From: Candidatus Micrarchaeota archaeon
GTDB lineage: Archaea; Micrarchaeota; Micrarchaeia; Norongarragalinales; UBA8480
Assembly: GCA_021812145.1 (NCBI GenBank)
Contig: JAKAOM010000001.1
Coordinates: 21,898 to 85,897, forward strand
Reading direction: 5' to 3'
Length of the DNA stretch: 64,000 nt
Below the pieces are notes generated by a model. That model did no database searches and was not told where the DNA came from. It saw only the letters and a list, made by a program, of their open reading frames with translations. The translations under genes were made by a program, and so were the position numbers. Below are positions 1-64,000 of the stretch, piece by piece (positions within the stretch are counted from its first letter, which is position 1; each line of letters begins with the position of its first letter).

Positions 1-181
1 CCTTTTGCGTTGCCTGGTTTATTAGGTTTTCAACGTCGCTTTCGCTGTAATTTGCGCTATCCACTTTTTTCACCGTTTTAATGTTTCTGCTATTTCGTTT
101 TTTGTTATTTTCCCCTGTTAATCTTAAAAACCTGTTTGTTTTTAACTCTTTTCAGGAATTATTCTTCTGGGGTTTGTTTTA

Positions 182-700
182 ATGGATTTTGCTTACTGGC
201 TTGGATTTATTGTTTTTATTCTGCCCGCATATTTTGCCAATGCTTCGCCAGTTGTTTTTGGCGGAGGTAATGATGCAATTGATTTTGGTTTTGTTTTTGG
301 CGGGGAGAGGCTTTTCGGAAAGGGAAAAACTGTAAAGGGTTTTTTAAGCGGATTGCTGATTGGCTCTTTAGTTGGCTTGATAGTGGCTTTCTCTCCCTTT
401 TATCCTTTCACCGCTTCTGTTTTGATTAAATTTAAGATCGGTTTTCTTTTATCTTTAGGCGCTCTTATAGGGGATTTGTTCGGTAGTTTCGTTAAGAGGA
501 GATTTCATTTGAAGTCAGGTTCTCCAAGCTTTCTTTTGGACCAGCTTCCATTCGTTGTTTTCGCATTGTTTTTCGTTTACCCTTATTCTTTGTCCTTCAC
601 TGTTTTCGCATGGGCTTTTCTAATTATTTTATCCCTTCTTCTTCATGTTTTTTTCAACTGGCTTGCGAACAGAGTTGGCTTGAAAAGAGTTCCTTGGTGA
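182..700 (+). CDS. carS: CDP-archaeol synthase (CarS, DUF46 family)
   Basis: 172-aa polytopic membrane protein; motif ILPAYFANASPVVFGGG-DAIDFG---GGERLFGKGKTVKGF matches the conserved CarS N-terminal block (PxxxxNxxPVL-GGG-PIDFG...DGKT-RG). Confidence 0.65.
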   Translation: MDFAYWLGFIVFILPAYFANASPVVFGGGNDAIDFGFVFGGERLFGKGKTVKGFLSGLLIGSLVGLIVAFSPFYPFTASVLIKFKIGFLLSLGALIGDLFGSFVKRRFHLKSGSPSFLLDQLPFVVFALFFVYPYSLSFTVFAWAFLIILSLLLHVFFNWLANRVGLKRVPW

Positions 701-707
701 TTTTCAT

Positions 708-1160
708 TTGGAGTCAGGATACGCTGAGGATTTTGTAAAGTTTTTGGTTGTTTTTTTCGCTTTATTCGCTTTTATCCATTTACTTGACGTTTCGCTTCTA
801 ACTTCCTTCCTCGCCGGATTGGAGGGATTCCTTCTTTCATCCCTTGGATTCGCGACTGTTGTTTCTAACTCGCTTTTGACTGTTAATTCAATTTCCTTTC
901 TTGTAAGCGTTGACTGTTCCGGATTGGTTTTGATTGTTTTGCTTTTCTCTCTGTTTGTTTCAACCGGCGTTGGCAGCGTGAGGAATTTTGTTTTTTTCTC
1001 TGCTCTACTATTCCTTTTCAACATTGCCAGGCTTCTTTTGACCATTGAAGTGGGTGGTGTTTTCGGCTTTGGAGTTATGGAGGCAACGCATATCTTTTTG
1101 TGGTTTGTTGATTCAGGAGTGGTTTTTGCAATCTGGCTGTGCGTCGGAGGGTTTATTTGA
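708..1160 (+). CDS. small polytopic membrane protein, possibly exosortase/archaeosortase-like (CSG motif)
   Basis: 150 aa, 4-5 TM helices; contains VDCSGL (CxG-S motif resembling the exosortase/archaeosortase catalytic Cys block) and a later conserved Arg (IARLL). Preferred over the antisense KE-rich ORF 704..1045. Confidence 0.3.
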   Translation: MESGYAEDFVKFLVVFFALFAFIHLLDVSLLTSFLAGLEGFLLSSLGFATVVSNSLLTVNSISFLVSVDCSGLVLIVLLFSLFVSTGVGSVRNFVFFSALLFLFNIARLLLTIEVGGVFGFGVMEATHIFLWFVDSGVVFAIWLCVGGFI

Positions 1161-1256
1161 TCTTTTGGCTATTACCACAAACTAAATGCTTTAATTAGAA
1201 TTCTACCCAATTTTTAAATAGAAATAAGTGTTTTTTATGGGAATGTTTTAATTTCT

Positions 1257-1466
1257 TTGAGCGACGCTGACGAGTCATTGTTAAGGCGCATTGCAAGGGA
1301 AAAATTTCAGGGCAAAAAGGGATCTTTAAGCGGAGTGGTAAGCGAGGCTATAAAAAATTTAAATGAAAATAAGAACGTTTCAAAGGAAGCTTTCTTAATT
1401 TTGCTTGACAAGGGAATTAAAGGCGATTATAAGATGTACAAGAAAAGAAGTGAGTTGTATGACTAA
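1257..1466 (+). CDS. antitoxin (VapB-like) of VapBC pair
   Basis: 69-aa charged protein whose 3' end overlaps the start of the downstream PIN-domain gene by 8 nt (ATGACTAA). Confidence 0.5.
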   Translation: MSDADESLLRRIAREKFQGKKGSLSGVVSEAIKNLNENKNVSKEAFLILLDKGIKGDYKMYKKRSELYD

Positions 1467-1881
1467 AATTCTTGTTGACACGAATATTTTGATTTATTCT
1501 GTTTTAGAAAGTGATGAGAAAAAGCACAGGATTGCTAATGATATTGTCAAAGACCTTGTTCGGTCGGAAGAGTTTGTTTTAAGTTCTCAGAATCTGGCTG
1601 AGTTTTGCCGGGTTTTATTGGAAAAAAACAAGCCTCGTGTTGAAAGTTTCGAACTCAGGAATTTGGTGCTTGGTTTTTTGCGTTTTTCTTCTTTTATTTC
1701 TTATTCTGAAATGACCGTTTTGGAAGCATTGTCTAGTTGTGACGAGTACAAAGTTAATTTTTTTGATGCTTTGCTAATAGCTTCTATGAAGGAGAATGGA
1801 ATTGTTAATATAATGACAGAGAATGTTTCTGATTTTTCCAGGGTTCCTTGGCTGAAAGTTATAAACCCTTTTGAAAACTAA
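1459..1881 (+). CDS. vapC: PIN-domain toxin VapC
   Basis: MTKILVDTNILIYS... N-terminal PIN signature (D-T-N acidic quartet start); probable true start at MTKIL within ORF 1405..1881. Confidence 0.65.
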   Translation: MTKILVDTNILIYSVLESDEKKHRIANDIVKDLVRSEEFVLSSQNLAEFCRVLLEKNKPRVESFELRNLVLGFLRFSSFISYSEMTVLEALSSCDEYKVNFFDALLIASMKENGIVNIMTENVSDFSRVPWLKVINPFEN

Positions 1882-1921
1882 TTGGAAATGTTTTTATTAG
1901 CTTTCTTCTTACTTTTTAAGC

Positions 1922-3985
1922 ATGCCTCAGCCTAGCGTAAGGAAAGACTGGTTTTTCAGATTCACTGCCTTTTCGTACAAGAATTTCAAGTCTATGGCTA
2001 AGAACGCTGTTTTAACTCCTGAGCAGAAGGAGCTTTTTGAGTTCATGGATTACCGTTTCACTGCCGAGCAGTTCAGGGCGGGCGAGATTGGGGCGATGTT
2101 CGTTGGCTTGATTTTAATGTTTCTAGTGGCAATGGTTGCCATCATATTATTTCAGGGGGATTTAACTAACCCCCTTCTTTTGATTTCAATTCTTATTTCA
2201 GTTATGTTTCCTTTCGTGTTGTTTCTTTTTTATTCAGCCTATCCTGGAATGCAGGCTAAGAAAGAGCAGACTCTTGCAATCGGTTACGCTCCCAGTATTG
2301 TTAACTATCTTGTTATGAGCATGAGGTTGACTCCTAACCTTGAGAAGGCGGTTGAGTTTGCGGCAGAGCACGGTAAGGGAAAGATTGCCGAGGATTTGAA
2401 GAAGGTTATTTGGAACGTTCAAATTGGGGTTTACAATAGTGTGGAGGAGGGTTTGGACAAACTTGCCTATGACTGGGGAAAGTACAACGAGGATTTCAAG
2501 CAGGCTTTGATGCTTATTAGAGCCAGCGTTATTGAAACTGACACTGCTAAGAGAGAGGCGATGCTTGAGAAGGCGGTCAGCGATGTTTTGGAGGGAAGCA
2601 AGGAGAAGATGGACCTGTACGCCAGGGCTTTGCACCAGCCTACAGTCTACCTTTACTATTTTGGAGTGCTGCTTCCCTTGATGCTTGCGATTATAATTCC
2701 TATAGCTGCGTCTATGGGAGGAGGAGGTTTGATGTCTAACCCACTTGTTATTGCTTTGATCTACACTGTCTTCATTCCTGCTGGCTTGCTTATCTACGGT
2801 TCAAATATTATAGGAACAAGGCCTCCCACTTACATACCTCCGAACATTCCTAAAAACTTTCCAGGGCTTCCTAAAAAGGGCTATGTTAAAATTTCAAAGT
2901 TTAGCGTTCCCTACTTTATTTTGGCGGCAGTGGTTTTCGTGGGCGTGATTTTAGCTGGCTTCACTTTTGACTATCAAATCAGCGTTGCAAGCATAAACCC
3001 TAACATTCAAAATGTAACCGCCGCCATTGCTGCTACTCCCCATGTTCAGGTGTTTAACCTTCCCCCTCAGCAGTTTTTCCTAGGGGTTATTTCAATTCTT
3101 TCCATTTTGGTTGCCATTTCCCTTTCAACATCCATAATTCTTTTCGGTATGTTTTATAACCGGAAAAAGATTCAGGACCAGATTAGAAGCATGGAGTTCG
3201 AGTTCAAGGACGCTATGTATGTGATTGCTTCAAGGCTAGGGGAGAATAGGCCTATCGAGGAGGCGGTCAACAGCAGCATTCAATTTCTTCCCAAGAGTCT
3301 TATTGCGAAAAATGTTTTTCAGAAGATTCTCGACAACATTACCAGCATGGGTTTGACTTTGGATGAGGCTATTTTCAACCCGAATTTTGGGGCTTTGAAG
3401 AGTCTGCCTTCAGATGTTTTGCAGAGTGGTTTGAAGATCATGGTTGACTCTGTAAGTCTTGGGACTAACGTGGCTTCTAAGAGTTTGATTGGGCTTGCAG
3501 TTCAGTTGAGGAACAGCGAGAAGATTGACACTATGTTAAGGCAATTGCTGGAGGATGTGACGAGCATGCTTGGAACTGTAAGCACTTACATAGCTCCAGT
3601 GGTTATCGGAGTGGTGGCTTCTCTTCAGCAGGTGGTTTCTTCAAGTTTTGCCAACAGCTGCTCTTCTTCAACGTTGAATTCTTCAGCCACTCAAACCACA
3701 ACCACTTCTAATTTAGGGCCGCTTAGCTCAATGGGTTCAAGCAATTTTGGCAATTTTCTATGCCCTTCAGGAAAGGCTGCTCCTTCTCTAAGTCCTGCTT
3801 TTTTCATTTTGATTATGGGAGTTTATGTTATTGAAGCCGCGGTTATTCTAACTTACTTCAACTCCCAGATTGAAGATTCAAATAATCCTCTGCATTCCTG
3901 GATGAGCATTGCTAGAGCTCTTCCCATAGCCACGCTAATTTTTGCTGCTGTAGCCTACTTCTCAATAGCTGCGGTGGCTCACTGA
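1922..3985 (+). CDS. FlaJ/TadC-like type IV pilus/archaellum membrane platform protein (two T2SS-F domains)
   Basis: 687 aa; two cytoplasmic helical T2SSF-like domains (…AVEFAAEHGKGKIAEDLKKVIWNVQIGV…; …FEFKDAMYVIASRLGENRPIEEAVNSS…) each followed by TM bundles; Ser/Thr-rich C-terminal region. Confidence 0.6.
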   Translation: MPQPSVRKDWFFRFTAFSYKNFKSMAKNAVLTPEQKELFEFMDYRFTAEQFRAGEIGAMFVGLILMFLVAMVAIILFQGDLTNPLLLISILISVMFPFVLFLFYSAYPGMQAKKEQTLAIGYAPSIVNYLVMSMRLTPNLEKAVEFAAEHGKGKIAEDLKKVIWNVQIGVYNSVEEGLDKLAYDWGKYNEDFKQALMLIRASVIETDTAKREAMLEKAVSDVLEGSKEKMDLYARALHQPTVYLYYFGVLLPLMLAIIIPIAASMGGGGLMSNPLVIALIYTVFIPAGLLIYGSNIIGTRPPTYIPPNIPKNFPGLPKKGYVKISKFSVPYFILAAVVFVGVILAGFTFDYQISVASINPNIQNVTAAIAATPHVQVFNLPPQQFFLGVISILSILVAISLSTSIILFGMFYNRKKIQDQIRSMEFEFKDAMYVIASRLGENRPIEEAVNSSIQFLPKSLIAKNVFQKILDNITSMGLTLDEAIFNPNFGALKSLPSDVLQSGLKIMVDSVSLGTNVASKSLIGLAVQLRNSEKIDTMLRQLLEDVTSMLGTVSTYIAPVVIGVVASLQQVVSSSFANSCSSSTLNSSATQTTTTSNLGPLSSMGSSNFGNFLCPSGKAAPSLSPAFFILIMGVYVIEAAVILTYFNSQIEDSNNPLHSWMSIARALPIATLIFAAVAYFSIAAVAH

Positions 3986-4053
3986 ATTTTTGACTGTTTC
4001 TTCTGCATTTTTTTAAGAGAGGTATTTTTAATTTGTTTGTTTATTTTTTAATT

Positions 4054-4191
4054 ATGCGAGGTAGTTCCTTGATTTTTGAGGTTGTCAAAATAGTTATAGG
4101 TTTGATTGTGGCTATGGCTATTTTATATGTTTTAATGCAGGTTTTGGGGGTGGCTGGAGGTTATTTTAAGTTGTTTGGGTTGCCGGTTTGA
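4054..4191 (+). CDS. small membrane protein (45 aa), not in ORF track
   Basis: ATG…TGA, MRGSSLIFEVVKIVIGLIVAMAILYVLMQVLGVAGGYFKLFGLPV; single TM; between platform gene and first pilin. Confidence 0.25.
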   Translation: MRGSSLIFEVVKIVIGLIVAMAILYVLMQVLGVAGGYFKLFGLPV

Positions 4192-4267
4192 TTTTGTTAT
4201 TTTTTTAATTTTGGTTATAAGAAAGGTTTAAAAAATCTTTTGTCGTAAGGTTAAATTGGTGATTTTT

Positions 4268-4810
4268 ATGCAGAGGGGTCAGGCTTTTGAAACTATCATG
4301 ATGGTTATCGCGGTTATAGTTGCTCTTGCAATTCTTGGGTTTTTGACTGGAATTTTAGGCAATCTTAGCAGTATGTTCAACCCTTCTGACCCTGGCAAGA
4401 CCATGACTAGCGCGTTACAGGGAATTGCTGGAAGTTATAGTTCTGGAACCGCCCCTCAAGTTTTGAGTTTCAATGTTGCTGGCCAGAGTTTCGACACCGC
4501 TGGTTTGACTCAAAGCACGTCGCTTTCATCTTATAACGTTTACTTTGTTTGTTCTAGCACTGTTCCAAAAGGGGCTATTTCAATCAGTTCCTTAGGTAGT
4601 GGTTCAACCGCTTTGCAAAAAATGACGATAAATCAAAAAGTAAGTCTTGAAATGGTTGCTTGTGGTAACCCTTCACTTAATGGTAAAGGACCTTACTACG
4701 TAATTGCGTTGGGAGGCAATGGTGATACTGCAGGTACTTCTAACGCTTGTTATAATGCGTTTACTAACAACCCTACTTTTGGTACTGCGCCAACAAGTAA
4801 CTGTCAGTGA
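4268..4810 (+). CDS. prepilin-like protein with class III (type IV pilin-like) signal peptide
   Basis: MQRGQAFETIMMVIAVIVALAILGF: K/R-G-Q followed by acidic residue and hydrophobic helix; Ser/Thr/Gly-rich body with Cys pairs. Confidence 0.55.
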   Translation: MQRGQAFETIMMVIAVIVALAILGFLTGILGNLSSMFNPSDPGKTMTSALQGIAGSYSSGTAPQVLSFNVAGQSFDTAGLTQSTSLSSYNVYFVCSSTVPKGAISISSLGSGSTALQKMTINQKVSLEMVACGNPSLNGKGPYYVIALGGNGDTAGTSNACYNAFTNNPTFGTAPTSNCQ

Positions 4811-4816
4811 TATTTT

Positions 4817-5086
4817 GTGAAAGGAAGCGAGTGGACTCCAATATACCTGATGATTGTTTTAATCATAGCAGCGATTCTTTTGGTTGAAGTGGTGAAGCCT
4901 GTTATGAAGCAGGCCGCTTCAAGCGCTTCCTCCAACCTGCAGCAGTCAAGCAATCTTATTGGAGGGTTTTCGCTTTTTTCCGTTGATTTTAAAAAACTGA
5001 AGCGTTTTTTAAGCGGTAAGCTTTCTGTTTTTCATTTAAGGATTTTGTCTGTTTGGGCGAAAGCAATTAAACCTTTTTCAATTTAA
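4817..5086 (+). CDS. small membrane protein in pilin cluster (possible minor pilin)
   Basis: MKGSEWTPIYLMIVLIIAAILL N-terminal KG-S-E then hydrophobic helix. Confidence 0.3.
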   Translation: MKGSEWTPIYLMIVLIIAAILLVEVVKPVMKQAASSASSNLQQSSNLIGGFSLFSVDFKKLKRFLSGKLSVFHLRILSVWAKAIKPFSI

Positions 5087-5090
5087 ATGG

Positions 5091-5798
5091 TTGATTGGTG
5101 TTTTTGTTGCTTTGAGGAAATCTCAGGAGAGCGCTCCTATTGAGCTTGTAATCGCGGTTATTATCATGGTAATGAGCATCACGCTCGCGTTTACTGTTTG
5201 GAACAGCATTCAGACCAACCAATGTCTGAATCAGATTCAGAGCGAAATGATGACTGTTGAGAATGCGGTTGTTGACGTTTCTCTTGGATCGCCTCCCACC
5301 CAGAGGGTTTTGTCTTTGAGTTTTCCTGTCTGCGGGAGCTATAATATTCAGGCTATACGTTTTGCTTACTACGGTAGTCCTAGCTATTGTGGAGGGTGCC
5401 CTTCATCAAGTTCGGGTTGCTGGAAGATAGAGCCTTTAAGCTTTAATCCAAGCGCTTCCATGCCTTTCACTACTGTTAGCCAGGCTTCTGTTTGCATCAA
5501 CGTTCCCGCATCTATTGATTTTGTTTCTGAATCAAGTTCTTCTTGTAATTATAATTCTAATATTGATAGTAATTCAACTAATGGCTGCCCTTCATCTTCC
5601 ACCTTTTCTCAATTGAGCAGACTTACTTTCAGTAGTCCTTTGGGTTGCGAAGAACCTTCATCTGGAACTAACGGGTTGAATTTTTATTACGCCACCATTA
5701 GCAAGGGAGGTCAAAGTCAGTACAATTTGATTTTGTCGAAGGGTTACGCCACTGCCGGTGGCAGCGTTGAAATCAGCATGTGCCTTGAGGGAAAGTAG
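5091..5798 (+). CDS. prepilin-like protein, Cys-rich
   Basis: LRKSQESAPIELVIAVIIMVMSITLAF N-terminus (basic-S-Q…E then hydrophobic helix); 12+ Cys in secreted body. Confidence 0.5.
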   Translation: MIGVFVALRKSQESAPIELVIAVIIMVMSITLAFTVWNSIQTNQCLNQIQSEMMTVENAVVDVSLGSPPTQRVLSLSFPVCGSYNIQAIRFAYYGSPSYCGGCPSSSSGCWKIEPLSFNPSASMPFTTVSQASVCINVPASIDFVSESSSSCNYNSNIDSNSTNGCPSSSTFSQLSRLTFSSPLGCEEPSSGTNGLNFYYATISKGGQSQYNLILSKGYATAGGSVEISMCLEGK

Positions 5799-5850
5799 CT
5801 CTTGTTTTTTTCAAATAGTTTTTTTAATCATTGCGTTTAATTTTATTGGC

Positions 5851-6501
5851 GTGAGGAAATCTCAGATTGAATTGTGGATGCTTAGCAAGTTCGCCATTCT
5901 TTTTTTTATTCTAGCGCTTGCGATTTTTCTTTTCACTGTGAGCCAGAGCGAAAAGTCGGGTTTATGCTCTGTCGAGGCGGGTTCTCAAGCACAGATCATT
6001 TCAAATTCTATAAGCAACGTTTTGAATAATCCTATTGAGGACCAGCAGTTGGTGGTGAAACTTCCCTCAGCCATAACCCTTGGCAGTGGTCTGAGCGCTT
6101 ACCTAGTTAACATAACTTACACTAACCAGTCGGCGGGCCCTTCTCTGATTGCAGTTCAAGCCTTTTCAAATACCGGCAATTGTGTTTCTAACCCTCAGAC
6201 TGTTTCGTTTTCTTCTAACGTTAATGTTAATTTTATCGACGTTAATGGAGATAATTTACCTCTTTCGCCTGTTAAAAATACTAATATTAATCAAATGGTT
6301 TTGTCTGCAAACCCGTCTTTTGTTTCTCTTCCAAACCAGTTTTTCTTGCTTGTGATTAAATGCACTTCTAAGTCAAAACCTACCTTGCCGCCTTATCTTT
6401 TTGTAATTACTTGTGTTCAAACTAAGCTTTCTCTTTGCTCTGGGTATGGTATTTATAATACTAATAATCTTTTAATAAATAAGGCTTGCGGTTTTAGTTG
6501 A
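5851..6501 (+). CDS. prepilin-like protein (probable GTG or downstream ATG start)
   Basis: same nucleotide motif gaggaaatctcag (RKSQ) as the preceding pilin start, then IELWMLSKFAILFFILALAIFLF hydrophobic helix; ORF track start 5758 overlaps the upstream gene. Confidence 0.45.
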   Translation: MRKSQIELWMLSKFAILFFILALAIFLFTVSQSEKSGLCSVEAGSQAQIISNSISNVLNNPIEDQQLVVKLPSAITLGSGLSAYLVNITYTNQSAGPSLIAVQAFSNTGNCVSNPQTVSFSSNVNVNFIDVNGDNLPLSPVKNTNINQMVLSANPSFVSLPNQFFLLVIKCTSKSKPTLPPYLFVITCVQTKLSLCSGYGIYNTNNLLINKACGFS

Positions 6502-7187
6502 AAGAGGTTGATTTGTTTTTTTTGAAAGGTTTTATTGGCCCCTTGGGTGACGACATCCCTGGTGTTTTTCCTATTGTTTTGGGTATTGTTTTGTTTGTTT
6601 CAAGCCTGCTTTACGCTAACGGTCAAGTGCAGAACGCTAATAATCAGATGAATTTGAGGAGTGCGGGTTTGAGTTTGGCTTATGTTGTCAGTCAAAACCC
6701 TTACCTTACTGCCGGAAGTTTTAATTTGGATTGCGCGAACGCGTGGCAGCCTTTAGGCAAAAACTTAAATTTGAAGTTTATCATTGTTGTTAAATCCTAT
6801 TGTCAGTATGGATTGAATTTTTCGCTTAACCCTTTCATCTCCTGCCAAGACCCTACATTGTTGGCTTCAAATTCTCCTTCTTCCCCTGCTAACTATATAG
6901 GCGGTTCTTTAAATCATAATTATCTTAACTATTATACTTGCTGGTCAAATGATACTGCAACTTCAAGTATCCTGGATAACGTAACTAGCTATACTTATTC
7001 AAATCTAATTAACAGTTTGCCTTCGAACGCGGTTATTCTAAGTTTTCCAATAGCTGTTAACTGCCCTACCACTTCTTCCCTAACAACAAACTACGCCTCC
7101 TCCAATTCGAATAATATGTGCGATTATTCTTACGGGGGGTCAATGACTTACGGTGTTGGAACTTTGAATATAATGGTGTGGCAGTAG
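6498..7187 (+). CDS. pilus-cluster secreted/membrane protein
   Basis: N-terminal hydrophobic segment (FPIVLGIVLFVSSLL), Asn/Ser/Thr-rich body with Cys; 4-nt overlap with upstream gene. Confidence 0.35.
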   Translation: MKEVDLFFLKGFIGPLGDDIPGVFPIVLGIVLFVSSLLYANGQVQNANNQMNLRSAGLSLAYVVSQNPYLTAGSFNLDCANAWQPLGKNLNLKFIIVVKSYCQYGLNFSLNPFISCQDPTLLASNSPSSPANYIGGSLNHNYLNYYTCWSNDTATSSILDNVTSYTYSNLINSLPSNAVILSFPIAVNCPTTSSLTTNYASSNSNNMCDYSYGGSMTYGVGTLNIMVWQ

Positions 7188-7189
7188 AA

Positions 7190-7942
7190 ATGAAAGGACA
7201 GGCTGTTTTGTTTGACGCTATAATGTTTATGCTGTTATCCAGCGTTTCGGTTGCGATTATATTCTCTTTTCTTTCAACTTACGGCCAACAGGAGACCGCT
7301 GTTTTGCAGAGCGCGAATATCCTGAATTACATCCAGAGCATTGTAAAAGTTTCTTATTTTATTGACGCTTCCACCCTGTATAATGTTACTGGCCATTATG
7401 GAAGTTCTGGTGTTTCTTTAAATTGCAGTTATCTTCAGAATTTTTACGGTGTTAGCGTGGCTCAGCTTTTGAAGAAGGATTTGAGTGACGGGCAGTTTAA
7501 TAACATGTTTGGCAATTCCTCTCCTGCCCCGGGTAAGGAAGCGCTTAGGTGTTTGATGTTTCAGGTTATGCAGCCTTTTGTTTCCGCAGGGTATGATTAT
7601 CATATGGATATCATAAATTATTCGCTGGTTCAGTCTGGCTCGCTCAACAATATTTACCCCTCCCTAAACCCGAGTAATGGAAATACTATCGATTACCCCT
7701 TTTTTACTACTTTTAGCGTGGGTTACGCTCCTGATTTGACTCAGTTTGATTGTGGGCAGGCCACTGATTTTAATTGTTATAACGTTACCCAGACTTTAAA
7801 CTCAACCAGCATTATGACTGTAGGCACTCCTTTTTTTGTCACTTCATCTAATGGCAATACTAGTGAGTTTGTTATAAATCTTTGTGTTTGGAAGCAGCAG
7901 TATCGTTCAAGCAGTACTTGTGATTGGGTTCCAATGCATTGA
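7190..7942 (+). CDS. prepilin-like protein with class III signal peptide
   Basis: MKGQAVLFDAIMFMLLSSVSVAIIF: textbook KGQ-A…D + hydrophobic helix; start 2 nt after upstream stop. Confidence 0.55.
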   Translation: MKGQAVLFDAIMFMLLSSVSVAIIFSFLSTYGQQETAVLQSANILNYIQSIVKVSYFIDASTLYNVTGHYGSSGVSLNCSYLQNFYGVSVAQLLKKDLSDGQFNNMFGNSSPAPGKEALRCLMFQVMQPFVSAGYDYHMDIINYSLVQSGSLNNIYPSLNPSNGNTIDYPFFTTFSVGYAPDLTQFDCGQATDFNCYNVTQTLNSTSIMTVGTPFFVTSSNGNTSEFVINLCVWKQQYRSSSTCDWVPMH

Positions 7943-7946
7943 TTTT

Positions 7947-9521
7947 TTATTTTTTCTTTTTCACTGTTACTTCTTCCCCGCAGTGCGGGCAGGTGAATAT
8001 GAAGTGGTCTCCCTCTATCTTGATTTGAGGCGAGCAGTTTGTGCACATGGCCCCTCCGCAGTATGGGCAGAATACTATCCTGGTGTTTTTTGCGTGGCAG
8101 TTGGGGCAACCCATTCCGCTTTCGCTTTCTATTTTTACGAACTCGCTGCTTTTCTGCTCTTTTTGCGCTTCTGTTGGCGTTGTGCTTTCTGTTATTCCGC
8201 TTAATTGAGCGAAAAGCCCGGTTGGTTGCTGCTCTTGTTTTTTAGTTTCCAGTCCCCCCTCTCCTCCTAACACGTCATTTATGCTTAAAGTTTGTACTGG
8301 CTTTTCCTCTTTTACTTCTTTGTCCCTTCTTCTCTCTCGTTTTTCTTCTTTTTTCTCCTCTGGTTTTGGTTTTTCTTCTTTTTTCTCCTCTTTTTTGGCC
8401 GGTTCTGACGGAACGTTAGGTGTTATCTTTTGTACGTTTCCTTCTGTTTTAGTTTTTCTCAGTTCCTCGTAAACATCCTGAACAAGGGATTGAAATTCTT
8501 CTTTTCCAGCCATGTCGCTGCTCGCTATAACCTTAACCTTCTCTTTTTGTTCAGGAGTAAGCAGGTAGCGCCTGTGCTTTGGTATTTCCTTGCCTTGGGC
8601 TTCTTCCACCGTTTCTTTGACAACGTCTTTTATTATCCCCTCTATTTCAGTTTCTTCAATAGTTTTTGGTTTTTCTTGTTTTTTCTGGAATTTGAAACCG
8701 CCCTCTTGTTTTTGTTCTTGTGGTTTTTCAGTTTTTTGGAATTTGAATTCGCTTTCTGGTTTCTCCTCTTTTTTGGCCGGAATTTCTTTTTGTGTTGTTG
8801 TTTGCGGTTTTGGCTTTTCTATCCCCTTGACCTGTTTTGCTTCTTCTGTTTTTGCAGGGGCGGGTTGTGTTTTTTGTATCGCGGCTGGTTTTGGTTTTTC
8901 CGGTTGTTTTACCGGTTGAGATTGTTCCTGCTTTAACGGTACTTCTATGCTTTGTTTCAGCGGGACTTGGATGTTTTGAAAAGATTCTCCTAAAATCTCT
9001 CTTTTTACCCCTTCTATCCCTTCTTGTTGAATTTCATTTGTTTTAAGAGGTATGTTTATTTCTATATCCCTTCCAGTTATCTCTTCTTTAAGCTCTTGAA
9101 GGGTCGGAGTTTTCTGAATTTTTGTCGGCGTTACTGTTTTTTTCTTTTCTTCCTGTTTTTGCGGTTTTGGTTTTTCTTCTTTTATTGGAACTGCTATTGT
9201 CATGTATTTTGGCGTGTAGGAGTAGTAGTATTTGAAAACTATAAAGAAAAGAGTCGCGTATATTATTGTGAATATTTCAATGTAGGAGTCTATGTTTAGG
9301 AATCTGTCGACTCCGAAGAAGAAGATGTTTGTTATGTATGAAAGGAACACTATAATCAAGCCCAGCATTCCTGAAACAACGAGTTTTTTCTGCTGGTCGT
9401 ACGTTCTAACTTCGGAATAGGACACTCTGAGAACGAAGTAGCCTATTGTAATTGAGCCTACTAGAAAGAACAGGTAGTAAAATGCTATTCCTATATAGGC
9501 TGTAACGTCCATTTTTTTCAA
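7947..9521 (-). CDS. membrane protein with 4 N-terminal TM helices, long Lys/Glu/Pro-rich repeat linker and C-terminal zinc-ribbon
   Basis: 524 aa; N-terminal TMs; EKPKP/FKFQK tandem repeats; C-terminus CPNCHAKNTRIVFCPYCGG…CTNC…FTCPHCGEE (several CxxC pairs). Antisense F/L-rich ORFs rejected. Confidence 0.5.
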   Translation of the reverse strand: MKKMDVTAYIGIAFYYLFFLVGSITIGYFVLRVSYSEVRTYDQQKKLVVSGMLGLIIVFLSYITNIFFFGVDRFLNIDSYIEIFTIIYATLFFIVFKYYYSYTPKYMTIAVPIKEEKPKPQKQEEKKKTVTPTKIQKTPTLQELKEEITGRDIEINIPLKTNEIQQEGIEGVKREILGESFQNIQVPLKQSIEVPLKQEQSQPVKQPEKPKPAAIQKTQPAPAKTEEAKQVKGIEKPKPQTTTQKEIPAKKEEKPESEFKFQKTEKPQEQKQEGGFKFQKKQEKPKTIEETEIEGIIKDVVKETVEEAQGKEIPKHRRYLLTPEQKEKVKVIASSDMAGKEEFQSLVQDVYEELRKTKTEGNVQKITPNVPSEPAKKEEKKEEKPKPEEKKEEKRERRRDKEVKEEKPVQTLSINDVLGGEGGLETKKQEQQPTGLFAQLSGITESTTPTEAQKEQKSSEFVKIESESGMGCPNCHAKNTRIVFCPYCGGAMCTNCSPQIKIEGDHFIFTCPHCGEEVTVKKKK

Positions 9522-9595
9522 ATCTCTTTTGTTTGGTTTTGAGTTTATTGTTTGTTCAGGTAGGTTTTTAATTTTTCTCCTCCTTTAAGTTTTGT

Positions 9596-9826
9596 ATGGA
9601 TTTTCTTGTTCAGTTGTGGTTTACGTTCATTTTGTCTTTAGCCGTTAGCATTATTTTCTTTCCTTTTGTTTTTGTTTTCTCTTTTGTCTATGATATTGCC
9701 AGCAGGAACTCGAAAATTCCTAAAATCGTTTGGATGTTTTTGTGCGTTTTCGTGGCTGTTTTGATTGGAGTGGTTATTCTAAACGCTTATCTTAATTACA
9801 CTCTTCCCGCCGCGCTTACAGGTTGA
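9596..9826 (+). CDS. small 2-TM membrane protein
   Basis: 76-aa ORF, two hydrophobic helices, divergent from 7947..9521. Confidence 0.3.
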   Translation: MDFLVQLWFTFILSLAVSIIFFPFVFVFSFVYDIASRNSKIPKIVWMFLCVFVAVLIGVVILNAYLNYTLPAALTG

Positions 9827-9905
9827 TTTTTTTCCGCTTGTTTTTTTTTGCTTGTTTTACCTTCGGATAAGGTTTAAATATACTTACACTCCTATTCTTA
9901 TTTTG

Positions 9906-12900
9906 ATGAACTTGTTTAAGCTGCTTGTTTCGCTGGCGTTATTGTTTTCATTGGTTCAAGCTCAATGCCAGGTTAACGTGATGAATTCAAGCCAAGCTGA
10001 ACAGTTTTTAATGCTTCCAATGCTTATGCAGGCTAATCAAATCTCCTCTTCTTCAACTCCCGCGGCTTCTTCCCAGCAGGTTGTTAACGTTTTTTCTCAG
10101 AATTCAGGAGTTGTTAATTCAAGCACTGTAGCCGCTGTTTTGGGGATGACCCCGCAGCAGGTAGCCCAGCAGGCTGGCGTGCCAGTTGGTGCGGATATAA
10201 CTCTAACCCAAGCCGAGCAAATAGCCTCTACTGCTGGAAAAAGCAACTTGATTTCTCAGATTTTAGGTTTGGTTTCCAGCCAAACGCCTGTTTCACCTGC
10301 CGATGGTTTGAGCGTCACTCTGCCCAATGGTTTGAAAATGCCTTTGTCAGTTCTTAATAATTTGACTTCTATTAACTCTTCTAATTGCATGGTTAACGGA
10401 ATGTATATTAACGGTCAGGTGGAGTATCAGGGTTTGCTTACAAGCGGGGATGTTTATTACGGTTTGACTTCAAGCCCTTCAACTTCAACCGAGCAGCACC
10501 TTTCATCTTCCTCATTCACTGCAGGGGTTAATCTAGGCACTGGCGGCAGCAACATGGTTCTTCCCTACACTTATACGCGCTGGTTGATATCTTCAGGGTG
10601 GATTAATGGAGCGGATACTTTGATTAATTCTGTTGCCAGTATGGGAATGTATTCAACACTTGGGACTGCCACTCCTAAAGTAACTGCTTCAGATCTGGAG
10701 TCTTTGGCTAAGGCGAATAGCGTGCTTGAAACTACTGCAAAGTCTGCAGCGTCTGATTTGGCTTCAACATTAACTTCAATTGAAAACCCAGCTGATAAAC
10801 AAGCTTTGGATTCAATAATATATAAACTTTCAAGTGGTGCAACGCCTCTTTCTAGTGATGAACTTGCAACTCTTAATAAACTTGCAGCAAGTGATCCTGT
10901 TTTGCAGACTTCTTTATCAGATTATAATACTAAATTAAGCAGTGCGCAGCAGGTTGCCCAGCAGATGAGTGGTTCGATAAGCAAGCCCAGCACACAAGAT
11001 ATTGCCGATTACACTGCTTTAACTAAAGCCACTCTTGCAAAGGCAACATCAAGTTTTATTCTTGGCATGACTTGGCTTGGACCTGCCAGGTTCGCTTTTC
11101 AGATTAATAGCGCTTTGCTTTTTTCAAATCCTTCTAATAATGGCGATTTTTATGTTTTGCTTAAGGTTAACAGGAATACTTTAACCTCTTTGATGACGGT
11201 CAGCGATATTCTAGGTTTAGGCTATTTTGACGACACCTTATCTAAACTTTTTGGTATTGGCGTGCCCAACGCTGCCTTGACTGCTGGCGAAATGTATATC
11301 ATAAACCAGCCTTCCACCACTTCTCAAACTTCTGGATCCACCACTACTTTTAATAATAATGGTTTGGCGTGGCAGGTTCAGACTAACTGGCCTGGATCAT
11401 CCACTGTTACCAATTTTCAAAAGCTTAACCCGAGCAGTAATTTGACCACTATAGAGCTTACCACAAATTCTATCCCGCCAGGAGCGGTTATAAGCAGGCT
11501 GGATGTTTTGAAATATCAGGCTTTGGCGGTTTTGTTTGCAGTTCCATTTGTTTCTACATTGACTTTGCCTGGCGCTTTAAAGGCTGGTTTGGGCAGTACT
11601 TTCGCTGGTTTGTTGCCTGACGTGGTTATGAAAGTTATACCTTTTATTGGAATTAGCGATATTGTTTACGCTATTAACAATAATGTCTACAATAGCGTTG
11701 AACCGTGCAGTCAATCTACAATGACTGACTGGATTGTTGCTTATGGCTCTGCAACCGCTTTTTCCGACGTTTGGGCGGCAGTTCCTATTTTAAGCAGTTG
11801 GAGCAGTGTTTTTGGCAGCACTCTTAAGGGTTTTTCAACGGCTTTTACTGGATCTGGAATTTTTGGTTCCCTTGGAAGTAGCTATTTGACTTTCAGCAAG
11901 TTTCAAGGGCCTCAGTTAATGCAGATGATTGTTGGAGGTTTGGCTGCGAAGTATGCCAGCACTTGCATTGATTCCGAGTATTACGTTGCAGCGTTTCAAC
12001 CCACTCCAACTCCGAACTCGGCCGCTTTAGCTTCTGCCAACAGCGTTAACAATCTTGCCAATAATTCTGTTGTTAAGAACCTGGGTTTGGGGGGTTTGCT
12101 TCAAGGGGCGGGTCAGAATATTCAGAACGCGGCTCTAGCCAGCGAAAACACGCTGATAGTTTCCTTGACTAATCAGAATGGTTTGGTAATGCCTACGCAG
12201 CTTTACTACATCCACATGACTAACGCTGACATTCAGTGGTGGGGCAAGTTCAGCAATAAATGTTTCCATACATGCTTGTCTGATAGTGTCAGCAATATTA
12301 CTGCTTGTATCAACGGTCAGACGGGAGTGCAGGTTAAAACTCCTGCCGGGACTATCCAACTTGCAGGTTCTACAAGGGCCAAAGGGCAGCAGGAGATTGA
12401 TAAGTTTGGGTTGGATTTGATTCCCAACGCGTATATCACGACAGAGCTGACTTGCAGCGGTGTTTTCGCAACTGTTTCAAATCAGGATTTGATTTTAAGC
12501 GGCGGTTGCCCTGGAGGGGCTTGCATTCTTTCAAGCGTTAGTCAAATTGTTGGCTATCAGGTTGGGGATTTAGGCCCGGTTATGGGCAAGGTTGATACTA
12601 TTTTAACTGATAACGGAAGCATTTCATTTCCCAGCGGCTCCCCTGTCTTCAACAACGCTTCTAACGGAAGCTCAGTTTCTTTTACCACCCTTCAGATTAA
12701 CGGGAATGGAGAGGTTGTAGGAGATAACGCTAATTTAGGAACGCTTGAATCAATTAAGTTTGATAATGGAGCAATGTGGTACGATTCCAGCAACGGAGAG
12801 TTGATTATCTTCATTTACCAGCTTGCTTCAGCTTTGGCTTCTTCTTTCTCAGCCTTGAACGCTCAGGTCAGCAATTGCACTGTGGGGAATCAAACAACCC

Positions 12901-13601
12901 CCGCGATTGACTTGAGTGTTGGCGCCAATGCTGCAAACGCTCCTGCAGCTCAGCAGTTCAACACTGCCCTGAACCAGATTCAGCAGGGTTGCGGTGTGGA
13001 GCAGTGGCAAACAAATTCAACTATCTACACTCTTCACAACGTTAACGGAACTCCTACACTGACTGTAACTGACGCGCTTACAAAGACTAGCACAGACTAT
13101 CCTCTTTCAAGTCTGCAGCAGGATGGGAATAAGGTGGTTGCCACCACTGCTGATGGAAAGCAGTTTTCTTTCACTTTTGCTAACGGTCCTGCAGGACCTC
13201 AGGTTACTGTGAACACCCCTACTGGCGGCACCTCTTCTGATATTCTGACAAAGGCTACTGGTTTGGGCGGCATTCTTGCCTACGATCCTGCGACAGGCAC
13301 GTGGGAGGTTTTGAACGGGCAGGGCATTCCTATGTCTACTGGTTTCGCTGCTGGAAACACTATAACCGGAGGTGCGGGAGGCTCTGCGGTCAGCACTCCT
13401 TCCGGCGATTTACTTGGAGTAACTCCTGGCGGTTCAGCGTCCACCTTCAATGTTTTAGCAGCTCTTCCCAGCTTTGATGGGGTTTTGGTTTTTGTTTTCG
13501 CTGGAATCGCTTTCGCTTCAGGGGTTTTGATTTTCACTTTCTACTCTTCCAAACGCTCCACTTCTAAAAGTTCAGCTAAGAGGCGTCGAAGAAAGGTTTA
13601 A
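9906..13601 (+). CDS. giant secreted Ser/Thr-rich surface protein with C-terminal TM anchor and polybasic tail
   Basis: ~1230 aa from MNLFKLLVSLALLFSLVQAQC signal peptide; low-complexity S/T/N/G-rich body; C-terminus VLVFVFAGIAFASGVLIFTFYSSKRSTSKSSAKRRRRKV (TM + Arg-rich tail, sorting-signal-like). Confidence 0.6.
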   Translation: MNLFKLLVSLALLFSLVQAQCQVNVMNSSQAEQFLMLPMLMQANQISSSSTPAASSQQVVNVFSQNSGVVNSSTVAAVLGMTPQQVAQQAGVPVGADITLTQAEQIASTAGKSNLISQILGLVSSQTPVSPADGLSVTLPNGLKMPLSVLNNLTSINSSNCMVNGMYINGQVEYQGLLTSGDVYYGLTSSPSTSTEQHLSSSSFTAGVNLGTGGSNMVLPYTYTRWLISSGWINGADTLINSVASMGMYSTLGTATPKVTASDLESLAKANSVLETTAKSAASDLASTLTSIENPADKQALDSIIYKLSSGATPLSSDELATLNKLAASDPVLQTSLSDYNTKLSSAQQVAQQMSGSISKPSTQDIADYTALTKATLAKATSSFILGMTWLGPARFAFQINSALLFSNPSNNGDFYVLLKVNRNTLTSLMTVSDILGLGYFDDTLSKLFGIGVPNAALTAGEMYIINQPSTTSQTSGSTTTFNNNGLAWQVQTNWPGSSTVTNFQKLNPSSNLTTIELTTNSIPPGAVISRLDVLKYQALAVLFAVPFVSTLTLPGALKAGLGSTFAGLLPDVVMKVIPFIGISDIVYAINNNVYNSVEPCSQSTMTDWIVAYGSATAFSDVWAAVPILSSWSSVFGSTLKGFSTAFTGSGIFGSLGSSYLTFSKFQGPQLMQMIVGGLAAKYASTCIDSEYYVAAFQPTPTPNSAALASANSVNNLANNSVVKNLGLGGLLQGAGQNIQNAALASENTLIVSLTNQNGLVMPTQLYYIHMTNADIQWWGKFSNKCFHTCLSDSVSNITACINGQTGVQVKTPAGTIQLAGSTRAKGQQEIDKFGLDLIPNAYITTELTCSGVFATVSNQDLILSGGCPGGACILSSVSQIVGYQVGDLGPVMGKVDTILTDNGSISFPSGSPVFNNASNGSSVSFTTLQINGNGEVVGDNANLGTLESIKFDNGAMWYDSSNGELIIFIYQLASALASSFSALNAQVSNCTVGNQTTPAIDLSVGANAANAPAAQQFNTALNQIQQGCGVEQWQTNSTIYTLHNVNGTPTLTVTDALTKTSTDYPLSSLQQDGNKVVATTADGKQFSFTFANGPAGPQVTVNTPTGGTSSDILTKATGLGGILAYDPATGTWEVLNGQGIPMSTGFAAGNTITGGAGGSAVSTPSGDLLGVTPGGSASTFNVLAALPSFDGVLVFVFAGIAFASGVLIFTFYSSKRSTSKSSAKRRRRKV

Positions 13602-13629
13602 ATTCATTCATAATCTTAATTTTTAATTT

Positions 13630-14280
13630 ATGGACGGGTTTATGTCAAGGCTTCTTGTTTTCGGTTTTTTCGTGGTTATGGCCGGCGCTTTGGCTTCATC
13701 ACCTTCTGTTCAGCAGCAATGCCCTTCAAATCAATGGTTTTCGACTCTTTCTAACCCTCCTTCATGCCAGCCTTTAACTACAATCATTGTTTCTGATAAT
13801 CTTCCAGCTCCTGTAAACACTCAGCTTTCCACTCCTCCATCAAGCGAGGTTTCCAACGGCTATTCTTCAAATACGGCTATCGGCGGTTCTTCCACTCAGT
13901 ATGATAGTATAATACAGGACTGCGCTTCCCAGTTTAACGTGGACCCTAACCTTGTGAAGGCGGTTGTAAGGGTGGAGAGCGATTTCAACCCGAACGCGGT
14001 AAGCTCTGTTGGGGCTGAGGGTTTGATGCAGCTCATGCCTTCGACGTTTAACTCTCTTACTTCCGGCGATATTTTCGACCCTCGAACCAACGTGTGCGCT
14101 GGAACTGAATATTTGGCTCAGCAGCTTTCCACTTTCGGCGGCAACGTGGAGCTGGCTTTGGCAGCCTACAATGCTGGCCCTGGAGCGGTTATTAAATACA
14201 ACAATCAAATTCCAAATTACCCTGAAACGGTGAATTATGTAAGCAGCGTTGATTCCTACTACCACTCCTACAGCGCTTGA
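13630..14280 (+). CDS. secreted lytic transglycosylase (SLT domain, GH23-like)
   Basis: signal peptide, then LVKAVVRVESDFNPNAVSSVGAEGLMQLMPSTF…AYNAGPGAV: canonical SLT catalytic Glu-Ser block, GLMQ and AYNAG motifs. Confidence 0.7.
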   Translation: MDGFMSRLLVFGFFVVMAGALASSPSVQQQCPSNQWFSTLSNPPSCQPLTTIIVSDNLPAPVNTQLSTPPSSEVSNGYSSNTAIGGSSTQYDSIIQDCASQFNVDPNLVKAVVRVESDFNPNAVSSVGAEGLMQLMPSTFNSLTSGDIFDPRTNVCAGTEYLAQQLSTFGGNVELALAAYNAGPGAVIKYNNQIPNYPETVNYVSSVDSYYHSYSA

Positions 14281-14299
14281 ATTTCTTTTTTTTTTTAAG

Positions 14300-14373
14300 A
14301 GCCTCAGAAGGGAATTGAACCCTTGACCTCCTGTTTACAAGACAGGCGCTCTACCGACTGAGCTACTGAGGCT
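14300..14373 (-). tRNA. tRNA-Thr (anticodon TGT)
   Basis: reverse complement folds as cloverleaf: acceptor GCCTCAG/CTGAGGC, D-arm GCTC…GAGC, anticodon stem CCTGT/ACAGG with loop CTTGTAA, T-loop TTCAATT. Confidence 0.8.
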
Positions 14374-14561
14374 TTACCCTTGCTTGTTTTTTTGTTTTTA
14401 AAATGTTTTAAATCTTTGTCTTTTTTTGTTTCGCGTTTCTTTTTAAATAATTTTAATAGCTTGATTTTTGTAACTATTTTACAGTAATAAGGCAACGCTT
14501 TTATACTCGCCTTGTAATGTTTTTTAACAATTGGGTTGAATTTTAAAAAGGTGGTTTTAGA

Positions 14562-14774
14562 GTGTTAAGTGACTGCAATTATGACAAGGTTAAGCTTATT
14601 CATCATTTAAGCAAGATAGTTGGTTTTATCGACAGGCACGCTGTCGGCGACGCGGAGCGGGGAGGGCATCCTTTATGCGCTGAAGAGTACAAAGAGTTGA
14701 GGGAGGATTTGGAGAAGCATATTGGCAAGCTTAGCGCTGCTGTCAAGGGCTTGTCAAAAGAGGATAAATTTTAA
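14562..14774 (+). CDS. hypothetical small protein
   Basis: 70-aa ORF, no recognisable motif. Confidence 0.2.
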   Translation: MLSDCNYDKVKLIHHLSKIVGFIDRHAVGDAERGGHPLCAEEYKELREDLEKHIGKLSAAVKGLSKEDKF

Positions 14775-14838
14775 CCTTCTATTTTTTTCAAGCGCTTGTT
14801 GCGTTCTGTTGTTTGAAAAAGGGTTGATTCAGTATTCT

Positions 14839-15204
14839 CTAAAATAGTTTTAGTTCCTTGAATTTTTTGAAGTGTTTTGTGTTTAGAGTGTACAGCTTGG
14901 CGTTATTGTTTATTGTTATAGCTGCTATCATGCTGTCCATTCTGAGTGTCCCTTCTATTTCTGATTTTACTTCAAGTTTTGCCGATAGTTCTGCGTCTTG
15001 TTTTGTGTAGTTAAGAATAGGTATCTGGCTTATTTTCGCAGTTTGTTTGGCGTATTTTATTGCTCCGTAAATAAATTCATGCAAGTTTAGCGTTGTGGTG
15101 CAGAATTGCTCGTTGCTGGCTATGATTTTATTTAACGCTTGCTCTCCAATCTCAGAGTTTTTATCGAATATTTCTATGAGAACGTCCGTGTCTAAAACTA
15201 TCAT
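14839..15204 (-). CDS. vapC: PIN-domain toxin VapC
   Basis: MIVLDTDVLIEIF… PIN N-terminus; 4-nt overlap with upstream small gene. Confidence 0.6.
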   Translation of the reverse strand: MIVLDTDVLIEIFDKNSEIGEQALNKIIASNEQFCTTTLNLHEFIYGAIKYAKQTAKISQIPILNYTKQDAELSAKLEVKSEIEGTLRMDSMIAAITINNNAKLYTLNTKHFKKFKELKLF

Positions 15205-15410
15205 CTTTTCTCGCTTCTTTTTAGGTATATTTCTGAGAGCATTTTATCCTTGTTTTTGAATTCGACGCTGCCTCTTATTTCTTTTAATATGTCTGCTGGA
15301 TTTTTGGGTTTTATCAGTCTTTCAAAGAGGTTGCTGAAGCTTTCGTTTTTTCTTTTTACGTCCAGTAGGTCTAGGTAGACGTTTGTTTTTATTGTTATTG
15401 TTTTTGACAT
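15201..15410 (-). CDS. antitoxin (VapB-like)
   Basis: 69-aa gene overlapping the start of the PIN gene (ATGA overlap). Confidence 0.45.
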   Translation of the reverse strand: MSKTITIKTNVYLDLLDVKRKNESFSNLFERLIKPKNPADILKEIRGSVEFKNKDKMLSEIYLKRSEKR

Positions 15411-15592
15411 TTTTAAATGTATGTTTAAACATATATTTAAACATTATGTTTTGTTGGCAGTGTGATTTTATTCAATTTTATAATATTCTTGCCTAGACTT
15501 TTCATATTTTGTGTTTATTGTTGTTAAAATGCAGTGTTGTAAAACATCGTTACAGACACCTTTAAAAGCAAAGCTGATTTAAAATATGCTTT

Positions 15593-16162
15593 ATGTTCAC
15601 TATAGATTCTTTCAGGAAGTTAAAGCGCGGCCCTCAGGTTGTTTTGTTTAAGGATGCATCATTTGTCAGCTGTTTTTCTGGATTGCAAAGCGGCGACGTG
15701 GTGGTTGACGTTGGTAGCGGCAGCGGGTTTTTAGCCTCTTATCTTGGTTTTATCGTTTCTCCCGGAGGCAAGGTTTACACTTTTGAAAGGAGAGAGGAGT
15801 TTGCCAGGATTGCAAGGCAGAATTTTGAAAAGCTTGGTCTGCAGAACGTGGTTTCATTGATTGAGGGCGATGCGGTCAGGAGAAAATGGCCTGAATGTGA
15901 TTTGGTAACAATTGACGCTGGAGGAGGGGATGTTTTGCTAAAGAAGGCATTCAATGCTTTAAAGCCGGGCGGTGTCGCGGTTGGTTTTCTTCCCAACGTG
16001 GAGCAGTTGAAGGTTTTTCAGGAAAAGGGAGTTAAATTGGGTTTTAAGCCTTTCAAGAGCACTGAGGTGTTCGACAGGAACTGGCTTGTCAGGGAGCAGG
16101 GCTGCAGGCCTGAGAATACTGGTTTGATTCACAGTGTTTTCCTTTGTTTTTTAAGAAAATAG
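15593..16162 (+). CDS. trmI: tRNA (adenine57/58-N1)-methyltransferase TrmI-like
   Basis: SFVSCFSGLQSGDVVVDVGSGSGFLASYLGFIVSPGGKVYTFERREEFARIARQNFEKLGL aligns with the TrmI/Gcd14 core (DxGxGSG…G-V-ERRE-FA--A--N). Confidence 0.65.
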   Translation: MFTIDSFRKLKRGPQVVLFKDASFVSCFSGLQSGDVVVDVGSGSGFLASYLGFIVSPGGKVYTFERREEFARIARQNFEKLGLQNVVSLIEGDAVRRKWPECDLVTIDAGGGDVLLKKAFNALKPGGVAVGFLPNVEQLKVFQEKGVKLGFKPFKSTEVFDRNWLVREQGCRPENTGLIHSVFLCFLRK

Positions 16163-16166
16163 TTAA

Positions 16167-16239
16167 AGCCTCGAATGGGAATTGAACCCATGACCTCTTG
16201 CTTACCATGCAAGCGCTCTACCGGCTGAGCTATCGAGGC
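16167..16239 (-). tRNA. tRNA-Thr (anticodon GGT)
   Basis: revcomp GCCTCGATAGCTCAGCCGGTAGAGCGCTTGCATGGTAAGCAAGAGGTCATGGGTTCAATTCCCATTCGAGGC; anticodon loop ATGGTAA. Confidence 0.8.
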
Positions 16240-16388
16240 GTTTAATTTTTCAGCTTCGTTTAATTTTGTTTTTAGCTTAGTTTTTTTCTCTTAAAAAGCT
16301 TATTAAAGTTTTCTTGCGTAATTTAGGTTGAATAAACATTTTGTTTAATTCGATTTTTTAAATTTTTCAAGTAGGTGTTTTTGTTAAA

Positions 16389-16544
16389 ATGGGAAAATTT
16401 CCAATTGCCGATCATGCTTTGACTGAGATTTGGATTTGCCTTAAATGCAAGTCTAGGAACGCCAAGGGCGCAAATGTCTGCAGGAAGTGCGGCAGCAAGT
16501 ATTTAAGGCCTAAGAGAGCAAGAAAGAAAGAAACCAAAAAGTAA
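16389..16544 (+). CDS. rpl40e: 50S ribosomal protein L40e (missed by ORF track, 51 aa)
   Basis: MGKFPIADHALTEIWICLKCKSRNAKGANVCRKCGSKYLRPKRARKKETKK: C4 zinc-ribbon and RKCG…LRPK signature of L40e. Confidence 0.7.
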   Translation: MGKFPIADHALTEIWICLKCKSRNAKGANVCRKCGSKYLRPKRARKKETKK

Positions 16545-16656
16545 GAAGCCTTTTTTTTTGGCTTTTTCTTTTGTTTTTTTTCACAAAGCTTTCAAAGCAT
16601 TTAAAAATTATTGTTTTTTAATTACTTCTAGTTTTGACCTTGCTAGCCTTTTTTTT

Positions 16657-16758
16657 GCAGGGGTGGCTGAGCCTGGTCAAAAGCGCAGGTTGATTTCTGT
16701 GCGACACTTAAGATCCTGTCTCTTAGCGAGTTCGAGGGTTCAAATCCCTCCCCCTGCA
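16657..16758 (+). tRNA. tRNA-Leu (probable anticodon GAG) with ~18-nt intron at non-canonical site in anticodon loop
   Basis: type-II tRNA: acceptor GCAGGGG/CCCCTGC+A, Leu-type D-loop GAGCCTGGTCAAA, long variable arm CTCTTAGCGAGTTC, T-arm GAGGG-TTCAAAT-CCCTC. 25 nt lie between anticodon stem halves GCAGG…CCTGT, and splicing to loop TTGAGAT gives GAG. Confidence 0.7.
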
Positions 16759-16785
16759 TTAACATTAAATTACCCCCGGATTTTT

Positions 16786-18057
16786 TTATAATAAAAGCCA
16801 CTTATACAAAGGAATAAACTTGATTTTTTTGCCGTCATACTCTTCTGTTTTTTCATAATCCCAGGTTAATATAACAAGATCATTGCAGCGCAGGTTATCT
16901 GATGCCTTTAAAATCGCTTTGACCTCCCTTTTTTTTGTTTTTTCGTTTTCAACGCTGTAAGTTACCTGAATCAGTTGTTTGATTTTAATTCCTTCTTTTA
17001 TTACAAAATCAACTTCTGCGGTTGAGTCTTTCCAGTAAAAAACTTTAAACTTTGTAAAATCGTTGGATCTTCTCATTAATTCTATTGCCACACTGTTTTC
17101 CATTAACCTTCTCTGCTCAAGCATTGGTTCAAGTGCAAAAGCATCTATTATCCCATTGTCTATGACGTAAAGCTTTTTTGGCGATTTGATTTGCTCTTTT
17201 GCTTTGAATGAGAATCTGTCCAGCGCGAACACCAAAAACGCCTCTTGGATATACGCCACGTATTTTTCAGCTGTGTGAACGCTGGCTAATCCTGACGCTT
17301 TCGCTACGCTGTTGTAAGAGAATTCGCTTGCAAACGCGCTTATCAAGTACCTTATGATATTGTATATTGCGTTTGAATACCTTATCCTGTGCCGTCTTAC
17401 AATGTCTTTGATGATTATGCTGTCCACGAGTGTTGTGATGTAATTGTTTCGATCTATGCTTTCATTTACAGTTATTTCAGGGTACCCTCCTTTTTTTATG
17501 TACTCGCTGGTTAAATTCAAAATCTCGCCCTGCACGCTTTTCAGCTGCGTTTTGTTTGTGTCAAATAGATAGTTTTTTGCTTTCATGAATTCGCTTAATG
17601 AAAATGTGAAGACGCTTATCTGCAGGTGCCTTCCCGTTAGGTGAGTCGCCAGTTCTGTGCTCAGTAGATTTGAGTTCGAGCCTGTTACAATAAGATTGTA
17701 TCCTTCTCTTTGAAGCCTGTTCACGAAAAGCTCCCACCTGCTGAGGTTTTGCACCTCGTCAAGCAGCAGAAGTTCAAATTTTCCATATACTTCCTTCAGG
17801 TTTTTGATATATTCTTCATAATCGCTTGTTTTTAACAGTTTTTCATCATCGAAGTTTACGTATGCGAATCTTTTATCATTGATGCTTTGAAGCGAGAAGT
17901 AAGATTTGCCGGCTCTTCTCGGCCCGATTATTACCTTTACCAAGTTGTTTTCAAGCGATTTTCCTAAAGATATTTCTCTTTTCACTGTTTTGCTTGACAG
18001 TATTTTCACTGCCTCGTCTTTTTCCTTGACTAAGACTTCCCTTATACCTTCACTCAT
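16786..18057 (-). CDS. AAA+ ATPase, DUF4143-type (AAA_14 + DUF4143 architecture)
   Basis: 423 aa; Walker A GPRRAGKS, Walker B LLLLDEVQ, C-terminal domain typical of archaeal/bacterial DUF4143 ATPases. Confidence 0.6.
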   Translation of the reverse strand: MSEGIREVLVKEKDEAVKILSSKTVKREISLGKSLENNLVKVIIGPRRAGKSYFSLQSINDKRFAYVNFDDEKLLKTSDYEEYIKNLKEVYGKFELLLLDEVQNLSRWELFVNRLQREGYNLIVTGSNSNLLSTELATHLTGRHLQISVFTFSLSEFMKAKNYLFDTNKTQLKSVQGEILNLTSEYIKKGGYPEITVNESIDRNNYITTLVDSIIIKDIVRRHRIRYSNAIYNIIRYLISAFASEFSYNSVAKASGLASVHTAEKYVAYIQEAFLVFALDRFSFKAKEQIKSPKKLYVIDNGIIDAFALEPMLEQRRLMENSVAIELMRRSNDFTKFKVFYWKDSTAEVDFVIKEGIKIKQLIQVTYSVENEKTKKREVKAILKASDNLRCNDLVILTWDYEKTEEYDGKKIKFIPLYKWLLL

Positions 18058-18157
18058 GCATTATTATTGCAACGCGAAGATTTTAATATTTTTGCATTAT
18101 AATGCACAAAAATCAAATATTTTGTGCACTGCAAAAAAACTAAATATTTTTGTAAAG

Positions 18158-18259
18158 GCAGGGGTGGCTGAGACTGGTCAAAAGCGCAGGTTGATTTCTG
18201 TGCGACACTTAAGATCCTGTCTCTTAGCGAGTTCGAGGGTTCAAATCCCTCCCCCTGCA
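18158..18259 (+). tRNA. tRNA-Leu second copy (intron-containing), 1 mismatch to 16657..16758
   Basis: 102/102 alignment with a single D-loop difference (GAGCCTGG vs GAGACTGG). Confidence 0.65.
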
Positions 18260-18338
18260 TTTACGCCTTTTTTTGTGAATGAAAATCGTTAAAAATGCCT
18301 TTGATTTTAATAATTGCTTAAATTCAAGTTTTTAGTGA

Positions 18339-19481
18339 TTGCCTGGAATGAAGTTTTCTTTTGGTTTTAGACATTTTTTGCAGTTGGCTTCGTTTGGACT
18401 GCAGAAGTTTTACGATTTAAAGAATAAGTTGGGTTTTAATCATTCTGTTTTCAAAAGAGTAGTTGTTTTTTCAAATATAGAAATTGGAAATTTTATTGTA
18501 AACCTTCCTGTCTTGGAGTCGGTCTGCGCTAAATCTCAAGAAACTCTGATTATTGCGCCATCTTATATGCGCGAGTTTTCTCCTGACAAAGCTTCTGTTA
18601 TAACAATCCCAAACGGCTTAGGCGATAAATTAAGGCTTTTGTTTAAAATTATTTTTTTCAACCCCGATCACCTGATTCTCTTTGAAGCTAATTCTTTAGG
18701 GGTGGCTTCTTCAATTCCCTTGATTTTTTCAAGCGATAGAATTGATTTTGATTCGATTTTTCTTAAGGAAATGTGGTTTAATGGAAAAATTAAGCCAGTT
18801 CATCTCACTGAATACAATTTGAATGCGATTATCCAATTTGGTTTTAATTCAGTTAATCCTGTTCCAGAGGTTAAAGTTGGAAGGGAAGATTTTCTGAAGG
18901 CTGAAAAAATCCTCGCTTCTTTTGGTGTGAAGGGACGTTTTTTTGTTTTGTTTCCAGGTTCTTCTGACGAGAAGACGCGCTGGAGAGTTGAGAATTTTGC
19001 AAAGACCGGCGATTCTTTGGCGCGCAAGTTTAGCTGGACTCCGGTTATAGTTCAAGGTCCTGATGATGCCGCTTCAGCCTCGTTGGTTGCGGGTCTTATG
19101 AAATTCAAGCCAGTTATACTTCCACTGATTCCTTTAAACATTTTGGCCGGCGTTTTCAAAAAGGCTGGTTTTTACATAGGTATGGACACAGGCCCTGCTC
19201 ATTTGGCTGCGGCTGTTGGCTGTCCAACAGTTTCTGTCTTTACCAGAGGCTGCCCTTACTGGTATTATCCTTACACTTGGAAGGGCGCTGCAGTTTACGT
19301 AAAAGCGTATGTAAGCGAGAACAGCCGCAGGGTAAACAGCGAAGCGCTCAGAGGAGCTCCAGCGTCTTTTGACGTTATCACCCCTTCCTGTGTTGTCAAG
19401 GCGGTGGCGAGGGCGGTTTCAGGCAGAAAGAAAGCGGGAAGAGTTCCCTTCAATGGCTTTGAGTGCAATTCAAAACAGTGA
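18339..19481 (+). CDS. GT9-family glycosyltransferase (heptosyltransferase-like)
   Basis: N-terminal KRVVVFSNIEIGNFIVNLPVLES and C-terminal GMDTGPAHLAAAVGCPTVSVFT (GT9 D-S/T-G-xxH-LAAA-G-P-xV-LFG block); paralog of 40570..41703. Confidence 0.6.
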   Translation: MPGMKFSFGFRHFLQLASFGLQKFYDLKNKLGFNHSVFKRVVVFSNIEIGNFIVNLPVLESVCAKSQETLIIAPSYMREFSPDKASVITIPNGLGDKLRLLFKIIFFNPDHLILFEANSLGVASSIPLIFSSDRIDFDSIFLKEMWFNGKIKPVHLTEYNLNAIIQFGFNSVNPVPEVKVGREDFLKAEKILASFGVKGRFFVLFPGSSDEKTRWRVENFAKTGDSLARKFSWTPVIVQGPDDAASASLVAGLMKFKPVILPLIPLNILAGVFKKAGFYIGMDTGPAHLAAAVGCPTVSVFTRGCPYWYYPYTWKGAAVYVKAYVSENSRRVNSEALRGAPASFDVITPSCVVKAVARAVSGRKKAGRVPFNGFECNSKQ

Positions 19482-19529
19482 CTGCTTGAATATTCAGCTT
19501 ATTTTTTTGCAGAAGGTTTAAATAGTTTA

Positions 19530-19545
19530 ATGAATATATATTCAT
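19530..19545. promoter_or_regulatory. 16-nt perfect palindrome ATGAATATATATTCAT upstream of DUF5320 gene
   Basis: perfect inverted repeat ~40 nt upstream of start codon, next to TATA-like tttaaata. Confidence 0.35.
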
Positions 19546-19585
19546 AATTATTTTAGGGTTTTGAATTAAGGGGTGAATTAAAAAA

Positions 19586-19822
19586 ATGCCATGCAAAGAT
19601 GGAACAGGTCCTCTTGGACAAGGGCCTATGACGGGCAGAGGTTTCGGGCGTTGCGGGCGAGGCATGCGCAGGAGCGCGGGCTACTGCAGGGGCTTTGGTT
19701 ATGGAGCTGCTTCGCTCACTCAAGAAGAAAGAGAAAAACTTCTTGAAGCGGAGCTTGAAGACTTGGAAGCCGAAAAAAAGGCTGTCGAGTCACAGCTTGA
19801 AAGATTGAAAGCGAAAAACTAA
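19586..19822 (+). CDS. DUF5320-family small protein (Gly/Arg-rich N-term, coiled-coil C-term)
   Basis: MPCKDGTGPLGQGPMTGRGFGRCGRG… then EEREKLLEAELEDLEAEKKAVESQLERLK. Confidence 0.55.
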   Translation: MPCKDGTGPLGQGPMTGRGFGRCGRGMRRSAGYCRGFGYGAASLTQEEREKLLEAELEDLEAEKKAVESQLERLKAKN

Positions 19823-19860
19823 AAGTGAAGCTTTCAGGAAAAACGCTGAGAGGTAAATCA

Positions 19861-19903
19861 AGGCTTTAAAAATAAGCCTTGAACCTCACTTTTTTTTATT
19901 TTT
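19861..19903 (+). terminator. hairpin AGGCTT-n8-AAGCCT followed by T-tract
   Basis: inverted repeat aggctttaaaaataagcct then cacttttttttattttt downstream of DUF5320 stop. Confidence 0.35.
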
Positions 19904-19905
19904 AA

Positions 19906-19921
19906 TTCAATAATTATTGAA
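19906..19921. promoter_or_regulatory. 16-nt perfect palindrome TTCAATAATTATTGAA upstream of DUF134 gene
   Basis: perfect inverted repeat ~45 nt upstream of the MPRPR start. Confidence 0.35.
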
Positions 19922-19968
19922 TATTTTTGATAAAAAACGTTTTAAACATTAAAAGACAAGATTCACCT

Positions 19969-20313
19969 ATGCCTAGGCCGAGATTGTGCAGGAGGGTCGC
20001 CTTCCAACCGGAGGTTAACTATTTCAAACCGGCAGGGGTTAGAATAGGCTATCTTGAAGAGTCCACTCTAACTGTTGAAGAGTTTGAGGCGGTAAGACTC
20101 AAAGACTTGGATGGTTTTGAACAGAATGATTGCGCTAAGAAGATGCGCGTTTCACAACCTACTTTTCACAGGGTTTTGCTTTCAGCAAGAAGAAAGATTG
20201 CTGACGCCTTAGTTAACGGCAAGGGCCTGCGCATAGAAGGCGGAAATTTCAAGATTTACGGCAAAGGTTTTTCAAGAAGGGGTAGTGGTTTTGGAAGGAA
20301 TGGCTTATGCTAA
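19969..20313 (+). CDS. DUF134 (UPF0251) predicted DNA-binding protein
   Basis: MPRPRLCRRVAFQPEVNYFKPAGV…LTVEEFEAVRLKDLDGFEQNDCAKKMRVSQPTFHRVLLSARRKIADALVNGKGLRIEGG matches the conserved DUF134 core. Confidence 0.65.
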   Translation: MPRPRLCRRVAFQPEVNYFKPAGVRIGYLEESTLTVEEFEAVRLKDLDGFEQNDCAKKMRVSQPTFHRVLLSARRKIADALVNGKGLRIEGGNFKIYGKGFSRRGSGFGRNGLC

Positions 20314-20380
20314 CCTGCCTTTCTTTTGGCTAAGCTTGCTTCTGGCTTTTACCTTTAAGATTTTTGAAGTGGTTTGAATT

Positions 20381-20929
20381 TTGAAGAAGACTCGCAGTGG
20401 TTTTAAAAAGATTTGGGATTTGAAAATCTCCAGTTTGGTTAACGCGAGCTTTGACAAGTTTGAGAGCGAGTTGAAAGAGCATGGAAAGTTGATGAAGTGG
20501 ACTTTGAAGCATGTTTTGCTTCCCGTAGCCGTTCTGTATTTGATTGTGGGCTTGATTATACAGAAGAGGGTGGTTGACTCGCTTTTCATTGGCTTTCTGC
20601 TTTTTATTTACAGCGGTTTCGTCCCTGACTTGGACTCGCTCATGGTTGTAAAAAAAGATTTGAAGAGAGAGGGTTGGGTGGAAAAAATTGCTCTTTTGTT
20701 TTTAGGCCCTTTGCTGGTTTATTATTTGATTTCCGGCGAGTCAAAGCCGATCTACGTTAAAAAAGCAAAGGAGTTTCACAGCGTTGCTTATCTAGCCGCG
20801 TACTGCACTTTTCTTTTGGCTGTAGGCTTGATTTTTTACGGGAATGCGCTTGAAACTTTGTCCCTTCCCTTATTCGGAGGTTTGGGCTACGCCACGCATC
20901 TTTTCATGGACGGGTATTTGAAGTTTTAG
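20381..20929 (+). CDS. DUF457-like membrane-bound metal-dependent hydrolase family protein
   Basis: VPDLD, HSVAYLA, GYATHLFMDG motifs on polytopic membrane protein. Confidence 0.4.
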   Translation: MKKTRSGFKKIWDLKISSLVNASFDKFESELKEHGKLMKWTLKHVLLPVAVLYLIVGLIIQKRVVDSLFIGFLLFIYSGFVPDLDSLMVVKKDLKREGWVEKIALLFLGPLLVYYLISGESKPIYVKKAKEFHSVAYLAAYCTFLLAVGLIFYGNALETLSLPLFGGLGYATHLFMDGYLKF

Positions 20930-20966
20930 CATTTTAGTACGCAAGGTTTTTTAAGGATTCATTGAG

Positions 20967-21488
20967 TTGTTTTTCTATATGGTTGATTTGATTTCTCATG
21001 CGTTGTGGGCTTTCGCTTTTTTCCACAATTTGTCCAACGCGTGGCTTTACGTTCTTTTCACTCTTCTTCCCGATTTGCTGTGGGGCGTTCCATCCTTTGC
21101 CTTTCTTATTTCAACAGGAAGATTAGGAGAGTTGAGAAAAGCCAGATGGAGGAGAAGTCAAAATAAGGATGGCGTTAAAGACTTTAGGTCTGATTTGGGC
21201 GGCAAGTTGTATCATTTATCGCATTCTTGGATTGCTATGGGTTTTGTTGGAGCGTTGCTTTTCATTTTCATCCCTTCCATAGCTCTTCCCTTTATAGGCG
21301 GGGTTTTTCTTCACTTGGCTTTTGACCTTTTTCTTCACAAGGACAGTGTTTTCGGTCAAATGCCTTTATACCCCCTGTCGTCTTTTCGGGTGGAAGGCTT
21401 CATTCACTGGAGCGACAGGCGTTTAATTATCCTGAATTACGCTCTTTTGACTCTAGCGTATTTCATAATCATCGCAGGTCGCCTTTGA
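20967..21488 (+). CDS. DUF457-like membrane-bound metal-dependent hydrolase family protein
   Basis: SHALWAF, LLPDLLWG, YHLSHSW, LHLAFDLFLHKD, PLYPLS (YdjM-type motif set). Confidence 0.45.
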   Translation: MFFYMVDLISHALWAFAFFHNLSNAWLYVLFTLLPDLLWGVPSFAFLISTGRLGELRKARWRRSQNKDGVKDFRSDLGGKLYHLSHSWIAMGFVGALLFIFIPSIALPFIGGVFLHLAFDLFLHKDSVFGQMPLYPLSSFRVEGFIHWSDRRLIILNYALLTLAYFIIIAGRL

Positions 21489-21543
21489 TATTTTTCAAAA
21501 ACAAAAATGAATTTTGGGCTAGTCAAAAACTTTAAAAATCAAC

Positions 21544-22278
21544 ATGTTGAACGTATTAATTGTGGCAAGCAAAACTTTTATACTTGGCATCTTAGCAGTT
21601 CTGGTAATTATCGCGGTCGTATATTTTTATTCTCAAAATTCAAGTCAATCCGTTCAGCCGGTAACACCTGTAAAAAGCGCTTCAACCACTGAAGTTTTAT
21701 TGAATAATACAAACTCCAACTTAACAATTTATGATAATCAGACTATTTTATTGAATTATGCTGTAACCCCTCCAGAATTAAATACTATCCTGTATGTAGA
21801 CGGAACGGTTGAAGGAGGTAATTTCAACACTACGAATCTGCAAGATGGGTTTTATAACATAACCGCTATAACATACAGTTCGGATAATTACACCGGCTCG
21901 AGTGATACTCAATATTTAACTATACTACCTGCAAACGCTATAAACACTCAAAACCATTATCTAAACTTGAGCGTTGGTGAAGCAGGACAAGTTGAGCTAC
22001 CTGTTAATCCTTCCACTGGAACTTCCTGGTGGGTTCAATCAGCGCCTTCTAATATCGAAGTAAATTCTTCAAGTTCTGTAAACACAAGCATTACCTGCCC
22101 TTCTGGAATTGCTGGTTGCAGTAATCAATTAACTGTTTACTCTTTTATGTCAAACGAGTCTGGAAATTATACTGTTGAATTGCGCTTAGGCCATGCTTGG
22201 GCGCATGAAGAGTATTATGAAGTTGACTTGGTTTATTTGACTGTGCAAAACTCGTCAATAGCAAACCAATCTGGCTAA
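21544..22278 (+). CDS. membrane-anchored chagasin-family (I42) cysteine-peptidase inhibitor-like protein
   Basis: N-terminal TM anchor; LSVGEAGQVELPVNPSTGTSWW…GNYTVELRL matches the I42 fold signature NPTTG-x-W and the strand around it. Confidence 0.5.
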   Translation: MLNVLIVASKTFILGILAVLVIIAVVYFYSQNSSQSVQPVTPVKSASTTEVLLNNTNSNLTIYDNQTILLNYAVTPPELNTILYVDGTVEGGNFNTTNLQDGFYNITAITYSSDNYTGSSDTQYLTILPANAINTQNHYLNLSVGEAGQVELPVNPSTGTSWWVQSAPSNIEVNSSSSVNTSITCPSGIAGCSNQLTVYSFMSNESGNYTVELRLGHAWAHEEYYEVDLVYLTVQNSSIANQSG

Positions 22279-22311
22279 ACTTCAATTAAAATCAGGGAAG
22301 AATAATCAAAT

Positions 22312-25300
22312 CTAGCTCAAGCCCTTGCTGGTGGTTGCTTCTCTCAAAAGGTTTTGAGTAACCCACTCCTGCCATTCTTGAAGAAGGGTTTTGTAGTCTA
22401 TCCCTCCATGCTCTTCTCTTTGCTTTTCCTGCATTAGTAGGTATTTTGAGTGCGCTCTTATGCTGTAGTTTGCCTCCAAGATTTGAGGCACGTTATTTTT
22501 TCTTTTCAAATCAACCAGAAACTGCTTTGTAGCCGCTCTCGCGCTTATTTCGTTCCATATGTCTTCGTAGCTTAACCCTCTGTTTCTCATCACCTTGGCA
22601 ATCCACTCGCTTTGCTTTATTTTTTCTTGGTATAGTTCAAGCCCGTCTATGTTAGCGTTGAAGTTCTCCCAGTTTAGGAACCCGTCTTCCTTCAACGGGT
22701 CAACGTTCCATTCTTTTTTAACTTCTGTTATTTCAATTATCCTTCTCTGCCTTTTCAAGGACCCTTTGAATCTTATAGGCGCTCCCACGATTGCGAAGTC
22801 CGTTGCTTTGAACGAGGTTGTAGGCACTCCCAAATCATTAACCACCCTATCCCATATAGAGTACGCGCTTTCCCCGTGGATGGTTCCCATGACCACGTTT
22901 CCCACAGCTCCGACTCTCATGGCTTCATACAATGCTCTTGCTTCTGTGTTGTGAAGCAGGATCCCTCCAAAACCACCTATGAAATTCTGGCATGGGCTTA
23001 CTGATAGGTCGTAAACCGGTTCGGGTTTTTTAAGATTGATTTCTTTGATTGAAACGATCTCGTCCAGGTAAAAATCCCCGTTTGCGAATGTTTTCATTTC
23101 TTCCGAGCACTCGCACTCTGGATCTGAAATTACTTTTTTAAGATAATTCTTGCTGCACCTTCCAAACCTGAATAAGTGTCTGTATCTGCGAGGATATTTT
23201 TTCAGGTGTTCTTTAAGGCTTTCTTTTTCAAAGTATACTGTGTTGGTTTTGTTGTGCGCCCATGCCTTTATCAGAGGGGTTGGTTTTTTTTGGACAAACC
23301 CTATCTCGTTAAGGAACGTTTTAACTGCTTCGCGCTCCTTGAACTCAACAATCCACAACTCGTTTGATTTTTCATTTTGATGTTTTCTTGAATAAACGCG
23401 CGCAACGATTCCGAAAACCAACAAAAGATAGGAAACATCCTCTGCCAGCTTTTTGGATGTCGAATAATATCTCACACTGTTTCCCGAGTTTTTAGAAGCG
23501 GTGAATGAGCCATCGCCACTGTAGAGTGCACGCAGGAAATTAGCTATCTTTTTCTTTGAAAGACCGTAAATCATTGAAGGGATTCTTTTTTCAGTGCAGG
23601 TTCTACCACCTCCTAACTTTTCAATAAGCCTTGCAAGCGGCGAGCTTGAAAGCCTGAGTTGAATCGACCTGCCAGCTCCATGCACCTCTCTTTCGGATGG
23701 CTGTATTCCAAAAAGGGATTGTGAGACGAATTTCATGTCGCTTAGTAACACTTCATTTGAATTAGTCAGAACCACGTTTCCTCCTTTTCCTTTTTTCAAA
23801 TCATAGTATCCTTCGGAAACGTAATAACCTAAAAAGCGGCAGAACTCTTCATTCACTTGAATAACTGCAGGAATGCTCGTGCTAGTTCCTGTTTTTACTT
23901 TCAGCTTTTTCTCATCAAAAGCTGTTTCTGTTTTCTCCATAAGTTTTTTGAACGATTCTATTGGAATGTTTACCTGCTGGCTTGAAGAGGTCCTGAAATA
24001 ATTGTATATATCTCCTGAAGTTACCTCTGCGATTAGCGTTGCTTCCCTCCACCCTATTTTTGATATAGCGGTTCTCACAGGGCTTTCGAAGTTTTCAACC
24101 CTTAACTCAGGAAGTATTTTCATTAAGTGAATTTCAGTTAAATCGTTGAAACCGCACGGGATTCTTGAAGGTATTACTATCTGGTCTCCTTCGCAAAGCT
24201 TTTCACATTCGATCGCAGCGATTTTAAAATCTCTTGTAGCAGTGAACAGACTGTGGTCAGGAGTTACGGTTACTTTTCTTCCTGTTTTTGTGGTTATTTC
24301 AATCATTCTCTTCCTTTCAGGGTGCTTCACAAAACCAGAGAGCGGCTTGAGCGTTGTTTTAAGGTCAAACTCAATGGCAGGAACTTGAATACTACTCGTA
24401 TTTTTTCCTTCAATATCTTTGATTTGAATTCTTTTTGTAACACCATTCTCTATTATAAAAACCTCTTCATTACCCCTGATAGAGCTTCTAACTTCTCCAA
24501 CCACCAAAACAGAATCTCCTAATCTTAAAGCAGTTCTGAGCGCGTCTTCAGCTGAAACTTCAGCCTCGCTTTGAGCTCCTAAAGGCGGCCTTGTTTTAAG
24601 TCTTTCAATGTTGAAGGCAAGATTTTTCAATTGAGGGACAGGAAGCTCCTGAGTGTCTTCTTGCACAATAATCCTTAAATTTTGAGGGATTTCCTGCATT
24701 AAAGCTTGAAGAAGGGATGTTTTTCCAGCACCTCTGCTTCCCACTATAAGCATGGAAGCTTGAGCGTCCACAAAGAATGAGAGTATTCCCGCTGTTATTG
24801 GGTTGAACATTTTAAAATCAAGAAATTGCGGAAGCGTCCAAGGAGTTTCCTTGTGCAGCCTTAACGCGAAGGCGGTTCCATCTAACGCCAACGGCTTTCC
24901 TATCACCGCCACTCTTGTCTGCAGGTCCGGCAGGTCGAAGTCAAGAATGGGGTGGGCTTCGTCGAACGGCCTTCCGCTTAAAGCTCTGAATCTTGACACC
25001 AACGCTTTAGCCTCCTCCTCGCTGAATATGACGTTTGTTTGGCACTGCCCGTATTTTGAGTGGACCAGATAGACTGGCTTTATTCCCAACGGAGAGTCAA
25101 TATAAACGTCTGTAAGCTGCCTGTCGTTAAGTATTATTTCCAGAATTCCGTAACCTATAGTATATCTTGCGACTATTGTTGCCAATTCTTCTTTTTCCTC
25201 CATTGAAAGACTTATCTTGTTTCTGACCGCTATATCCGATATCGTATTAATGTATATTTTGGAAAAGTATTTTCTCGCCTGATCCATGTCCATAAAACCA

Positions 25301-26100
25301 ACATCTGAAGGCCTGCGCTCCGACACTATCTCTTTCGTTTTTTCAAGCAGGAAGTATTTTTCAGGCGACAAAGTGTATTCCGGCGGGTTTATGTAGTATA
25401 AGTATTCTATTTTTTCCGGGTGCTTGTATACGTAAACTTTGGATTTTTCAACTTCGTACTCGTCAACCAATTCCAATGTTTCAGTTCCTGTGAATAGTAT
25501 CCTGCTTCCTATAAAACTCGGCTTTATCCCGCTTTCGAATATTCCCCTGTAAACTAACCTTCCTTCAGGTATGCTTCCCAATTGCGAGATGTAATCCTTC
25601 ATCTTTTTAACAAGGGTTAGCGTGTCAAGATTGTTTTTTATGAACACAACCGTTGCCAGGAATACTTTCTCATCTTCAGGGTTCATGCTTGTTTGGGCTG
25701 CTTGGGTTTGGTCTTTTAACAGCTGCAGGGTTTTGAAGTACGCTGCGGCAGGGTCGGTGTGAAGTAAATTCATTATTTCAAGTATTTTGTCATGCCTTTC
25801 GCTTATAATCCTCGCTTCCTTGGTTGTTCCAAGCCTTGACGGGGCCCAAACGTTCTCGTTTTCGAATTTAGTTATGACGTCCGCCACTCCCTTGAGCATT
25901 TTAGTCTGCTCTTCGTTGTATATTCTTTCATAATATTCGACTAAAACAACCTCGTCCACCTCGTTGCTCTGCAGGTTTTCAAGCACGTCCCTCATGCATA
26001 CCGCGTGCTCAGCTATGTCCGGCGTGATGTTTGCCCCCTTATAATCAATAACAAGCAGCCTCTTGTCCCCTTCTTTTCTTACTATTGCTTCCCTTGCCAT
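22312..26100 (-). CDS. type II/IV secretion-system ATPase (GspE/VirB11/FlaI superfamily) interrupted by an intein
   Basis: Walker A GSRGAGKTS, Asp-box/Walker B DSVLVVGEVRS then resumes TEARALYEAMRVGAVGNVVMGTIHGESA (His-box); 1262 aa total, ~750 aa extein. Confidence 0.7.
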   Translation of the reverse strand: MAREAIVRKEGDKRLLVIDYKGANITPDIAEHAVCMRDVLENLQSNEVDEVVLVEYYERIYNEEQTKMLKGVADVITKFENENVWAPSRLGTTKEARIISERHDKILEIMNLLHTDPAAAYFKTLQLLKDQTQAAQTSMNPEDEKVFLATVVFIKNNLDTLTLVKKMKDYISQLGSIPEGRLVYRGIFESGIKPSFIGSRILFTGTETLELVDEYEVEKSKVYVYKHPEKIEYLYYINPPEYTLSPEKYFLLEKTKEIVSERRPSDVGFMDMDQARKYFSKIYINTISDIAVRNKISLSMEEKEELATIVARYTIGYGILEIILNDRQLTDVYIDSPLGIKPVYLVHSKYGQCQTNVIFSEEEAKALVSRFRALSGRPFDEAHPILDFDLPDLQTRVAVIGKPLALDGTAFALRLHKETPWTLPQFLDFKMFNPITAGILSFFVDAQASMLIVGSRGAGKTSLLQALMQEIPQNLRIIVQEDTQELPVPQLKNLAFNIERLKTRPPLGAQSEAEVSAEDALRTALRLGDSVLVVGEVRSSIRGNEEVFIIENGVTKRIQIKDIEGKNTSSIQVPAIEFDLKTTLKPLSGFVKHPERKRMIEITTKTGRKVTVTPDHSLFTATRDFKIAAIECEKLCEGDQIVIPSRIPCGFNDLTEIHLMKILPELRVENFESPVRTAISKIGWREATLIAEVTSGDIYNYFRTSSSQQVNIPIESFKKLMEKTETAFDEKKLKVKTGTSTSIPAVIQVNEEFCRFLGYYVSEGYYDLKKGKGGNVVLTNSNEVLLSDMKFVSQSLFGIQPSEREVHGAGRSIQLRLSSSPLARLIEKLGGGRTCTEKRIPSMIYGLSKKKIANFLRALYSGDGSFTASKNSGNSVRYYSTSKKLAEDVSYLLLVFGIVARVYSRKHQNEKSNELWIVEFKEREAVKTFLNEIGFVQKKPTPLIKAWAHNKTNTVYFEKESLKEHLKKYPRRYRHLFRFGRCSKNYLKKVISDPECECSEEMKTFANGDFYLDEIVSIKEINLKKPEPVYDLSVSPCQNFIGGFGGILLHNTEARALYEAMRVGAVGNVVMGTIHGESAYSIWDRVVNDLGVPTTSFKATDFAIVGAPIRFKGSLKRQRRIIEITEVKKEWNVDPLKEDGFLNWENFNANIDGLELYQEKIKQSEWIAKVMRNRGLSYEDIWNEISARAATKQFLVDLKRKNNVPQILEANYSIRAHSKYLLMQEKQREEHGGIDYKTLLQEWQEWVTQNLLREATTSKGLS
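22948..24483 (-). other. intein (~512 aa) with LAGLIDADG homing-endonuclease domain inside the secretion ATPase
   Basis: block B TPDHSLFT, LAGLIDADG-like motifs FLGYYVSEGY and LRALYSGDGS, terminal GGILLHN followed by +1 Thr; inserted directly after GEVRS of the Walker-B/Asp box. Confidence 0.65.
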
Positions 26101-26371
26101 TTTACTCCAATTGTTTTTTTCTGAAGAGTTTTTTAACTCTTTCGCCGGGCGCGTGATTGTTTAGAAAATCAAGTTCGTTTGATAAATCTGTCTTGTTTTA
26201 ACGAATGAAATTTTATTAATTTAGTGATAATAAAAATCTTGCAATGGAGATATTATACTTTAAGCGTTTTATCAGCAAATTTGAAAAGATTAAAAAGTTA
26301 ATGTGTTTAAACAAGATTACAAATAATAATTTAAGAAGTAAGATATAATTCAAATAAAGGATGGTTATGAT

Positions 26372-26989
26372 ATGAGTTTAAAGAGTTTTATAAAGTTTGC
26401 TATAATACAGCCTAAAACAGCTTTTCAAAACATAGTTATGACTGTGATTGGAGTTTATGGTAGGTATAGCGAGTTGAGTGTTTTTAAAGAAACTTTTTTG
26501 GAAGGAGAATATGCCTGGCTTTATAACCAAATCAATCAGCAGTCTGTAGTTGTTGATATAGGTAGTAATGTTGGCGACACGGCTTTCTTTTTCTTGACGA
26601 ATAATAAAGTGAAAAAACTTATCGGTTTTGAAGTGGATGGTAAAGCGTTCGGAAGGTGCAAGCAGATTTTCACTCGTTTGAATCAAGATCGCGCTTTGTT
26701 TTTAAACAAGAAGGCGGATTTAAGTGTTATGAATAAGATTTTAAAAGATCAAAACTTCCCAATTGCGATTAAGTGCGATATTGAGGGTGGCGAGTACGAT
26801 ATTTTCAGGGAGGGTTTGGATTTGAAGAAGGTTTACGCTATAGAGATGGAGTATCATTACGACGTTCAAAAAATTAAGAGTTTTTTGGAAAGTGAAGGCT
26901 TCACGGTAGAGTTTTCAAGAAAGAATAATAATCCAATTGGTTGGAATATAGGCTTGCTTAAAGCAAAAAGGCCTTTGTTGCATAAATAA
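26372..26989 (+). CDS. FkbM-family SAM-dependent methyltransferase
   Basis: VVDIGSNVGDTAFFF… Methyltransf_21-type motif. Confidence 0.45.
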   Translation: MSLKSFIKFAIIQPKTAFQNIVMTVIGVYGRYSELSVFKETFLEGEYAWLYNQINQQSVVVDIGSNVGDTAFFFLTNNKVKKLIGFEVDGKAFGRCKQIFTRLNQDRALFLNKKADLSVMNKILKDQNFPIAIKCDIEGGEYDIFREGLDLKKVYAIEMEYHYDVQKIKSFLESEGFTVEFSRKNNNPIGWNIGLLKAKRPLLHK

Positions 26990-27097
26990 CCCCCCCTAAT
27001 GCTCTGTTTTTATGCTATTGTTTTAAATTCTTTTTCAGCGTTATTTTTTATTGTTTTAAACGCTTTAAAAGCGTTTTTGGAAAAGGTTTTTTTTGTA

Positions 27098-27808
27098 ATG
27101 GTTTTTCTTTCTGTGGTTATTCCCGCTTTCAACAAGGAAGATTCTATTTCTAAAACTCTTGCTGAAGTTAAGCGTTCTTGCGATTCTTTTAAGGTTTCTT
27201 ATGAAGTTGTTATAGTTGATGATCACTCAACAGATAATACTTATCCTGAGATTGTTAAGACAGTTAAAAATTGGCTTAATTTCAGGGTTTTTAAAAAGGT
27301 TAAGAATGGTGGAAAGGGAGGTGCTTTGAAGGAGGGTTTTTTTAAAGCTAAGGGGGATTTGGTTGCTTTTATCGATGCTGACTTGGATTTACCTCCAAAG
27401 CAGTTGAAAGTTTTCATCGATTTGATGAATGTCTACAATGCCGACGCTATTATTGGAAGCAAGAGGAACAGTCTTTCAAAGGTTGAGTATTCAAGCGTTA
27501 GGAATTTCCTTTCCTGGGGTTACTACAAGCTGGTCAGGGGTTTGTTCAACCTGCGTGTTTCCGACACTCAAGTGGGAATGAAGCTTTTCAAAAGGAAGAA
27601 AATAGAAAAAATAATAAGCAAGGTAAACAGCAGCGGTTTTGCCTTCGATCTTGAGCTTTTGGCCAGAATGAGAAAGGAAAACATGAATATTGGCGAGTCA
27701 CCCATCATTATGAAACATTCTAATTTTGGAAGCAGCGTTAGCGTTTTTGCTATTGCTAAAATGCTGAAGGAGACTTTACTAGTTTACTTCACTGTTTTGA
27801 GAGGTTGA
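27098..27808 (+). CDS. GT2 glycosyltransferase (Dpm1-like)
   Basis: MVFLSVVIPAFNKEDSI…VVIVDDHSTDNT…FIDADLD: GT2 DxD architecture. Confidence 0.6.
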   Translation: MVFLSVVIPAFNKEDSISKTLAEVKRSCDSFKVSYEVVIVDDHSTDNTYPEIVKTVKNWLNFRVFKKVKNGGKGGALKEGFFKAKGDLVAFIDADLDLPPKQLKVFIDLMNVYNADAIIGSKRNSLSKVEYSSVRNFLSWGYYKLVRGLFNLRVSDTQVGMKLFKRKKIEKIISKVNSSGFAFDLELLARMRKENMNIGESPIIMKHSNFGSSVSVFAIAKMLKETLLVYFTVLRG

Positions 27809-27809
27809 T

Positions 27810-28760
27810 TTGATTTTTTTGAAGTTCTCCATTATAATTCCAGTTAAGCGGTTCAATCCAATGCTTGAACAATGTTTGAACGATTGTTTGAAGCAGAAGA
27901 ACGCAGAAGTTATAGTAATTCCTGACGTTGCTTTTAAGTTTGAAGGAGTTAGAGTTTTAACTTTGAAGGGAAGCCCTTCTGACAAGAGGGATTTCGCTGC
28001 TAAAAAAGCTAAAGGTGAGTTCCTTGCTTTCATTGATGATGATGCTTTTCCTGATAATGATTGGCTTAAGAACAGTTTGAAGTATTTCAAAGAAGGAGTG
28101 GTTGCGGTAGCTGGCCCCGCAGTAACACCTGAAGGGGAGGAGTTGAAGAGGAATGCTAGTGGTTTGATTTTTTCATCTTTTATAGGAGGTGGGGGTTTGG
28201 GCTATAGATATGTTAAGGGTTTTTCAAAGGAGGTTGATGATTATCCTAGTGTTAATTTTATAGTTAAGAAGAGCGATTTTGAAGAGGTTGGGGGTTTTGA
28301 CACGAAGTACTGGCCTGGTGAGGATACTATTTTGTGTTTGAAGCTGAAAAAGTTGGGTAGAAAAATTATTTATACCGGCGATGTGGTTGTTTTTCATCAC
28401 AGGAGGCGCTTGTTTGGTGAGCATTTGAAGCAGGTTTTTTCCTACGCTTTGCACAGGGGTTTTTTTGCTAAAAAATATCCTGAAAACTCGCTTAAGGCAA
28501 AGTATTTCATCCCTTCTGTTTTTGTTTTAAGCGTTGTTGCAGGCTTGATTCTTTCTTTATTCTACAGTTGGGCTTTCCTTGCTCTTGCTTTAGTTCTTTT
28601 TGTTTACTTTTTGGTTGTTTTGCTTGAAAGTTTGAAAACCGCTTTTAAAGAAGGAAGTGTTGAATTGTTTTTCTTGTTTTTCGCAGGCGTTATTTTAACC
28701 CATTTTTTTTACGGGGTTGGTTTTATTAAGGGTTTGCTGTCTAAAGATTTAACTCGTTGA
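27810..28760 (+). CDS. GT2 glycosyltransferase with C-terminal TM helices
   Basis: FSIIIPVKRFN…FIDDDAFPDNDWL, C-terminal hydrophobic segments. Confidence 0.55.
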   Translation: MIFLKFSIIIPVKRFNPMLEQCLNDCLKQKNAEVIVIPDVAFKFEGVRVLTLKGSPSDKRDFAAKKAKGEFLAFIDDDAFPDNDWLKNSLKYFKEGVVAVAGPAVTPEGEELKRNASGLIFSSFIGGGGLGYRYVKGFSKEVDDYPSVNFIVKKSDFEEVGGFDTKYWPGEDTILCLKLKKLGRKIIYTGDVVVFHHRRRLFGEHLKQVFSYALHRGFFAKKYPENSLKAKYFIPSVFVLSVVAGLILSLFYSWAFLALALVLFVYFLVVLLESLKTAFKEGSVELFFLFFAGVILTHFFYGVGFIKGLLSKDLTR

Positions 28761-28789
28761 ATGTTTTAAATTGCAGTGTGATTTGAATT

Positions 28790-30256
28790 TTGAAAAGTTT
28801 GAAAGTTTGCATTACCTACCCCCCTATTGATGAAAGTAAGGGTGTGCCGTTGTTGTCTCAGAACCGTCAGTTTCAGTACTTTAATTCTCCTACTTTTATC
28901 TATCCTATGATTCCTGCTTCAGCCGCTACTCTTTTAAAAAAGAATGGTTTTGAAGTGGTTTGGCTTGACGGCATCGCTGAGCGTTTGAAGCCTGAAGCGT
29001 ATTTGAAAATTCTTGAGAAGGAGAAGCCTGACTTGGTTTTTATTGAAACCAAAACTCCTGTGGTGAAAAAGCATTGGTTGTGGATTGAAAAGATTAAGAA
29101 TGCGGTTCCTAAAGTCAAGGTGGTTTTGGCAGGCGATCATGTTACTGCTTTGCCTGAAGAGTCTTTCAGCAATTCAAGCGTTGATTTTATTCTAGCCGGG
29201 GGGGATTTTGATTTTCTTTTGCTTAATTTAGCGAGTTTTTTGACTGGAAAAACAAAAAAATTGGAAGGTGGGATTTGGTTTAGAAAAGGCAAGGTTTTGA
29301 AAAGCAGTGGAATACCGGTTCAGAATCACGATTTGAATTCAATTCCTTTTATCGACCGTGTTTTGACTAAGTGGAGGCTTTACGCTTATGATAATGGTAA
29401 TTTCAAGAAAACTCCTGGAACTTACACAATGGTTGCAAGGGATTGTTGGTGGAGGAAGAACGGTGGCTGCACTTTTTGCAGTTGGACTACTCTCTACAAG
29501 AGTTTTAAATCCAGGACTCCTGAAAGTCTTTTTGAGGAAGTTAAATATCTAGTTGATACTTTTCATTTCAAGGAGATTTTTGACGATTCAGGAAGTTTCC
29601 CTGCTGGGGTGTGGATTGAAAAATTCTGCAATCTTATGATAGAAAGCGGCTACAATAAAAAAGTAACTTTAGGCTGTAATATGCGAGTTAATGCTTTGAA
29701 TCAAAAACAATACAATTTGATGAAGAAAGCTGGGTTTAGGTTCCTGCTTTACGGGGTCGAAAGCGCTAGCCAGAAAACGCTTGACAGAATAAACAAAGGC
29801 ACAAAAGTTGAAGATACGGCTAAAGCTTGCATGATGGCTAAAAAAGCTGGTTTGGAACCTCATTTGACAGTTATGTTTGGATATCCATGGGAGACTAAAA
29901 CAGACATGTATAATACTGTAAAAGAAGTAAGGGAGATTTTCAGGGAGGGTTGGGCGGACACTCTTCAAGCCACTATAGTCATTCCTTACCCCGGAACAAG
30001 GCTTTTTGACGAGTGCAAAAAGAACAAGTGGCTCAAGACAACAAACTGGGATGAATATGATATGAGAGCGCCTGTAATGAAAAGCAAGGCAGGAGATGAA
30101 GAAATAAAAAAATCCGTTCAGGATTGCTATAAAGTTTTCATGACTCCAAGATATGTTTTAAGAAAGATTGTTGGAATTAGGAGCAAGGAGGATTTGAAGT
30201 TTATCAAGAAAGGGGTTAAATCAGTTTTAGGTCATTTGAAAGACTTTTCAGGTTGA
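28790..30256 (+). CDS. B12-binding-domain radical SAM enzyme
   Basis: N-terminal cobalamin-binding Rossmann-like domain, Cys cluster CWWRKNGGCTFC, radical-SAM core YGVESASQKTLDRINKG. Confidence 0.55.
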   Translation: MKSLKVCITYPPIDESKGVPLLSQNRQFQYFNSPTFIYPMIPASAATLLKKNGFEVVWLDGIAERLKPEAYLKILEKEKPDLVFIETKTPVVKKHWLWIEKIKNAVPKVKVVLAGDHVTALPEESFSNSSVDFILAGGDFDFLLLNLASFLTGKTKKLEGGIWFRKGKVLKSSGIPVQNHDLNSIPFIDRVLTKWRLYAYDNGNFKKTPGTYTMVARDCWWRKNGGCTFCSWTTLYKSFKSRTPESLFEEVKYLVDTFHFKEIFDDSGSFPAGVWIEKFCNLMIESGYNKKVTLGCNMRVNALNQKQYNLMKKAGFRFLLYGVESASQKTLDRINKGTKVEDTAKACMMAKKAGLEPHLTVMFGYPWETKTDMYNTVKEVREIFREGWADTLQATIVIPYPGTRLFDECKKNKWLKTTNWDEYDMRAPVMKSKAGDEEIKKSVQDCYKVFMTPRYVLRKIVGIRSKEDLKFIKKGVKSVLGHLKDFSG

Positions 30257-30272
30257 TTTGAGGTAGTTTTAT

Positions 30273-31103
30273 ATGAAAAAAGCTTTGATTACTGGAATAA
30301 ACAAATCAATTGATAAAATTTATTCAAAAAAATGGCTGGATAATGCATTGAAAGAGGATGAATTTATAAATAAACCCTATTTAGAATTTACAAACTATAA
30401 TTCATATTCTGAATTAAATAAATTAGTCAAAATTGTTGAATTAGTTGAGCTCATGCAAATCAAGAAAGGGGTGAAACCAATTAAAATTAATATTCTTGAA
30501 ATAGGTTGTGGAACTGGAAATATTTGTATCCCTTTAGCGTCCAAGGGGTATAATGTTATTGGCATAGACCTGAACAAAAACGCAATTACTAAAGCAAATC
30601 AAATAAAGAAATCTAAAAAGTTAAATAATGTAAATTTTTTCGTTAAAAATACTTCTGAATATTTTTGTAGCGATTCTATTAAAAAATTTGATATTATTAT
30701 TGCAAGTGATATTTTAGAGCATTTACAAAATCCAATTAATATTTGTACATCCATCTTTGATAATTTAGAAGGTGGTGGTTTTTTCATTGTGACAATTCCA
30801 AATGGATTAGGCTTATCTGAATTATTAATAAATAATTTTTCAAAAAACGTAAGAAAGATTTTAGGCGAAGTTGTTGATGACGGTTATAATCATATTCAGA
30901 GATTTACTATAAATAAAATAAACCTATTACTAACTAAGAGTGGTTTTAAACAAATTAAGTTTATTTGTAATATTGATTTTATTACCTTTTTTCCGTTTAT
31001 AAATAGATCTATTCTTGCAAGGATTGATTTTAAGATTAGTAAATTAATACCTACTTTTTTAGCTAATAGGTGGATTTTTTTAGCAATAAAAACTGATGAT
31101 TAA
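30273..31103 (+). CDS. class I SAM-dependent methyltransferase
   Basis: ILEIGCGTGNICIPLASKGYNVIGIDLN motif I/II. Confidence 0.55.
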   Translation: MKKALITGINKSIDKIYSKKWLDNALKEDEFINKPYLEFTNYNSYSELNKLVKIVELVELMQIKKGVKPIKINILEIGCGTGNICIPLASKGYNVIGIDLNKNAITKANQIKKSKKLNNVNFFVKNTSEYFCSDSIKKFDIIIASDILEHLQNPINICTSIFDNLEGGGFFIVTIPNGLGLSELLINNFSKNVRKILGEVVDDGYNHIQRFTINKINLLLTKSGFKQIKFICNIDFITFFPFINRSILARIDFKISKLIPTFLANRWIFLAIKTDD

Positions 31104-31106
31104 AAA

Positions 31107-32306
31107 GTGGCAATATCTAAAAAATTGACTGTTGGTTTCGTTTCTACTTTCACCCCTGAAAGTAATTATTCTCAATTTTTATCAGAGTCTATCTATAAAT
31201 CAAAACAAAATGACCTTAAACTTATAGCCTACGCACCTTTACATGAAAATGTTTCAAATCTTAGGGTTGGTTTAAAAAAGAAAATTTGGAATTATTTTTG
31301 GTATCCACTTCAAATAGCATTTCATTCCTTTAGAGATAATATTGATATAATACACTTCCAGTATGAGTTTAATATGTATGGTTCTATGATTTTTTCTTCT
31401 TTTTTTCCACTTGCGTTACTACTTCAAAAATTAATCAGAAAAAAAGTAGTAACAACAGTTCATGTTGTAGTGTCTCAAAATGAAATTGATGAAGATTTTA
31501 AATCTACATTCAACGCAAGTTTGTTACCTAGTGCGCTAATAAAGACGTGGTTTTACATTAATTATTTTTTTATAGGGTATATATCGGATACAATTATAGT
31601 ACATTCAGAATGTTTTAAGGAAACACTTGAAAGAGAGTATAAAATTGATAAAAACAAAATAATAGTTTTGAATCACGGAATTCCATCTTATAATAATAAA
31701 GATAAAAAGTTAAATTTGTTTAAAAAACTTATACATAATTACAAAAATAAAAAGGTAATATTATCTTTTGGATACATTACAAAAAGAAAGGGCCTGGATT
31801 ATTTAATAAAAGCCTTTGAAAAAATAAACAAAAAATACAATGAGGTTATTTTAATAATTGCAGGTAATGTATTAATACATGAAAAGAAATATATTGAAAC
31901 ACTTAAAAAAAAAATTGTTGATATTCCAAATATCTTAATAATAGATAGATTTCTAACACTTGATGAAATAAAGGCACTATATTCTAATAGTTACATTTCT
32001 GTTTTTCCATATACTTATTCAATCTCTGCAAGTGGAACAACCGCGTTATCATTTGCTTTTTCAGTTCCATTAATTGTTACAAATTTGGGAAGTTTTAAAG
32101 AGGATATTGAAGAGACTGATTGCGGCATACTAGTCAACAAAAAAAACGCCCATGATTTAGAAAAAGCAATTGAGAAATTATTGACAAACAAAAAAGTTTA
32201 TAAAAAAATAAAATATAAAATGAATATTGTCAAAAAAGAAAGATCTTGGAGCAATATCGCAATTCAAACAATAAATTTATATAAGAATAATTTGGATATT
32301 AATTAG
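31107..32306 (+). CDS. GT4-family (GT-B) glycosyltransferase
   Basis: GYITKRKGLDYLIKAF…ILIIAGN…FPYTYSISASGTTALSFAFSVPLIVTNLGSFKE. Confidence 0.6.
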   Translation: MAISKKLTVGFVSTFTPESNYSQFLSESIYKSKQNDLKLIAYAPLHENVSNLRVGLKKKIWNYFWYPLQIAFHSFRDNIDIIHFQYEFNMYGSMIFSSFFPLALLLQKLIRKKVVTTVHVVVSQNEIDEDFKSTFNASLLPSALIKTWFYINYFFIGYISDTIIVHSECFKETLEREYKIDKNKIIVLNHGIPSYNNKDKKLNLFKKLIHNYKNKKVILSFGYITKRKGLDYLIKAFEKINKKYNEVILIIAGNVLIHEKKYIETLKKKIVDIPNILIIDRFLTLDEIKALYSNSYISVFPYTYSISASGTTALSFAFSVPLIVTNLGSFKEDIEETDCGILVNKKNAHDLEKAIEKLLTNKKVYKKIKYKMNIVKKERSWSNIAIQTINLYKNNLDIN

Positions 32307-32346
32307 GCAATAATACCTATTTTACTTAATTTAAAGATGTTTAAAA

Positions 32347-33057
32347 ATGAATTTAAATAAAATATTTATGAATATATATTTGAGAATTAGAAATTTAGAC
32401 AACAATATGTTTAGAGATTTAATTTTTAAAATTTATTCAGATTTGATATATTTACACCACTTTATACTCAATTCTAAATACTTTTATATTGATGGGAAAA
32501 AATATACTTATTTCTCATCACCGTACTATCAAACATTGGCAACGGAAAGATGTATTGAAATACCGTTTGTACTCTCTTTTATAAATAATAATTCAAAAAC
32601 AAATACTCTAGAAATTGGTAACGTCCTATCTAACCATATCTCATTTAAACATGACGTATTAGACAAATATGAAATTGCTAAGGGAGTTATTAATGAGGAT
32701 GTAGCATATTATAATTTCAAAAAAAAGTATGATTTGATATTATCAATTTCTACTTTGGAGCATGTGGGTTTTGATGAACCTGAACATGATGCTGAAAAGG
32801 TTATAATTGCAATCAAAAATTTAATTAATTCATTGGATAAAAAAGGGATTTTAATAATTAGTGTTCCTCTAGGCTATAATCCGGTTATAGATAAACTTAT
32901 ATTAAGAAATACTTTTAAATTTAAAAAATATTTTATGATTAAAACTTCATTTATGAATACTTGGAAACAAGCAAATATTAGCGAAGCTATGAATAAAAAA
33001 TACGGCAGTAAATATCCATTTGCTAATTCTATTGCTTTTTTATTGTACTATAAATAA
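32347..33057 (+). CDS. methyltransferase-like protein
   Basis: LEIGNVLSNH…DLILSISTLEHVGFDE… resembles Methyltransf_11/23 fold but lacks a clear GxGxG. Confidence 0.3.
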   Translation: MNLNKIFMNIYLRIRNLDNNMFRDLIFKIYSDLIYLHHFILNSKYFYIDGKKYTYFSSPYYQTLATERCIEIPFVLSFINNNSKTNTLEIGNVLSNHISFKHDVLDKYEIAKGVINEDVAYYNFKKKYDLILSISTLEHVGFDEPEHDAEKVIIAIKNLINSLDKKGILIISVPLGYNPVIDKLILRNTFKFKKYFMIKTSFMNTWKQANISEAMNKKYGSKYPFANSIAFLLYYK

Positions 33058-35380
33058 GTATATACAAAATACAAAAAATAAATGTTAGTCCAGATATAAT
33101 ATTTCCAATATAAAATAACGATTGTGGAACAAAATAAAGAGTAATTGTAAAACTATTTTTATTAATCATATTTGGATTAATATACCATCCGTTTGCATAT
33201 CCATTTGCAATAAAATGATTATCACTGAGCGGTGAATAAAATAAATATTTAATATCCGTTAAGTCAAAATTTGCAGTTGAACTTACCTCTTTAATTTTTC
33301 CATTATTATACTCTTGCTCAGTTCCAGATTCAATCATGTTATTTTCGATATAAGCGTTCCATTGTGGGTTATATGCTTGGTTTAAAATTAAGAAAAATGG
33401 ATGAGTTGCATTTTCAATTGAGACAATATACTTGGTTGGATTCACTTCTTGAAAAATTATTTTTGGAATGAAACTTTCATTTGTAGAATTTATCATAGGA
33501 ATTTTATCTAAAACCGTTTGATTTTGTAATATAAACACTTGATAATTATCTTCATTATTTTTTAAAGAATTAAAATAATTACTTATATTATAAGTTATAC
33601 TTAATTTATTAGATACATAAATCCTAGGCACAAATGCTTTATTTTCCCATAAGGATATGTTTTCAAATTTTTTTATCAATTGTATATTAGATGCATTATT
33701 TAAGTAATCCTCAACTTTCGTATAATTCCATTCATTTGAATTTGGACTAAATATTGGCATTACGTCCTTTCTAAGTAGAATATATTTAACATTATAAAAT
33801 GCTAGAATATTAGCGATTATATTACTGTCATTTCCTGAATATACTATTTTTTCAATTGTTGAGACTTCAGTATTCGATATTGATTCAAATGAAATTGCAT
33901 TAATTCCTGCGCTTAGAGTTGGATCTCCTCCTTGATCTTCATTTTGATATTGTGTTTTTAAATAAAGTGGAGAGCTGGTCATAGGAAGAGGTAATACTCT
34001 AAATTGTGAACTATCGTTAAGTATATATTTAATTATGTTACTATAACCTGGTGAAATATTGAAAGAGTCAAGTAAAAAAACATTATCTTTAATTTGTGTT
34101 TGCGTACTAAGATTACCTGTCAACCATGGCGAAACCCAGATTAACAAACCAATCATTAGTACTATTTCTACAAGAATTATTTTAGATTTTCTTTTAGTCT
34201 CTATAATTTTTGAAATTATAAAAAAAGTTCCAAGTCCAATTATAATAGATATTGTAAAAGCAAGTAATACTAAAATGTGTTGTGGGCTTCTAAATAAAAC
34301 CATTAATGGAATATTTTCATAAATCCAAATCCTTAGATTGCCAATTAGAGTTATAGAAGTTGACATGAATAATGAAATAAGGAATAAAAAAATCCAAAAT
34401 AAACTTTTGGTTTTTTTGTTGGTATATAAAAAAAATATTGAAATTATTATTATACTGTATGCGCTAATAAACCATATTAATTGAAAATTTGGATTAATAA
34501 GATATTTAAAAAAATCTGTAAAGTAACCTAAACCAGCAAAAGCGTCTTGAATTGAAGGAATATTATTTGTTATTGTTGAAATTAATAGCGTATTATCTAA
34601 TGAAATACTTTGTTGTAGTGTTTGTGGTATAAGTATAATCCAGTACATATTTAAAAGAAAAAATATAATTATACTTTTTACAATATTTTTGTAAATCGTT
34701 TTTATTTTTTTTGTGAATAAAACATAAAGAACAAATACTAATGTTATTAAAAATAAATTCTGAAGTGAAGAACTTATTATCGTCATAGTAATTGCAAATA
34801 AGAGAACGTCAATAAAGTTAGGTTTGTCTGAACATACTTTTATTAGAAAATAAAAAGCCAGTGGAAAAAATGCATACGTAATAAACTGCGTAGTTGCACC
34901 TCCTATTATTTCATTGAAAAGGAAGGGAGATAATGAATAAAAAACAGCACCAAAAAATTGAGCAAAGAGTTTATAAGAATTGTTTTTAACTTCAAAGTCT
35001 TCACTAATAATTTTTCCAATTAGATAAAACATGGTAATGCCTGACAATAGTATTGTAATAAATACTAACAGTTTTGATATGATTTCTCCATTAAATCCTA
35101 AATAACCCGTACTAGTATATACCATTATAAGTGGAATAAAACTCGCTCCCAGTGGATTAAAATAACCAAGACCAGAATCAACCCATAAATAAGGTGTTTG
35201 AATAAATATTGCCCGTATTTCTTCATTTAGCGGTGGAATTGACCAATCCCAATGATGCCCTAATGTTCCATTATTTAAAACTATACCTCGCAGTACAAAA
35301 AAAGATATAAAAATAAAAAATACAATTGGAAAAATTAATTTTAAAAATTGTTTAAATTTTTTTATATTAGCTATTTCCAA
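33029..35380 (-). CDS. large polytopic membrane protein (possible GT-C-like glycosyltransferase) with C-terminal soluble domain
   Basis: 783 aa, >12 predicted TM helices in first 430 aa, Asn-rich extracytoplasmic C-terminal domain, final TM. Confidence 0.3.
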   Translation of the reverse strand: MEIANIKKFKQFLKLIFPIVFFIFISFFVLRGIVLNNGTLGHHWDWSIPPLNEEIRAIFIQTPYLWVDSGLGYFNPLGASFIPLIMVYTSTGYLGFNGEIISKLLVFITILLSGITMFYLIGKIISEDFEVKNNSYKLFAQFFGAVFYSLSPFLFNEIIGGATTQFITYAFFPLAFYFLIKVCSDKPNFIDVLLFAITMTIISSSLQNLFLITLVFVLYVLFTKKIKTIYKNIVKSIIIFFLLNMYWIILIPQTLQQSISLDNTLLISTITNNIPSIQDAFAGLGYFTDFFKYLINPNFQLIWFISAYSIIIISIFFLYTNKKTKSLFWIFLFLISLFMSTSITLIGNLRIWIYENIPLMVLFRSPQHILVLLAFTISIIIGLGTFFIISKIIETKRKSKIILVEIVLMIGLLIWVSPWLTGNLSTQTQIKDNVFLLDSFNISPGYSNIIKYILNDSSQFRVLPLPMTSSPLYLKTQYQNEDQGGDPTLSAGINAISFESISNTEVSTIEKIVYSGNDSNIIANILAFYNVKYILLRKDVMPIFSPNSNEWNYTKVEDYLNNASNIQLIKKFENISLWENKAFVPRIYVSNKLSITYNISNYFNSLKNNEDNYQVFILQNQTVLDKIPMINSTNESFIPKIIFQEVNPTKYIVSIENATHPFFLILNQAYNPQWNAYIENNMIESGTEQEYNNGKIKEVSSTANFDLTDIKYLFYSPLSDNHFIANGYANGWYINPNMINKNSFTITLYFVPQSLFYIGNIISGLTFIFCILYILIYSTIKKQ

Positions 35381-35396
35381 TCAATTTTCACCTATT

Positions 35397-36098
35397 TTAA
35401 TTATCCTTATTTGTTTTTAATTTACAAAGAAAGATAATCCCTCTTGAAAATAATGATGGCATTGAATAAGTCAGTTCATCCCACACCCTTTTTGGAATCA
35501 ATGATAATCCTTTTTCAATTTTATCACTAACTCCAAGATGGATCCAATACCTTCTACTTATTATTTTAAAATGTTTTTCTATAAACTCATTATCTTGTTT
35601 TATTGTTGGAAAGTGAAGGTGATAATCCGCAGCAAAACCTGTTGCGTCTACGCTATTTCCAAACACCATTTTTATCCTATGATATATGGTGCTCTCATTA
35701 GGTAAAGATATAAGAACCACTCCCTTTTTGTTTAATAATTTTTTTGTTTGCAATATCAACTTTTCAGGATCTTTTAAATGTTCTAAAATTTCAGCTAAAA
35801 TTATAATATCAAATTTTTCATTAAGCTTAATTTTTTCATTTTCTAAATTTACCTTAAAAACTTTAAAAGCACCTCTTTTCTTTGCAATTTTAAGCGCCTT
35901 TTTATCAAAATCCACTCCATAATACTTAATGTTTTTATGACCAAAAATTTTTATTGTATCTCCCATATAGCAACCAATATCTAAAACTTTTACATCTTTT
36001 TTTATAAATGGGTTTAAAAGAGACTTGAAAATTTTAAATCTCTCTTTTGCGTATTTATCATTCAATATATTTTTATATACCATTTTATTGTAATTCAT
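35397..36098 (-). CDS. class I SAM-dependent methyltransferase
   Basis: VKVLDIGCYMGDTIKIF…IIILAEILEHL. Confidence 0.5.
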   Translation of the reverse strand: MNYNKMVYKNILNDKYAKERFKIFKSLLNPFIKKDVKVLDIGCYMGDTIKIFGHKNIKYYGVDFDKKALKIAKKRGAFKVFKVNLENEKIKLNEKFDIIILAEILEHLKDPEKLILQTKKLLNKKGVVLISLPNESTIYHRIKMVFGNSVDATGFAADYHLHFPTIKQDNEFIEKHFKIISRRYWIHLGVSDKIEKGLSLIPKRVWDELTYSMPSLFSRGIIFLCKLKTNKDN

Positions 36099-36102
36099 TA
36101 TT

Positions 36103-37131
36103 TTATCTCTTTATTTGATTTTTAAATAAATTTTCTGTTAATCCAACAATTGTGCCTCTTATCCCTTTCAGATAGCTTATTTGTTTTGTACTTATAAATT
36201 TATATACTAAAAATAAATTTAAAAATATAAGGTATGAAAAAAATCTTATTGATTTATCAATTGTATTCAGTTTAATGTTAATAAAATAAAAATTAATAAA
36301 ATTTAATGTTCTTTCATATGAATTTGACCTATTTGCAAACACTCCGTTTTGATCTACAAGGTGTTTAACTACTGCTTTTGGATTAAAAATTATCTTATAT
36401 CCTTCCCTTATTATTTTAAACGAAACGTCTGCTTCTGAGTAGTCACCAATCCCTAGATATTTTCTGTCAAAATAACCTATCTTTATTAAAATATGTCTTC
36501 TTATAGCCATGTTGCAGGCTTCATGATGATCTACGTTAATTGACTTTTTAAATTTACAATTTTCTTTATAGTTAGATCCGACAGAAAAAGCTCCGCTCCT
36601 AAAAAATTTTCCAATGCTTTTTTCTTTACCCTCAAGAAAATAATTAAAATATATTTTGCCTAAAATATGCCAAAAAATATTTCCATTTTGCAGTTTTTTT
36701 TGAAAATAAAACAAATCTCTTTTATTTTTTAAATTTTCGGGTATTATTGTTGGACCCGTTACTCCCCCTATCTTTTTCGATTCATTAAATGTTTTTACAA
36801 TTTCATTAATCCATTCTTTGTCTGCGACTATATCATCATCCGTTCTTACTATAATTTCTCCTTTTGAAACTAATATTCCTTCGTTTATTGCATTTACTAA
36901 TCCTTTTTCCTTCTGTTTTATTATTTTAATTTTTAATTCTTTATGATTCTTTATTACTTTTTTTGTGTTATTTGTATCTCCTCCTTCTACTATAACGATT
37001 TCAAAATTTTTAAACGTTTCTTTATTCAATGATATAAGGCATCTTTCTAAACTTTGTTCTCTATTCATAGTGGGTATTATTATTGAAACTTTAGGTATAT
37101 TTTTATTCATCTTTAACCCAACCTCTAGCAT
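36103..37131 (-). CDS. GT2 glycosyltransferase
   Basis: PKVSIIIPTMNREQSLERCL…VIVEGGDTNN…DDD. Confidence 0.55.
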   Translation of the reverse strand: MLEVGLKMNKNIPKVSIIIPTMNREQSLERCLISLNKETFKNFEIVIVEGGDTNNTKKVIKNHKELKIKIIKQKEKGLVNAINEGILVSKGEIIVRTDDDIVADKEWINEIVKTFNESKKIGGVTGPTIIPENLKNKRDLFYFQKKLQNGNIFWHILGKIYFNYFLEGKEKSIGKFFRSGAFSVGSNYKENCKFKKSINVDHHEACNMAIRRHILIKIGYFDRKYLGIGDYSEADVSFKIIREGYKIIFNPKAVVKHLVDQNGVFANRSNSYERTLNFINFYFINIKLNTIDKSIRFFSYLIFLNLFLVYKFISTKQISYLKGIRGTIVGLTENLFKNQIKR

Positions 37132-38161
37132 TGCCTATTTTTTTTGTTCCTTTAAGTTTGTTTAAAAAATACGATATTTCTCTTTTTTTAATTATCTTTG
37201 GTAAAATTTCACTATCGCTTACTACTCTATTTTTTTGTATTCTTCTTCTTTTTTCTAGTATCCTTTTTAAATTAGTTAGATTCCAAACCAATCCTAAAAT
37301 TATCCATTTTGAACTTTTGAATTTTCTTTTTGAAAAAAGAAAAGTTGCAATTCCAAACCATAAAAAAATATGAATTGTTAAAATTTTAATTAGGTTTTTA
37401 AATTCTAAATTTTTAATCAAAGTTTGTACATAATTTTTTGCACCATGAAATTTAACAAAATAATTTATGTCATTTTTTAGAATAATTGAGCTAGTTCCAA
37501 ATCTATGATAAATTATTGAGTTTGGTATCAGCATAACTTTAGATCCTTTAAGCCAAATTCTCCAACATAGGTCGCTCTCTTCAACATATATAAAATAATC
37601 ATCATCAAACCCGTTTATTTCATCTAACGCGTCTTTTCTTGCGATCATACCTGCAGATTTTGCAGCAAAAATCTCCTTAATTTCATCATATTGCCCATTA
37701 TCATTTTCCTTTCCAGCTTCAACAATATTAACTAAAAATCCATTTTGACCTATATATTCTCCTACAGAATCTATTTTGTTTGTTTTACTTATAATAAGTT
37801 TTAACTGTCCAGCTCCTACATTAGGATTATTTTCAAGAAATTTTACCGCGTTTTTTAACCACATTGAAGTTACAGTTGTGTCATTATCTAAAAAAACTAC
37901 GTACTTTCCTTTTGCTTCTTTGATTCCTTCATTTCTTGCGGATGAGGGGCCAATATTTTTGTCATTTTGAATAATTTTTAATTTTAATTTTTTAATTGAT
38001 TTTTTAATATACTCAACGCTTCCGTCAGTTGAACCATTATCTATAACAATAACCTCAAAATTAGTGTATTTTGTAGTATATAATGATTCTAAGCATTCTT
38101 TTAAATAAATTTTACCATTATAATTTACTATTACAACAGAAACAAGTGGTTCTTTATTCAT
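37103..38161 (-). CDS. GT2 glycosyltransferase
   Basis: PLVSVVIVNYNGKIYLKECLESL…VIVIDNGSTDGS…FLDNDT. Confidence 0.6.
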   Translation of the reverse strand: MNKEPLVSVVIVNYNGKIYLKECLESLYTTKYTNFEVIVIDNGSTDGSVEYIKKSIKKLKLKIIQNDKNIGPSSARNEGIKEAKGKYVVFLDNDTTVTSMWLKNAVKFLENNPNVGAGQLKLIISKTNKIDSVGEYIGQNGFLVNIVEAGKENDNGQYDEIKEIFAAKSAGMIARKDALDEINGFDDDYFIYVEESDLCWRIWLKGSKVMLIPNSIIYHRFGTSSIILKNDINYFVKFHGAKNYVQTLIKNLEFKNLIKILTIHIFLWFGIATFLFSKRKFKSSKWIILGLVWNLTNLKRILEKRRRIQKNRVVSDSEILPKIIKKREISYFLNKLKGTKKIGNARGWVKDE

Positions 38162-38318
38162 TTATATCTCTCACATACTTTTTTTAATAAAGTTGTTTTT
38201 TAAAAGTTTATCCTGTTTTTATCTGATGATATTGCTTTATATTTTTGTAATGAAAAGCTTTTTAAAACTCTTTTTAGGATATGTTTTGTTAAAATGGTTG
38301 AGCTTTCAATTTCAAGCT

Positions 38319-39695
38319 TTAAGCTTTTTGCTGGAAGGCATTGGAAGTGGTTTTTGGTTTAGTTTTGTATTGTAGTATTTGTTGTATTGCCATGCCTGCT
38401 AGAGCGCTTACTGAGATGAATACTAGAACTGCTGAGCGTATGTAGGTTCTGAGTGTGGGGCTTATTTGGTATAGGTAGTAGGTGATGTTGTTGAATTGGA
38501 CTCCAAGGACTTTTGGTTGGGGGCCTATTGACATTATTACCCCTAGGATTGCGAGGAGGATGAAAAAGATGATTGCTTGGTTGTTGAGGTTGGTTTTTTG
38601 TTTTTGGGTTTTTTTGTAAATCCAATAAATTATAAGAAGGGTTGCGAGGATTAGGCTGGTGTAGCTTATGTATATTTCTTGTTCCACTTCGCTTGCAGTT
38701 CCGTTAATGTAGCTTCCTAGGTTGTTGATTATTGTGTTTTTAAATAATGGGTTTTGATAGTATGGAATTAAATAGTAAGCTAGGCTTGTGGTGCTTCCTG
38801 TTTGTACGTTGGCGTAGCTTCTGGTTATTGGTGGTCCTTGTGTTAGGTAATTTGTGATTAAGGGGTAGTTGAATATTGTGAATAGTATTAGGAAGGTGGT
38901 TATTGCTATTAGCGTTTTTTTGATTTTTTCTTTGTTTATTTGGAGATCTTTTTTGAGTACTTGGTAAATTATTTTTGCTATTATATATGTTACGGTTGCT
39001 GCGAGCATGAAGGCTGCGTAGTAGTAGTCTGTGAAGAAGTTGAGAGCTAATAAGGCTCCGCAGAGGATGGCGTTGGCGGTGTTTGGTTTTTCGTCTAGTT
39101 TGAATAGAAATAGAATATAGAGGGGCATCCATTGCATTTGTGCTAGAGTAGTGTCTAGTTGGATTCTTATGAAATGATATGGTGCGAACGCATATATTAT
39201 TCCTGAGATAAAACTTGATGTGTTATTTTTTGTGAAGTGTTTGGTTAATATAAACATTGTTATTGCAGATAGAGGTATACTGGAGAGCATTATGAGATTG
39301 TATACTAAAATTTGGTTGCCTAATATACTGAAAAGAAATGACATAGCTGGAATGTATGGAGACCATAATACTGTTGAAATTCCTCCTTGTGATAGGGCTA
39401 TCATTGTGTTGTTTATAATATTTAAGCCGTGGGTTATAGCGTAGTTGTCCCACCACATGAGGTATAATCCGCCTATTGGGTCGCTGTATTGATAGAAGTA
39501 TTTCCCATAGACTTCTGTAGTTAGGTTTAATATTAATGGCCAAGTTGTTATTATTGCTATTAGGCAGTAAGTGATTAATGCACTTATTTCAGTTTGATAT
39601 TGTAATGTTTTTTCTGTTATTTTTTTTATTATTGTTTGTCTAGTCTGTTGTGTTTTTTTTTGGATATTTATACCTACTTTGTTTTTTTTTTCCAT
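38319..39695 (-). CDS. polytopic membrane protein (possible glycan polymerase/GT-C-like)
   Basis: 458 aa, ~10 TM helices; start overlaps divergent ORF at 39636. Confidence 0.3.
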   Translation of the reverse strand: MEKKNKVGINIQKKTQQTRQTIIKKITEKTLQYQTEISALITYCLIAIITTWPLILNLTTEVYGKYFYQYSDPIGGLYLMWWDNYAITHGLNIINNTMIALSQGGISTVLWSPYIPAMSFLFSILGNQILVYNLIMLSSIPLSAITMFILTKHFTKNNTSSFISGIIYAFAPYHFIRIQLDTTLAQMQWMPLYILFLFKLDEKPNTANAILCGALLALNFFTDYYYAAFMLAATVTYIIAKIIYQVLKKDLQINKEKIKKTLIAITTFLILFTIFNYPLITNYLTQGPPITRSYANVQTGSTTSLAYYLIPYYQNPLFKNTIINNLGSYINGTASEVEQEIYISYTSLILATLLIIYWIYKKTQKQKTNLNNQAIIFFILLAILGVIMSIGPQPKVLGVQFNNITYYLYQISPTLRTYIRSAVLVFISVSALAGMAIQQILQYKTKPKTTSNAFQQKA

Positions 39696-39722
39696 TTTGT
39701 TGGTTTATTTTTGTTTTTGGTA

Positions 39723-40565
39723 ATGGTTTTAAATGCTTTCTTTGTTTATTTACCTAGCATGGATTGGTTTTCCCGATGGTTTGAACGTTTTCCTGCTTCT
39801 AATTTTGTTTTGTTTTGTGGTTTGTTGCTGATTTTTTCCCTTCCTTTTTTGATTGTTTCTGGTTTGAATGCGGAGAGGGTGGCGGTTTTTGCTTATTTGT
39901 TCTTGTTTTTGGGCGTTTTGATGCGTTTGGTGGAGTTGAAGGCGGGTTGGTTTAATCGTTTTTTTACTGGTATTTGGATTTTTTTAGTTGGCTTTTTTAG
40001 TTTTTTCTCAGGAGTTTGGAGTGTGTTTAAGTCTGAGTTGGACGCGTGGTGGAAGTGGGGTTTTGTTTTCGTATTGCTATTCATGCTGTTGGTCGAGTAT
40101 GCTGTTCCTTTGGGTTTTGTTTCCAGCGTTGGAAGTGTGCCTGATGTTTATCAGTGGCTTGCAAATCAAACAGGACTTTTTACAGTTGCGGAGTATCCGA
40201 TGATTCCTGAGGTTTATTTCTATCCTTTTAATGTTAGCGATCCTTATTATGTTTTTTATAGTCAGTTCACTGGTAAGCGCTTGTTTAACGGCGCTACGGG
40301 GGGTGTGGGTAAGTTTGTGGAGCAGGACGTTCAGAATCTTTCCAGTCCTGAAACCCCTTCAATTTTGGCTTGGTACAACGTTTCTTATGTTATTGTTCAC
40401 TATCCTGTGAATTCTTACGCAGTTTATTCTGGATTGCACTTGGTGAAGGTTTTTCCTGACGCTAGCGTTTACAGTGTTACAGCTTCCCCTTCGCTGGTTT
40501 GGGGTAGCGAGTTGGCACAATTGAAGGAGAGTTTAAGTGCTAATCAGAGCAATATTGTTTCTTGA
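39723..40565 (+). CDS. membrane protein with C-terminal soluble domain (start uncertain: 39636/39723/39759)
   Basis: N-terminal TM helices; ORF-track start would overlap the divergent gene by 60 nt. Confidence 0.3.
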   Translation: MVLNAFFVYLPSMDWFSRWFERFPASNFVLFCGLLLIFSLPFLIVSGLNAERVAVFAYLFLFLGVLMRLVELKAGWFNRFFTGIWIFLVGFFSFFSGVWSVFKSELDAWWKWGFVFVLLFMLLVEYAVPLGFVSSVGSVPDVYQWLANQTGLFTVAEYPMIPEVYFYPFNVSDPYYVFYSQFTGKRLFNGATGGVGKFVEQDVQNLSSPETPSILAWYNVSYVIVHYPVNSYAVYSGLHLVKVFPDASVYSVTASPSLVWGSELAQLKESLSANQSNIVS

Positions 40566-40569
40566 AAGA

Positions 40570-41703
40570 CTAGCATTCTATTCCGTTGAAGGGTATTTTT
40601 TGTTGTTTGTTGTCTTTTTTTTTAGCTAGTACCTTTAGTATTGCCTTCATAACGCATTCTGGTGTTATTTGGTCGAAGTCTTCTATGCTTTGTAGTTTTT
40701 CTATATCTTTTCTTTGAGTGGTGATGGTTAAGTTGGCGTATTTTTTTATGTATATTGCCGCTCCTCTTTCCGTGTAGGGGTAGAAGTTGTATATTTTTCC
40801 GCTTGTGAATATTGATACTGCTGGGCAGCCTGTTGCGGCAGCTATGTGGGTTATTCCTGTATCCATCCCTACGTATATTTTTGCTAGGCTTGCGATAGCT
40901 GCTAGAGTTTCCAGGTTTGTTTTTGGCAGTATGATCGGCTTGTTTTCAGTTTGTTGTGTTATTTCCTGTATTGTTTTTTCGTTTTCTGGGCTTGTAGGTA
41001 TTATTATCTCCAGTTTGGTTTTTTCGTGAATTTGGTCAATTAGGCTTGCGAAGTTTTCCACTGGCCATGTCTTTCTGGTTTTAGATGTTGGGAACAGTAT
41101 TGCAAAGTTTTTTTTCACGCCTGCCTTTTTGAGTATTTGCTTTGCGTTTTTTATGTCTGTTTTGCTGCTTTTTATTTTTGGCTTTGTTATTGGCGCTTTT
41201 ATTCCTTCTTTTTGTAGTGTTTGGCTTGCGTATTCATTGAAGTGGGTTGGCTTCCAGTTCTTTTTTATTAATTTGTCTTCTCTCAGACTTGAGCTTAAGT
41301 CCACCCGTTTTTGACAGGTGGGCAGCAATAGCAGTGAGAGGATTATTGAAGGGTAGTCTGGCTCGTAGAAGTTTACTATTAGTTGGGGTTTGAATTTTAT
41401 TATTTTTAGGACTGTTTCGATTTTTTCTATGTTTGTTTTTGGCAGGGGCATTGTTTCCATTTTTTTTGGGGCTAGGGGGATTAAATCTTTGGGTGCTATC
41501 AGAAGTATTCTTGATTTTGGGTAGTTCTTCTTTATTGACTCCATGGCAGGCATTGTTACTATAAAGTCGCCTATGGCCGGGTCTGAAATTATTGCTATTT
41601 TTTTTGGAGTTTGTGGTTTTATTATTTTAGCGCGGGCGTCGTATATCTTTTGAGTTGCGTATGACAGTATAAGCGCTCCAGCGTGTTCTATGTTGAATGC
41701 CAT
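40570..41703 (-). CDS. GT9-family glycosyltransferase (heptosyltransferase-like), paralog of 18339..19481
   Basis: KKIAIISDPAIGDFIVTMPAMESI N-term; GMDTGITHIAAATGCPAVSIFT; C-terminal …IPFNGIEC as in the paralog. Confidence 0.6.
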   Translation of the reverse strand: MAFNIEHAGALILSYATQKIYDARAKIIKPQTPKKIAIISDPAIGDFIVTMPAMESIKKNYPKSRILLIAPKDLIPLAPKKMETMPLPKTNIEKIETVLKIIKFKPQLIVNFYEPDYPSIILSLLLLPTCQKRVDLSSSLREDKLIKKNWKPTHFNEYASQTLQKEGIKAPITKPKIKSSKTDIKNAKQILKKAGVKKNFAILFPTSKTRKTWPVENFASLIDQIHEKTKLEIIIPTSPENEKTIQEITQQTENKPIILPKTNLETLAAIASLAKIYVGMDTGITHIAAATGCPAVSIFTSGKIYNFYPYTERGAAIYIKKYANLTITTQRKDIEKLQSIEDFDQITPECVMKAILKVLAKKKDNKQQKIPFNGIEC

Positions 41704-41717
41704 TGTTTTTTTTTATT

Positions 41718-42797
41718 TTAGTTTTGATTTTTAATTGTTTTTGTGGTTTTGATCGTTGCCGCTATCCCTAGTACTAGCGTAATTATTAATAGAGGGGCTA
41801 ATGTGAACGCAGTTATTATATTCAGTGTTTGTAGTAGGAGCAGTAGTGTGGTTAGGGTTGCAAATATTTTTAGTGCGTTATCGGTTATTTTGATTTTTTT
41901 TATGTCTTGCTTGAATGATTTAACCGTGTTTTTGAATTTTTGGCTTATTTTTGTGAATTCGAGCAGTATAATGACTGCGGTTATTATTGTTATTAAAATT
42001 GCTATCCATTCTGCAAAGATTTGTTGAAATGTTTGAAAGGGGGTTTTTTGTTGGGTTGCCGGCAGGGCTAAGCCTGAAATTGTTAAAACTCCTCTTGAAA
42101 CTATTTTTTTGTTAGTTAAATCGTACGTTGTTATTACCACTTGGTTGTTTTGAGTGAGAGAGGGTTGATTGTTTGTTTGCAGGGTGAGGGTGGTTTGAGC
42201 GTGTTGCAGGTATTTTAGGGTTTTGTTGATTGTTTGGGTTTGGAACGCGTTTGAGTTTTGAACGTTTGTTGCGGTTATTGTGTAATTGTCTGTTTGTTGG
42301 TAGGGGTTGTAGAAGTCTACGTACACTTCAAGAGTGTTTTGGTTGTTTATTATTACCGGCGTGTAGTTGGTGTCGAGGTAGTTGCCTGGCGTTGGGTTTT
42401 GAAATAGGTAATAGTTCAGTATTGTGTTGTTTTGGGTTTGGTTTCCATTTTTTGTTATTGTCAGGTAGTACGCTTCGCTGTTTAATGGGTTTTTTGGCGT
42501 TAAAGTGGTGTTTATTCGGTAGTGCTGGAATGGCTGGAGGGTTATGCTTTGGGTGTAGTTGAAGTTTTTTGAGGGGTTTTGGTTGTCTCCGGTTATTTGG
42601 ATGGTGAAAGTGGCGTTTTGAGTGTAGGGGTTGTAGAAGTCTAGGTAGTAGCTGGCTGTGTTATTCATAGGGTTTGGAATGATTATAGGTGAGTATTGAG
42701 TGTTTACGTAGTTTTGGCTTGCGTAGAAGTTTATTAGGTTGAAAGCGTTTGTTGTTGCTATTATTAATAGTATTATTGAAATAGCGGTGTTTTTCAT
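41718..42797 (-). CDS. secreted Asn/Thr/Gln-rich surface protein with C-terminal TM
   Basis: signal peptide MKNTAISIILLIIATTNA; >20 N-x-T/S sequons; two C-terminal hydrophobic helices. Confidence 0.45.
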   Translation of the reverse strand: MKNTAISIILLIIATTNAFNLINFYASQNYVNTQYSPIIIPNPMNNTASYYLDFYNPYTQNATFTIQITGDNQNPSKNFNYTQSITLQPFQHYRINTTLTPKNPLNSEAYYLTITKNGNQTQNNTILNYYLFQNPTPGNYLDTNYTPVIINNQNTLEVYVDFYNPYQQTDNYTITATNVQNSNAFQTQTINKTLKYLQHAQTTLTLQTNNQPSLTQNNQVVITTYDLTNKKIVSRGVLTISGLALPATQQKTPFQTFQQIFAEWIAILITIITAVIILLEFTKISQKFKNTVKSFKQDIKKIKITDNALKIFATLTTLLLLLQTLNIITAFTLAPLLIITLVLGIAATIKTTKTIKNQN

Positions 42798-42808
42798 TTT
42801 TTAACCCT

Positions 42809-43180
42809 TTATAGTATGACTCCAAGTATTTTTAGCAATATGAGAAGGCCTACTCCCAGCAAGCCTAGGACTGCGGTTATGATTATGTTGATTAAATCTA
42901 ATGGGATAGTGAAGCCTAGAAAGTTAAGTATTAGAAGTGCTGCAATGCCTAGAATAGTGTTTACTATGTATTTTTTGAGTTTGATTATGATTAATATTGC
43001 TATTATTATAAGGATAAGGGCTACCAGGATAGCGGTTAGGTTGGCTGCAGCTAGCTGGGTTATTGTTTGATTTGCGGTTTGCGCTAGCGTGGTGTTTTGC
43101 AGGGTGGCTGTCAGGTTTGTTATGTTAGCGTTCATCTGTTGCTTGTTTTTGTGTGTTTTGGGTTTTTTAATTCTTTTCAT
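42809..43180 (-). CDS. small membrane protein with sequon-rich N-terminal segment
   Basis: NITNLTATLQNTTLAQTANQTITQLAAANLTA then TM helices. Confidence 0.3.
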   Translation of the reverse strand: MKRIKKPKTHKNKQQMNANITNLTATLQNTTLAQTANQTITQLAAANLTAILVALILIIIAILIIIKLKKYIVNTILGIAALLILNFLGFTIPLDLINIIITAVLGLLGVGLLILLKILGVIL

Positions 43181-43484
43181 TTTTTATTTGCCAAAGCTTT
43201 TTTTTCGTTGTTTGTCGTTTTCTTTGTTTTGTGTGTTTTTGGGGTTTGAGGGTAAGGTTTTTTATTTGGTTTGCCTTAAATATTACAAGAGGGTTGTTTC
43301 GTTGTTTGTCGTTGTCGGGTTTGTTTTTAGTCGTATAAGGAAAGGTTTAAATATGTTTGAGTTTGTAATGATTACCAAATTTTTACCTTTCCAGGTTGGG
43401 TTTTCATTTCCCAGCGGGTTTGGTGAAGGTTTTGTTGTTTTGATATAAAACAAGGCTCGTCCTTGTTTAGAGGTGTGTGAGAAA

Positions 43485-45968
43485 ATGAAAAGTTTGAATG
43501 TAAAGAAAATCGCGGTTGCCGCTGTCGGCGCTGCGATGATTGGAGCGGCTTTCGCTGGAGCTGTTTCAGTTCCTTCGAGTTTGTCCAGCTATCAGTTTTT
43601 CAGCAACGGTTCACCTCAGGTGAAGATCGTGGTTGGAAGTGCTGCGGCTGCTAGCGACGCTGTCGCTGCTGCTAACATTGCGGCTATGGTTGGAAACCTT
43701 GCCTACACCAGCACTCCTGTTACAATTAACGGAGAGAGCGGTTTGGCTTGTAGTGGAAGCGCTGGTACTGCTTCATGCAGTGGCGGTTCTGCAACAGTTC
43801 AGGTTACCACTCCTGGTATAAACCCTGCGAGTGCCTACCAGATGACTACTTTGATTAACAGCGCTTTGAACGCCAACTACACTGGCGGTTTGACAAGTCA
43901 GAGTAGGAGCAGTTCAACTAGTTTCACTACTGGATTGAACAACATGATCAGCTCTAGTTATTCTGATTCTTTGAACGCGAAGATAACTCCTTCCAACACC
44001 CCTGTGTTGCAGACTACTAGTTTGAACATTGGAGGAAACTCTATCTCAGAAGAAGAGGACATGTATGCTGCGTCAACTAACCAGTTCTCCAGTATAACTA
44101 ACTCTATTCAGTCTAACAGTATGGGAGCTTACTACGTTGCTTCATTCACTCCTTCTCTTCCAATCTGTACTGACAATGCATACAATGCAAACACTTCAAG
44201 CAGCAGTTATTGTGACGCTAGCGGGAATTTGAACTTAATCGGTGACTCTAGGAACGTTATTCAGTTCTTGGGACAGCCTTGGGTTGTTGAATCTCCTTCT
44301 AACTCTACTGCGCCTGTTTTAAGCTCTGACGGAAAAGGAGTTACCCAGCTTGTTTTGGGTCAGGAGAGTGCTTACTCACCTACCTTGGATATCGGCCAGG
44401 TCGTTACTGCTTCAAACGGTGTTAAAGTTACTTTGAATTCCATTACAGGAGCTTCTGGAGGAAGTGGAGGATTCTACGCTTCTTTCAACGTTACTGCAAC
44501 TGATGGAACTACCCAGATAATTACTTTGAACGAGCAGGCTTCTCAGACTGTTGACGGATTGACTGTCCATGTTGGCAAGATCTTCCCTGGTTTGACTAGC
44601 GGAGTTCAGTATGCTGAAGTTTCGATTTACAGCAACCAGATTACCTTGCAGAACGCGGGTCAGACTATCAGCGGAACCTTGAATTATGGAAACTGGCAGT
44701 CTACTTTCCAGGGTGCTATGAATTCCAACACTCAGGGAATTTCCAAGATAATCGTCTACAATTACAACACTATGAATAGCGTTGTTCCTGGCAGCTCTTA
44801 CAGTTTGATTACAAACTCACCTTTGTACAATTTGAATTACATTGGCGTGACTAACGTGTCTTACTCCCAGTTGACTTTCTCAATAGTTCCTTCAATGAGC
44901 TTGAGATTGAACACTACTGGATGCAGTGAGACTGCGACTTTTAACGCAATTCAGATTACAGCGCCTTCGAACACTTTGTACGACTCTGCGACTGGAGACT
45001 CTTTCAGCACTGGTTATTTGGACTACGCGAACGTTGGATCAACTATTGACAACTCTACTTGCGGAAGCGCTTACAACGCGACTGTTGGTGATATCTACTA
45101 CCAGAATCCTTCGAACACTGCGTTCAACATCAACAACACAGCTTCAGGAATTCAGTTCAGGTACAGCTCTTCTTTGAGCAACTTCCCGACTTTCTCTTAC
45201 AGTGCGCCTTACGTTGGGATTAACGAGACCACTAGCAGAACTGACGGAAGCAGTTTTACTGGACAGATTCAGGCTTACTTGAATGTTAGCCAGAACCAGT
45301 TCACTGATGGAATTGGATCTACGACTTCTGACTCTGTTTTCTACACCGACCCTTCAGGAGGACCGGTTAACTACTCAAACACTGCTGAAAAGCAGGGTTT
45401 CATAACCAACAGAGGAAGCGTTATTTCTGGAATTTCAAGCAACGCTGTCACCATCAACTACGCGAACACTCTTGCTGGAGTGGTTTACACTTTGACTCCT
45501 AGCGGAGTTAACGCTTCAAGCGCTAACACTGCTAACTACACTTTGACTCCTGGCCAAAGCCAGAATTTAGGTGATGGTTACAGTATCACTCTTGCTAGTG
45601 TTGGAAGTGCAAGCTCCACTACAACTGGAGGAAACGCTTCAATTTCAGGCCTTAGTGGTTTGAGTGCTTCACCTGCCAATGCAGAGACTGTTGTTCCTTT
45701 GAACACTGCGTCAACGCCTTTGGTTGAGTTCGACAGTCAAGCTTCGACCACCCAGCCTTTGATTGTGGTTGGAGGGCCTGCGGTTAACACTGTTGCGGCT
45801 AGTTTGGCTAGTCAGGGAAGCGTGAGTTTGAACGCTCCTGGCGATGCTGTCGTGCAGGAAATCGGCAATGACATTCTTGTTGCTGGATACACTGCTGCCG
45901 ACACCCAGAGTGCTGCGAACGCGTTGATTGCGTGGATGGCTCAGAACGCTGCGAGCATTGCTCACTGA
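43485..45968 (+). CDS. large secreted Ser/Thr/Asn-rich surface glycoprotein (S-layer-like candidate)
   Basis: signal peptide MKSLNVKKIAVAAVGAAMIGAAFAGA; ~830 aa low-complexity β-rich composition with dozens of N-x-S/T sequons. Confidence 0.45.
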   Translation: MKSLNVKKIAVAAVGAAMIGAAFAGAVSVPSSLSSYQFFSNGSPQVKIVVGSAAAASDAVAAANIAAMVGNLAYTSTPVTINGESGLACSGSAGTASCSGGSATVQVTTPGINPASAYQMTTLINSALNANYTGGLTSQSRSSSTSFTTGLNNMISSSYSDSLNAKITPSNTPVLQTTSLNIGGNSISEEEDMYAASTNQFSSITNSIQSNSMGAYYVASFTPSLPICTDNAYNANTSSSSYCDASGNLNLIGDSRNVIQFLGQPWVVESPSNSTAPVLSSDGKGVTQLVLGQESAYSPTLDIGQVVTASNGVKVTLNSITGASGGSGGFYASFNVTATDGTTQIITLNEQASQTVDGLTVHVGKIFPGLTSGVQYAEVSIYSNQITLQNAGQTISGTLNYGNWQSTFQGAMNSNTQGISKIIVYNYNTMNSVVPGSSYSLITNSPLYNLNYIGVTNVSYSQLTFSIVPSMSLRLNTTGCSETATFNAIQITAPSNTLYDSATGDSFSTGYLDYANVGSTIDNSTCGSAYNATVGDIYYQNPSNTAFNINNTASGIQFRYSSSLSNFPTFSYSAPYVGINETTSRTDGSSFTGQIQAYLNVSQNQFTDGIGSTTSDSVFYTDPSGGPVNYSNTAEKQGFITNRGSVISGISSNAVTINYANTLAGVVYTLTPSGVNASSANTANYTLTPGQSQNLGDGYSITLASVGSASSTTTGGNASISGLSGLSASPANAETVVPLNTASTPLVEFDSQASTTQPLIVVGGPAVNTVAASLASQGSVSLNAPGDAVVQEIGNDILVAGYTAADTQSAANALIAWMAQNAASIAH

Positions 45969-46054
45969 GTTTTCTGAAAAGTTTTTTTTTAAACTAGGGA
46001 GGGGGTTTTTTTTCTCCCCTCCTTTTTTTCTATTTTTTTTCTTTCTATTAGAAA

Positions 46055-47263
46055 TTGATGTTTAGTATGGTGGATTGGAAGGGTTTTGTTTGGAAGTTTA
46101 TTGCTTTTATTCTAATTGTTGCTTTCGTCGTTCAGTTTTTTCCATTGTCGAATAATTCAAACAGCGGGAGCGTGGTTAATTCTACTGTTGGCAATTTTTC
46201 AGGTTCTGTTTCTCTTAACGCCAGCATTAGTTTTTTTGACGGGAATAACTACGTTTTTTGCAATTCTTCTGATCAAGCAGGAGTTTCCAGCGCTTTGAGT
46301 GGTTTTTTCGGCAATAGAAGTTTGTTTGAGGGCAGCGTTCCTCAGGTTGGTTTGGAGTTTCTTGTGCAAGCCTCCAACTATTCTACTGTGGTGAATAGGG
46401 TGCGTTTCGCTTTGAGCGGTTTATGCAATCCTGTTGTTTTTAGGGAGGCTGGCGTGCAGGTTTCTGACTCCAGCGTTTCTGTTAATTCTTCAAGTGGATT
46501 GTTCTCCCTGAATGGGTACCTGTTTGGGCAGTTTGCTGTTCAGAACGGGGTTGTTGGCAGTGTTAATAATTTGACCATTTTTGGGGTTCCTGCTTTGATT
46601 GCGGATAGTTCTGCTTTGCCCGAGGGTAATGTTTCTTTAAGTGGAGTTGTTGGTTTTGCCAATAATTCTATTCAGAGTGTGAGGCTGGTTCAGTTTGATT
46701 ACACTCCTTCTTTTGGCTTTGTCAGCGGGGTTTTGAATGGTTCTGTAGTTAATTTTACTGGTTTTAAGGCTGTTTTGCAGGTTCCTTGGAGTGTTAGAAG
46801 CGCTAATTTCTCTGTTTTTAACTCTTCACCGTCTGTTGTCTTGAATGATTCGGTGGTTGTTCCTGGAAACGTGTCTAGCGTTTTTGCTTTGAATCGCTCT
46901 TTTGACGGTAATTTCACTGTTTTGACTTTCCCTTCCAATTTCACCAACAAGAGTTTGCTGAATTTTTCAAACGCTGTTTTTTCAAACTCTACTTTTACTT
47001 TTGTTTTTAACTCTTCTGACTCTTTTGGCAATGTTTCTTCTTATTTGAAGGGTTTGGGTTTTGGCTTTAACCTATACCGCGAGGCTTTATTTTCTTTCAA
47101 TGAAAGTGATTTTCTTGATCGCTTTGGCTTTTACAATTCCTCTCTTTTGAGCGGTTTGGCTGGCGACGTGGCGGTTGGTGATAATTTGTCTCTTAACGTT
47201 TCAGGGGTTGCTGAGGATGGAGTTCTTGTGGGGGTTAGTGCAGTCCAGGCTAATCTTTCCTGA
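46055..47263 (+). CDS. secreted Asn/Ser/Val-rich surface protein
   Basis: N-terminal TM/signal anchor, ~40 N-x-S/T sequons (NFS, NAS, NSS…). Confidence 0.4.
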   Translation: MMFSMVDWKGFVWKFIAFILIVAFVVQFFPLSNNSNSGSVVNSTVGNFSGSVSLNASISFFDGNNYVFCNSSDQAGVSSALSGFFGNRSLFEGSVPQVGLEFLVQASNYSTVVNRVRFALSGLCNPVVFREAGVQVSDSSVSVNSSSGLFSLNGYLFGQFAVQNGVVGSVNNLTIFGVPALIADSSALPEGNVSLSGVVGFANNSIQSVRLVQFDYTPSFGFVSGVLNGSVVNFTGFKAVLQVPWSVRSANFSVFNSSPSVVLNDSVVVPGNVSSVFALNRSFDGNFTVLTFPSNFTNKSLLNFSNAVFSNSTFTFVFNSSDSFGNVSSYLKGLGFGFNLYREALFSFNESDFLDRFGFYNSSLLSGLAGDVAVGDNLSLNVSGVAEDGVLVGVSAVQANLS

Positions 47264-47267
47264 CTTT

Positions 47268-47960
47268 TTATTCCACTCTTGTTTTTATTAGCATTTTTAG
47301 CGCTTTTACTCCGTCTTTCCAGTTTATTTTTTTTCCTTCGCTGAAGCTTCTTGGATTGAAAGTTATTGGGATTTCAGTTATTTTTAGTCCTTTCTTAAGT
47401 ATTTTTCCGGTTATTTCAGGTTCGAATTCGAAGCCTTTTGCTTTTAAGTTCATTTTTTTAACCGCGTTTTTTCTGAATATTTTATATCCTGTTTCCATGT
47501 CGGATATTTTACTTAGGTAGATTGCGCTTGTGAGCGCGTTTAGGATTAGGTTGCCTATGGTGTGCACTATTATTTTCGTAGGGATGTTTTTGTTGAATCT
47601 TACTCCGTATACTACCTGAATTTTTTTGTCGTTGAATGGTTTAAGCAGTTTTTCGTAGTTTTCTGGGTCGTACTCTAAGTCGGCGTCCTGTATTAGTATT
47701 ATGTTTCCTGTTGATTTTTTTATTCCGTTTATAACCGCGGCTCCCTTTCCTTTGTTTTTTTTATGAAATATTTTTTTAACCCCTTTTATTTTTTGTATTA
47801 TGCTTTTGCTTTTGTCCGTGCTGCCGTCGTCTATTATTATTATTTCTTTTTTGAGTTTGAGCGTGTTTGATTTTTTTACCTTTTCAACCACTTTTTTTAT
47901 TTTTTTTTCTTCGTTGTAGACTGGTATTATTATGGATATTTTCATTTTTATGAGTTTCAC
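47268..47960 (-). CDS. GT2 dolichyl-phosphate sugar synthase-like glycosyltransferase
   Basis: MKISIIIPVYNEEKKI…IIIDDGSTDKS…QDADLEYDPE (Dpm1/AglD-like). Confidence 0.6.
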   Translation of the reverse strand: MKLIKMKISIIIPVYNEEKKIKKVVEKVKKSNTLKLKKEIIIIDDGSTDKSKSIIQKIKGVKKIFHKKNKGKGAAVINGIKKSTGNIILIQDADLEYDPENYEKLLKPFNDKKIQVVYGVRFNKNIPTKIIVHTIGNLILNALTSAIYLSKISDMETGYKIFRKNAVKKMNLKAKGFEFEPEITGKILKKGLKITEIPITFNPRSFSEGKKINWKDGVKALKMLIKTRVE

Positions 47961-47989
47961 TTTTTTTGGTATTATGTTTGTTTTAAATT

Positions 47990-49588
47990 TTGGAGTTAAT
48001 GTTTTTAAACTATTGCGTCTTATTCTATTTTTTAATGTCTGTTGCAGCTTGGTTTGAAAGGGTTGTTAATAATTTGAGCTTTAGGGACAAGCTTGCTTTA
48101 GTTTTGGCTTTTTGCGTTTTTTTGTTTTTGGTTTATTTTAACCAGAATACCGGCGTGTGGTGGGATGGAGCTTCTTTCATTCAGGTGGCTCAGAAGTTCT
48201 TGGGTCAGTCGTTTTGCGTTCCAGCGGATAACAGACTTCCGGGTTTTCCCCTTCTTATGCTTCCTGTGATAGCGTTTTTTTCTGTTAATTTTACTTTGCT
48301 TCATTTGGAGGTTTTTGTTTTTGCTTTTCTAAGTCTTATCGCCACCTATCTTTTAGGCCGTCAGCTTTATGATGACCGTTTGGGTTTGGCTGCTGAGTTT
48401 CTTGTTGGTTTTTCGTGGTTGTTTTTCTTTTATTCCGAGCGTATTTTGGCGCATGTTCCGGGATTGTTTTTCAGCACTTTAGGATTGTATTTGCTGTTGA
48501 GCGGTTGGGATAAGAGTTTGAAGAGGGTTTTTCTTGGCGGTTTGATGCTTGGTGTTTATCTTACTATAAGAATTGACTCCCTGTTTTTGCTTTTGCCGGT
48601 TGCTTTGTTCTTTCTTATTGAGAAGAGGGAGCGTTTGTTTGTTGAATTGCAGTCTTATTACTCTGTTGCCGGGTTTTTGGTTCCGGTTATTCTTTTCATG
48701 ATTTGGCAATTCGCTGTCTTTGGATCTCCGATTGCTATGTTATCCAATAATCTTTTGATTAATGGCAATTCTAACGTTGGTCTGCTGGCTGGTTTGACGC
48801 ATAGTTTCAGTTGGGATTATTTTACTTTTTCAATGCTTTCGCATTCTTTTGGTTTGTTTGTTTTGGTTTTTCTTGTTTTGGGCTTGGTTTATCTCTTTTA
48901 CAAGCATGATAGAAGCGCTAGGTTCCTTCTTTTGATTTTTGTTTTGTTTTTATTTCTTCTTTCTTTAAGCCCTCAGAAGGAGGATAGATTTTTGATTCCC
49001 CTACTTCCCATAGTAATGGTTATAACCGCTGTTTTTGCTTTGAAGGTAGCAGAATTTTTGAAGAGCCTTTTGAGTTTGGGTTTTGACGTGAATTTTGTGT
49101 TCGTGCCTATTGTCTTTGTTTTGGCGGTTCAATCCATGTTTTATGGTTTTCCTATTTTTCAGTCGAAGGTTACCACTTATACCGTTCCAGTTCAGATGAG
49201 CTCTGTTATAGGCTCTAATCTTAATAACGCTACGATAGTTGCTCCGTTTGCGGATAGCGCTCCCGACCCCCAGCTTTGCCTGTTCGCTTCTGATGAGAAT
49301 TATGTCAATTATCCTTCAACTCTTGCGGGTTTGGAGGCTATGCCGCTTAACACGTATGTCTACTATTCATTTCCTTACGATGGTAATGTTAATTATCTGT
49401 CTATTCAGCAGTTTTTTGTGCAGAATAATCTAGGGCAGACTGTTCTTGATAATGCTGCGTGCAGGGATTTTCTTAACTCGACCGGTCTTCAGGTTGTAAG
49501 CGTTTTGGTGGAAAATCAGACTAGTGCGGTTAGCATTCTTTACCGAAAGGTTGAGCCTGGAAGCGTTACAAGTTTCGGCGTTTGCTGA
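47990..49588 (+). CDS. polytopic membrane protein, putative GT-C glycosyltransferase (ArnT/PMT-like) partnered with the upstream Dpm1-like GT2
   Basis: 532 aa, ~11 TMs in N-terminal 2/3, extracytoplasmic C-terminal domain; divergent from DPM-synthase-like gene. Confidence 0.35.
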   Translation: MELMFLNYCVLFYFLMSVAAWFERVVNNLSFRDKLALVLAFCVFLFLVYFNQNTGVWWDGASFIQVAQKFLGQSFCVPADNRLPGFPLLMLPVIAFFSVNFTLLHLEVFVFAFLSLIATYLLGRQLYDDRLGLAAEFLVGFSWLFFFYSERILAHVPGLFFSTLGLYLLLSGWDKSLKRVFLGGLMLGVYLTIRIDSLFLLLPVALFFLIEKRERLFVELQSYYSVAGFLVPVILFMIWQFAVFGSPIAMLSNNLLINGNSNVGLLAGLTHSFSWDYFTFSMLSHSFGLFVLVFLVLGLVYLFYKHDRSARFLLLIFVLFLFLLSLSPQKEDRFLIPLLPIVMVITAVFALKVAEFLKSLLSLGFDVNFVFVPIVFVLAVQSMFYGFPIFQSKVTTYTVPVQMSSVIGSNLNNATIVAPFADSAPDPQLCLFASDENYVNYPSTLAGLEAMPLNTYVYYSFPYDGNVNYLSIQQFFVQNNLGQTVLDNAACRDFLNSTGLQVVSVLVENQTSAVSILYRKVEPGSVTSFGVC

Positions 49589-49686
49589 ACCTATGAATTC
49601 TGTGCGTTGTGGTTGTTGGGGTTATGTTTTTTTAAGCTTAATTGTTTTAATTAACACACATATCTTACGTTTGGTGTTTTTAAGAA

Positions 49687-50241
49687 ATGCGTTTTTTGGA
49701 GGTTGAGCTCGGTTTTAAGAAGCGGGAAGCTAGCGATTTTAGCAAGAGCGTCGTTTGCGTGGTTACTGGAGAGGGGGCTCTTCCACGGGCTTTGGATGAA
49801 ACTCTTGAGAAAACAAAGGTCGGAGGCAACGGTGTTTTGAGTTTGACTCCTGAAAATAGTTTTGGTTTTAGGAGCTCTGAATTGATAAAAGTTGTTAATT
49901 TGAATTTTTTCAGGAGGGAGGGTTTGAATCCTGTTCCTGGAATGGTCTTGCTTTTTGACGGAGTGCCTGGAAGGATTAAAAGCGTTAGCGGTGGAAGGGC
50001 AGTTGTGGATTTGAATCCAGAGCTTGCCGGCGAGTTTTTGGATTGTTCTTTCAATGTTTTGAAGGAGTTCAAGAGTGATGAAGAAATTGTAACCGGCTTT
50101 GGGGGTAAGTTGGGTTCTGTTTCTTTTAGGGACGGTTCGGTTGTTGTAAAGCTTAATTCAGATGTTAGTGAAGGGGAGAAGGAGAAATTCAAAATTTTAG
50201 TTGGAAAGCGCTCTTCTTTTAAGGGTGTTGTCTTCGAGTAG
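49687..50241 (+). CDS. FKBP-type peptidyl-prolyl cis-trans isomerase (SlyD-like, with IF insert)
   Basis: VVTGEGALPRALDETLEKTKVGGNGVLSLTPENSFG… and AVVDLNPELAGEFLDCSFNVLKEFKSDEE align with SlyD …VDFNHPLAGKTL-F-VEV-EVREATEEE. Confidence 0.55.
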   Translation: MRFLEVELGFKKREASDFSKSVVCVVTGEGALPRALDETLEKTKVGGNGVLSLTPENSFGFRSSELIKVVNLNFFRREGLNPVPGMVLLFDGVPGRIKSVSGGRAVVDLNPELAGEFLDCSFNVLKEFKSDEEIVTGFGGKLGSVSFRDGSVVVKLNSDVSEGEKEKFKILVGKRSSFKGVVFE

Positions 50242-50262
50242 ATTTCGTTAGAGTGTTTTTGC

Positions 50263-50451
50263 ATGTTTGTTTTTGTGAAGAGTGGCGAGAGGAGGAAGCG
50301 GGTGGTGGTGAAGGCTGGAGCGTTGGCGGGCAGCGTGGTCAAGTTGAGTGAGGTTGGCGTGCTGAAGGTGAATGGGAAGGTAGCTCACCCTAAAAAAGTG
50401 TTGAAGGAAGGGGACGTGGTGGAGTTCGTTCGCGTTGTTTACGGCGGATAG
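50263..50451 (+). CDS. ThiS/MoaD-family ubiquitin-like small archaeal modifier protein (SAMP), C-terminal GG
   Basis: 62 aa ending …VLKEGDVVEFVRVVYGG (β-grasp sulfur-carrier signature). Confidence 0.55.
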   Translation: MFVFVKSGERRKRVVVKAGALAGSVVKLSEVGVLKVNGKVAHPKKVLKEGDVVEFVRVVYGG

Positions 50452-50494
50452 TTTTTCTTTTAATTTTTGTTTTTCAACGATAGGCGTTTTTTTT

Positions 50495-51415
50495 ATGGTC
50501 GAGTGCAGTTTGTGCGGCAGGGAAGCGGTTGTAGAGTTGAATTACAACGGTTTTTCTCTGTGCGAGGGTTGTTTTGTAAGGCAGTTTGAACGCAGGGTTA
50601 GGAAGGCTTTGAGACTGGCTGGTTTTTTCAAGCGAGGTGCGCGTGTGTTGGTTGGGGTTAGTGGAGGCAAGGATAGCGCTGCTTTGTTGAGTGTGTTGGC
50701 TAAGTTTAACTCGCGCGTTGGAGCGGTTTTGCTACCTGTTCTTGTTGACGAGGGTATTGACGGTTATAGAAATAAGGCGAGGGTGACTGCTGAGAAACTT
50801 TGCGCTTCTCTTGATTTGGAACTTAATGTTTATAGTTTTAGGGATTTGTTTGGTTTTGGTTTGGACGAAGTGGAGGGTTTGGATTCTGCCAGGGATGCCT
50901 GCGCTTTTTGCGGAGTTTGGAGAAGGTGGGTTTTGAATAAGGCTGCTGTTGACTTGCATGCTGACGCGGTGGTGGTTGGGCATAACGCTGACGATGTTGG
51001 CCAGAGTTTTCTTATGAATTTGCTGAGGAATAGCTCAAGCGTTTTGAGTAGGAGTGGGTTGGAGAGTGGGGGGGTTAAGGGTTTGTTTGTCCCGCGTTTC
51101 AAGCCTTTGGCTTTTAATTTGGAAAGGGAGAGTGCGATTTATTGTTTTTTGAGAGATATTCCCTTCTATCTTGGAGGCTGCCCTTACTATGCTGGTTTCA
51201 GGGTTGGAATTAAGGACTTTCTGAACGAGGTTGAGGGGGTTTATCCTGGCAGCAAGTTTGCTTTGAGCAAGGCTTCTTTTGAGGTTCAGAAGGCTCTTCC
51301 GTCGGATAAACGCCGCGTTTTTAAGTGTTCAAAGTGTGGGTTTAGTTCTTCCAGCGATGTTTGCATGGCCTGTTCGCTGCGCGATGAAGTGGGTGTTTTG
51401 TTTAAGAAGGGCTAG
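50495..51415 (+). CDS. PP-loop tRNA thiolation ATPase (NcsA/TtuA family) with N- and C-terminal zinc fingers
   Basis: CSLCG…CEGC, PP-loop VGVSGGKDSAAL, C-terminal CSKCG…CMAC. Confidence 0.65.
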   Translation: MVECSLCGREAVVELNYNGFSLCEGCFVRQFERRVRKALRLAGFFKRGARVLVGVSGGKDSAALLSVLAKFNSRVGAVLLPVLVDEGIDGYRNKARVTAEKLCASLDLELNVYSFRDLFGFGLDEVEGLDSARDACAFCGVWRRWVLNKAAVDLHADAVVVGHNADDVGQSFLMNLLRNSSSVLSRSGLESGGVKGLFVPRFKPLAFNLERESAIYCFLRDIPFYLGGCPYYAGFRVGIKDFLNEVEGVYPGSKFALSKASFEVQKALPSDKRRVFKCSKCGFSSSSDVCMACSLRDEVGVLFKKG

Positions 51416-51599
51416 AGTTTTTCTTGATTCTTTTTTCTATAGCTCCCGCAAGCTTGTTTACCTGCACGTTGTTTTTAAGATTGTATTTTTCTTTTATTTT
51501 TCTTTTTACTTCATTGAAGTTTTCACTTGAATTTTTGAAGTCTTGCTCATATATTTTTTCAGCAGTCTTGTGTATTTCAAAGCTTTTTGTTCTTCCCAT
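51402..51599 (-). CDS. rps17e: 30S ribosomal protein S17e
   Basis: MGRTKSFEIHKTAEKIYEQ…NKLAGAIEKRIKK resembles S17e (MG-IRT--VKR-A-E--E…NKIAGY). Confidence 0.55.
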   Translation of the reverse strand: MGRTKSFEIHKTAEKIYEQDFKNSSENFNEVKRKIKEKYNLKNNVQVNKLAGAIEKRIKKNSSPS

Positions 51600-51655
51600 T
51601 TTTTCCAACCAACCTCTTTTTTTTGAATTTTATTTTTCTCCGCGTTGCGCGTGAT

Positions 51656-51746
51656 TAGCCCCGAGCGGATTCGAACCGCTGTCAACAGGTCCAAAGCCTG
51701 CTATCCTTAGCTTTTTTTTTAAATTTAGCCGCTAGACGACGGGGCT
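51656..51746 (-). tRNA. tRNA-Gln (anticodon TTG) with ~18-nt A/T-rich intron in the D-loop
   Basis: revcomp AGCCCCG-TC-GTCT-AGCGGCTAA[ATTTAAAAAAAAAGCTAA]GGAT-A-GCAGG-CTTTGGA-CCTGT-TGAC-AGCGG-TTCGAAT-CCGCT-CGGGGCT-A; perfect acceptor/T-arm/anticodon arm; D-loop only normal length if 18 nt are removed. Confidence 0.6.
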
Positions 51747-51794
51747 TTTTTTGAACCTCTTTGTTTTTTTGGTTGCTTTTAGTTTTTTAATTTT

Positions 51795-52418
51795 TTGCCG
51801 CGTGTTTTTTACGGTCTTCCTGTTGGTTTTTTATACTTGTTTGTTTTTTATTTGTGTTATATGGTCGGAGTCAAGCTTTTCAGGTTTACCCTGTTCTTGT
51901 TGGATAATATATTTGCCTTTTCAGCGGTTATACTGCTTATTTCTTTAGGGGTTAGCGTTTATCTTTTTTTGATGCGTTTTTTTCCAAGTGTCAGGCCAGT
52001 TTGGTTTGAGTGGGTTAGCGTGGCGCTTTTGGGTTTATTGCCTTTGATTGTTTTTTTTGGATTGATTGTTTTTATGCTTTTGATTTTCGATGTTTTGGTG
52101 TCTGTTTTTCCAGAACAAAGTTTGACTGTGCCTTTCACTGTCGAGGTTGTAAAAGCTAGAATCACCAGGGTTTTTGCTGAAAAGGAAGTGCCGTGGTTTT
52201 TGTTCAGCGCTGTTTTTGGTTTTGAGGGTTTTTTAATGGTTTTTTTCAGGAAGATTTTCAGGTTGCGACCGCCTATTTCTTATTTTTCCAGAAAGCCTTT
52301 CGTGTTGATTAGGCTTTATGATAGGGGTGCTTCAACCAGCGTTTCTATTGTTTCAGATTCAAATATTAGAGCAAGGACTTTGGCTAAGTATGTTGAGACT
52401 TCTATTAAGTACCTGTGA
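51795..52418 (+). CDS. polytopic membrane protein, unknown function
   Basis: 207 aa, 4-5 TM helices. Confidence 0.3.
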   Translation: MPRVFYGLPVGFLYLFVFYLCYMVGVKLFRFTLFLLDNIFAFSAVILLISLGVSVYLFLMRFFPSVRPVWFEWVSVALLGLLPLIVFFGLIVFMLLIFDVLVSVFPEQSLTVPFTVEVVKARITRVFAEKEVPWFLFSAVFGFEGFLMVFFRKIFRLRPPISYFSRKPFVLIRLYDRGASTSVSIVSDSNIRARTLAKYVETSIKYL

Positions 52419-52558
52419 TTCTTTAATTCGTTTTATAAGTAATAGGGTTATAAACCGTTTTTTTTGTTGTGTTTCAAAGTCAGTGGAAAGGTTTAAATTA
52501 CATTTTCGCTTTTTAATTTGAAGGGAGAGCCTTTCCAGTTTTAAGGGTTGATTGCACT

Positions 52559-55500
52559 TTGTTTGTTGAGGAATTGGTTTTGAAAAATTTTAAGTCTTTT
52601 AAAAGCGTCACGTTGAGGTTTGACCGGGGTTTTAATCTGGTTTTGGGGCCTAATGGGAGTGGGAAGAGCAATGTGATGGATGCTTTGCGTTTCGTTTTCG
52701 GAGAGAAAAGCTTGAGAAGTATGAGAGCTAGGAACGTTTCGCAACTTATTTTCAACGGAGCTGGTTTGGCTGAGATTGAAGTTAAGTTGAGGGGAGGGGA
52801 GGGGGAGCTGCATATTCTGAAGCGTTTTATCAGGAAGGATGGGAAGACAAAGTACAAGCTTGACGGGAAGGTGGTTAAGCGTTATGACGTGGTTGAGTTT
52901 TTGACTATTAACCGGTTGTATATGAGTAACTTTATCATTCAAGGGGAAATTGAAAGGATTGTTCAGATGAGCACTAGAGAGAGAAGGGGATTAGTTGATG
53001 ATGTTTCTAATGTTGGCGAGTATGAGCTGAAGAAGCAGGAGGCGATGAGAGAGCTTGGAGTAGTTCAGAGCAATCTTGGAGAAGCTAGCGTTTCTCTGGG
53101 TGAGAGAAAGGGTTATTTGGAGGAGTTGAAAAGGGATAAGGAGGCTGCTGAGAAGTTTTTGCGTTTGAAGAGGGAGCGCGACGAGTTGGAAGCGAGCCTT
53201 GTTTACATTGATGTAAGCGTTTTGGAGAAGGAGTTGGAGGGTTTGGTTTCCAATCTTGTAGAAGCTAAAAGAAGCGTTGAATCTTTGGATGGCGAGATAT
53301 CTGTTTTGAAGGGCAGGGTTGAAGAGAAGACTGCTGAGTTGGCTGATTTGAATGCAAAGATTCTTGCAGGCAGCGAGGGTGAGAAGGCCTCTTTGGAAAG
53401 GGAGTCTGCTCAGCTTGAAGCCAAAGTGGGAGAGTTGAAGAACAGGATTGTTGAATTTAACGGAAAGATTGAAACTGGTTTGAAGGAAGAGCGTGAGTTG
53501 AAGGGTTTGGTTTTGCGTTCGTCTGACGAGCTGGATGGTTTGAAGAGACAGTTGAAGGAGAAGACTGCTGAGTTTGAAAGGCAGGAGAAGCTAGTTTCTG
53601 ATTTGACCGTAAAAGTAGAGGAGAAGGAGAAGAGTTCAACCAGTTTCGGAAAGGATTATTTTAAGAACAAGGCTTTTATTCAGAAAACCGAGGAGGAGAT
53701 TGCAGGTTTGAATGTAGAACTGCAGAAATTGCAGGGTTTGAATGCAGAGTTGGAGGGTTTTAGGAAGGCTAAACTTTCAGAGCTTGACTTGTTCAAGAAG
53801 GGAGGGGCGGATTCTGAAGGAGGTTTGGAGGATATAGCTGATAGAAAGGTTTCGCTTGGAAAACGTCTGGATGGTTTGAATTCGGAACTGAAAAGTTTTG
53901 GCGAAAAGATCGCGAAGTCAGAGGAGAAGAAAGCTTTTTTGGAGGGTGAAATTCTGAAGGCCAGGGAGAAGGTTGGTGTTTTAGCTTCTCAGCAGTCGGG
54001 GGTTTCTGCTGTGAGCGAGGGTTTGAAGGGTTTTAAGGGGGTTTATGGAGTGGTGGGAGAGTTGTGTGGTTATGAGGGTTTGAGCGTTCCTGTTGAAGTC
54101 TCTTTGGGGGGGCGTTTTAATTTTTTTGTTGTAGACAGTGTAGATGTTGCTGTTAAAGCAGTTAGTTTTTTGAAGACGAACAAGTTGGGAAGGGCTTCTT
54201 TTATTCCTTTGGATAAAGTTAAGTCTGACGTTAGGAGTGCCGGCGCTGAAAAAGTTTGCGACGCGCTTGGCAATGATTGCGAGGGTTTTCTAGTTGACTT
54301 GGTGCGCTTTGATAAGAAGTTTGACAAGGTCTTCAGGTTTGTTTTCGGGGACACGCTTTTGGTTAAGAGTGTGGACGCGTGCAAGTCTTTTATTGGGAGG
54401 GCGAGAATGGTGACTCGTGAAGGCGAGCTTTTTGAAACATCTGGTCTGGTAAGTGGAGGGGTTTGGAAGAGTAGTGGTTTGGCCTTAAGAAGGGAGGGTT
54501 TGGAGTTGGAAGCGAGGTTGAAGCGTTTGGAGGGGGAGAGGAAGGATTTGCTTGCAGAGTTGAGCGATTTAACCCTTTCTGTGGACAAACTTCGCGGGGA
54601 GAAAGGCAGGGTTGAAGTGGATTTGCAGGTGGTTGTTTTTGAGGAGAAGAGCGCTTTGGAGAGAAAGGGAAAGTTTGAGTTGGCTGAAAAGGAGAAGAAG
54701 GAGAAGCTTAGAATTTTAAATGATGAGTTGAAGATTTTTGAGAAGCGTTTGGAGGAGAATTCGGTGGATAGGAAGCGTGTTATTTCAAAAATTTCTGAGT
54801 TGAATGTTGAGCTTGTTGATGCCAGAAGCAGGGTTGACGTGGATAGGGAGAAGGATTTGAATCTAGAGTTGAAGTCGCTTGAGAAGAGTTTGGGTGAGTT
54901 GAAGGATTCAAGGAATAAATTGAGTGTGGAGGTGCAGGTTTTGAAGGGCAGGGTCGGCCTTTCAGAGAAGGAGTTGAATTCGCTTAACGACAGGGAGGGT
55001 AAGTTTAAGGACGAAGAGACTGGTTTTGGGAAGAGTGTTAAAACTTTTGAGGCTGAGTTGAAGGGTTTTGAAGCAAGGTTGGTGGTTGTAAAAAAGAGTT
55101 TGGGTGAGCTTTCATCAACTACAAGCGTTTTGGAAAAGAAGCGCGGCGAGGTGGGAGCTGAGATTAGCGTTCTTTCAAATAAGAAGGGTTCTCTTGAGTT
55201 TAAGAGAGGTGAATTGCTTTCAAAGATTGGAGTTTTTGAAACCAAGAAGGCGGTTTGCGAGGCTAATCTTGTTAACAAGAAGGAATTGTTTTCTGCCTTT
55301 GAGGGTTTGAATTTGACTTTTAGCGTTACTGTTGAGGACAAGCCGCGTTTGCTTGCCCGTTTGAAGGAGGTTCAGTCTGATCTTCCAGACGAGACCAAAG
55401 TTAATTTGAAGGCTATTGAGGAGTTTGGCTTGAAGGTTGGAGAGGTTGAGGAGTTGAGCGGCAGGGTTAAAGTGCTGGAGGGCGAGCGTGCTTCGATTCT

Positions 55501-55984
55501 TGGATTGATTGAAGAAACGGAGGAGAGGAAGATTTCGACTTTCATGAACGTTTTTAATTTTATCAACTCGAATTTTCAGAAGTTGTTCTCGCAGATTTTT
55601 GAAGGGGAGGGCAAGCTTGTTCTGGATGACGAGAAGAATCCTTTCAATGGTGGTTTGTCTATAAAGGTTAGTTTGAAGAGCAAGGGGGTTAGTTTTCTTG
55701 ATTTGATGAGCGGAGGTGAGAAGAGTCTGATAGCGCTTATTTTCCTTTTCTCAATTCAGTCCTACAACCCTTCGAGCGTTTATGTTTTGGATGAGGCTGA
55801 CGCGGCTTTGGATCACGAGAATGCCCAGCGTTTGTCTGTTTTGGTTAAAAAGTTAAGCGCTGACTCTCAGTTTTTCATTATTTCGCACAATCAAAGCGTT
55901 TTCAGGGAGGCGGATTGCTTGATAGGGGTTTCGATGGTCGGCGGCGAGAGCAGGTTGGTGGAGGTAAGCGTTAGCGAGTCTTAA
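52559..55984 (+). CDS. smc: chromosome segregation protein SMC
   Basis: N-terminal Walker A GPNGSGKSN, long coiled coils, hinge, C-terminal LSGGEKSL…VLDEADAALD. Confidence 0.9.
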   Translation: MFVEELVLKNFKSFKSVTLRFDRGFNLVLGPNGSGKSNVMDALRFVFGEKSLRSMRARNVSQLIFNGAGLAEIEVKLRGGEGELHILKRFIRKDGKTKYKLDGKVVKRYDVVEFLTINRLYMSNFIIQGEIERIVQMSTRERRGLVDDVSNVGEYELKKQEAMRELGVVQSNLGEASVSLGERKGYLEELKRDKEAAEKFLRLKRERDELEASLVYIDVSVLEKELEGLVSNLVEAKRSVESLDGEISVLKGRVEEKTAELADLNAKILAGSEGEKASLERESAQLEAKVGELKNRIVEFNGKIETGLKEERELKGLVLRSSDELDGLKRQLKEKTAEFERQEKLVSDLTVKVEEKEKSSTSFGKDYFKNKAFIQKTEEEIAGLNVELQKLQGLNAELEGFRKAKLSELDLFKKGGADSEGGLEDIADRKVSLGKRLDGLNSELKSFGEKIAKSEEKKAFLEGEILKAREKVGVLASQQSGVSAVSEGLKGFKGVYGVVGELCGYEGLSVPVEVSLGGRFNFFVVDSVDVAVKAVSFLKTNKLGRASFIPLDKVKSDVRSAGAEKVCDALGNDCEGFLVDLVRFDKKFDKVFRFVFGDTLLVKSVDACKSFIGRARMVTREGELFETSGLVSGGVWKSSGLALRREGLELEARLKRLEGERKDLLAELSDLTLSVDKLRGEKGRVEVDLQVVVFEEKSALERKGKFELAEKEKKEKLRILNDELKIFEKRLEENSVDRKRVISKISELNVELVDARSRVDVDREKDLNLELKSLEKSLGELKDSRNKLSVEVQVLKGRVGLSEKELNSLNDREGKFKDEETGFGKSVKTFEAELKGFEARLVVVKKSLGELSSTTSVLEKKRGEVGAEISVLSNKKGSLEFKRGELLSKIGVFETKKAVCEANLVNKKELFSAFEGLNLTFSVTVEDKPRLLARLKEVQSDLPDETKVNLKAIEEFGLKVGEVEELSGRVKVLEGERASILGLIEETEERKISTFMNVFNFINSNFQKLFSQIFEGEGKLVLDDEKNPFNGGLSIKVSLKSKGVSFLDLMSGGEKSLIALIFLFSIQSYNPSSVYVLDEADAALDHENAQRLSVLVKKLSADSQFFIISHNQSVFREADCLIGVSMVGGESRLVEVSVSES

Positions 55985-56129
55985 CCTGTTTTTATATATT
56001 AGAAATCAGGCATAGGACCATTAAGTCTTGAATTTGTTCAGGCGAAAGGTATTTATTTTTTGCGAGTTTAAATTCTCTGCATTGTAGAAACTTTTTCTGT
56101 AAGTTTTGTAAATTAATTGTGATTTTAAA

Positions 56130-56780
56130 ATGGCTTTAAGACCGGCTAGAACTATTACCACTCCAAAGGGTCAGGTTTGGGCGCGTATTTCGCAGAAGGT
56201 TCCTAGGAAGTCTTATGTCAAGGGGGCTCCAAGGCCTAAAATTAGGCAGTATGACATGGGGGTTGACAAGCGTTTTGATGTAGAAGTAACTCTTGTTTGT
56301 CTTGAGGATACTAATATCAGGGACAATGCTGTTGAAGCGGCTAGGCAAACTGCGGTTAAGTTTTTGGAGAAGAACTTGCTTGGAGGTTTCTTCTTCAAGA
56401 TTTTGAAGTACCCTCATTTGGTCATTAGAGAGCACGCCAGTCTTGGGGTTGCGGGCGCCGACAGAATTTCCAAGGGCATGAAGCTTGCTTTCGGTAAGCC
56501 TAAGGGAAGGATGGTTTTTGTTAAGAAGGGGGAGGCTTTGCTTAGGGTTAATTGTTACAATTCCGGCGTTAAGTTTGCCATGAAGGGTTTGACTAAAGCC
56601 AGGTTGAAACTTTCCGGCTTGTGGATTATTAAAACTAGGGATATTACTGCTGATAGGGTTAATCTTTCAAAGAGCGTTGAAGGAGTGCAGATGAAGAAGA
56701 TAGAGGAGAAGAAGGAGGAGAAGCCTGTTGAGAAGGCAGCCGAGGTTAAGACTGAAACCCCTGCCGCTGAAGGTAGTTAA
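56130..56780 (+). CDS. rpl10e: 50S ribosomal protein L10e (uL16) with KE-rich C-terminal tail
   Basis: MALRPARTITTPKGQVW…KGAPRPKIRQYDMG. Confidence 0.8.
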   Translation: MALRPARTITTPKGQVWARISQKVPRKSYVKGAPRPKIRQYDMGVDKRFDVEVTLVCLEDTNIRDNAVEAARQTAVKFLEKNLLGGFFFKILKYPHLVIREHASLGVAGADRISKGMKLAFGKPKGRMVFVKKGEALLRVNCYNSGVKFAMKGLTKARLKLSGLWIIKTRDITADRVNLSKSVEGVQMKKIEEKKEEKPVEKAAEVKTETPAAEGS

Positions 56781-56841
56781 ATTTTATCTTTTTTTACAAT
56801 CTTGTGTATTTTTAATTCTTTTTCTTTTTAATTAATGGTTT

Positions 56842-57948
56842 ATGGATGTTTACATTTACGCCCCTTGGATTTATCAGCGGGGCGGGGCCGAGCGGGTTGT
56901 GATTGATCTTGCCAAGAGTTTGAATGCTAAAAAGATTTTCACAAGCCATTTTGAACCTGAAAACACCTTTGATGATTTTAAGAGTTTGAATGTAGTTCAG
57001 GTAGGGTACATTCCTGTTGTTAAGAATTTTGTAAGTTTAACTGTAGTTTCGCTGAAGTTGATTTTTCAAAAACTTCCTATTGAGAAAGACTCTGTTTTGG
57101 TTGTTTCAACCGGTGGTTTTGGAGAGTTTATAACTTTCAGGAATAGGGTTTCAAGGGTTGCTTGTTTTTGCCACACTCCCTTGAGGGCGATTCATGATGA
57201 GGTTTTTCAAAAGGATTATTTTAGAAGAAGAGGATTATTCTTCAGGTTTTTATTTGAATTTTTCAGGATTCCTTATGTTTTTTTCGAAAGGTTGGCTTTC
57301 TCTAATTTTGACGTTGTGATTGCTAACAGTTTGAACACTAGAAGCAGGCTTGCCAGCGCGGGGTTAGGTGACAGCGTGGTGGTTTACCCTGGTGTTGAAA
57401 GCGTAAATGCTAAGCCTGTTTTTAAGAATTTTTTTCTTGCCGCAGGCCGGTTTATATCCTATAAAAATTTTGAGTTGGCTATCCGTTCCTTCATAATTTT
57501 TAAAGAGCGGGGTGGAAATAAGAATTTTAAGCTTGTGCTTGCCGGTGGTTTAAGCGACATCAATAATAATTATTTTTCGCTTCTTAAGCGTTTGGCGAGG
57601 GGGAGGGGCGACATTATCTTTGTGGTTAACCCTTCAGAATCACGTTTGAAGAAGCTTTATTCAGAGTGCTTCGCTTTTTTGTTTCCTGCCTTGAATGAGG
57701 ATTTTGGGATTGTTCCGGTTGAGGCTATGAGTTTTGGAAAACAGGTTATTGCATTGAACGAAGGAGGAGTAAAGGAAACAGTTGTTAACGGAGTTACTGG
57801 CAGGCTTTGCGCTGGCGATGAAAGTTTTGCTGACGCGATGATTAATTTGAGAAATTCAACAAAGACTTTCAACGAGTGTGTTAAAAGGGCGGGGGCTTTC
57901 TCAAAGACTTCTTTTAGTGAAAAAATTAGAAAGGCGGTTTTAACCTAA
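56842..57948 (+). CDS. GT4-family glycosyltransferase
   Basis: FLFPALNEDFGIVPVEAMSFGKQVIALNEGGVKETV. Confidence 0.6.
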   Translation: MDVYIYAPWIYQRGGAERVVIDLAKSLNAKKIFTSHFEPENTFDDFKSLNVVQVGYIPVVKNFVSLTVVSLKLIFQKLPIEKDSVLVVSTGGFGEFITFRNRVSRVACFCHTPLRAIHDEVFQKDYFRRRGLFFRFLFEFFRIPYVFFERLAFSNFDVVIANSLNTRSRLASAGLGDSVVVYPGVESVNAKPVFKNFFLAAGRFISYKNFELAIRSFIIFKERGGNKNFKLVLAGGLSDINNNYFSLLKRLARGRGDIIFVVNPSESRLKKLYSECFAFLFPALNEDFGIVPVEAMSFGKQVIALNEGGVKETVVNGVTGRLCAGDESFADAMINLRNSTKTFNECVKRAGAFSKTSFSEKIRKAVLT

Positions 57949-58033
57949 ATTTTAAAGCGTTTTACCCTGTTTTTTTGTCAATCGCGTTTTTTGAACGAAA
58001 CTATTTTAAACTTCCTTTGCATAGCTTTTTTGC

Positions 58034-60340
58034 ATGAAAAACGTTTATTGGTTTAGCGAGATTTCTAAAACAGATATTGGAATTGCAGGAGGCAAGGGTG
58101 CTAATTTGGGAGAGATGTTTCAGGCTGGTTTGCCTGTTCCTGATGGCTTTATTGTGGGGAGCGAGTCTTATTTTGATTTTATCCGGAGTACGGGCGTTGA
58201 CAAGATAATCAAGAGTTCTGAGGAGGGTTTGAATGTGGAGGATGAGTTGGCTTTGAATAAGGTCAGCGATTATATTAAGAGCGTTATTGTTGGAACTGCT
58301 GTTTCGAATGATTTGAGGGTTGATATTGTTAAAGCTTACAACAAGCTTTGCGGGGTGGATTTGATACCTTCTTCTTCTCAGGAGGTTTTGGTTGCAGTGA
58401 GAAGCAGTGCTACTGCAGAAGATCTTCCCGAAGCCAGTTTTGCAGGACAGCAGGCTACTTTTGTTAACGTTAAGGGCGCTGACGCTCTTGTGGAAGCGGT
58501 TAGGAAGTGCTGGGCTAGCTTGTTTGAGGCTAGAGCAATTTATTACAGGAAATTGAATAATTTTGACGATTTGAGGGTTGGTATTGCGGTTGTTGTTCAG
58601 AGAATGGTGGAGAGTGAGAAGAGCGGGGTTATGTTCAGCGTTAATCCTGTGTCAGGAGAAAACGTTATTATGATTGAGGCTGGTTTTGGTTTGGGGGAGG
58701 CAGTGGTTAGCGGTGCCATTAATCCGGATAGGTATATAGTGGATAAGAATTCTTTCAAGGTTTTGAATGTTAACATTGCAAGGCAGGAGGTTATGCTTGT
58801 TAAGGGAAAGGTTAAAGACGAGTGGCTGGAGGTGCCAGAGGAGTTGCAGGAGAAGCAGAAGCTTTCTACTTCTGAAATTGCCGAGCTTGCGGGTTTGGGG
58901 GTTAAGATAGAGCAGCATTATGGTTTTCCGCAGGATATGGAGTGGGCGGTTGAAGGAGGAAAAGTTTTCATTGTTCAGAGTCGTGCTATTACAACTCTTA
59001 AAAAGATAGGTGTTGATGTTTCGAAAAGCAGTGCTTCGGCAGGTGGTGAAAGTGTGGCTGAGAATGTTTTGATTCAGGGTTTTGGCGCTTCTCCTGGAGT
59101 TGGTTCCGGAGTTGCTAGGGTTATTCTTGATGTTAAGGAGTTGTACAAATTGAAGAATGGAGAGGTTTTGGTTACCAAGATGACCACTCCTGATTTTGTT
59201 CCTGCGATGAAGAGGGCCAGCGCTATAGTTACTGACGAGGGAGGAATTACCTGCCATGCTGCCATTGTTTCAAGAGAGCTGGGAGTTCCGTGCATTGTTG
59301 GAACTGAGAAGGCCACCAAGATTTTGAAGGATGGGGAGATGATTACTGTTGATGCCGGCAGTGGAGTGGTTTTGGAGGGTGAAGTTAAGAGGGAGGGTCC
59401 GGTTAAGGAGGCTGTTGCCGTGGGAGGGGGCAGGGTTTCTACTGGAACCAAGATTTACGTTAATCTTGCAGAGCCTGAGAGCGCTGAGAAGATTGCTGCC
59501 ATGAATGTTGACGGGGTTGGCTTGTTGAGGGCTGAGTTTATGATCGCTGGTTTCGGCAAGCACCCTAAAATGTTGTTAAAAGAAGGAAGGGGGCAAGAGT
59601 TTGTTGACATGCTTGTTAAGGGTTTGAGGAAGTTCTGCGCTGCTTTCAGCCCCAGGCCTATTATCTACCGAGCTACTGATTTTAAGACGAATGAGTACCG
59701 CAATCTTGAAGGCGGCGCCGAGTTTGAGCCTCAGGAGGATAATCCTATGATTGGTTTTAGAGGTTGTTTTCGTTATGTTAAGGATCCCGAGGTTTTTAAC
59801 TTGGAGTTGGAGGCGGTTAGAAAAGTGAGGGAGCAGGGTTTCAAGAATTTGTGGCTGATGATTCCTGTTGTTAGAACCGTTCATGAGTTCAAGTTGGTTA
59901 AAGGTTTGGTGGAGAAGGGAGGTTTGTTTCAATCGCATGATTTTAAGTTAGGTATTATGTGCGAGGTTCCGTCAACCGTGATTTTAGCTGAGGAGTTCTG
60001 CAAGGCTGGAGCTGATTTTTTCAGTATTGGCTCCAATGATTTGACCCAGCTTACTTTGGGTGTTGATAGGGATAATCCTATTGTGGCTGAGGATTTTGAC
60101 GAGCGGGATGAAAGCGTTTTGCGTTCTATAGAGCACGTTATTAAGACTTGCCACCGTTTCAACGTTAAGGTTGGTATTTGCGGTCAGGCGCCTTCTGAGT
60201 ACCGAGAGTTTGCTGAGAAGCTTGTTGGTTTCGGAATTGACAGCATTTCTGTTAATCCTGATGTTATCGACGTTACCAGAAACGTGGTTGCCAGCGCTGA
60301 GTTGAGAGTTTTGCTTGACAAGGCGGTTGGCAAGGATTGA
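58034..60340 (+). CDS. ppsA: phosphoenolpyruvate synthase
   Basis: IGIAGGKGANLGEM…; phospho-His domain ITCHAAIVSRELGVPCIVG; C-terminal PEP-utilising TIM barrel. Confidence 0.9.
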   Translation: MKNVYWFSEISKTDIGIAGGKGANLGEMFQAGLPVPDGFIVGSESYFDFIRSTGVDKIIKSSEEGLNVEDELALNKVSDYIKSVIVGTAVSNDLRVDIVKAYNKLCGVDLIPSSSQEVLVAVRSSATAEDLPEASFAGQQATFVNVKGADALVEAVRKCWASLFEARAIYYRKLNNFDDLRVGIAVVVQRMVESEKSGVMFSVNPVSGENVIMIEAGFGLGEAVVSGAINPDRYIVDKNSFKVLNVNIARQEVMLVKGKVKDEWLEVPEELQEKQKLSTSEIAELAGLGVKIEQHYGFPQDMEWAVEGGKVFIVQSRAITTLKKIGVDVSKSSASAGGESVAENVLIQGFGASPGVGSGVARVILDVKELYKLKNGEVLVTKMTTPDFVPAMKRASAIVTDEGGITCHAAIVSRELGVPCIVGTEKATKILKDGEMITVDAGSGVVLEGEVKREGPVKEAVAVGGGRVSTGTKIYVNLAEPESAEKIAAMNVDGVGLLRAEFMIAGFGKHPKMLLKEGRGQEFVDMLVKGLRKFCAAFSPRPIIYRATDFKTNEYRNLEGGAEFEPQEDNPMIGFRGCFRYVKDPEVFNLELEAVRKVREQGFKNLWLMIPVVRTVHEFKLVKGLVEKGGLFQSHDFKLGIMCEVPSTVILAEEFCKAGADFFSIGSNDLTQLTLGVDRDNPIVAEDFDERDESVLRSIEHVIKTCHRFNVKVGICGQAPSEYREFAEKLVGFGIDSISVNPDVIDVTRNVVASAELRVLLDKAVGKD

Positions 60341-60372
60341 TTTTTTTTACGTTTTGTTTTTCTAGTCTAGTT

Positions 60373-61698
60373 TTATCTGTATTTCAGTAGGGCGTTTTCT
60401 TTAAGGCCCTGTATTGCGTTTGTTGTTGTTACCGTTCTTGAGAGGCTTGGCGAGTGTTTTTGTGGTTTTTTAGCCAGTATTAGCGTTACCTCGTCGTTGT
60501 TTTTGAGGGTGGTTTCTTTTCCAGCGTTTTTGTTGTTTATTATCCCGCCTTGTACGTAATGTCCTAGGTGGATGCTTTGGTTTTTTTGTTTTGGCGTGTT
60601 GTATGCCGCGTCTAGAATTGTTGAGTTTTTTGGCAGGTTGAGCTCGTGGATTTTTCCTTCGGCGTTTACTTTTATGTTTATCAGGTCGTACTTGTTTGAC
60701 TCGTCTATTAACTGCATTGCCTCTTTTTCCTTGTTTTGGTCATACAGCACTATTGCCTTTTTTGCCACTTCTATTTTTGGGTCTAGCTGGCGGTTTAGCC
60801 CGCTTTTGTAGAACGCGTGTTTTATGTTTTCGTTTTCTTGTATTTCTTCATGCATTTTTTTTGTTCTAATCTGCACTTCGAATGGCGTTCCGTCTTTCTT
60901 TTTCATTGTCAAGTGCAGTGATTGATATCCGTTTGGTTTTTGGTTTTTTATGTAGTCCTTTTCTTCAATCGTTTCACCGATTTGTTTCACTATTTTTTTT
61001 GCTTTTTCTATTTCTTCGTTTTTTTCAACTATTATTCTCATTCCTATATAGTCCTTTACTTCTCTTTTTTTGTAGAATATGCTTGCCGGGCTTTTTACCC
61101 TTGACTCTATTTGAAAGTTAATTCCATCGCTTGTTAGTTTTTCGTTGATTTCGTTTCTTATTACGTGCATTTTTTCCTCAAAGTTTTGTTTTTGTATGAA
61201 TTTTTTTATTTTATCGTATTGTTTTGGTTCTTTTATTTGGAATGCCTTGTTTATCATTTCGTTTGCCATTTGATGCATTCCTAGAAGCTCTGCTATTGGC
61301 GCGTATATTTTCAGCGTTCTTTCTGCTGCATTGTTTTTTTGTTGGGTGTTTGTTTTTGGGTTTGTTATTCTTTCCCTTTGGTCGATCAATCGTAGTAGGA
61401 ATATTTTAGGATTTAGTGTAACGTCTTCTAGGTTTGATTTAAACTCGTTGTTTTCTTGTTTTATGAAATGTTGCTGGAAGTGGTGGACGAGTTCTCTAGC
61501 TTCCTGGTCTACTTTGTAGTTTGATTGCTGTGGAATTTCATAGAATTTAACTCCGTGAAATAGTGCGGCGGTTATCAGAGCCGCGTCGGCTTTTTTTTCA
61601 TATAGCGTTTTGGCAGTGTTTATATAATGAGTGTAGTCGTCTCCGTATGCTTGCTTGGCTTGGTTTATTTGTTTTTTGTATTCTTCTTCAAATGTCAC
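60373..61698 (-). CDS. RelA/SpoT-homolog (RSH): degenerate HD, (p)ppGpp-synthetase domain, TGS domain
   Basis: synthetase block DYIGMRIIV…KPNGYQSLHLTM…EVQIRTKKMHE; HD motif degraded to AALFHGVKF; C-terminal TGS-like …HLGHYVQGGIINNK…. Confidence 0.6.
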   Translation of the reverse strand: MTFEEEYKKQINQAKQAYGDDYTHYINTAKTLYEKKADAALITAALFHGVKFYEIPQQSNYKVDQEARELVHHFQQHFIKQENNEFKSNLEDVTLNPKIFLLRLIDQRERITNPKTNTQQKNNAAERTLKIYAPIAELLGMHQMANEMINKAFQIKEPKQYDKIKKFIQKQNFEEKMHVIRNEINEKLTSDGINFQIESRVKSPASIFYKKREVKDYIGMRIIVEKNEEIEKAKKIVKQIGETIEEKDYIKNQKPNGYQSLHLTMKKKDGTPFEVQIRTKKMHEEIQENENIKHAFYKSGLNRQLDPKIEVAKKAIVLYDQNKEKEAMQLIDESNKYDLINIKVNAEGKIHELNLPKNSTILDAAYNTPKQKNQSIHLGHYVQGGIINNKNAGKETTLKNNDEVTLILAKKPQKHSPSLSRTVTTTNAIQGLKENALLKYR

Positions 61699-61724
61699 TA
61701 GGTTTTTTTGGTTTTAAAAGCTTT

Positions 61725-62570
61725 TTATTTTTTCCCCTGCGTTTTTGCTTTCCCGTTTGAGCCGCAGACCTTTATTCTGTCTATACAGGTTTTTTTCATG
61801 GCTTCCCTTGCTTTTGTCAGGTGAGTCCTTGGGTTTATGTCCGGATTTTCGTTTAGCGATTTTTTAAGCGCAAGTGTGAATGATTTTCTTAGTTGCGTGT
61901 CCATGTTTATCTTCCTTATTCCTAGCTTAACTGCCTTTTTGATTTGTTCGTCTGAAACTCCCGAGCTTCCATGCAGCACAAGCGGGGCCGGAATTTCCTC
62001 ATTTATCTCTTTAAGCAGTTGGAAGTTAAGCTTGAGTTTTTTTTCACTCCACCCATGGCTGTTTCCTATGCTTACTGCGAGTGCGTCGGGTTTGGTGAGT
62101 TTGTAGAAGCGCAGCGCGTCTTCCGGACTGGTGTATTTTGCCTCTTTTTCTTCAACGTAGTCTTCTTTTCCTGCCAGCGCGCCTATTTCAAGTTCTATTG
62201 GAAGGCCTGGCGCTGCTTTTTTTGCTTGCAGCGATATTTTCACGTTTTCTTCAAATGGTTTGGATGATCCATCGAGCATTATGGAAGAGAATCCGTTTTT
62301 AAAGCATTTTTTTACCGTTTCAAGGTTTTTACCATGGTCTAGGTGCAGACCTACTGGTATTTTGGTTTTGCTTATTGCTTTTAGCGCGTAGGCTGCGAAT
62401 TCTTCCAATCCAGCGTATTCAAGAGCGCTTTCTGAAGCTTGGATTATTAATGGTGATTGTGTTTCTTCGCCTGCCTGTATTATTGCTTGTATTGTTTCTG
62501 AGTTGTAGGCGTTGAACGCTGGCACTGCGTAGTCGTTTTTAAGTAGTGTTCTAAGGTTTGCCAGCGTCAT
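61725..62570 (-). CDS. fba: class II fructose/ketose-bisphosphate aldolase
   Basis: PVGLHLDHGK…MLDGS…VLHGSSGVSDEQIKKAVKLGIRKINMDTQL. Confidence 0.8.
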   Translation of the reverse strand: MTLANLRTLLKNDYAVPAFNAYNSETIQAIIQAGEETQSPLIIQASESALEYAGLEEFAAYALKAISKTKIPVGLHLDHGKNLETVKKCFKNGFSSIMLDGSSKPFEENVKISLQAKKAAPGLPIELEIGALAGKEDYVEEKEAKYTSPEDALRFYKLTKPDALAVSIGNSHGWSEKKLKLNFQLLKEINEEIPAPLVLHGSSGVSDEQIKKAVKLGIRKINMDTQLRKSFTLALKKSLNENPDINPRTHLTKAREAMKKTCIDRIKVCGSNGKAKTQGKK

Positions 62571-62590
62571 TTCAACTTACTATCCTATTT

Positions 62591-63664
62591 TTAGAGAAAG
62601 TCAATTTCTCCTACGTCGAAGTCGTTTCTTTTTTGTTTGTCCTGCTTTACCTGTTTTCCAAGCATGTACGGACTTTTGATTCCTGTGAAGATTGCTATTG
62701 CTTCCAGTTTTCCTTCGAATGCCGGGTCTACTCTAGCGCCCCATATTACGCTTGCGTTAGGGTCTACTCTTTCTGTAAGCATTTCTCCCACTTGGTTGCA
62801 TTCTCCAAGAGTCATGTCGCTTCCTCCGGTTATGTGTATAAGCACTCCGGTTGCTCCGGTGTAGTCTACGTCTAGTAGGGCGTGGTTGAGTGTGTTTTCC
62901 ACTACTTCCTTTACTCTGTTTGTTCCTTTTGACTCGCCTACTGCTATCATTGAAACTCCCCCGTTGCTCATAACCGCTTTGACGTCTGCGAAGTCAAGGT
63001 TTATGAGGCTTGGTGTGGTGATTGTTTCTGTTATTCCTCTCACCGCTCTTGCTATGACCTCGTCTGCCACATTGAACGCCTGGTCTATTGGCAGGTTTGG
63101 AACTAACTGCACTAGCCTGTTGTTGTCTATTACGATTATCGTGTCCGACTGGTTTTTGAGGTTTTCTAGTGCCGCGTCTGCTTTTTCCAATCTAGCTCTT
63201 TCAAGTGCGAACGGGTAGGTTACTATTGATATTACGATAGCTCCTTGCTTTTTAGCTATTTCAGCTATTACTGGCGCGCTTCCGCTTCCAGTTCCTCCTC
63301 CCATTCCTGCTGTAAGGAATATCAAGTCGGCGTTTGACAGTATTTTTTCCAGCGCGTCTCTTGAAACGTCTGCTGCTTTCATTCCGATTTCAGGGTAGCC
63401 TCCTGCTCCGAGTCCTCTGGTAATGCTAGCTCCTATTAGAACTTTTTTAACGCTTTCAGATATTGTTGTTAAGTGCAGTCTGTCGGTGTTTATAGCAACC
63501 ATGTCTGCTCCTTTAATTCCCATTCTAGCTAGTCTGTTGACTGAGTTGCACCCTCCACCTCCTGTTCCTATAACCATTATTTTAGGGGTTTCAAAAAAAT
63601 CCTCCCTTTCTTTTTTGTTGGGAGTGCTTCTGCTTCTAAGGGCTTCTCCTACTATATCCTCCAT
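62591..63664 (-). CDS. ftsZ: cell division protein FtsZ
   Basis: GTGGGGCNSVNRL, tubulin signature LTAGMGGGTGSGSAP. Confidence 0.9.
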   Translation of the reverse strand: MEDIVGEALRSRSTPNKKEREDFFETPKIMVIGTGGGGCNSVNRLARMGIKGADMVAINTDRLHLTTISESVKKVLIGASITRGLGAGGYPEIGMKAADVSRDALEKILSNADLIFLTAGMGGGTGSGSAPVIAEIAKKQGAIVISIVTYPFALERARLEKADAALENLKNQSDTIIVIDNNRLVQLVPNLPIDQAFNVADEVIARAVRGITETITTPSLINLDFADVKAVMSNGGVSMIAVGESKGTNRVKEVVENTLNHALLDVDYTGATGVLIHITGGSDMTLGECNQVGEMLTERVDPNASVIWGARVDPAFEGKLEAIAIFTGIKSPYMLGKQVKQDKQKRNDFDVGEIDFL

Positions 63665-64000
63665 TTTTTCATTTCACCTTGAAAATTTAACTATTTTGCT
63701 TATTCCTTTGCTTGTTTTGTTTTTAATTCTTTCGCTTTGCCTGTTTTTTAGTTGGTTTTGTTTGAATCCATTTTGAATGTTTGTTTTTGAATTTCTTTGA
63801 TTGTTATTGCAGTAGAATTTTAATTTCAATGTTGTTTTTTTATGCTTCGAATGTTCTTTTAAAAGTTTTTTTTTTAAAAGACATGCGTTGTCAAATGCCT
63901 TTTATGCTTCTTGAATAAATCCTCTGATAGAAAAGGTTAAAATTAAGTGAATTCATTTTTAATGCTTGGTTTTCAGGATAGTCGGGGGGTTAAGGGTCCC

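Follow-up and report, generated by a model that had tools for sequence, protein, structure and literature searches.

A Micrarchaeota type IV pilus-like locus with a giant surface protein and a neighbouring bacterial-type lytic transglycosylase gene

A region in the genome of a tiny, symbiotic DPANN archaeon of the Micrarchaeota, located within the 64,000-nucleotide stretch of DNA analysed here (the window), is read with a probability of about 0.6 as the form that an archaeal type IV pilus-like locus takes in Micrarchaeota, combined with a phylum-specific giant surface protein and with a horizontally acquired muralytic enzyme encoded alongside. The gene for this enzyme, which carries an SLT domain, is a lineage-specific add-on, whereas the type IV pilus and surface genes beside it form a conserved module. 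Its position beside the pilus and surface cluster hints at dealings with bacteria and does not imply that the enzyme belongs to the pilus machine.

Organization and conservation of the locus

The genes named in an initial annotation of this DNA were all found where it had placed them, and their identities are established. Homologues of the pilus platform were nearly all labelled Micrarchaeota or Norongarragalinales, and the window also encodes a CDP-archaeol synthase and intron-containing tRNAs. The region had been described as one left-to-right unit ending at a tRNA-Thr. The tRNA-Thr(UGU) (14299-14372, minus strand) does follow the SLT gene and would mark the boundary of the SLT insertion, but the single unit could not be upheld. 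A gene for a KE-rich zinc-ribbon membrane protein (KE/Zn; 7947..9521) is present as described except that it is encoded on the minus strand, facing the sixth prepilin-like gene tail to tail and divergent from the next unit, and the genes for a 76-aa protein, the giant protein and the SLT protein each have their own TATA-like box approximately 27 nt upstream of the ATG. The region therefore comprises at least three transcription units.

Gene order was compared among related loci by tblastn and HMM searches. The order of platform, six prepilin-like genes, KE/Zn gene, 76-aa gene and giant gene was kept in L005/L027, where the platform is 86% identical, and was the same from platform to giant gene in L007/L011 with a platform only 51% identical, while the covered portions of L009, L017, L019 and L025 also matched. 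Co-conservation thus held for the platform-to-giant block across Micrarchaeota but not for the SLT gene, which was limited to the sub-clade of the window.

Pilus platform, ATPase and prepilin-like genes

The first gene of the block (1922..3985, plus strand) encodes a polytopic 687-aa pilus assembly platform of the T2SSF/PilC/TadC family. The window protein itself had no match to PF00482 (T2SSF) in Pfam even at E<=1, although 21 of 23 platform orthologues matched this family (best 4.5e-10) and the window protein is 45-86% identical to these Micrarchaeota proteins, so that the FlaJ/TadC-type assignment proposed earlier stands by way of the orthologues. In L006 and L007 the platform gene is located directly downstream of a T2SSE ATPase gene. 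The orthologue of this ATPase in the window (22312..26100, minus strand), which contains an intein carrying a LAGLIDADG endonuclease, is presumed to be the motor of the platform, displaced by approximately 18 kb in this genome.

Six prepilin-like genes follow on the plus strand, where five to six had been counted before, and their likely starts at 4268, 4817, 5112, 5851, 6522 and 7190 are all valid ATG, GTG or TTG codons. The first (4268..4810, 180 aa) begins MQRG|QAFE followed by a hydrophobic helix, with the motif kept in L005, L007/L011 and L008, and the second (4817..5086, 89 aa) contains KG|SEWTPIY, for which the L011 counterpart has RRG|DEWAP. Motifs kept in L005, L008, L009 and L011 were found in the third (5112..5798, 228 aa with 10 Cys, TTG start; RKS|QESAPIE-L) and the fourth (5851..6501, 216 aa, GTG start; RKS|QIELWML). 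The fifth (6522..7187, 221 aa; KG|FIGPLGDDIP) has a form, [KR]GF[IV]GP[IL]GDDIP, that is near-invariant in six lineages, and the sixth (7190..7942, 250 aa with 7 N-X-S/T sites; MKG|QAVLFD) has its motif kept in L005, L008, L009, L011, L017 and L019. The three N-termini read earlier from the sequence (MQRGQAFE, RKSQ…IEL and MKGQAVLFD) were all recovered among these motifs. Each of the six N-termini has the class III-type form of a 2-4 residue prepeptide ending in [KR][GAS] and then a hydrophobic helix, and the motifs are far beyond chance because each is kept in orthologues from genomes in which platform identity is down to about 50%.

None of the six proteins matched a pilin model in Pfam or NCBIfam above threshold; below it were matches of the first to Flp_Fap (E=0.017), the second to ComGC and the third to ComGE. 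No prepilin peptidase was seen within the 64-kb window, and the prepeptides would first be cut off by a class III signal peptidase encoded outside the window. The platform and the ATPase would then assemble the six proteins, one or two probably as major subunits and the others as minor or tip subunits. Taken together, the T2SSF-family platform and six class III-signal proteins support a type IV pilus-like biogenesis set.

Giant surface protein and associated genes

A surface-protein unit (9596-13601, plus strand) would begin with a conserved 76-aa protein with two TM segments (9596..9826), orthologues of which were found in L001, L005, L009, L011, L017 and L025. Its TATA-like box, TTTTTAATTT, is located approximately 26 nt upstream of the gene. 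This gene was absent from the initial list.

The giant gene (9906..13601, plus strand) encodes a Micrarchaeota-specific surface protein and is syntenic with the prepilin-like genes in L005, L009, L011, L017, L019 and L027. The protein had been described as 1249 aa, which is the length of the ORF from a TTG at 9852, but the start is most likely the ATG at 9906, giving the 1231 aa of database protein P0241. The other features described were confirmed: the N-terminus resembles a Sec-type signal peptide, Ser and Thr make up 22% of the residues, and the C-terminus has a TM with an RRRRK tail. The protein also has conserved Cys residues and a conserved LPSF-D/E motif ahead of the C-terminal TM and basic tail. 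None of 143 representative homologues of the family, all of them large, matched Pfam or PDB, and the AF2 model was unusable (pLDDT 33).

We infer an adhesin from the size, export signals and context of the giant protein, and it would most plausibly work as an adhesin or cell-contact protein that is Sec-exported, probably glycosylated and anchored by its C-terminal LPSF-TM-basic signal. A possible processing enzyme for that signal is an archaeosortase-like protein, for which a 150-aa membrane protein (708..1160, plus strand) with weak ArtE/ArtD similarity is a tentative candidate. TIGR04124 matched the window protein at E=9e-4, and the L005 orthologue matched ArtE at 1.4e-4, ArtD at 2.2e-4 and the exo_archaeo signature at 0.01, none of them reaching the curated cut-off.

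The KE/Zn protein consists of an N-terminal TM bundle, a low-complexity K/E/P linker, a conserved RRYLL..VIASS..LVQDVY segment and a C-terminal double zinc ribbon. Its gene is next to pilin genes, a giant gene or both in L001, L005, L008, L009, L011, L017, L019, L025 and L027 and is placed elsewhere in L012, L014, L015, L016 and L020, and the protein may be an envelope-associated factor rather than a dedicated pilus part. Homologues in L012 and L020 have an S-layer-like gene next to them, which favours a reading of the whole region as a general envelope-biogenesis locus and not a host-interaction module, with the giant and KE/Zn proteins as structural or anchoring components associated with the S-layer, the pilins forming a short T2SS-like pseudopilus for export or insertion and the SLT gene an unrelated neighbour. 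The six conserved pilin paralogues do resemble one major and several minor pseudopilins, and the giant protein has an S-layer-like composition and N-glycosylation sites. However, it is not the S-layer protein: PF05123 and PF05124 did not match it, an S-layer Pfam domain was found in none of 28 members of its family, and a separate PF05124 S-layer gene is located at 43473-45968. To our knowledge a T2SS-like secretion system has not been demonstrated in archaea, and this reading is therefore considered improbable relative to a pilus-like locus with a surface protein.

The lytic transglycosylase gene

The last gene before the tRNA (13630..14280, plus strand) encodes a 216-aa protein with a signal peptide, a Cys-pair motif and an S/P/T linker (residues 1-87), and an SLT domain (88-216). 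The secreted SLT-domain assignment of the initial annotation held up in both the HMM and the structure comparisons. PF01464 matched with E=3.2e-32 (111 bits, cut-off 21.3), the N-terminus resembles a Sec signal, and the AF2 model of the domain had a pLDDT above 95 with Slt, Slt70, MltC and MltE as the best Foldseek matches (rmsd 1.6-2 A). The catalytic Glu116 (E116) aligns with Glu478 (E478) of Slt70, and the ES, GLMQ and AYNAG motifs were invariant in 5 archaeal orthologues and 40 bacterial homologues. The active site and fold are thereby established, and the protein appears, from its sequence and model, to be an active, secreted, bacterial-type family-1 (GH23) lytic transglycosylase.

Its best non-orthologous matches were bacterial and SPbeta-like phage enzymes with 52-58% identity over the domain, the closest relatives being murein enzymes from Bacillaceae and Bacillaceae phages, and its GC of 0.478 lies inside the range of host genes. 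An SLT gene after the giant gene was found only in three close lineages, those of the window, L001/L005/L027 and L028. It was absent within 10 kb at 13 more distant loci searched by tblastn and HMM, five of them with a giant gene, and none was found at L025. In each of the three SLT-bearing lineages the gene neighbours a tRNA gene, and the giant-SLT-tRNA order recurs in L001, L027 and L028. The gene was probably taken up from a bacterium or phage by an ancestor of this narrow sub-clade, with the giant gene and tRNA-Thr flanking the insertion site, and would since then have been ameliorated and retained under constraint. The protein would be exported as a soluble enzyme cutting bacterial peptidoglycan in its MurNAc-GlcNAc backbone, and with it the cell may loosen or break through the walls of bacteria in contact with it, or obtain fragments of those walls.

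Activity on a glycan other than murein, such as chitin or chito-oligosaccharides, glycans of the cell itself or of a host archaeon, or pseudomurein, would have nothing to do with bacteria and is given little probability. GH23 includes enzymes that can act on chitin-like glycans, and MltE and MltD have crystal entries with chito-oligosaccharides according to their PDB titles. Against this, the peptidoglycan-type family-1 signature motifs are all intact, in addition to the affinity for Bacillaceae and phage murein enzymes noted above. The pseudomurein target raised in the initial annotation is chemically unlikely on mechanistic grounds, since the reaction of lytic transglycosylases closes a 1,6-anhydro ring on MurNAc, and pseudomurein, with its beta-1,3-linked N-acetyltalosaminuronic acid, offers neither the C6-OH of MurNAc nor the beta-1,4 linkage on which this mechanism depends. 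The abundance of glycosyltransferases in the window is in favour of a non-murein glycan, as is the finding that the hosts known for Micrarchaeota are archaea without a wall (PMC6336744; bioRxiv 10.1101/2021.04.28.441871).

The initial annotation had joined these parts into one contact-dependent attachment or wall-breaching apparatus. In such a scheme the pilus would bring the cell to a bacterium, the giant protein would dock, and an SLT enzyme co-expressed with the giant protein or pilus and carried by it would open the murein at that spot, letting the membranes meet. The pilus set, the giant protein and an intact SLT enzyme are all present, and Sec-type signals are found on both the giant and SLT proteins. 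The SLT gene directly follows the giant gene in each of the three lineages that have it, with gaps of only 16-59 nt, although the proteins have diverged to approximately 55-65% identity, so read-through co-transcription and functional coupling with the giant protein are conceivable. Type IV pilus-type machinery also occurs near distant members of the giant family, as with a T2SSF/T2SSE set in L026. SLT domains are fused into giant extracellular proteins in Woese- and Pacearchaeota (PMC8204110), which argues for coupling rather than accident. However, the cluster had no SLT gene in any of the more distant Micrarchaeota sampled, which indicates that the apparatus works without it. A flanking 70-aa gene, a GCD14 methyltransferase gene and tRNA-Thr are equally conserved in the SLT-bearing lineages, so the adjacency alone is not specific evidence. 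The SLT protein has no anchoring or docking domain, its gene has its own TATA-like box in both the window and L001, and the KE/Zn gene interrupts the region on the other strand. An integrated apparatus is thus considered unlikely, and in the preferred reading the SLT enzyme is an acquired neighbour.

Comparison with known systems

Archaeal type IV and adhesion pili loci such as Haloferax PilB-C and Sulfolobus Aap/Ups combine a PilB/PilC-type ATPase and platform with class III signal-peptide pilins. The present locus shares with them a T2SSF-family platform, a T2SSE ATPase, a nearby large surface protein, and small proteins encoded in tandem whose very short prepeptides end in [KR][GAS] and precede a hydrophobic N-terminal helix. 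It differs in its six distinct pilin paralogues, each phylum-wide and none matching a curated pilin model, in an unusually long platform (687 aa) that is only marginally recognised by PF00482, in an intein-containing ATPase displaced in this genome, and in the addition of the KE/Zn protein, the 76-aa protein and a giant family without a known domain.

Firmicutes and their phages have small secreted SLT enzymes, among them the B. subtilis CwlQ/YjbJ-like proteins of approximately 200 aa and the SLT domain of SPbeta CwlP or tape-measure proteins. The archaeal enzyme is similar to these in catalytic-domain identity (52-58%), in size, in its catalytic motifs and in having a signal peptide and one SLT domain, but an N-terminal QCPSNQWF...SC motif and the S/P/T linker are specific to the archaeal orthologues. 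The archaeal host has no murein of its own, and a housekeeping role in wall remodelling is therefore not available to the enzyme.

Lytic transglycosylase genes beside filament or secretion machines, such as VirB1 (T4SS), IagB/IpgF (T3SS), FlgJ and PilT-associated enzymes, provide a further parallel. Those enzymes open the murein of the producer, whereas the producer here has an S-layer and no murein, the SLT gene is not co-conserved with the machine, and similarity to the VirB1 and IagB models is far under threshold (NCBIfam VirB1, E=0.011). The VirB1-like opening of its own wall that had been suggested is thus unlikely given the S-layer gene in the window and the proteinaceous S-layer of cultivated Micrarchaeota (bioRxiv 10.1101/2021.04.28.441871).

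The earlier statement that no equivalent had been characterised was too strong. In the micrarchaeon Mia14, 'Ca. Mancarchaeum', type IV pili had already been noted beside genes for large surface glycoproteins (PMC6336744), and SLT-domain proteins of Woese- and Pacearchaeota have been read as tools for bacterial hosts (PMC8204110, PMC10936187). The murein-like lytic transglycosylase giants of those lineages (fam00969) have in common with the present locus a bacterial-type SLT domain (PF01464) in a small-genome DPANN archaeon, a tie to a very large extracellular protein and a proposed binding or degradation of bacterial walls. SLT domains in DPANN are therefore already known, but in other lineages and within giant proteins. 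Here the SLT enzyme is a separate 216-aa secreted protein, the giant protein carries no SLT domain and has no detectable homology outside its own family of approximately 143 clusters, and the SLT gene is limited to a narrow sub-clade of Micrarchaeota, a lineage in which the hosts of cultivated members are archaea that lack a wall.

Gene content and transcription units of the region

The ORF map recovered every gene listed in the initial annotation, starting with a 687-aa polytopic membrane protein (1922-3985, + strand), referred to here as the platform, and six small, tightly packed or overlapping pilin-like genes, pil1 to pil6 (4256-7942, +). These are followed by a 524-aa lysine- and glutamate-rich protein with a transmembrane (TM) bundle at its N-terminus and a double zinc ribbon at its C-terminus (KE/Zn; 7947-9521, minus strand), the gene for a 76-aa two-TM protein that was absent from the earlier list (9596-9826, +), the ORF of a giant surface protein (9852-13601), a 216-aa ORF for an SLT-type lytic transglycosylase (13630-14280) and a tRNA-Thr(UGU) (14299-14372, minus). 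The giant gene likely starts at the ATG at 9906, giving a product of 1231 aa, the same length as the database protein P0241.

The proposal that the region reads from left to right as one unit was not retained, as KE/Zn lies on the minus strand, where it faces pil6 and points away from the 76-aa gene and giant. There are at least three transcription units, namely the platform with the pilins, KE/Zn alone, and the 76-aa gene with the giant and possibly the SLT gene. TATA-like boxes read by eye were located approximately 26-30 nt 5' of the ATGs of the 76-aa gene (TTTTTAATTT), the giant (TTTAAATA) and the SLT gene (TTTAAATT in the window and TTTTAAAATA in the related locus L001), which in such AT-rich spacers is weak evidence. 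A T11 run lies 3' of the SLT gene, and with a TATA-like box and a T11 run around this gene, its co-transcription with the giant is not to be assumed.

Homologues of the platform were labelled nearly exclusively as Candidatus Micrarchaeota, Micrarchaeia or Norongarragalinales. One near-identical protein (P0385, MCL5011560.1) carries the NCBI label 'Candidatus Marsarchaeota archaeon', which is probably a MAG classification issue given that all other relatives are Micrarchaeota. The window also codes for CDP-archaeol synthase, an S-layer family protein, FtsZ and SMC. The source organism is a DPANN micrarchaeon. PIN-domain toxin genes are located on both sides of the module (1405-1881, + and 14839-15204, -), the latter preceded by a small PRK13696-like putative antitoxin (15201-15410, -). 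Two 102-nt Rfam tRNA matches (16657-16758 and 18158-18259, +) were missed by ARAGORN and are presumably intron-containing archaeal tRNAs. A sharp low-GC island at approximately 30000-38200 (25% vs ~40%) includes glycosyltransferases (GT1, GT2, GT4), SAM methyltransferases and a 783-aa protein, and looks like a variable surface-glycan island. Two further glycosyltransferase genes (18339-19481, + and 40570-41703, -) belong to GT9, a heptosyltransferase-type family typically associated with the bacterial LPS core, and the 244-aa product of 21544-22278 (+) has a cysteine-peptidase inhibitor domain of the chagasin family (I42).

Platform, ATPase and prepilin-like proteins

The assignment of the platform to the FlaJ/TadC type failed for the window protein itself, which did not match PF00482 (T2SSF) even at E<=1, and held through its orthologues. 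Twenty-one of the 23 full-length orthologues (45-86% identical) matched this model, the best at 4.5e-10. The protein has at least eight hydrophobic segments. A profile of the 23 orthologues searched against the PDB returned no chain below E=0.1 and no PilC/GspF by sequence. Orthology, judged from sequence, places the platform unambiguously among the T2SSF/PilC/TadC/FlaJ proteins. A T2SSE-family ATPase gene is located directly upstream of the platform in the relatives L006 and L007. The T2SSE ATPase of the window (22312-26100, -) is inverted and lies approximately 18 kb from the platform gene; at 1262 aa it is interrupted by an intein that carries a LAGLIDADG homing endonuclease, and this intein is also found in the L006 orthologue and is missing from the 757-aa L007 orthologue.

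Under FlaFind-type rules, a class III signal peptide sits at the very N-terminus and pairs a short positive prepeptide ending in [KR][GAS] with a hydrophobic helix some 20 residues long. All six pilin-like ORFs, for which such peptides had been proposed, have a valid start codon, a prepeptide of 2-4 residues ending in [KR][GAS] and a following hydrophobic helix, with the N-terminal signatures RG/QAFE, KG/SEW, KS/Q..APIE, KS/QIELW, KG/FIGPLGDDIP and KG/QA..FD in pil1 through pil6 (the slash marks the end of the prepeptide). The six signatures were all kept in orthologues from genomes in which the platform is only ~50% identical. Curated pilin and archaellin models such as Pilin_N, Class_IIIsignal and Arch_flagellin matched none of the six window proteins or 13 orthologues, and the matches among these proteins to Flp_Fap, ComGC and ComGE were all sub-threshold. 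Among the window ORFs that were scanned, all of 120 aa or more, no prepilin peptidase (PibD/FlaK, Peptidase_A24) was found. Archaeal type IV pili are well known, and because class-III-type N-termini occur here in a T2SSF/T2SSE context, a type IV pilus-like system is the only reasonable reading of these predicted proteins. In such a system the ATPase and platform would assemble the pilins, one or two of them major and several minor, into a filament.

Conservation of the surface block

The tblastn and HMM searches for genes of the block covered loci that had been retrieved through the platform, the KE/Zn protein or members of the giant family. The order platform, pil1-6, KE/Zn on the opposite strand, 76-aa gene and giant was kept in L005/L027 and in L007/L011. 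Five other loci (L008, L009, L017, L019 and L025) had the same order for the parts that each covers, with the giant gene inverted in L017 and L019. KE/Zn was found outside the block in five other genomes and is therefore treated as an envelope-associated factor and not as part of the pilus. In two of these, L012 and L020, the KE/Zn homologue is located 1-2 kb 5' of an S-layer-like gene (12761-15211 and 10316-12787, respectively) and not next to pilins, which suggests a link to envelope proteins in general. The conserved phylum-wide module consists of six pilin paralogues, the KE/Zn-ribbon protein, the 76-aa protein and a giant family with a possible new 'PSF' C-terminal sorting signal, and it is a sensible first target for studies of episymbiont attachment.

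The giant surface protein

The giant, an apparently exported and anchored protein, belongs to a phylum-specific family that comprises 143 representative clusters, the full-length members of which are approximately 1200-1770 aa. Pfam searches with 28 members (the window giant and 27 homologues) returned no domain, SLT included, and the family profile had no sequence-level relative in the PDB. AlphaFold2 on 1200 aa of the giant with a 2-sequence alignment gave a mean pLDDT of 32.8 and no usable model. Micrarchaeota S-layer family proteins carry PF05123/PF05124-type domains (bioRxiv 10.1101/2021.04.28.441871). An S-layer role for the giant was rejected because PF05123, PF05124 and TIGR01564-type domains were missing from the family and a separate 831-aa S-layer family protein with PF05124 is encoded in the window (43473-45968, +).

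The C-terminus of the giant (~13470-13601) has the form [L/A]PSF[P/D/T]E followed by a TM segment and a K/R tail in the window, L001, L009 and L011, and a looser VPSVP form in L017. This arrangement of motif, TM segment and basic cluster is, as read from the sequence, the architecture of archaeosortase/exosortase sorting signals; CTERM sorting models of the PGF-, PEF- and PEP-CTERM type did not match the tails. The gene at 708-1160 (+) encodes a multi-TM protein of 150 aa in which CSG, NxxR and H motifs occur, and this protein and its L005 orthologue consistently matched ArtE, ArtD and exo_archaeo, all below threshold (E 1e-4 to 1e-2). As a lead, this protein may be a mini-archaeosortase, and the giant tail may be a sorting signal of a new type, 'PSF-CTERM'.

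A 1531-aa distant homologue of the C-terminal region of the giant was also observed in L026 (801-5396), where a T2SSE gene and a split pair of T2SSF genes (8171-10538) lie 3 kb away. This arrangement indicates that the association of the giant family with type IV pilus machinery recurs, with a different type of machinery.

The SLT enzyme

The SLT product scored 111 bits on PF01464, for which the gathering score is 21.3 (E=3.2e-32), and a phmmer alignment placed its Glu116 opposite the catalytic Glu478 of E. coli Slt70. Nine positions (E116, S117, G131, M133, Q134, A179, Y180, A182 and G183) were invariant in a 45-sequence alignment and L132 and N181 were at least 90% conserved; the catalytic motifs E-S, GLMQ and AYNAG are all present. 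The AlphaFold2 model of residues 88-216 is a lysozyme-like all-alpha fold with pLDDT above 95, and Foldseek superimposed it on Slt, Slt70, MltC, MltD, MltE and MltF with probability 1.00 and an rmsd of 1.6-3.7 A. Residues 1-22 resemble a Sec signal peptide (MSRLLVFGFFVVMAGALA/SS) and residues 23-87, modelled with low confidence, form a linker rich in S/P/T whose Cys-pair motif (QCPSNQWF...SC) was conserved in the archaeal orthologues only. The proposed lytic transglycosylase was thus borne out by both the HMM significance and the fold around the catalytic Glu, and the product is predicted from sequence and model to be an intact, secreted and apparently active family-1 (GH23) lytic transglycosylase.

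Distribution and origin of the SLT gene

Full-length orthologues of the SLT were found in only four other database clusters (P0002-P0005, 61-67% identical), P0001 being the protein of the window itself. A metagenome scan with the five archaeal orthologues returned one locus only, from the same lineage as L001. The next matches were 47-58% identical, covered the domain only and were overwhelmingly bacterial where named or contextualised (Bacillaceae, Armatimonadota, Anaerolineales and Ralstonia). The SLT domains of SPbeta-like Bacillus phage tape-measure/CwlP proteins scored equally (53%), and with both at ~53-58% identity the source may have been either a phage or a bacterium. The matches P0007, P0010, P0013 and P0014 had bacterial or uninformative contexts and no archaeal cluster was found around them; P0007 (325 aa; L021 4107-5084) was observed to carry two tandem SLT domains. 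The SLT gene has a GC content of 0.478, and a recent transfer was unsupported by composition, with GC and GC3 inside the host range.

The order giant, SLT and tRNA-Thr(UGU) was found in the window, the L001/L005/L027 lineage and L028, and in these SLT-bearing relatives the giant was 54-59% and the SLT 61-67% identical to the window proteins. The flanking genes (a 70-aa gene, a GCD14-type methyltransferase and a second tRNA-Thr) were syntenic in the same lineages. Since the flanks are equally syntenic, the lasting adjacency of giant and SLT is not specific evidence of functional coupling.

No SLT was detected within 10 kb in 13 more distant KE/Zn-anchored loci or in L025. Five of these 14 SLT-less loci (L009, L011, L017, L019 and L025) had the giant gene, and the expectation that the SLT would be co-conserved with the pilus and giant block was contradicted by these five and by eight other KE/Zn loci. 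A conserved SLT substitute 3' of the giant was not found in the distant clusters, where the giant is followed by a Big_2-like lipoprotein in L009, a 244-aa ORF and then a tRNA-Pro in L011, and acetyltransferases in L025. These distributions bear on the wall-breaching apparatus that had been proposed in the initial annotation, in which pilus, giant and SLT act as one integrated system. The very tight giant-SLT spacing is in keeping with such a system, and so is the parallel case of Woese- and Pacearchaeota, whose giant extracellular proteins include fused SLT domains (PMC8204110), but co-conservation lends it no support and we consider it unlikely.

The searches and locus comparisons establish the SLT as a lineage-specific addition that has, by its sequence matches, bacterial or phage affinity. 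The simplest history would be that the ancestor of one sub-clade acquired the gene once, next to a tRNA gene, from a bacterial or phage donor, after which it would have been retained under constraint.

Possible function of the module and its accessory enzyme

The reading that we favor, with a probability of roughly 0.6, is a conserved pilus and surface module to which an accessory SLT, independent of the module and directed at bacterial murein, has been added. The giant would be an anchored adhesin or contact protein and the SLT would be released extracellularly to cleave bacterial peptidoglycan, for the purpose of loosening the wall of touched bacteria or of harvesting wall material. To our knowledge, the only known hosts of Micrarchaeota are wall-less archaea, and we know of no identified hosts for the non-acidophilic Micrarchaeota. 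The retention of a secreted, apparently active murein-cleaving enzyme hints, as a concrete marker, at an association of one sub-clade with bacteria, be it interaction, predation or scavenging.

Other targets and roles were considered for the SLT. A VirB1-like role in opening the cell's own wall for the filament, suggested in the initial annotation, is very unlikely given that the envelope is an S-layer without murein, that the SLT is not co-conserved with the block and that it scored far below threshold on the VirB1 model (E=0.011, 15 bits vs 212); the IagB model gave 24.5 bits vs 208. Pseudomurein, also suggested as a substrate, is on general grounds a chemically unlikely target. It is a long shot that the sub-lineage redirected the pilus and giant-adhesin module to bacteria and that a phage- or bacterium-derived SLT, co-expressed with the giant, acts at the giant's contact site. 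If true, this would be an archaeal contact-dependent apparatus for breaching the walls of bacteria, and it would correspond, with the functions divided between separate genes, to the giant SLT proteins known from Woese- and Pacearchaeota.

Comparison with known systems

The initial annotation knew of no equivalent organization in archaea. Literature searches of incomplete coverage found no earlier report of an SLT in Micrarchaeota and no prior description of the six-pilin, KE/Zn and giant block. The claim nevertheless goes too far, as SLT domains of DPANN archaea and type IV pili of Micrarchaeota have both been reported. Current views are not overturned. The micrarchaeon Mia14 has two type IV pilus systems adjoining large surface-glycoprotein genes (PMC6336744). 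SLT domains in DPANN were first noted in 2013-2015, and a 2021 analysis described giant extracellular SLT proteins specific to Woese- and Pacearchaeota and 'normally absent in Archaea', which it took for a means of attacking the walls of bacteria (PMC8204110; also PMC10936187). Unlike the giant SLT-domain proteins of DPANN (fam00969, PMC8204110), in which the domain is embedded, the SLT of the window is a separate 216-aa ORF. It differs from the machine-associated lytic transglycosylases VirB1 and IagB in that it is not co-conserved with the machine and scores far below the thresholds of their models. The new element is that the SLT is small, stands free and occurs in a further DPANN lineage, adjoining a conserved block, which makes it a new variant and not a new category.

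Follow-up and report, generated by a model that had tools for sequence, protein, structure and literature searches.

The window analysed here, a 64,000-nucleotide stretch of a Candidatus Micrarchaeota archaeon genome, presents an unusual but explicable case of gene gain at a tRNA gene. One candidate immunity gene is bracketed by two copies of a complete, intron-containing tRNA-Leu gene, and no recombinase was found among the window ORFs scanned. tRNA genes are known landing sites for foreign DNA, nearly always via an element-encoded integrase and with a repeat of only part of the tRNA.

A complete tRNA-Leu gene is duplicated on either side of a single ORF

As assessed by our own alignment, the two tRNA-Leu genes (copy 1, 16657-16758, and copy 2, 18158-18259, both on the forward strand) are identical at 101 of 102 positions, intron included. 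The sole mismatch is at D-loop position 16, which is C in copy 1 (16672) and A in copy 2 (18173). A repeat search delimits a direct repeat of 107 nt with 98% identity (16657-16763 and 18158-18264) and a period of 1501 bp, in which identity runs from tRNA position 1 to +104, i.e. 2 nt (TT) beyond the 3' end. Outside the repeats, alignment of the 60-nt flanks on each side reveals no relatedness; the ungapped score of the repeat is 101, as compared with at most 11 for shuffled flanks. The only substantial ORF between the copies (16786-18057, reverse strand) encodes a 423-aa protein, and the 100 nt lying 5' of its start (18058-18157, same strand) double as the 5' flank of copy 2. These findings bear out the first-pass annotation, which had described two near-identical intron-containing tRNA-Leu genes in direct orientation, unrelated sequence outside them, an opposite-strand AAA_14/DUF4143 ATPase as the only gene between them, and duplication of the whole tRNA (to which alignment adds 2 nt beyond the gene) rather than of its 3' half. 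No third tRNA-Leu copy, full or partial, which could have marked a larger element, is present in the 64-kb window. GC content was rejected as a marker of a foreign insert, since that of the insert (0.34-0.41) lies inside the range of neighbouring 400-nt windows (0.29-0.51).

The chromosomal flanks of this unit are recognizable on both sides. On the left, an ORF at 16389-16544 (forward strand) encodes a 51-aa zinc-ribbon protein with weak zinc-ribbon Pfam matches, which by eye we take to be ribosomal protein L40e-like. Its stop codon is separated from tRNA copy 1 by a T-rich spacer (16545-16656, forward strand), which holds a hairpin and, behind it, a T-run (GAAGCC-T9-GGCTTTTT) and measures 112 nt as compared with 4-15 nt in the upstream flanks of relatives. 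On the right, as assessed by Pfam, gene calling and the contexts of its homologs, lies a gene for a glycosyltransferase of family 9 (GT9; 18348-19481, forward strand). The called GT9 gene begins three codons later than the corresponding 380-aa ORF.

The arrangement is found in several assemblies. A 336-kb MEGAHIT contig (L001) also displays tRNA-ATPase-tRNA, as does a second strain (L039) that is 99.0% identical. In addition, a Logan contig of SRR13206618 corresponds exactly to window positions 16731-18203, and it terminates at the edge of the repeat and at the D-loop difference, two points at which a k=31 graph is bound to branch. The duplicated-tRNA structure is thus present in both strains sampled and is no artefact of a single assembly.

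The duplicated tRNA-Leu genes contain a short intron

Both copies match the Rfam tRNA family RF00005 (42.8 bits for copy 1 and 42.5 bits for copy 2, with a gathering score of 29), in an alignment where a 25-nt insert replaces the nine positions made up by the anticodon loop and its closing pair. Both have the long variable arm of class II tRNA, and both are found by ARAGORN in intron mode only, the default mode missing them. Reasoning from the splice sites, we propose that copy 1 consists of exons 16657-16689 and 16706-16758 around a 16-nt intron (16690-16705), and copy 2 of exons 18158-18190 and 18207-18259 around an intron at 18191-18206, all on the forward strand. Splicing at GCGCAGG|...GAC|ACUUAAG would produce a standard 86-nt tRNA with the stem CAGGA/UCCUG, the loop CUUAAGA and the anticodon UAA, in six of the six sequences compared. 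The anticodon of the window tRNA-Leu is probably UAA rather than the AAG called by ARAGORN. The latter solution, Leu(AAG) with an 18-nt intron, was rejected on the grounds that it leaves no nucleotide 26 and that its intron helix (AUUU/AGAU) is not kept in relatives. To our knowledge, moreover, A34 is not used by archaeal tRNA-Leu, which also counts against the AAG call.

When folded manually, the proposed intron lies in a helix CGCA/UGCG with bulges GG|U and AC|A and an outer helix AAG/CUU, of which the minimum-free-energy fold is a version shifted by 2 nt in register. The 3' part of the intron (CUGUGCGAC) does not vary among six relatives, its 5' part varies in sequence and length, and the exons are invariant, so that they offer no covariation for the BHB/BHL fold. 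Position 16 in the D-loop is C in copy 1 and in all relatives, and the A at 18173 in copy 2 is private to the window strain. The idea that this A is a relic of a tRNA-Leu(CAG) gene was discarded, as C is found both in the CAG gene and in copy 2 of the sister strain L039. The introns of ARMAN-2 (Ca. Micrarchaeum) are similar to the proposed one in being short and away from position 37/38. In that type of lineage, a three-unit endonuclease cuts relaxed bulge-helix-bulge (hBH/BHL) motifs at non-canonical positions (PMC3239211). Unlike those of ARMAN-2, the splice sites of the window tRNA-Leu(UAA), at proposed position 30/31, are read from sequence.

The insertion is absent from relatives

The empty site, i.e. 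a single tRNA-Leu and no ATPase gene, which the first-pass annotation had suggested looking for in related genomes, was found. Three relatives, with about 50-78% protein identity, share the neighbourhood and have a single tRNA-Leu and no ATPase gene; the L40e gene is kept 5' of tRNA-Leu in every relative (L003, L004, L010 and L016). In L016 the order is tRNA-Thr(GGU), L40e, one intron-containing tRNA-Leu (533-632) and GT9 (813-1916), which is that of the window once the 1.5-kb unit is taken out. Collinearity of L010/L011 extends over window 12045-26100, where they have a single tRNA-Leu and lack the DUF4143 gene, and in L003 and L004 the L40e gene is followed by a single tRNA-Leu in the sequence covered, with the L003 contig stopping at the tRNA. 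The empty site is thus seen in L016, L010/L011 and L004, and these comparisons indicate that the 1.5-kb insertion at tRNA-Leu is derived. Even the nearest of these relatives are distant, their GT9 being 51-53% identical and their MTase about 77%. The two copies, by contrast with the relatives, agree in the 5' part of the intron (TTGATTTC), for which every relative has a different sequence. Because of this, and because copy 2 of strain L039 has C at position 16 and matches window copy 1 over 104 nt with 100% identity, the duplicated copies are judged to be young. A search with the tRNA pattern returned one locus in GTDB genomes and one in JGI metagenomes, and there was no match in IMG/VR contigs.

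In other relatives (L012-L015), an intronless tRNA-Leu(CAG) gene lies 310 nt upstream of GT9, and it is 93% identical to the window tRNA over 30 nt at the 5' end and 100% identical over 41 nt at the 3' end. In one metagenome, the L40e-tRNA-Leu(UAA) synteny breaks exactly at the 3' end of the tRNA (L004), and GT9 follows tRNA-Leu(CAG) (L012). As judged from this synteny, recombination at tRNA-Leu genes seems to occur in this clade. Two different tRNA-Leu genes at this locus in relatives had been named at first as an observation that would speak against an insertion; the CAG gene of L012, with its identical 3' 41 nt, touches on this in part, and a history with two different tRNA-Leu genes is conceivable, though not the simplest reading. 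In L010, a 145-nt duplicate of the 3' end of T2SSE flanks a 271-aa gene.

The cargo is a candidate defence gene preceded by a conserved palindrome

The 423-aa protein combines the Pfam domains AAA_14 (2.5e-30) and DUF4143 (3.1e-21), and matches the PADLOC profile PDLC04787 (PDC-S01) over its full length (E 6.8e-101, residues 22-422). Across 37 homologs, including the window protein, G45, K51, S52, D100, E101, D300, D350 and Q364 are invariant, and E348 and Y367 nearly so. By reading of the alignment, we take these to include a Walker A motif (G45..K51 S52), a Walker B motif (D100 E101) and a RecB-like nuclease motif. DUF4143 is assigned to the PD-(D/E)XK nucleases (PMC3424549), and the two-domain family corresponds to COG1373. 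No matches were obtained in sequence searches of NCBIfam and PDB, and there is no solved structure related by sequence. The gene is intact in the second strain as well, with two synonymous and two non-synonymous differences between the strains, which are too few to show selection.

The distribution of homologs suggests that this gene travels. None has an identity between 57% and about 99%, and the tier at 46-53% mixes Brocadiaceae, Nitrospirae, Nanoarchaeota, Aenigmarchaeota and Thermoplasmata. Homologs lie in defence contexts, next to a type I R-M system and HicAB (L018), GmrSD (L025) or a TA system and AbiEii (L009), and some distant ones adjoin tyrosine recombinase genes on plasmids (L029, L030). 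With the ATPase alone as query there was no match in viral contigs, whereas an alignment of homologs identified seven loci. Taken together, these patterns indicate that the cargo is a foreign, mobile candidate defence gene that has been transferred widely between lineages. PDC-S01 is reported to number tens of thousands of loci and to be among the commonest candidate defence genes, and is so far uncharacterised. It is enriched in archaea and DPANN, with repeated inter-domain transfer, and its anti-phage activity still awaits a test (PMC12988326). The window gene shares with the family the full-length profile match, both domains and the defence-island contexts of its homologs.

Upstream of the ATPase gene, a palindrome (TGCACAAAA-N8-TTTTGTGCA, 18103-18128) overlaps a second one (TGCATTATAATGCA, 18093-18106). 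The former matches the window twice, counting both strands, as compared with 0.08 matches expected. The equivalent regions of homologs share it: in 38 loci it was found solely upstream of ATPase genes, and L041 and L043 carry it too. Such conservation upstream of this ATPase subfamily makes it a putative operator, and suggests that the gene moves together with its upstream palindrome. The PDC-S01 literature searched mentions neither flanking direct repeats nor a palindrome conserved upstream, and ties the family to no tRNA gene.

Flanking repeats around homologous ATPase genes are not tRNAs

Long flanking direct repeats were found around five of 24 homologous ATPase ORFs as compared with two of 91 control ORFs (Fisher p 0.004, with the window left out), in a small sample of loci that were not chosen blind. 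They measure 129 nt with about 91% identity and a period of 1554 in L025/L026, 26-29 nt plus more with indels and a period of 1480 in L018/L019, 29 nt with a period of 1472 in L017, 47 nt (imperfect) in L029, and 25 nt in L035. The remaining 19 of the 24 loci have none, and the same is true of those of the closest homologs (P0002, 57%). The repeats at the five loci are unrelated, non-tRNA sequences, from which it follows that tRNA targeting is not a general rule, and none of the 24 other homologous loci examined has a tRNA adjoining the ATPase gene. An unusual insertion mechanism for DUF4143 cassettes was one of two explanations offered at first, and a tRNA-specific one finds no support here; the accompanying suggestion to count DUF4143 copies and look for tRNAs beside them yielded a single DUF4143 gene in the window and the tRNA-free loci above. 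The two repeat-flanked control genes, in L010 (145 bp) and L012 (39 bp), are not ATPases, so flanking repeats are not specific to the ATPase gene.

Origin of the duplication

The likeliest origin of this locus, which we hold at somewhat less than an even chance, is a single-crossover (Campbell-type) recombination between the chromosomal tRNA and a circular DNA carrying a tRNA-Leu copy and the ATPase gene. Starting from the ancestral order L40e, one tRNA-Leu(UAA) and the GT9 block, the incoming DNA would have brought a horizontally acquired, self-contained PDC-S01 gene, complete with upstream palindrome and promoter region, and one reciprocal crossover would have taken place between the chromosomal tRNA-Leu gene and the copy on the circle. 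The latter would have measured at minimum 1501 bp (tRNA, 27 nt, ATPase gene and 100 nt), or may have been a larger element that was trimmed later. Either host homologous recombination could have performed the crossover, or an integrase supplied in trans whose outcome resembled homologous recombination. Because a crossover in a shared segment duplicates the whole segment, an intact tRNA-Leu would remain on each side and no function would be lost. Similarly, the repeat would stop at the tRNA boundaries because the tRNA would be the sole sequence common to both partners. We infer that the DNA was circular, that a crossover took place, what enzyme made it and that both tRNA copies are expressed, the mechanism being read from the anatomy of the locus.

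This proposal fits a derived insertion with sharp boundaries, young copies and a mobile foreign cargo, in a clade where tRNA-Leu genes seem to recombine (L004, L012) and where the T2SSE duplicate in L010 is a similar event nearby. There is also precedent for exchange over such lengths, as identity at att exceeds 100 bp in some Thermococcales elements (PMC8371274), and Int-pTN3 recombines homologous segments down to 104 bp, with tRNA-Leu genes found at the borders of Thermococcus inversions (PMC5495485). On the other hand, no circular form, donor element or recombinase was seen, and the closest ATPase homologs (P0002) have no flanking repeats. The donor tRNA must also have shared the intron of the recipient, which would call for a very close donor with different flanks or for later gene conversion. 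Finally, the long spacer upstream of copy 1 implies that the flank at the left junction is not simply the ancestral one, and the distance of the nearest relatives puts the order of events beyond their resolution.

tRNA-Leu is a classical archaeal integration target, and the locus could be the remnant of an integrase-mediated element, plasmid or provirus whose attP was a complete tRNA-Leu and which later lost its integrase and other genes while the defence gene was kept. We regard this as unlikely. In its favour are the empty site in relatives, the tyrosine recombinase genes beside distant homologs on plasmids, and the only match to the tRNA in a phage database, namely that of its 3' 44 nt to the end of Archaeoglobus profundus pleomorphic provirus 1. 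Archaeal att sites measuring 102 and 243 bp have been recorded as well, but known att sites are part of a tRNA and not a whole gene with its intron (PMC8371274). In agreement with the absence of an integrase noted at first, the Pfam lists contain no recombinase family for window 6786-28057, i.e. within about 10 kb, or for 31 further window ORFs, and neither an integrase fragment nor other element genes are left among the ORFs scanned. The deletion would have to have been precise, since the non-coding DNA left between gene and repeats amounts to only 27 nt on one side and 100 nt on the other, and the tRNA pattern is missing from IMG/VR contigs. The first-pass annotation had seen in the repeats the footprint of tRNA-targeted integration; they do bracket DNA that is absent from relatives, but nothing points to a tRNA-targeting integrase.

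A broader scenario, which seems to us rather improbable, is that PDC-S01 genes and their palindrome are mobile single-gene cassettes with no linked integrase, leaving variable target duplications (25-129 bp at the sampled loci), of which the whole-tRNA case would be a fresh example. Insertion-duplication may then be a general route of gene gain in DPANN, which would fit the 145-bp (L010) and 39-bp (L012) duplications. Quite improbable, too, is a duplication of the target driven by the cassette itself, through widely staggered breaks that are filled in or through replication template switching, perhaps helped by its own PD-(D/E)XK nuclease; the tRNA would then merely be the target that happened to be copied in the window. 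Tight bracketing of other ATPase homologs by long unrelated repeats of similar period speaks for it (five of 24 as compared with two of 91). Against it are the 19 repeat-free loci in that small, non-blind sample, the fact that the repeat ends within 2 nt of both tRNA ends, which random staggered breaks would produce only by coincidence, and a search of viral contigs that yielded no empty site for the L025 cassette. Nor did terminal inverted repeats or conserved ends emerge for the ATPase cassettes.

It is very doubtful that two ancient tRNA-Leu genes, e.g. UAA after L40e and CAG before GT9, had the ATPase gene between them, and that the second was later converted by the first. The tRNA-Leu(CAG) gene near GT9 in L012-L015 shares enough homology to prime such an event, which would also account for identity ending at the tRNA boundaries. 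However, a single tRNA-Leu lies between L40e and GT9 in L016 and L010/L011, and no CAG-type nucleotide survives in copy 2, in which positions 12 and 23 are UAA-type and the D-loop A is not the C of the CAG gene. Conversion would also remove a decoding tRNA. Furthermore, in the metagenome with CAG-GT9, L40e-tRNA(UAA) is on another contig with unrelated downstream genes, for which tRNA exchange is a simpler account.

An assembly artefact, in which a free 1.5-kb circle, or a different genome with the same tRNA, had been joined to the chromosome at that tRNA, is extremely improbable: integrated and episomal forms give the same k=31 graph, so that Logan contigs (L002, L040) cannot tell them apart, but MEGAHIT k141 contigs from two samples cross the junctions with a repeat (104 nt) shorter than k=141, the D-loop difference is tied to the ATPase-side flank in an independent assembly, and a 1.5-kb circle with a single ATPase gene has no evident means of replication. 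A transposon or insertion sequence with target-site duplication does not fit, as a transposase is absent, inverted repeats near the ends are confined to AT-rich matches of 74-80% that extend into the coding region, and the duplication is not fixed in length (104 nt here, 25-129 nt at other loci).

Discussion

The locus resembles the archaeal elements that target tRNA genes (those with SSV-, pNOB8- or pTN3-type integrases, and integrated pleolipoviruses) in having foreign DNA at tRNA-Leu, tRNA repeats and an empty site. Whereas those elements encode an integrase and many genes and duplicate part of the tRNA, the window unit has a single gene, no integrase found and a whole tRNA. Likewise, A. 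profundus pleomorphic provirus 1 carries a 44-nt 3' tRNA segment, whereas the window repeat covers the entire gene. In Campbell-type insertion-duplication, one crossover inserts a circle and the shared segment is duplicated directly, which is the outcome seen in the window, and the 104-bp repeat falls in the size class of Int-pTN3 substrates. The Int-pTN3 work, however, concerns inversions in pTN3-carrying Thermococcales, and the Micrarchaeota lineage of the window is not known to have a plasmid, integrase or circular donor of this kind.

DPANN lineages are reported to rely on compact single-gene defences, and this capture took place in one of them. If the route was recombination via the tRNA itself, as in the single-crossover origin that we favour, tRNA genes could be portable homology anchors for the exchange of defence genes among small archaeal genomes. 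Two concrete leads on the spread and regulation of PDC-S01 that lend themselves to testing are the surplus of flanking repeats at homologs and the palindrome that travels with the gene.

Full-length tRNA-Leu copies flank a single ATPase gene

A repeat search of the window detected a 107-nt direct repeat (98% identity, spacing 1501), and Rfam scored two 102-nt tRNA-Leu genes in direct orientation, copy 1 at 16657-16758 (42.8 bits) and copy 2 at 18158-18259 (42.5 bits), both above the 29-bit threshold of the tRNA model. As assessed by alignment, the copies share sequence from tRNA position 1 to 2 nt beyond the 3' end, the tRNAs differ only at D-loop position 16 (C at 16672 vs A at 18173), and the 60 nt outside the repeats on either side are unrelated. 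Between the copies lies one gene (16786-18057, minus strand) encoding a 423-aa ATPase with AAA_14 and DUF4143 domains, the stop of which is 27 nt from copy 1 and the start 100 nt from copy 2. The first-pass annotation, which had described near-identical, intron-containing copies of the whole tRNA rather than its 3' half, unrelated flanks and one ATPase gene on the opposite strand, was correct in these respects. The L40e-to-copy-1 spacer (16545-16656) is T-rich with a terminator-like hairpin; tRNA-Leu begins 4-15 nt past the L40e stop codon in five relatives, vs 112 nt in the window.

This two-tRNA structure is no assembly accident. It is also contained in a 336-kb MEGAHIT contig, and the layout recurs in a second strain, L039 (99.0% identity over 6.5 kb). 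A Logan contig of a separate assembly equals window 16731-18203 exactly; one end is at the repeat edge and the other at the D-loop difference, both forced branch points in a k=31 graph.

Predicted intron and anticodon

Both copies have 25 nt in place of the 9 positions of the model for the anticodon loop and closing pair, and ARAGORN detects them in intron mode only. Its reading as Leu(AAG), with the intron at 18 nt, is probably incorrect: the fold lacks nucleotide 26 and the implied intron helix is unconserved in relatives. Cutting after GCGCAGG and before ACUUAAG takes out 14-16 nt in the six sequences compared, and the product in all six is a standard 86-nt tRNA-Leu(UAA) whose stem is CAGGA/UCCUG and whose loop is CUUAAGA. 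Most likely, we infer, the intron has 16 nt at position 30/31 (predicted splice sites bounding 16690-16705 in copy 1 and 18191-18206 in copy 2), in a relaxed bulge-helix-loop motif, and the anticodon is UAA. The proposed motif, a 4-bp helix (CGCA/UGCG) with bulges GGU (cut after GG) and ACA (cut after AC) and no inner helix, would be of the relaxed hBH/BHL type, a substrate of the three-unit endonuclease of ARMAN-2 (PMC3239211). The 14-16-nt introns of relatives vary in their 5' part and are invariant in their 3' part, CUGUGCGAC, which fits this reading; covariation cannot test the motif because the exons are invariant.

Relatives carry the empty site

The order SLT, tRNA-Thr(UGU), a 70-aa gene, a GCD14-type methyltransferase (~77% identity), tRNA-Thr(GGU), L40e-like protein and tRNA-Leu is common to the window and to L003 (a GTDB MAG titled Candidatus Micrarchaeota) and L004 (a JGI metagenome contig), in both of which the same tRNA is present. 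Copy 2 is followed in the window by the glycosyltransferase gene GT9, DUF5320, DUF134, two membrane proteins, an inhibitor_I42 protein and an intein-containing T2SSE ATPase, with a large glycosyltransferase cluster beyond. The near-identical strain aside, GT9 homologs reach only 51-53% identity. Empty sites, which the first-pass annotation had suggested seeking, were found. L016, a relative's locus, has tRNA-Thr(GGU), L40e, a single intron-containing tRNA-Leu (533-632) and GT9 (813-1916), i.e. the window minus the 1501-bp unit. The relatives' loci L010/L011, which contain these downstream genes rearranged, have one tRNA-Leu and no DUF4143 gene across the region collinear with window 12045-26100, and L004 has a single tRNA-Leu and no ATPase within the next 11.5 kb. 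Judged from these gene orders, the insertion of ATPase plus tRNA is derived, the contexts of the GT9 homologs settling the polarity.

All relatives have the D-loop C of copy 1, and so does copy 2 of L039, so the A at 18173 postdates the duplication. Since the 5' part of the intron is the same in both window copies and different in every relative, either the duplication is young or gene conversion keeps the copies alike.

Other differences were seen nearby. In the window (14839-15410), a PIN-domain toxin-antitoxin pair separates the 70-aa gene from the methyltransferase; in L003 (992-1586) and L010 (4195-4836) such a pair is found between methyltransferase and tRNA-Thr, and the L004 block lacks one. 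These look like independent gains within the same few kilobases. The T2SSE-type secretion/pilus ATPase gene (22312-26100, minus strand, 1262 aa) contains an intein, in which a LAGLIDADG homing-endonuclease domain is present. The same kind of gene in L010 also has an intein; the 774-aa ortholog in L012, another relative, has no intein match.

The ATPase is a candidate defence protein

Along its full length, the ATPase matches PDC-S01 (E 6.8e-101), a PADLOC candidate single-gene defence system. According to a recent survey, PDC-S01 combines an ATPase and a PD-(D/E)XK domain in one fusion, and most PDCs have yet to be validated experimentally (PMC12988326); DUF4143 is listed among the PD-(D/E)XK families (PMC3424549). 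A homolog search gave a best identity of 57%, the near-identical strain aside, followed by a 46-53% tier mixing anammox bacteria, Nitrospirae, Nanoarchaeota, Aenigmarchaeota and Thermoplasmata, in agreement with the survey's account (PMC12988326). Homologs occupy defence contexts, adjoining type I R-M genes with HicAB alongside (L018), GmrSD (L025) or toxin-antitoxin genes and AbiEii (L009), or lying between HsdR and a methyltransferase of a type I R-M system (L031). The DUF4143 copy count, raised earlier, is one within the 64-kb window.

Some homologs have mobile-element neighbours. The closest (57%; L005 1825-3620, same in L006 and L008) adjoins IS200/IS605-type genes, a Y1 transposase (TnpA) and a TnpB-like gene, and a distant one adjoins a tyrosine recombinase gene on two Campylobacterota plasmids (L029 312-1217, L030 2831-3967).

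Origin of the duplication

We tentatively favor a route that falls a little short of probable. Circular incoming DNA would have borne a tRNA-Leu copy and the ATPase with its own upstream region, and a single reciprocal crossover between this tRNA-Leu and the chromosomal one would have added a 1501-bp unit, in which the gene and its upstream region are joined to a single tRNA, doubling the shared segment in direct orientation and leaving an intact tRNA on either side. The repeat ends would be the tRNA ends because the partners shared nothing else. Such a crossover would explain the direct whole-segment repeats, the intact tRNAs, the repeat ends and the 1501-bp unit; donor circle, crossover and enzyme are all our inference. 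Further signs of tRNA-Leu recombination in the clade come from metagenome Ga0078972, in which L40e-tRNA-Leu(UAA) synteny breaks exactly at the tRNA 3' end (L004 3043-3143) and, on another contig (L012 7604-7690), an intronless tRNA-Leu(CAG) with its 3' 41 nt identical to the UAA gene precedes GT9; the two contigs resemble the outcome of a rearrangement in which two isoacceptor genes recombined. In Thermococcus, tRNA-Leu genes lie at inversion borders, and the Int-pTN3 integrase can recombine any two homologous segments that reach about 104 bp (PMC5495485). Archaeal att sites >100 bp are on record (PMC8371274). In L010, and likewise in L011, the T2SSE 3' end is duplicated as a 145-nt direct repeat (8797-8941 and 10021-10165, 3 mismatches) that brackets a 271-aa membrane-protein gene, an 89%-identical homolog of which occupies the same place in L012 without the duplicate.

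A decayed integrase element of which only the ATPase is left would fit the tRNA target and the empty site. It is unlikely, as it needs near-perfect deletion of everything else and a full-tRNA att site, unlike known partial ones: an Archaeoglobus provirus, of the usual kind, has a 44-nt tRNA-Leu 3' segment at its end, whereas the window has the full tRNA. No recombinase family appears in the Pfam lists for window 6786-28057 or in 31 further ORFs, as the first-pass annotation had noted for integrases. Of its proposed tRNA-targeted integration, the insertion at a tRNA is right, and an integrase-type, tRNA-specific mechanism is unsupported.

The cassette itself might drive long target duplication. 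We scored the best ungapped direct match between a gene's two flanks (shuffled flanks, maximum 15; window, 101). Repeats flank ATPase homologs in L025/L026 (129 nt, ~91% identity, 2707-2835 and 4261-4389 in L025; period 1554; ORF ending at the right repeat), L018/L019 (26-29 nt, more with indels; period 1480), L017 (29 nt, both contig ends, 1-29 and 1473-1501; period 1472), L029 (47 nt, imperfect, AT-rich, adjoining the tyrosine recombinase gene), L035 (25 nt) and, borderline, L009 (15 nt). None of these repeats is a tRNA, so tRNA targeting is not the rule for the family. Strong repeats flank 5/24 ATPase ORFs, the window omitted, vs 2/91 ORFs for other proteins of 200 aa or more on the same sequences (Fisher p 0.004), an excess that is suggestive only: the sample is small, 19/24 have no repeat, and the repeat-bearing controls, two unrelated genes, both come from Micrarchaeota relatives. 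That PDC-S01 genes are mobile cassettes leaving long target duplications is quite unlikely, and such an origin for this duplication slightly more so. Insertion with long duplication may be a recurrent route for acquiring such genes.

The L025 homolog, distant (35% identity) and next to the GmrSD restriction gene on an IMG/VR contig, has 129-nt repeats each opening with TAA and a terminator-like hairpin, and AAATATAGCAGTT three times upstream. L017, a 1501-bp Logan contig that holds an ATPase homolog together with a small divergent ORF, may represent a circular unitig, a gene with ~30-nt flanking repeats or a tandem array. In L012, a 39-nt direct repeat (15146-15184 and 16270-16308) surrounds a gene for a 262-aa HEAT-repeat protein (15207-15995, minus strand).

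Gene conversion of a former tRNA-Leu(CAG) is improbable: L012 does have such a gene before GT9, but a single tRNA-Leu is present in this part of L016 and L010, and no CAG-type base survives in copy 2. An assembly error that joined the ATPase unit to the chromosome at the tRNA is highly improbable, because k141 contigs of two samples cross the 104-nt repeat.

A palindrome accompanies the gene

With no recombinase found, the locus is a one-gene defence islet, in which a full-length tRNA duplication encloses a candidate defence gene. Upstream of the ATPase start lies a palindrome, TGCACAAAA-N8-TTTTGTGCA (18103-18128, within 18093-18128), which recurs in homolog loci L005 (3755-3780), L009 (5796-5821), L017 (112-137), L018 (4960-4985), L041 (2445-2470) and L043 (2348-2373). 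The pattern TGCACAAA-N8-22-GTGCA (0.08 chance matches expected in the window) occurs in 7/7 independent loci with enough upstream DNA, these six and the window, only upstream of ATPase genes of a roughly 50%-identity subfamily, and is absent elsewhere in the 38 loci scanned. Carriers include archaea and a Kuenenia bacterium. The ATPase gene thus moves with a cis-element of its own, probably an operator or protein-binding site.

Follow-up and report, generated by a model that had tools for sequence, protein, structure and literature searches.

A conserved GT2-GT2-B12 radical SAM cassette of archaea and bacteria adjoins a compositionally foreign gene block in a probable surface-glycan locus

In the Agl paradigm of Haloferax volcanii, which comprises AglJ, AglG, AglE, AglP, AglD and AglS, the second gene cluster is low in GC. 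In the GtrA/GtrB/GtrC and CsbB/YfhO systems, a GT2 enzyme makes a polyprenyl-phosphate sugar, which is carried across by a flippase and transferred outside by a GT-C enzyme of the YfhO type. Bacterial O-antigen and capsule loci have a low-GC, strain-variable centre between conserved flanks. We know of no Agl cluster with a B12 radical SAM enzyme, an AftD-like GT-C or a GT9. Here we describe a region (26372-41703) in a window of 64,000 nucleotides from an uncultured archaeon. An earlier sequence-only reading had listed the genes of this region, and all 14 of them were found in the noted order and with matching families in Pfam and NCBIfam searches (Table 1); these family matches also support its view of a glycan-biosynthesis cluster with methyltransferases and a radical SAM enzyme of class B type. 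The GT9 that bounds the cluster had been called a paralog, and it does share 42% identity with another GT9, located at 18339-19481. On balance, the region is probably a lipid-carrier-based surface-glycan locus in which conserved native flanks enclose an exchanged middle. The glycan island is in itself ordinary; the point of interest is rather the uncharacterised cassette of two GT2 genes and the radical SAM gene (rSAM), which is found across domains.

Table 1. Genes of the locus, with positions in the window, strand and main evidence
Feature	Position	Strand	Evidence
Probable FkbM-family methyltransferase (marginal)	26372-26989	+	PF05050 22.1 bits (cutoff 22.7), residues 125-177
GT2a, first cassette member	26999-27808	+	PF00535 104 bits
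GT2b, second cassette member	27810-28760	+	PF00535 50 bits, PF13632
rSAM, B12-binding and radical SAM, third cassette member	28790-30256	+	PF02310 34 bits (cutoff 32.1), PF04055 59 bits
MT1, class I SAM methyltransferase (firm)	30273-31103	+	Methyltransf_31 74 bits, Methyltransf_23 70.7 bits
GT4	31107-32306	+	PF00534 80 bits
Possible methyltransferase-like protein (weak)	32347-33057	+	Methyltransf_23 E 0.0025, 18 bits, nothing else
AftD-like GT-C, 783 aa, 12 hydrophobic segments	33029-35380	-	Family profile, AF2 model, Foldseek
MT2, class I SAM methyltransferase (firm)	35397-36098	-	Methyltransf_23 66 bits
GT2c	36103-37131	-	PF00535 96 bits
GT2d, last low-GC gene	37103-38161	-	PF00535 113 bits
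TM458, putative membrane core of YfhO/DUF6311-like GT-C	38319-39695	-	PMT_2 weak, E 0.002
TM309, polytopic membrane protein, putative other half of split GT-C	39636-40565	+	hhalign
GT9 (heptosyltransferase-family)	40570-41703	-	PF01075 98 bits

The region consists of three parts: a left part of native GC (26372-30256), a low-GC exchangeable middle (30273-38161) and a native right part (38319-41703). Of the 15-kb island proposed earlier, the 7.9-kb middle is foreign, but the left and right parts have near-native GC (0.35-0.39 and 0.36-0.39, respectively) and are conserved in relatives. The AT-rich character of the middle, also pointed out in the sequence-only reading, is borne out. Its seven genes have a GC of 0.238-0.261 and a GC3 of 0.16-0.21, against a mean GC of 0.407 (sd 0.037, minimum 0.325) and a mean GC3 of 0.413 in the remaining 43 ORFs; the z scores of the seven lie between -3.9 and -4.9. 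By gene, the GC is 0.245 for MT1 (GC3 0.18), 0.254 for the GT4, 0.238 for the weak methyltransferase-like gene, 0.253 for GT2c and 0.261 for GT2d (GC3 0.16). The step of 13-15 points coincides with the gene boundaries 30256/30273 and 38161/38319. Not only third codon positions but also the first and second are shifted, and so is the amino-acid composition (K+N+I+F+Y = 0.42-0.48). The block begins with MT1, 16 nt past the rSAM stop codon, and sits exactly between the rSAM gene and the YfhO-like GT-C gene, forming part of both convergent operons. It holds two firm methyltransferases and a marginal one, a GT4, two GT2s and the AftD-like GT-C. MT1 and MT2 are distant paralogs (32% identity in tblastn) and share a 57-nt inverted match of 81%. 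By composition, the seven glycan-tailoring genes of the interval 30273-38161 are foreign. Since a separately made assembly (Logan SRR13206618) matches positions 18799-34438 of the window with 100% identity and the right-hand gene is found on three contigs with mostly unchanged neighbours, the block junctions are not assembly artefacts.

We compared the slot on three contigs of relatives (3.2-4.8 kb), each covering it only partly. In L085, whose rSAM is 77% identical, the slot contains a FkbM methyltransferase, a GT4 and another GT4-like gene, with a GC of 0.27-0.32; the GT4, in the equivalent position, is 58% identical to the one here. GT2 genes with a GC of 0.25-0.33 occupy the slot in L086 (rSAM 81% identical). 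L091 retains homologs of TM458 (an ortholog, 58% identical), TM309 (50% identical, in an equal divergent arrangement) and TM359, with an unrelated low-GC ORF past TM458; a GT9 is missing between its TM359 and TM309 homologs. These relatives thus retain the flanks but hold different low-GC genes in the slot. The idea that the block is native, its glycan-tailoring genes having turned AT-rich where they lie because selection is relaxed or expression low, is very improbable: the step falls at gene ends, codon positions 1 and 2 and the amino acids are affected, and relatives with 58-81% identical flanking genes differ in slot content. It does accord with the lowish GC of the flanking glycan genes (0.373 vs the window mean of 0.407), with another GT2 at 47268-47960 (GC 0.325), and with the absence of an integrase, att-like repeats and an adjacent tRNA gene. 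It also accords with mildly low GC downstream of the cassette in many lineages. In 50 loci, the 6 kb that follow rSAM have a mean GC 3.3 points under that of the cassette, the gap reaching 5 points or more in 16 of them, and no drop was seen upstream of the cassette; we count this pattern in favour of an exchanged slot as well. No donor lineage of the block was found, the closest non-identical homolog of its 783-aa protein being 33-34% identical among 5.8 billion proteins searched. We favour a foreign origin, in which the block may have been swapped via recombination between conserved flanks, as for O-antigen and capsule loci; such exchange would diversify the surface glycan.

The cassette was sampled at 81 loci, 42 archaeal and 39 bacterial. 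At 73 of 76 loci, the gene directly upstream of rSAM is a GT2b homolog (32-48% identity) with the same orientation. A GT2a homolog (31-46% identity) is found upstream at 61 of the 71 loci with enough flank, and both GT2s are present at 61 of these 71. The rSAM protein is 51-63% identical across archaeal and bacterial loci. GT2a, GT2b and rSAM thus constitute a three-gene cassette conserved in archaea and bacteria. In 25 loci the cassette is immediately preceded by a gene for a Wzx-type flippase, which in Ferrimicrobium is fused to GT2a. Further neighbours include sugar epimerases/dehydratases, nucleotidyltransferases and GT4s, which places the cassette in polysaccharide loci in other genomes. 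Of the 42 archaeal loci, 30 have an AftD-like GT-C no more than 10 kb from the cassette (27 of the 32 with at least 8 kb downstream), vs 6 of the 39 bacterial loci. Here the AftD-like gene lies in the foreign block, and its link to the cassette is a statistical one from other genomes. Whereas rSAM had been grouped with the methyltransferase-rich block, it belongs to this separate cassette; a class I methyltransferase cluster is near the cassette at 20 of the 81 loci, and most loci are without methyltransferases.

GT2a is a GT2 of the polyprenyl-phosphate sugar synthase type, like DPMS, GtrB and ArnC. Its nearest solved structures are the Dol-P-Man synthase of P. furiosus (5mlz, E 1.8e-15), GtrB (5ekp) and ArnC (9hwj), and it has partial NCBIfam matches to PgfS, ArnC, AglJ and Dol-P hexose transferase. 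A hydrophobic-segment scan of GT2a gave none of the C-terminal membrane helices of DPMS and GtrB. GT2b is a membrane-anchored GT2 with three C-terminal hydrophobic segments (residues 230, 249 and 282) and partial NCBIfam matches to MftF (92 bits) and AglG. The FkbM-like gene (GC 0.35), the first of the plus-strand operon, has no homolog beside the cassette in the other 80 loci and appears to be restricted to the source lineage. It reaches 33.7 bits against TIGR01444 (cutoff 37.7) over residues 59-102. The weak methyltransferase-like gene gave no match in NCBIfam and PDB sequence searches. Several methyltransferases are therefore present, as claimed, but of the four to five counted in the sequence-only reading only two are firm (MT1 and MT2) and two marginal.

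The Cys triad of rSAM, put forward earlier for checking, is intact: C219, C227 and C230 do not vary among 41 members of the family. The cluster motif is non-canonical (Cx7Cx2C), with an insertion before CxxC that varies in the family from Cx4 to Cx12. More than 6,000 homologs exist, the top 120 being 57-82% identical, and relatives occur at 423 places in a one-genome-per-species collection. The 449-aa database gene model omits a conserved N-terminus in which Y10, P11 and P12 are invariant. The best NCBIfam match of rSAM is HpnJ, aligned over nearly its full length (158 bits, cutoff 577.6), followed by BchE (124 bits); these nearest named relatives are 24-28% identical (HpnJ 28%). HpnJ is a putative ring-contracting enzyme and BchE a cyclase. 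Named methylase families score far below their cutoffs (HpnR 61, rSAM_ocin_1 75, PhpK 59 and MJ_0865 53 bits). In Foldseek, the AF2 model (pLDDT 87.9) has mixed neighbours (MgmA, AprD4, TsrM, OxsB, TokK and CysS) that include methylases, the ring-contracting OxsB and the sugar dehydratase AprD4.

The sequence-only reading had proposed a heavily O- and C-methylated sugar polymer, with rSAM as a class B enzyme that C-methylates an unactivated carbon of the sugar; for this C-methylation we found no specific support. Both Pfam domains, B12-binding and Radical_SAM, are present, and class B enzymes characterised so far are mostly methylases (PMC12931638). The methylase MgmA/QCMT is the top Foldseek match by E-value, TsrM, CysS and TokK match too, firm and marginal SAM methyltransferases are in the cluster, and a 28%-identical relative on a Lawsonia plasmid lies amid five class I methyltransferases. 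However, HpnJ and BchE outscore the methylase families, the highest TM-scores belong to the non-methylases AprD4 (0.73) and OxsB (0.71), the constant partners of rSAM are two GT2s rather than methyltransferases, and the firm methyltransferases sit in the foreign block, acquired separately from rSAM. As a whole, this proposal is doubtful; because HpnJ and BchE are not methylases, C-methylation by rSAM seems possible but is not indicated.

Alternatively, the cassette might modify a membrane-lipid head group rather than a protein or polysaccharide glycan, with a GT2 glycosylating a lipid and rSAM contracting the sugar ring to a cyclitol, much as for HpnI/HpnJ in hopanoids or calditol synthase in Sulfolobales. 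HpnJ is the top-scoring named family, hpnJ likewise adjoins a GT2 gene (hpnI), GT2b has C-terminal membrane segments, and radical SAM ring contraction of lipid-linked sugars has been proposed for HpnJ and Cds (PMC13459092). We nevertheless consider a head-group role unlikely: the HpnJ score is far from the equivalog cutoff, an HpnK-type deacetylase and hopanoid genes are absent, GT2b does not match the HpnI model at E<=0.001, and the cassette elsewhere stands beside Wzx flippases, nucleotide-sugar enzymes, glycosyltransferases and GT-C transferases.

The 783-aa protein has no Pfam match by sequence alone. Its family profile matches mycobacterial AftD (6w98/6wbx, E 7e-8), and Foldseek with the AF2 model (pLDDT 82.5, pTM 0.86) gave AftD first (E 5e-13), then STT3/AglB, AftA and ArnT. 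D45 is invariant, in an HxWDWSIP motif. Profile and model together identify it as an AftD-like GT-C transferase. Homologs of TM458 are longer (578-766 aa) and carry PF19830 or PF09586. TM309 residues 151-288 align with columns 446-591 of the TM458 family profile (hhalign probability 98.3%, E 1.5e-14), so that the C-terminal domain of TM309 matches the C-terminal extracytoplasmic domain missing from TM458. Encoded by two divergent genes, TM458 and TM309 together resemble a GT-C that has been split. In the database gene model, TM309 starts near 39723. The 50 ORFs scanned in the window include neither an STT3/AglB oligosaccharyltransferase nor any flippase; support for export and transfer thus comes from the GT-C assignments alone. 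Candidate acceptors nearby are an S-layer protein with 16 sequons, a 402-aa secreted protein with 30 NxS/T and a 244-aa protein with 14 NxS/T.

For the surface-glycan locus that we favour, GT2a would put a sugar on dolichyl or polyprenyl phosphate, and GT2b and rSAM would elaborate the lipid-linked sugar on the cytoplasmic face, possibly by C-methylation, ring contraction or rearrangement, or dehydration. Cytoplasmic GT2, GT4 and GT9 enzymes and the SAM methyltransferases may assemble the variable part of the glycan and O-methylate it. Once flipped, lipid-linked sugars could be transferred to acceptors at the surface by the AftD-like and YfhO-like GT-C proteins; the neighbouring S-layer protein and the secreted proteins rich in sequons are likely acceptors.

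The locus resembles Agl clusters in its Dol-P sugar synthase-type GT2, further GT2/GT4 enzymes, SAM methyltransferases and GT-C enzymes that work with lipid-linked sugars on the outer side of the membrane, and in being partly low in GC; it adjoins an S-layer gene and sequon-rich surface proteins. Unlike Agl clusters, its window is without AglB/STT3 and a flippase, and all NCBIfam Agl scores are far below the equivalog cutoffs. As in HpnI-HpnJ(-HpnK), a GT2 gene adjoins a B12-domain radical SAM gene, and the role proposed for HpnJ, itself of class B type, is to rearrange a lipid-linked sugar rather than to methylate it (PMC13459092). However, HpnJ has the canonical CxxxCxxC motif, and the cassette here has two GT2s, lacks a deacetylase and hopanoid genes, and is found in archaea and CPR bacteria in a polysaccharide-locus context. 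The 783-aa protein shares with mycobacterial AftD a GT-C membrane core and an extracytoplasmic domain, and the proposed donor, a polyprenyl-phosphate sugar modified on the lipid, recalls decaprenyl-phosphate-arabinose; it differs in its identity of 10-11%, in its length (vs about 1,400 aa) and in having neither carbohydrate-binding modules nor an acyl-carrier-protein partner. The proposed pathway shares its logic with the Gtr and CsbB/YfhO systems; GT2a is closest to GtrB, DPMS and ArnC, and the TM458 homologs have YfhO or DUF6311 domains. It differs from these systems in that the YfhO-like protein is split into two divergent genes, a GtrA-type or Wzx flippase is absent from the window, and the conserved unit includes a radical SAM enzyme. 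Like O-antigen and capsule loci, the locus has a variable low-GC centre between conserved flanks.

ORF calling with Pfam and NCBIfam scans recovered the genes of the glycan island in the order listed by the sequence-only reading. Low-GC, strain-variable glycan loci are familiar in bacteria and archaea, and the island is thus one more example, in a poorly known archaeal lineage. Less expected is the place of its radical SAM gene in a three-gene unit that is tightly conserved and has no assigned function. This cassette consists of two GT2 glycosyltransferase genes (GT2a and GT2b) and the gene for a B12-domain radical SAM enzyme (rSAM). In tblastn searches with all island proteins, only the two upstream GT2s travel with rSAM, and no gene of the neighboring low-GC block is linked to it in this way. 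More than 6,000 homologs of rSAM were found, the best 120 of which are 57–82% identical, with proteins named from Methanoperedens, Methanolobus and 'bacterium' among them. Relatives of rSAM occur at 423 places in a collection that holds one genome per species from both domains. About half of the best 80 of these places are archaeal (Bathyarchaeia, Nitrososphaerales, Methanoperedens, Micrarchaeia and Woesearchaeota), and half are bacterial (CPR groups, Omnitrophota, Planctomycetia, Acidobacteriota, Chloroflexota and Actinomycetota, the last with a cultured carrier, Ferrimicrobium acidiphilum). DPANN-type archaea are within the range of the cassette, and the rSAM proteins are 51–63% identical across both domains. 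Among the loci with enough flanking sequence, 73 of 76 have GT2b directly upstream of rSAM and on its strand; 61 of 71 have GT2a, and both GT2s occur together in 61 of 71. Clustering of the neighboring ORFs places the cassette in polysaccharide-type loci. A Wzx-like flippase gene is just upstream in 25 loci (fused to GT2a in Ferrimicrobium) and a further GT2 just downstream in 36, while sugar epimerases/dehydratases, nucleotidyltransferases, GT4s and, in 20 loci, class I methyltransferases are also found nearby. No published description of a GT2-GT2-rSAM cassette was found in the literature searched, which is not proof of novelty.

Features of the window discussed in the text, with window coordinates
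Feature	Coordinates	Strand	Remark
SLT lytic transglycosylase domain protein	13630–14280	+	111 bits; N-terminal hydrophobic segment
tRNA gene, first copy	16657–16758	+	102 nt
AAA_14/DUF4143 ATPase	16786–18057	-	
tRNA gene, second copy	18158–18259	+	102 nt
Second GT9	18339–19481		
Chagasin-type peptidase inhibitor I42 protein	21544–22278	+	244 aa
FlaI/VirB11-type secretion ATPase (T2SSE)	22312–26100	-	1,262 aa whole
FkbM-like ORF	26372–26989		
GT2a	26999–27808	+	cassette
GT2b	27810–28760	+	cassette
rSAM	28790–30256	+	cassette
rSAM stretch missing from the public gene model	28790–28906	+	39 codons
Low-GC block	30273–38161		seven genes
MT1	30273–31103		class I SAM methyltransferase
MTase-like ORF	32347–33057		
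Overlap of convergent operon ends	33029–33057		29 nt
783-aa protein	33029–35380	-	
MT2	35397–36098		class I SAM methyltransferase
GT2d	37103–38161	-	last low-GC gene
458-aa protein	38319–39695	-	
309-aa protein	39636–40565	+	
GT9	40570–41703		
359-aa membrane protein	41718–42797	-	N/T/Q-rich; 9 sequons
BofA-like small membrane protein	42809–43180	-	31 bits
Secreted 402-aa protein	46055–47263	+	no Pfam match
GT2 (GC 0.325), Alg9/PMT_2-type GT-C and GT4	within 47268–49588 / 56842–57948		
RelA/SpoT-family protein	60373–61698	-	HD_4, RelA_SpoT, weak TGS match

GT2a has a GT2 catalytic domain nearest to the polyprenyl-phosphate glycosyltransferase subgroup (DPMS/GtrB/ArnC). Its nearest solved structures in a PDB sequence search are the Pyrococcus Dol-P-Man synthase (5mlz, E = 1.8e-15), GtrB (5ekp) and ArnC (9hwj), and partial matches to AglJ and to Dol-P-hexose transferase were also found. 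C-terminal transmembrane or juxtamembrane helices were looked for in GT2a, and no C-terminal hydrophobic segment was found. Its only hydrophobic stretch is N-terminal and may lie upstream of the true start; the GT2a homologs are about 256–259 aa long. GT2b has three C-terminal hydrophobic segments and is partially similar to MftF and AglG.

The domains that led to rSAM being called a B12-binding radical SAM enzyme are both found by Pfam (PF02310, 34.0 bits against a cutoff of 32.1; PF04055, 59.4 bits), the B12-binding domain, of Rossmann type, being N-terminal and joined to a radical SAM domain (partial TIM barrel). Over about 500 columns, the AF2 model of rSAM (pLDDT 87.9) matches MgmA/QCMT, TsrM, OxsB, CysS and TokK (TM-scores 0.61–0.71). 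In Foldseek, AprD4 is also a close structural neighbor of this model (TM-score 0.73). AprD4 shares this domain layout and is not known to use cobalamin. Because of this near neighbor, the predicted cobalamin binding of rSAM is not to be assumed from the fold; AprD4 has been set apart from the B12-dependent enzymes as 'unrelated' (PMC12931638). The cysteine triad, on which the sequence-only reading had made its assignment depend, is present as the invariant C219, C227 and C230, with atypical spacing. These residues align with the motif of HpnJ, BchE and a radical SAM enzyme encoded on a Lawsonia intracellularis plasmid, all of which have the canonical CxxxCxxC, whereas rSAM has Cx7Cx2C. The alignment reveals a variable-length insertion between the first two cysteines of the rSAM family, ranging from Cx4 in a Methanoperedens protein to Cx12 in a Gottesmanbacteria protein. 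The public gene model of rSAM (449 aa) starts too late, and the invariant Y10, P11, P12, G18 and QNRQF (24–28) lie before its start. A TTG codon at 28790 restores them.

C-methylation of a sugar by rSAM had been suggested from its class. The best NCBIfam scores of rSAM are to HpnJ (158.4 bits, nearly full length) and BchE (124 bits), and these outscore the methylase families. The score against HpnJ TIGR03471 is below the equivalog cutoff of 577.6, and rSAM is 28% identical to annotated HpnJ proteins. It is also below every methylase cutoff: HpnR (61 against 650 bits), PhpK (59 against 600), rSAM_ocin_1 (75 against 282), MJ_0865/QCMT (53 against 360) and Sden_1168 (45.5 against 575). The nearest relatives on annotated plasmids are the Lawsonia enzyme (27.9% identity), HpnJ (28%) and BchE (25%), and the plasmid hpnJ gene adjoins the GT2 gene hpnI. 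Hopanoid genes (hpnI, hpnK, hpnH and shc) are absent among the 50 window ORFs. The structural neighbors are mixed, comprising the methylases MgmA/QCMT, TsrM, CysS and TokK, the ring-contracting OxsB and the aminoglycoside 1,2-diol dehydratase AprD4. The highest TM-scores are those of OxsB and AprD4, and with neighbors of both kinds the fold search did not separate methylase from non-methylase chemistry. According to reviews, BchE, HpnJ and OxsB are non-methylating members of the class (PMC12931638), and for the radical SAM enzymes HpnJ and calditol synthase, contraction of the sugar ring of lipid-linked sugars has been proposed (PMC13459092). Family scores, plasmid relatives, fold neighbors and reviews thus leave C-methylation as something that rSAM could perform and that is not indicated; we consider it rather doubtful. 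The Lawsonia enzyme, which is the nearest plasmid-borne relative of rSAM, is one of two radical SAM enzymes in a glycan-type cluster (10106–23437 of the 27-kb plasmid NC_008012.1) that also encodes three GT2s, GalE, two DUF2304 proteins, an SIS-domain protein and five class I methyltransferases.

The four to five methyltransferases proposed for the island hold in part: MT1 and MT2 are firm class I SAM methyltransferases, and the remaining two are marginal or weak. The FkbM-like ORF scores slightly below the cutoffs of two independent FkbM models. Its pairwise match to a bona fide FkbM methyltransferase of a relative covers motif I only (E = 0.002), so that the FkbM assignment stays marginal. 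The MTase-like ORF has a single domain match (E = 0.0025), and a sequence-only PDB search with it gave nothing useful. The GT9 at the end of the island is a paralog, as had been noticed, with 42% identity to the second GT9 of the window.

The low GC of the genes between rSAM and the 458-aa membrane protein, another feature of the sequence-only reading, is borne out by GC and codon statistics. The seven genes of this block (MT1, a GT4, the MTase-like ORF, the 783-aa protein, MT2, GT2c and GT2d) have GC contents of 0.24–0.26 and GC3 values of 0.16–0.21, in a window with a background GC of about 0.41. Against the 43 other ORFs, this corresponds to z-scores of -3.9 to -4.5 for GC and -3.9 to -4.9 for GC3, and codon positions 1 and 2 are shifted too. 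The GC step falls in the 16-nt gap after the rSAM gene and in the 157-nt gap before the 458-aa protein gene. The window falls within a 335,887-bp metagenomic contig (ENA ERZ27237364 k141_240580). An assembly chimera as the source of the GC step is ruled out, since a second, independent assembly of another run has the left junction with 100% identity, and three contigs carry the right-flank gene with mostly the same neighbors. The block forms part of two convergent operons that are tightly packed, with gaps of 3–40 nt, and whose ends overlap. A search for direct or inverted repeats at its flanks turned up AT-rich chance matches and the MT1/MT2 paralogy and nothing else. Pfam scans revealed no mobility genes (integrase or transposase) at the block, and neither att-like repeats nor an adjoining tRNA gene were found. 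On this pattern, we reject a mobile-element origin and prefer recombinational cassette exchange. No donor lineage emerged: identical sequences apart, the best homolog of the 783-aa protein has 33–34% identity, and an exact look-up of GT2d gave nothing on record.

Horizontal acquisition of the block, as proposed from its composition, agrees with the gene content of relatives. Three of them, represented by short contigs (L085, L086 and L091), keep the flanking genes with 58–81% identity and have other low-GC genes. In L085 (rSAM 77% identical), rSAM is followed by an FkbM methyltransferase, a GT4 with 58% identity to the GT4 of the window and another GT4-like gene, with GC contents of 0.27–0.32. 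In L086 (rSAM 81% identical), it is followed by a GT2 fragment and a GT2, with GC contents of 0.25–0.33. On the other side of the block, L091 keeps homologs of the 359-aa, 309-aa and 458-aa proteins, lacks the GT9 and has an unrelated low-GC ORF at the position expected for GT2d. In a set of 50 distant loci, the 6-kb stretch that follows rSAM averages 3.3 GC points below the cassette and is at least 5 points below it in 16; the upstream side is not lower. The low-GC block thus matches the pattern of an exchangeable cassette swapped by recombination between conserved flanks, the same pattern as in O-antigen and capsule loci.

The 783-aa protein of the block has no Pfam match and was resolved only by profile and fold comparison; sequence-based PDB searches with this protein alone, as well as with the family profile of the 458-aa protein, gave nothing useful. 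A profile of its 16-sequence family matches mycobacterial AftD (6w98/6wbx, E = 7e-8). With its AF2 model (pLDDT 82.5, pTM 0.86), Foldseek returned AftD first (E = 5e-13), followed by STT3/AglB, AftA and ArnT. The protein has 12 hydrophobic segments and consists of a polytopic N-terminal GT-C-fold membrane domain and then an extracytoplasmic domain. D45 in the motif HxWDWSIP, an acidic residue of the first extracytoplasmic loop just past the first helix (residues 2–34), is invariant in the 16 homologs and may be catalytic. PF11847 (AftD / DUF3367) has no match in the protein and is carried by one distant homolog only. An HMM of this family detected a member within 10 kb of the cassette at 30 of the 42 archaeal loci (27 of the 32 with at least 8 kb downstream) and at only 6 of the 39 bacterial ones, so that the AftD-like GT-C and the cassette recur together in archaea. 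Homologs of the 458-aa protein have DUF6311 or YfhO domains and are 120–300 residues longer. The C-terminal domain missing from the 458-aa protein is found in the divergent 309-aa protein (hhalign probability 98.3%, E = 1.5e-14). The two proteins look like a YfhO/DUF6311-type GT-C split into two divergent genes, one encoding the membrane core and the other a protein with the C-terminal domain of the family. The pair is kept in one relative with 58% and 50% identity.

The CDP-archaeol synthase encoded in the window indicates that the host is an archaeon. An S_layer_C surface protein is also encoded, and the genes for the 359-aa membrane protein (45% identical in L091) and the BofA-like protein lie between the GT9 and this S-layer gene. 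A GT2, an Alg9/PMT_2-type GT-C and a GT4 are found outside the flagged region, and the glycan machinery thus reaches past 41703. Several other genes of the window are unusual. The secretion ATPase is interrupted by a LAGLIDADG homing-endonuclease intein. The two tRNA genes, found by Rfam and missed by ARAGORN, differ by one base; in each, the variable arm is long and an intron is probable. As direct repeats they enclose just the AAA_14/DUF4143 ATPase gene, an arrangement that suggests an insertion with duplication of the tRNA gene. The SLT protein, found here in archaeal DNA, is of a peptidoglycan-cleaving enzyme type and would fit a lifestyle involving bacteria. To our knowledge, (p)ppGpp enzymes of the RelA/SpoT kind, one of which is encoded here, are uncommon among archaea.

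From these protein families, GT2a would load dolichyl or polyprenyl phosphate with a sugar, and GT2b and rSAM would then elaborate this lipid-linked sugar. The GT2, GT4 and GT9 enzymes and the SAM methyltransferases would assemble and O-methylate the variable glycan, and the GT-C enzymes would move lipid-linked sugars onto surface acceptors outside the membrane. Candidate acceptors are the S-layer protein encoded alongside (16 sequons), the secreted 402-aa protein (30 NxS/T, 7.5 per 100 aa) and the I42 inhibitor protein (14 sites). In the 50 window ORFs with a length of 120 aa or more, AglB/STT3 and a flippase (Polysacc_synt) had no match, and they may be encoded elsewhere on the 336-kb contig. 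Tentatively, and with more doubt than confidence, we propose that GT2a-GT2b-rSAM is a cross-domain pathway, in which radical conversion of a polyprenyl-phosphate sugar would yield an unusual donor (for example, a ring-contracted, C-alkylated or deoxygenated sugar) for the AftD-like GT-C to install in the envelope. If a lipid-linked sugar is modified in this manner, this would be a new step in envelope glycan biosynthesis. It would also add a new reaction, on a carbohydrate, to those of the class B-type radical SAM enzymes, by an enzyme whose cluster-binding motif is unusual. The cassette would then be a genomic marker for an unfamiliar sugar in Bathyarchaeia, Thaumarchaeota, CPR and DPANN, and its presence in organisms with very small genomes, from which cobalamin synthesis is not expected, would imply that an envelope modification depends on a cofactor. 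Cultured carriers such as F. acidiphilum exist, so that this can be tested directly.

As a variable glycan locus, the region belongs to a well-known kind. The cassette resembles the GtrB/GT-C and DPA/AftD logic, and decaprenyl-phosphate-arabinose, which is made on the lipid, offers a functional analogy for the putative cassette donor and the AftD-like GT-C. Closest in working is HpnI-HpnJ, in which a GT2 stands beside a class B-type radical SAM enzyme proposed to act on a lipid-linked sugar. The cassette rSAM falls outside HpnJ and all named methylase families, and the cassette differs from HpnI-HpnJ in motif, partners, context and taxonomic range.
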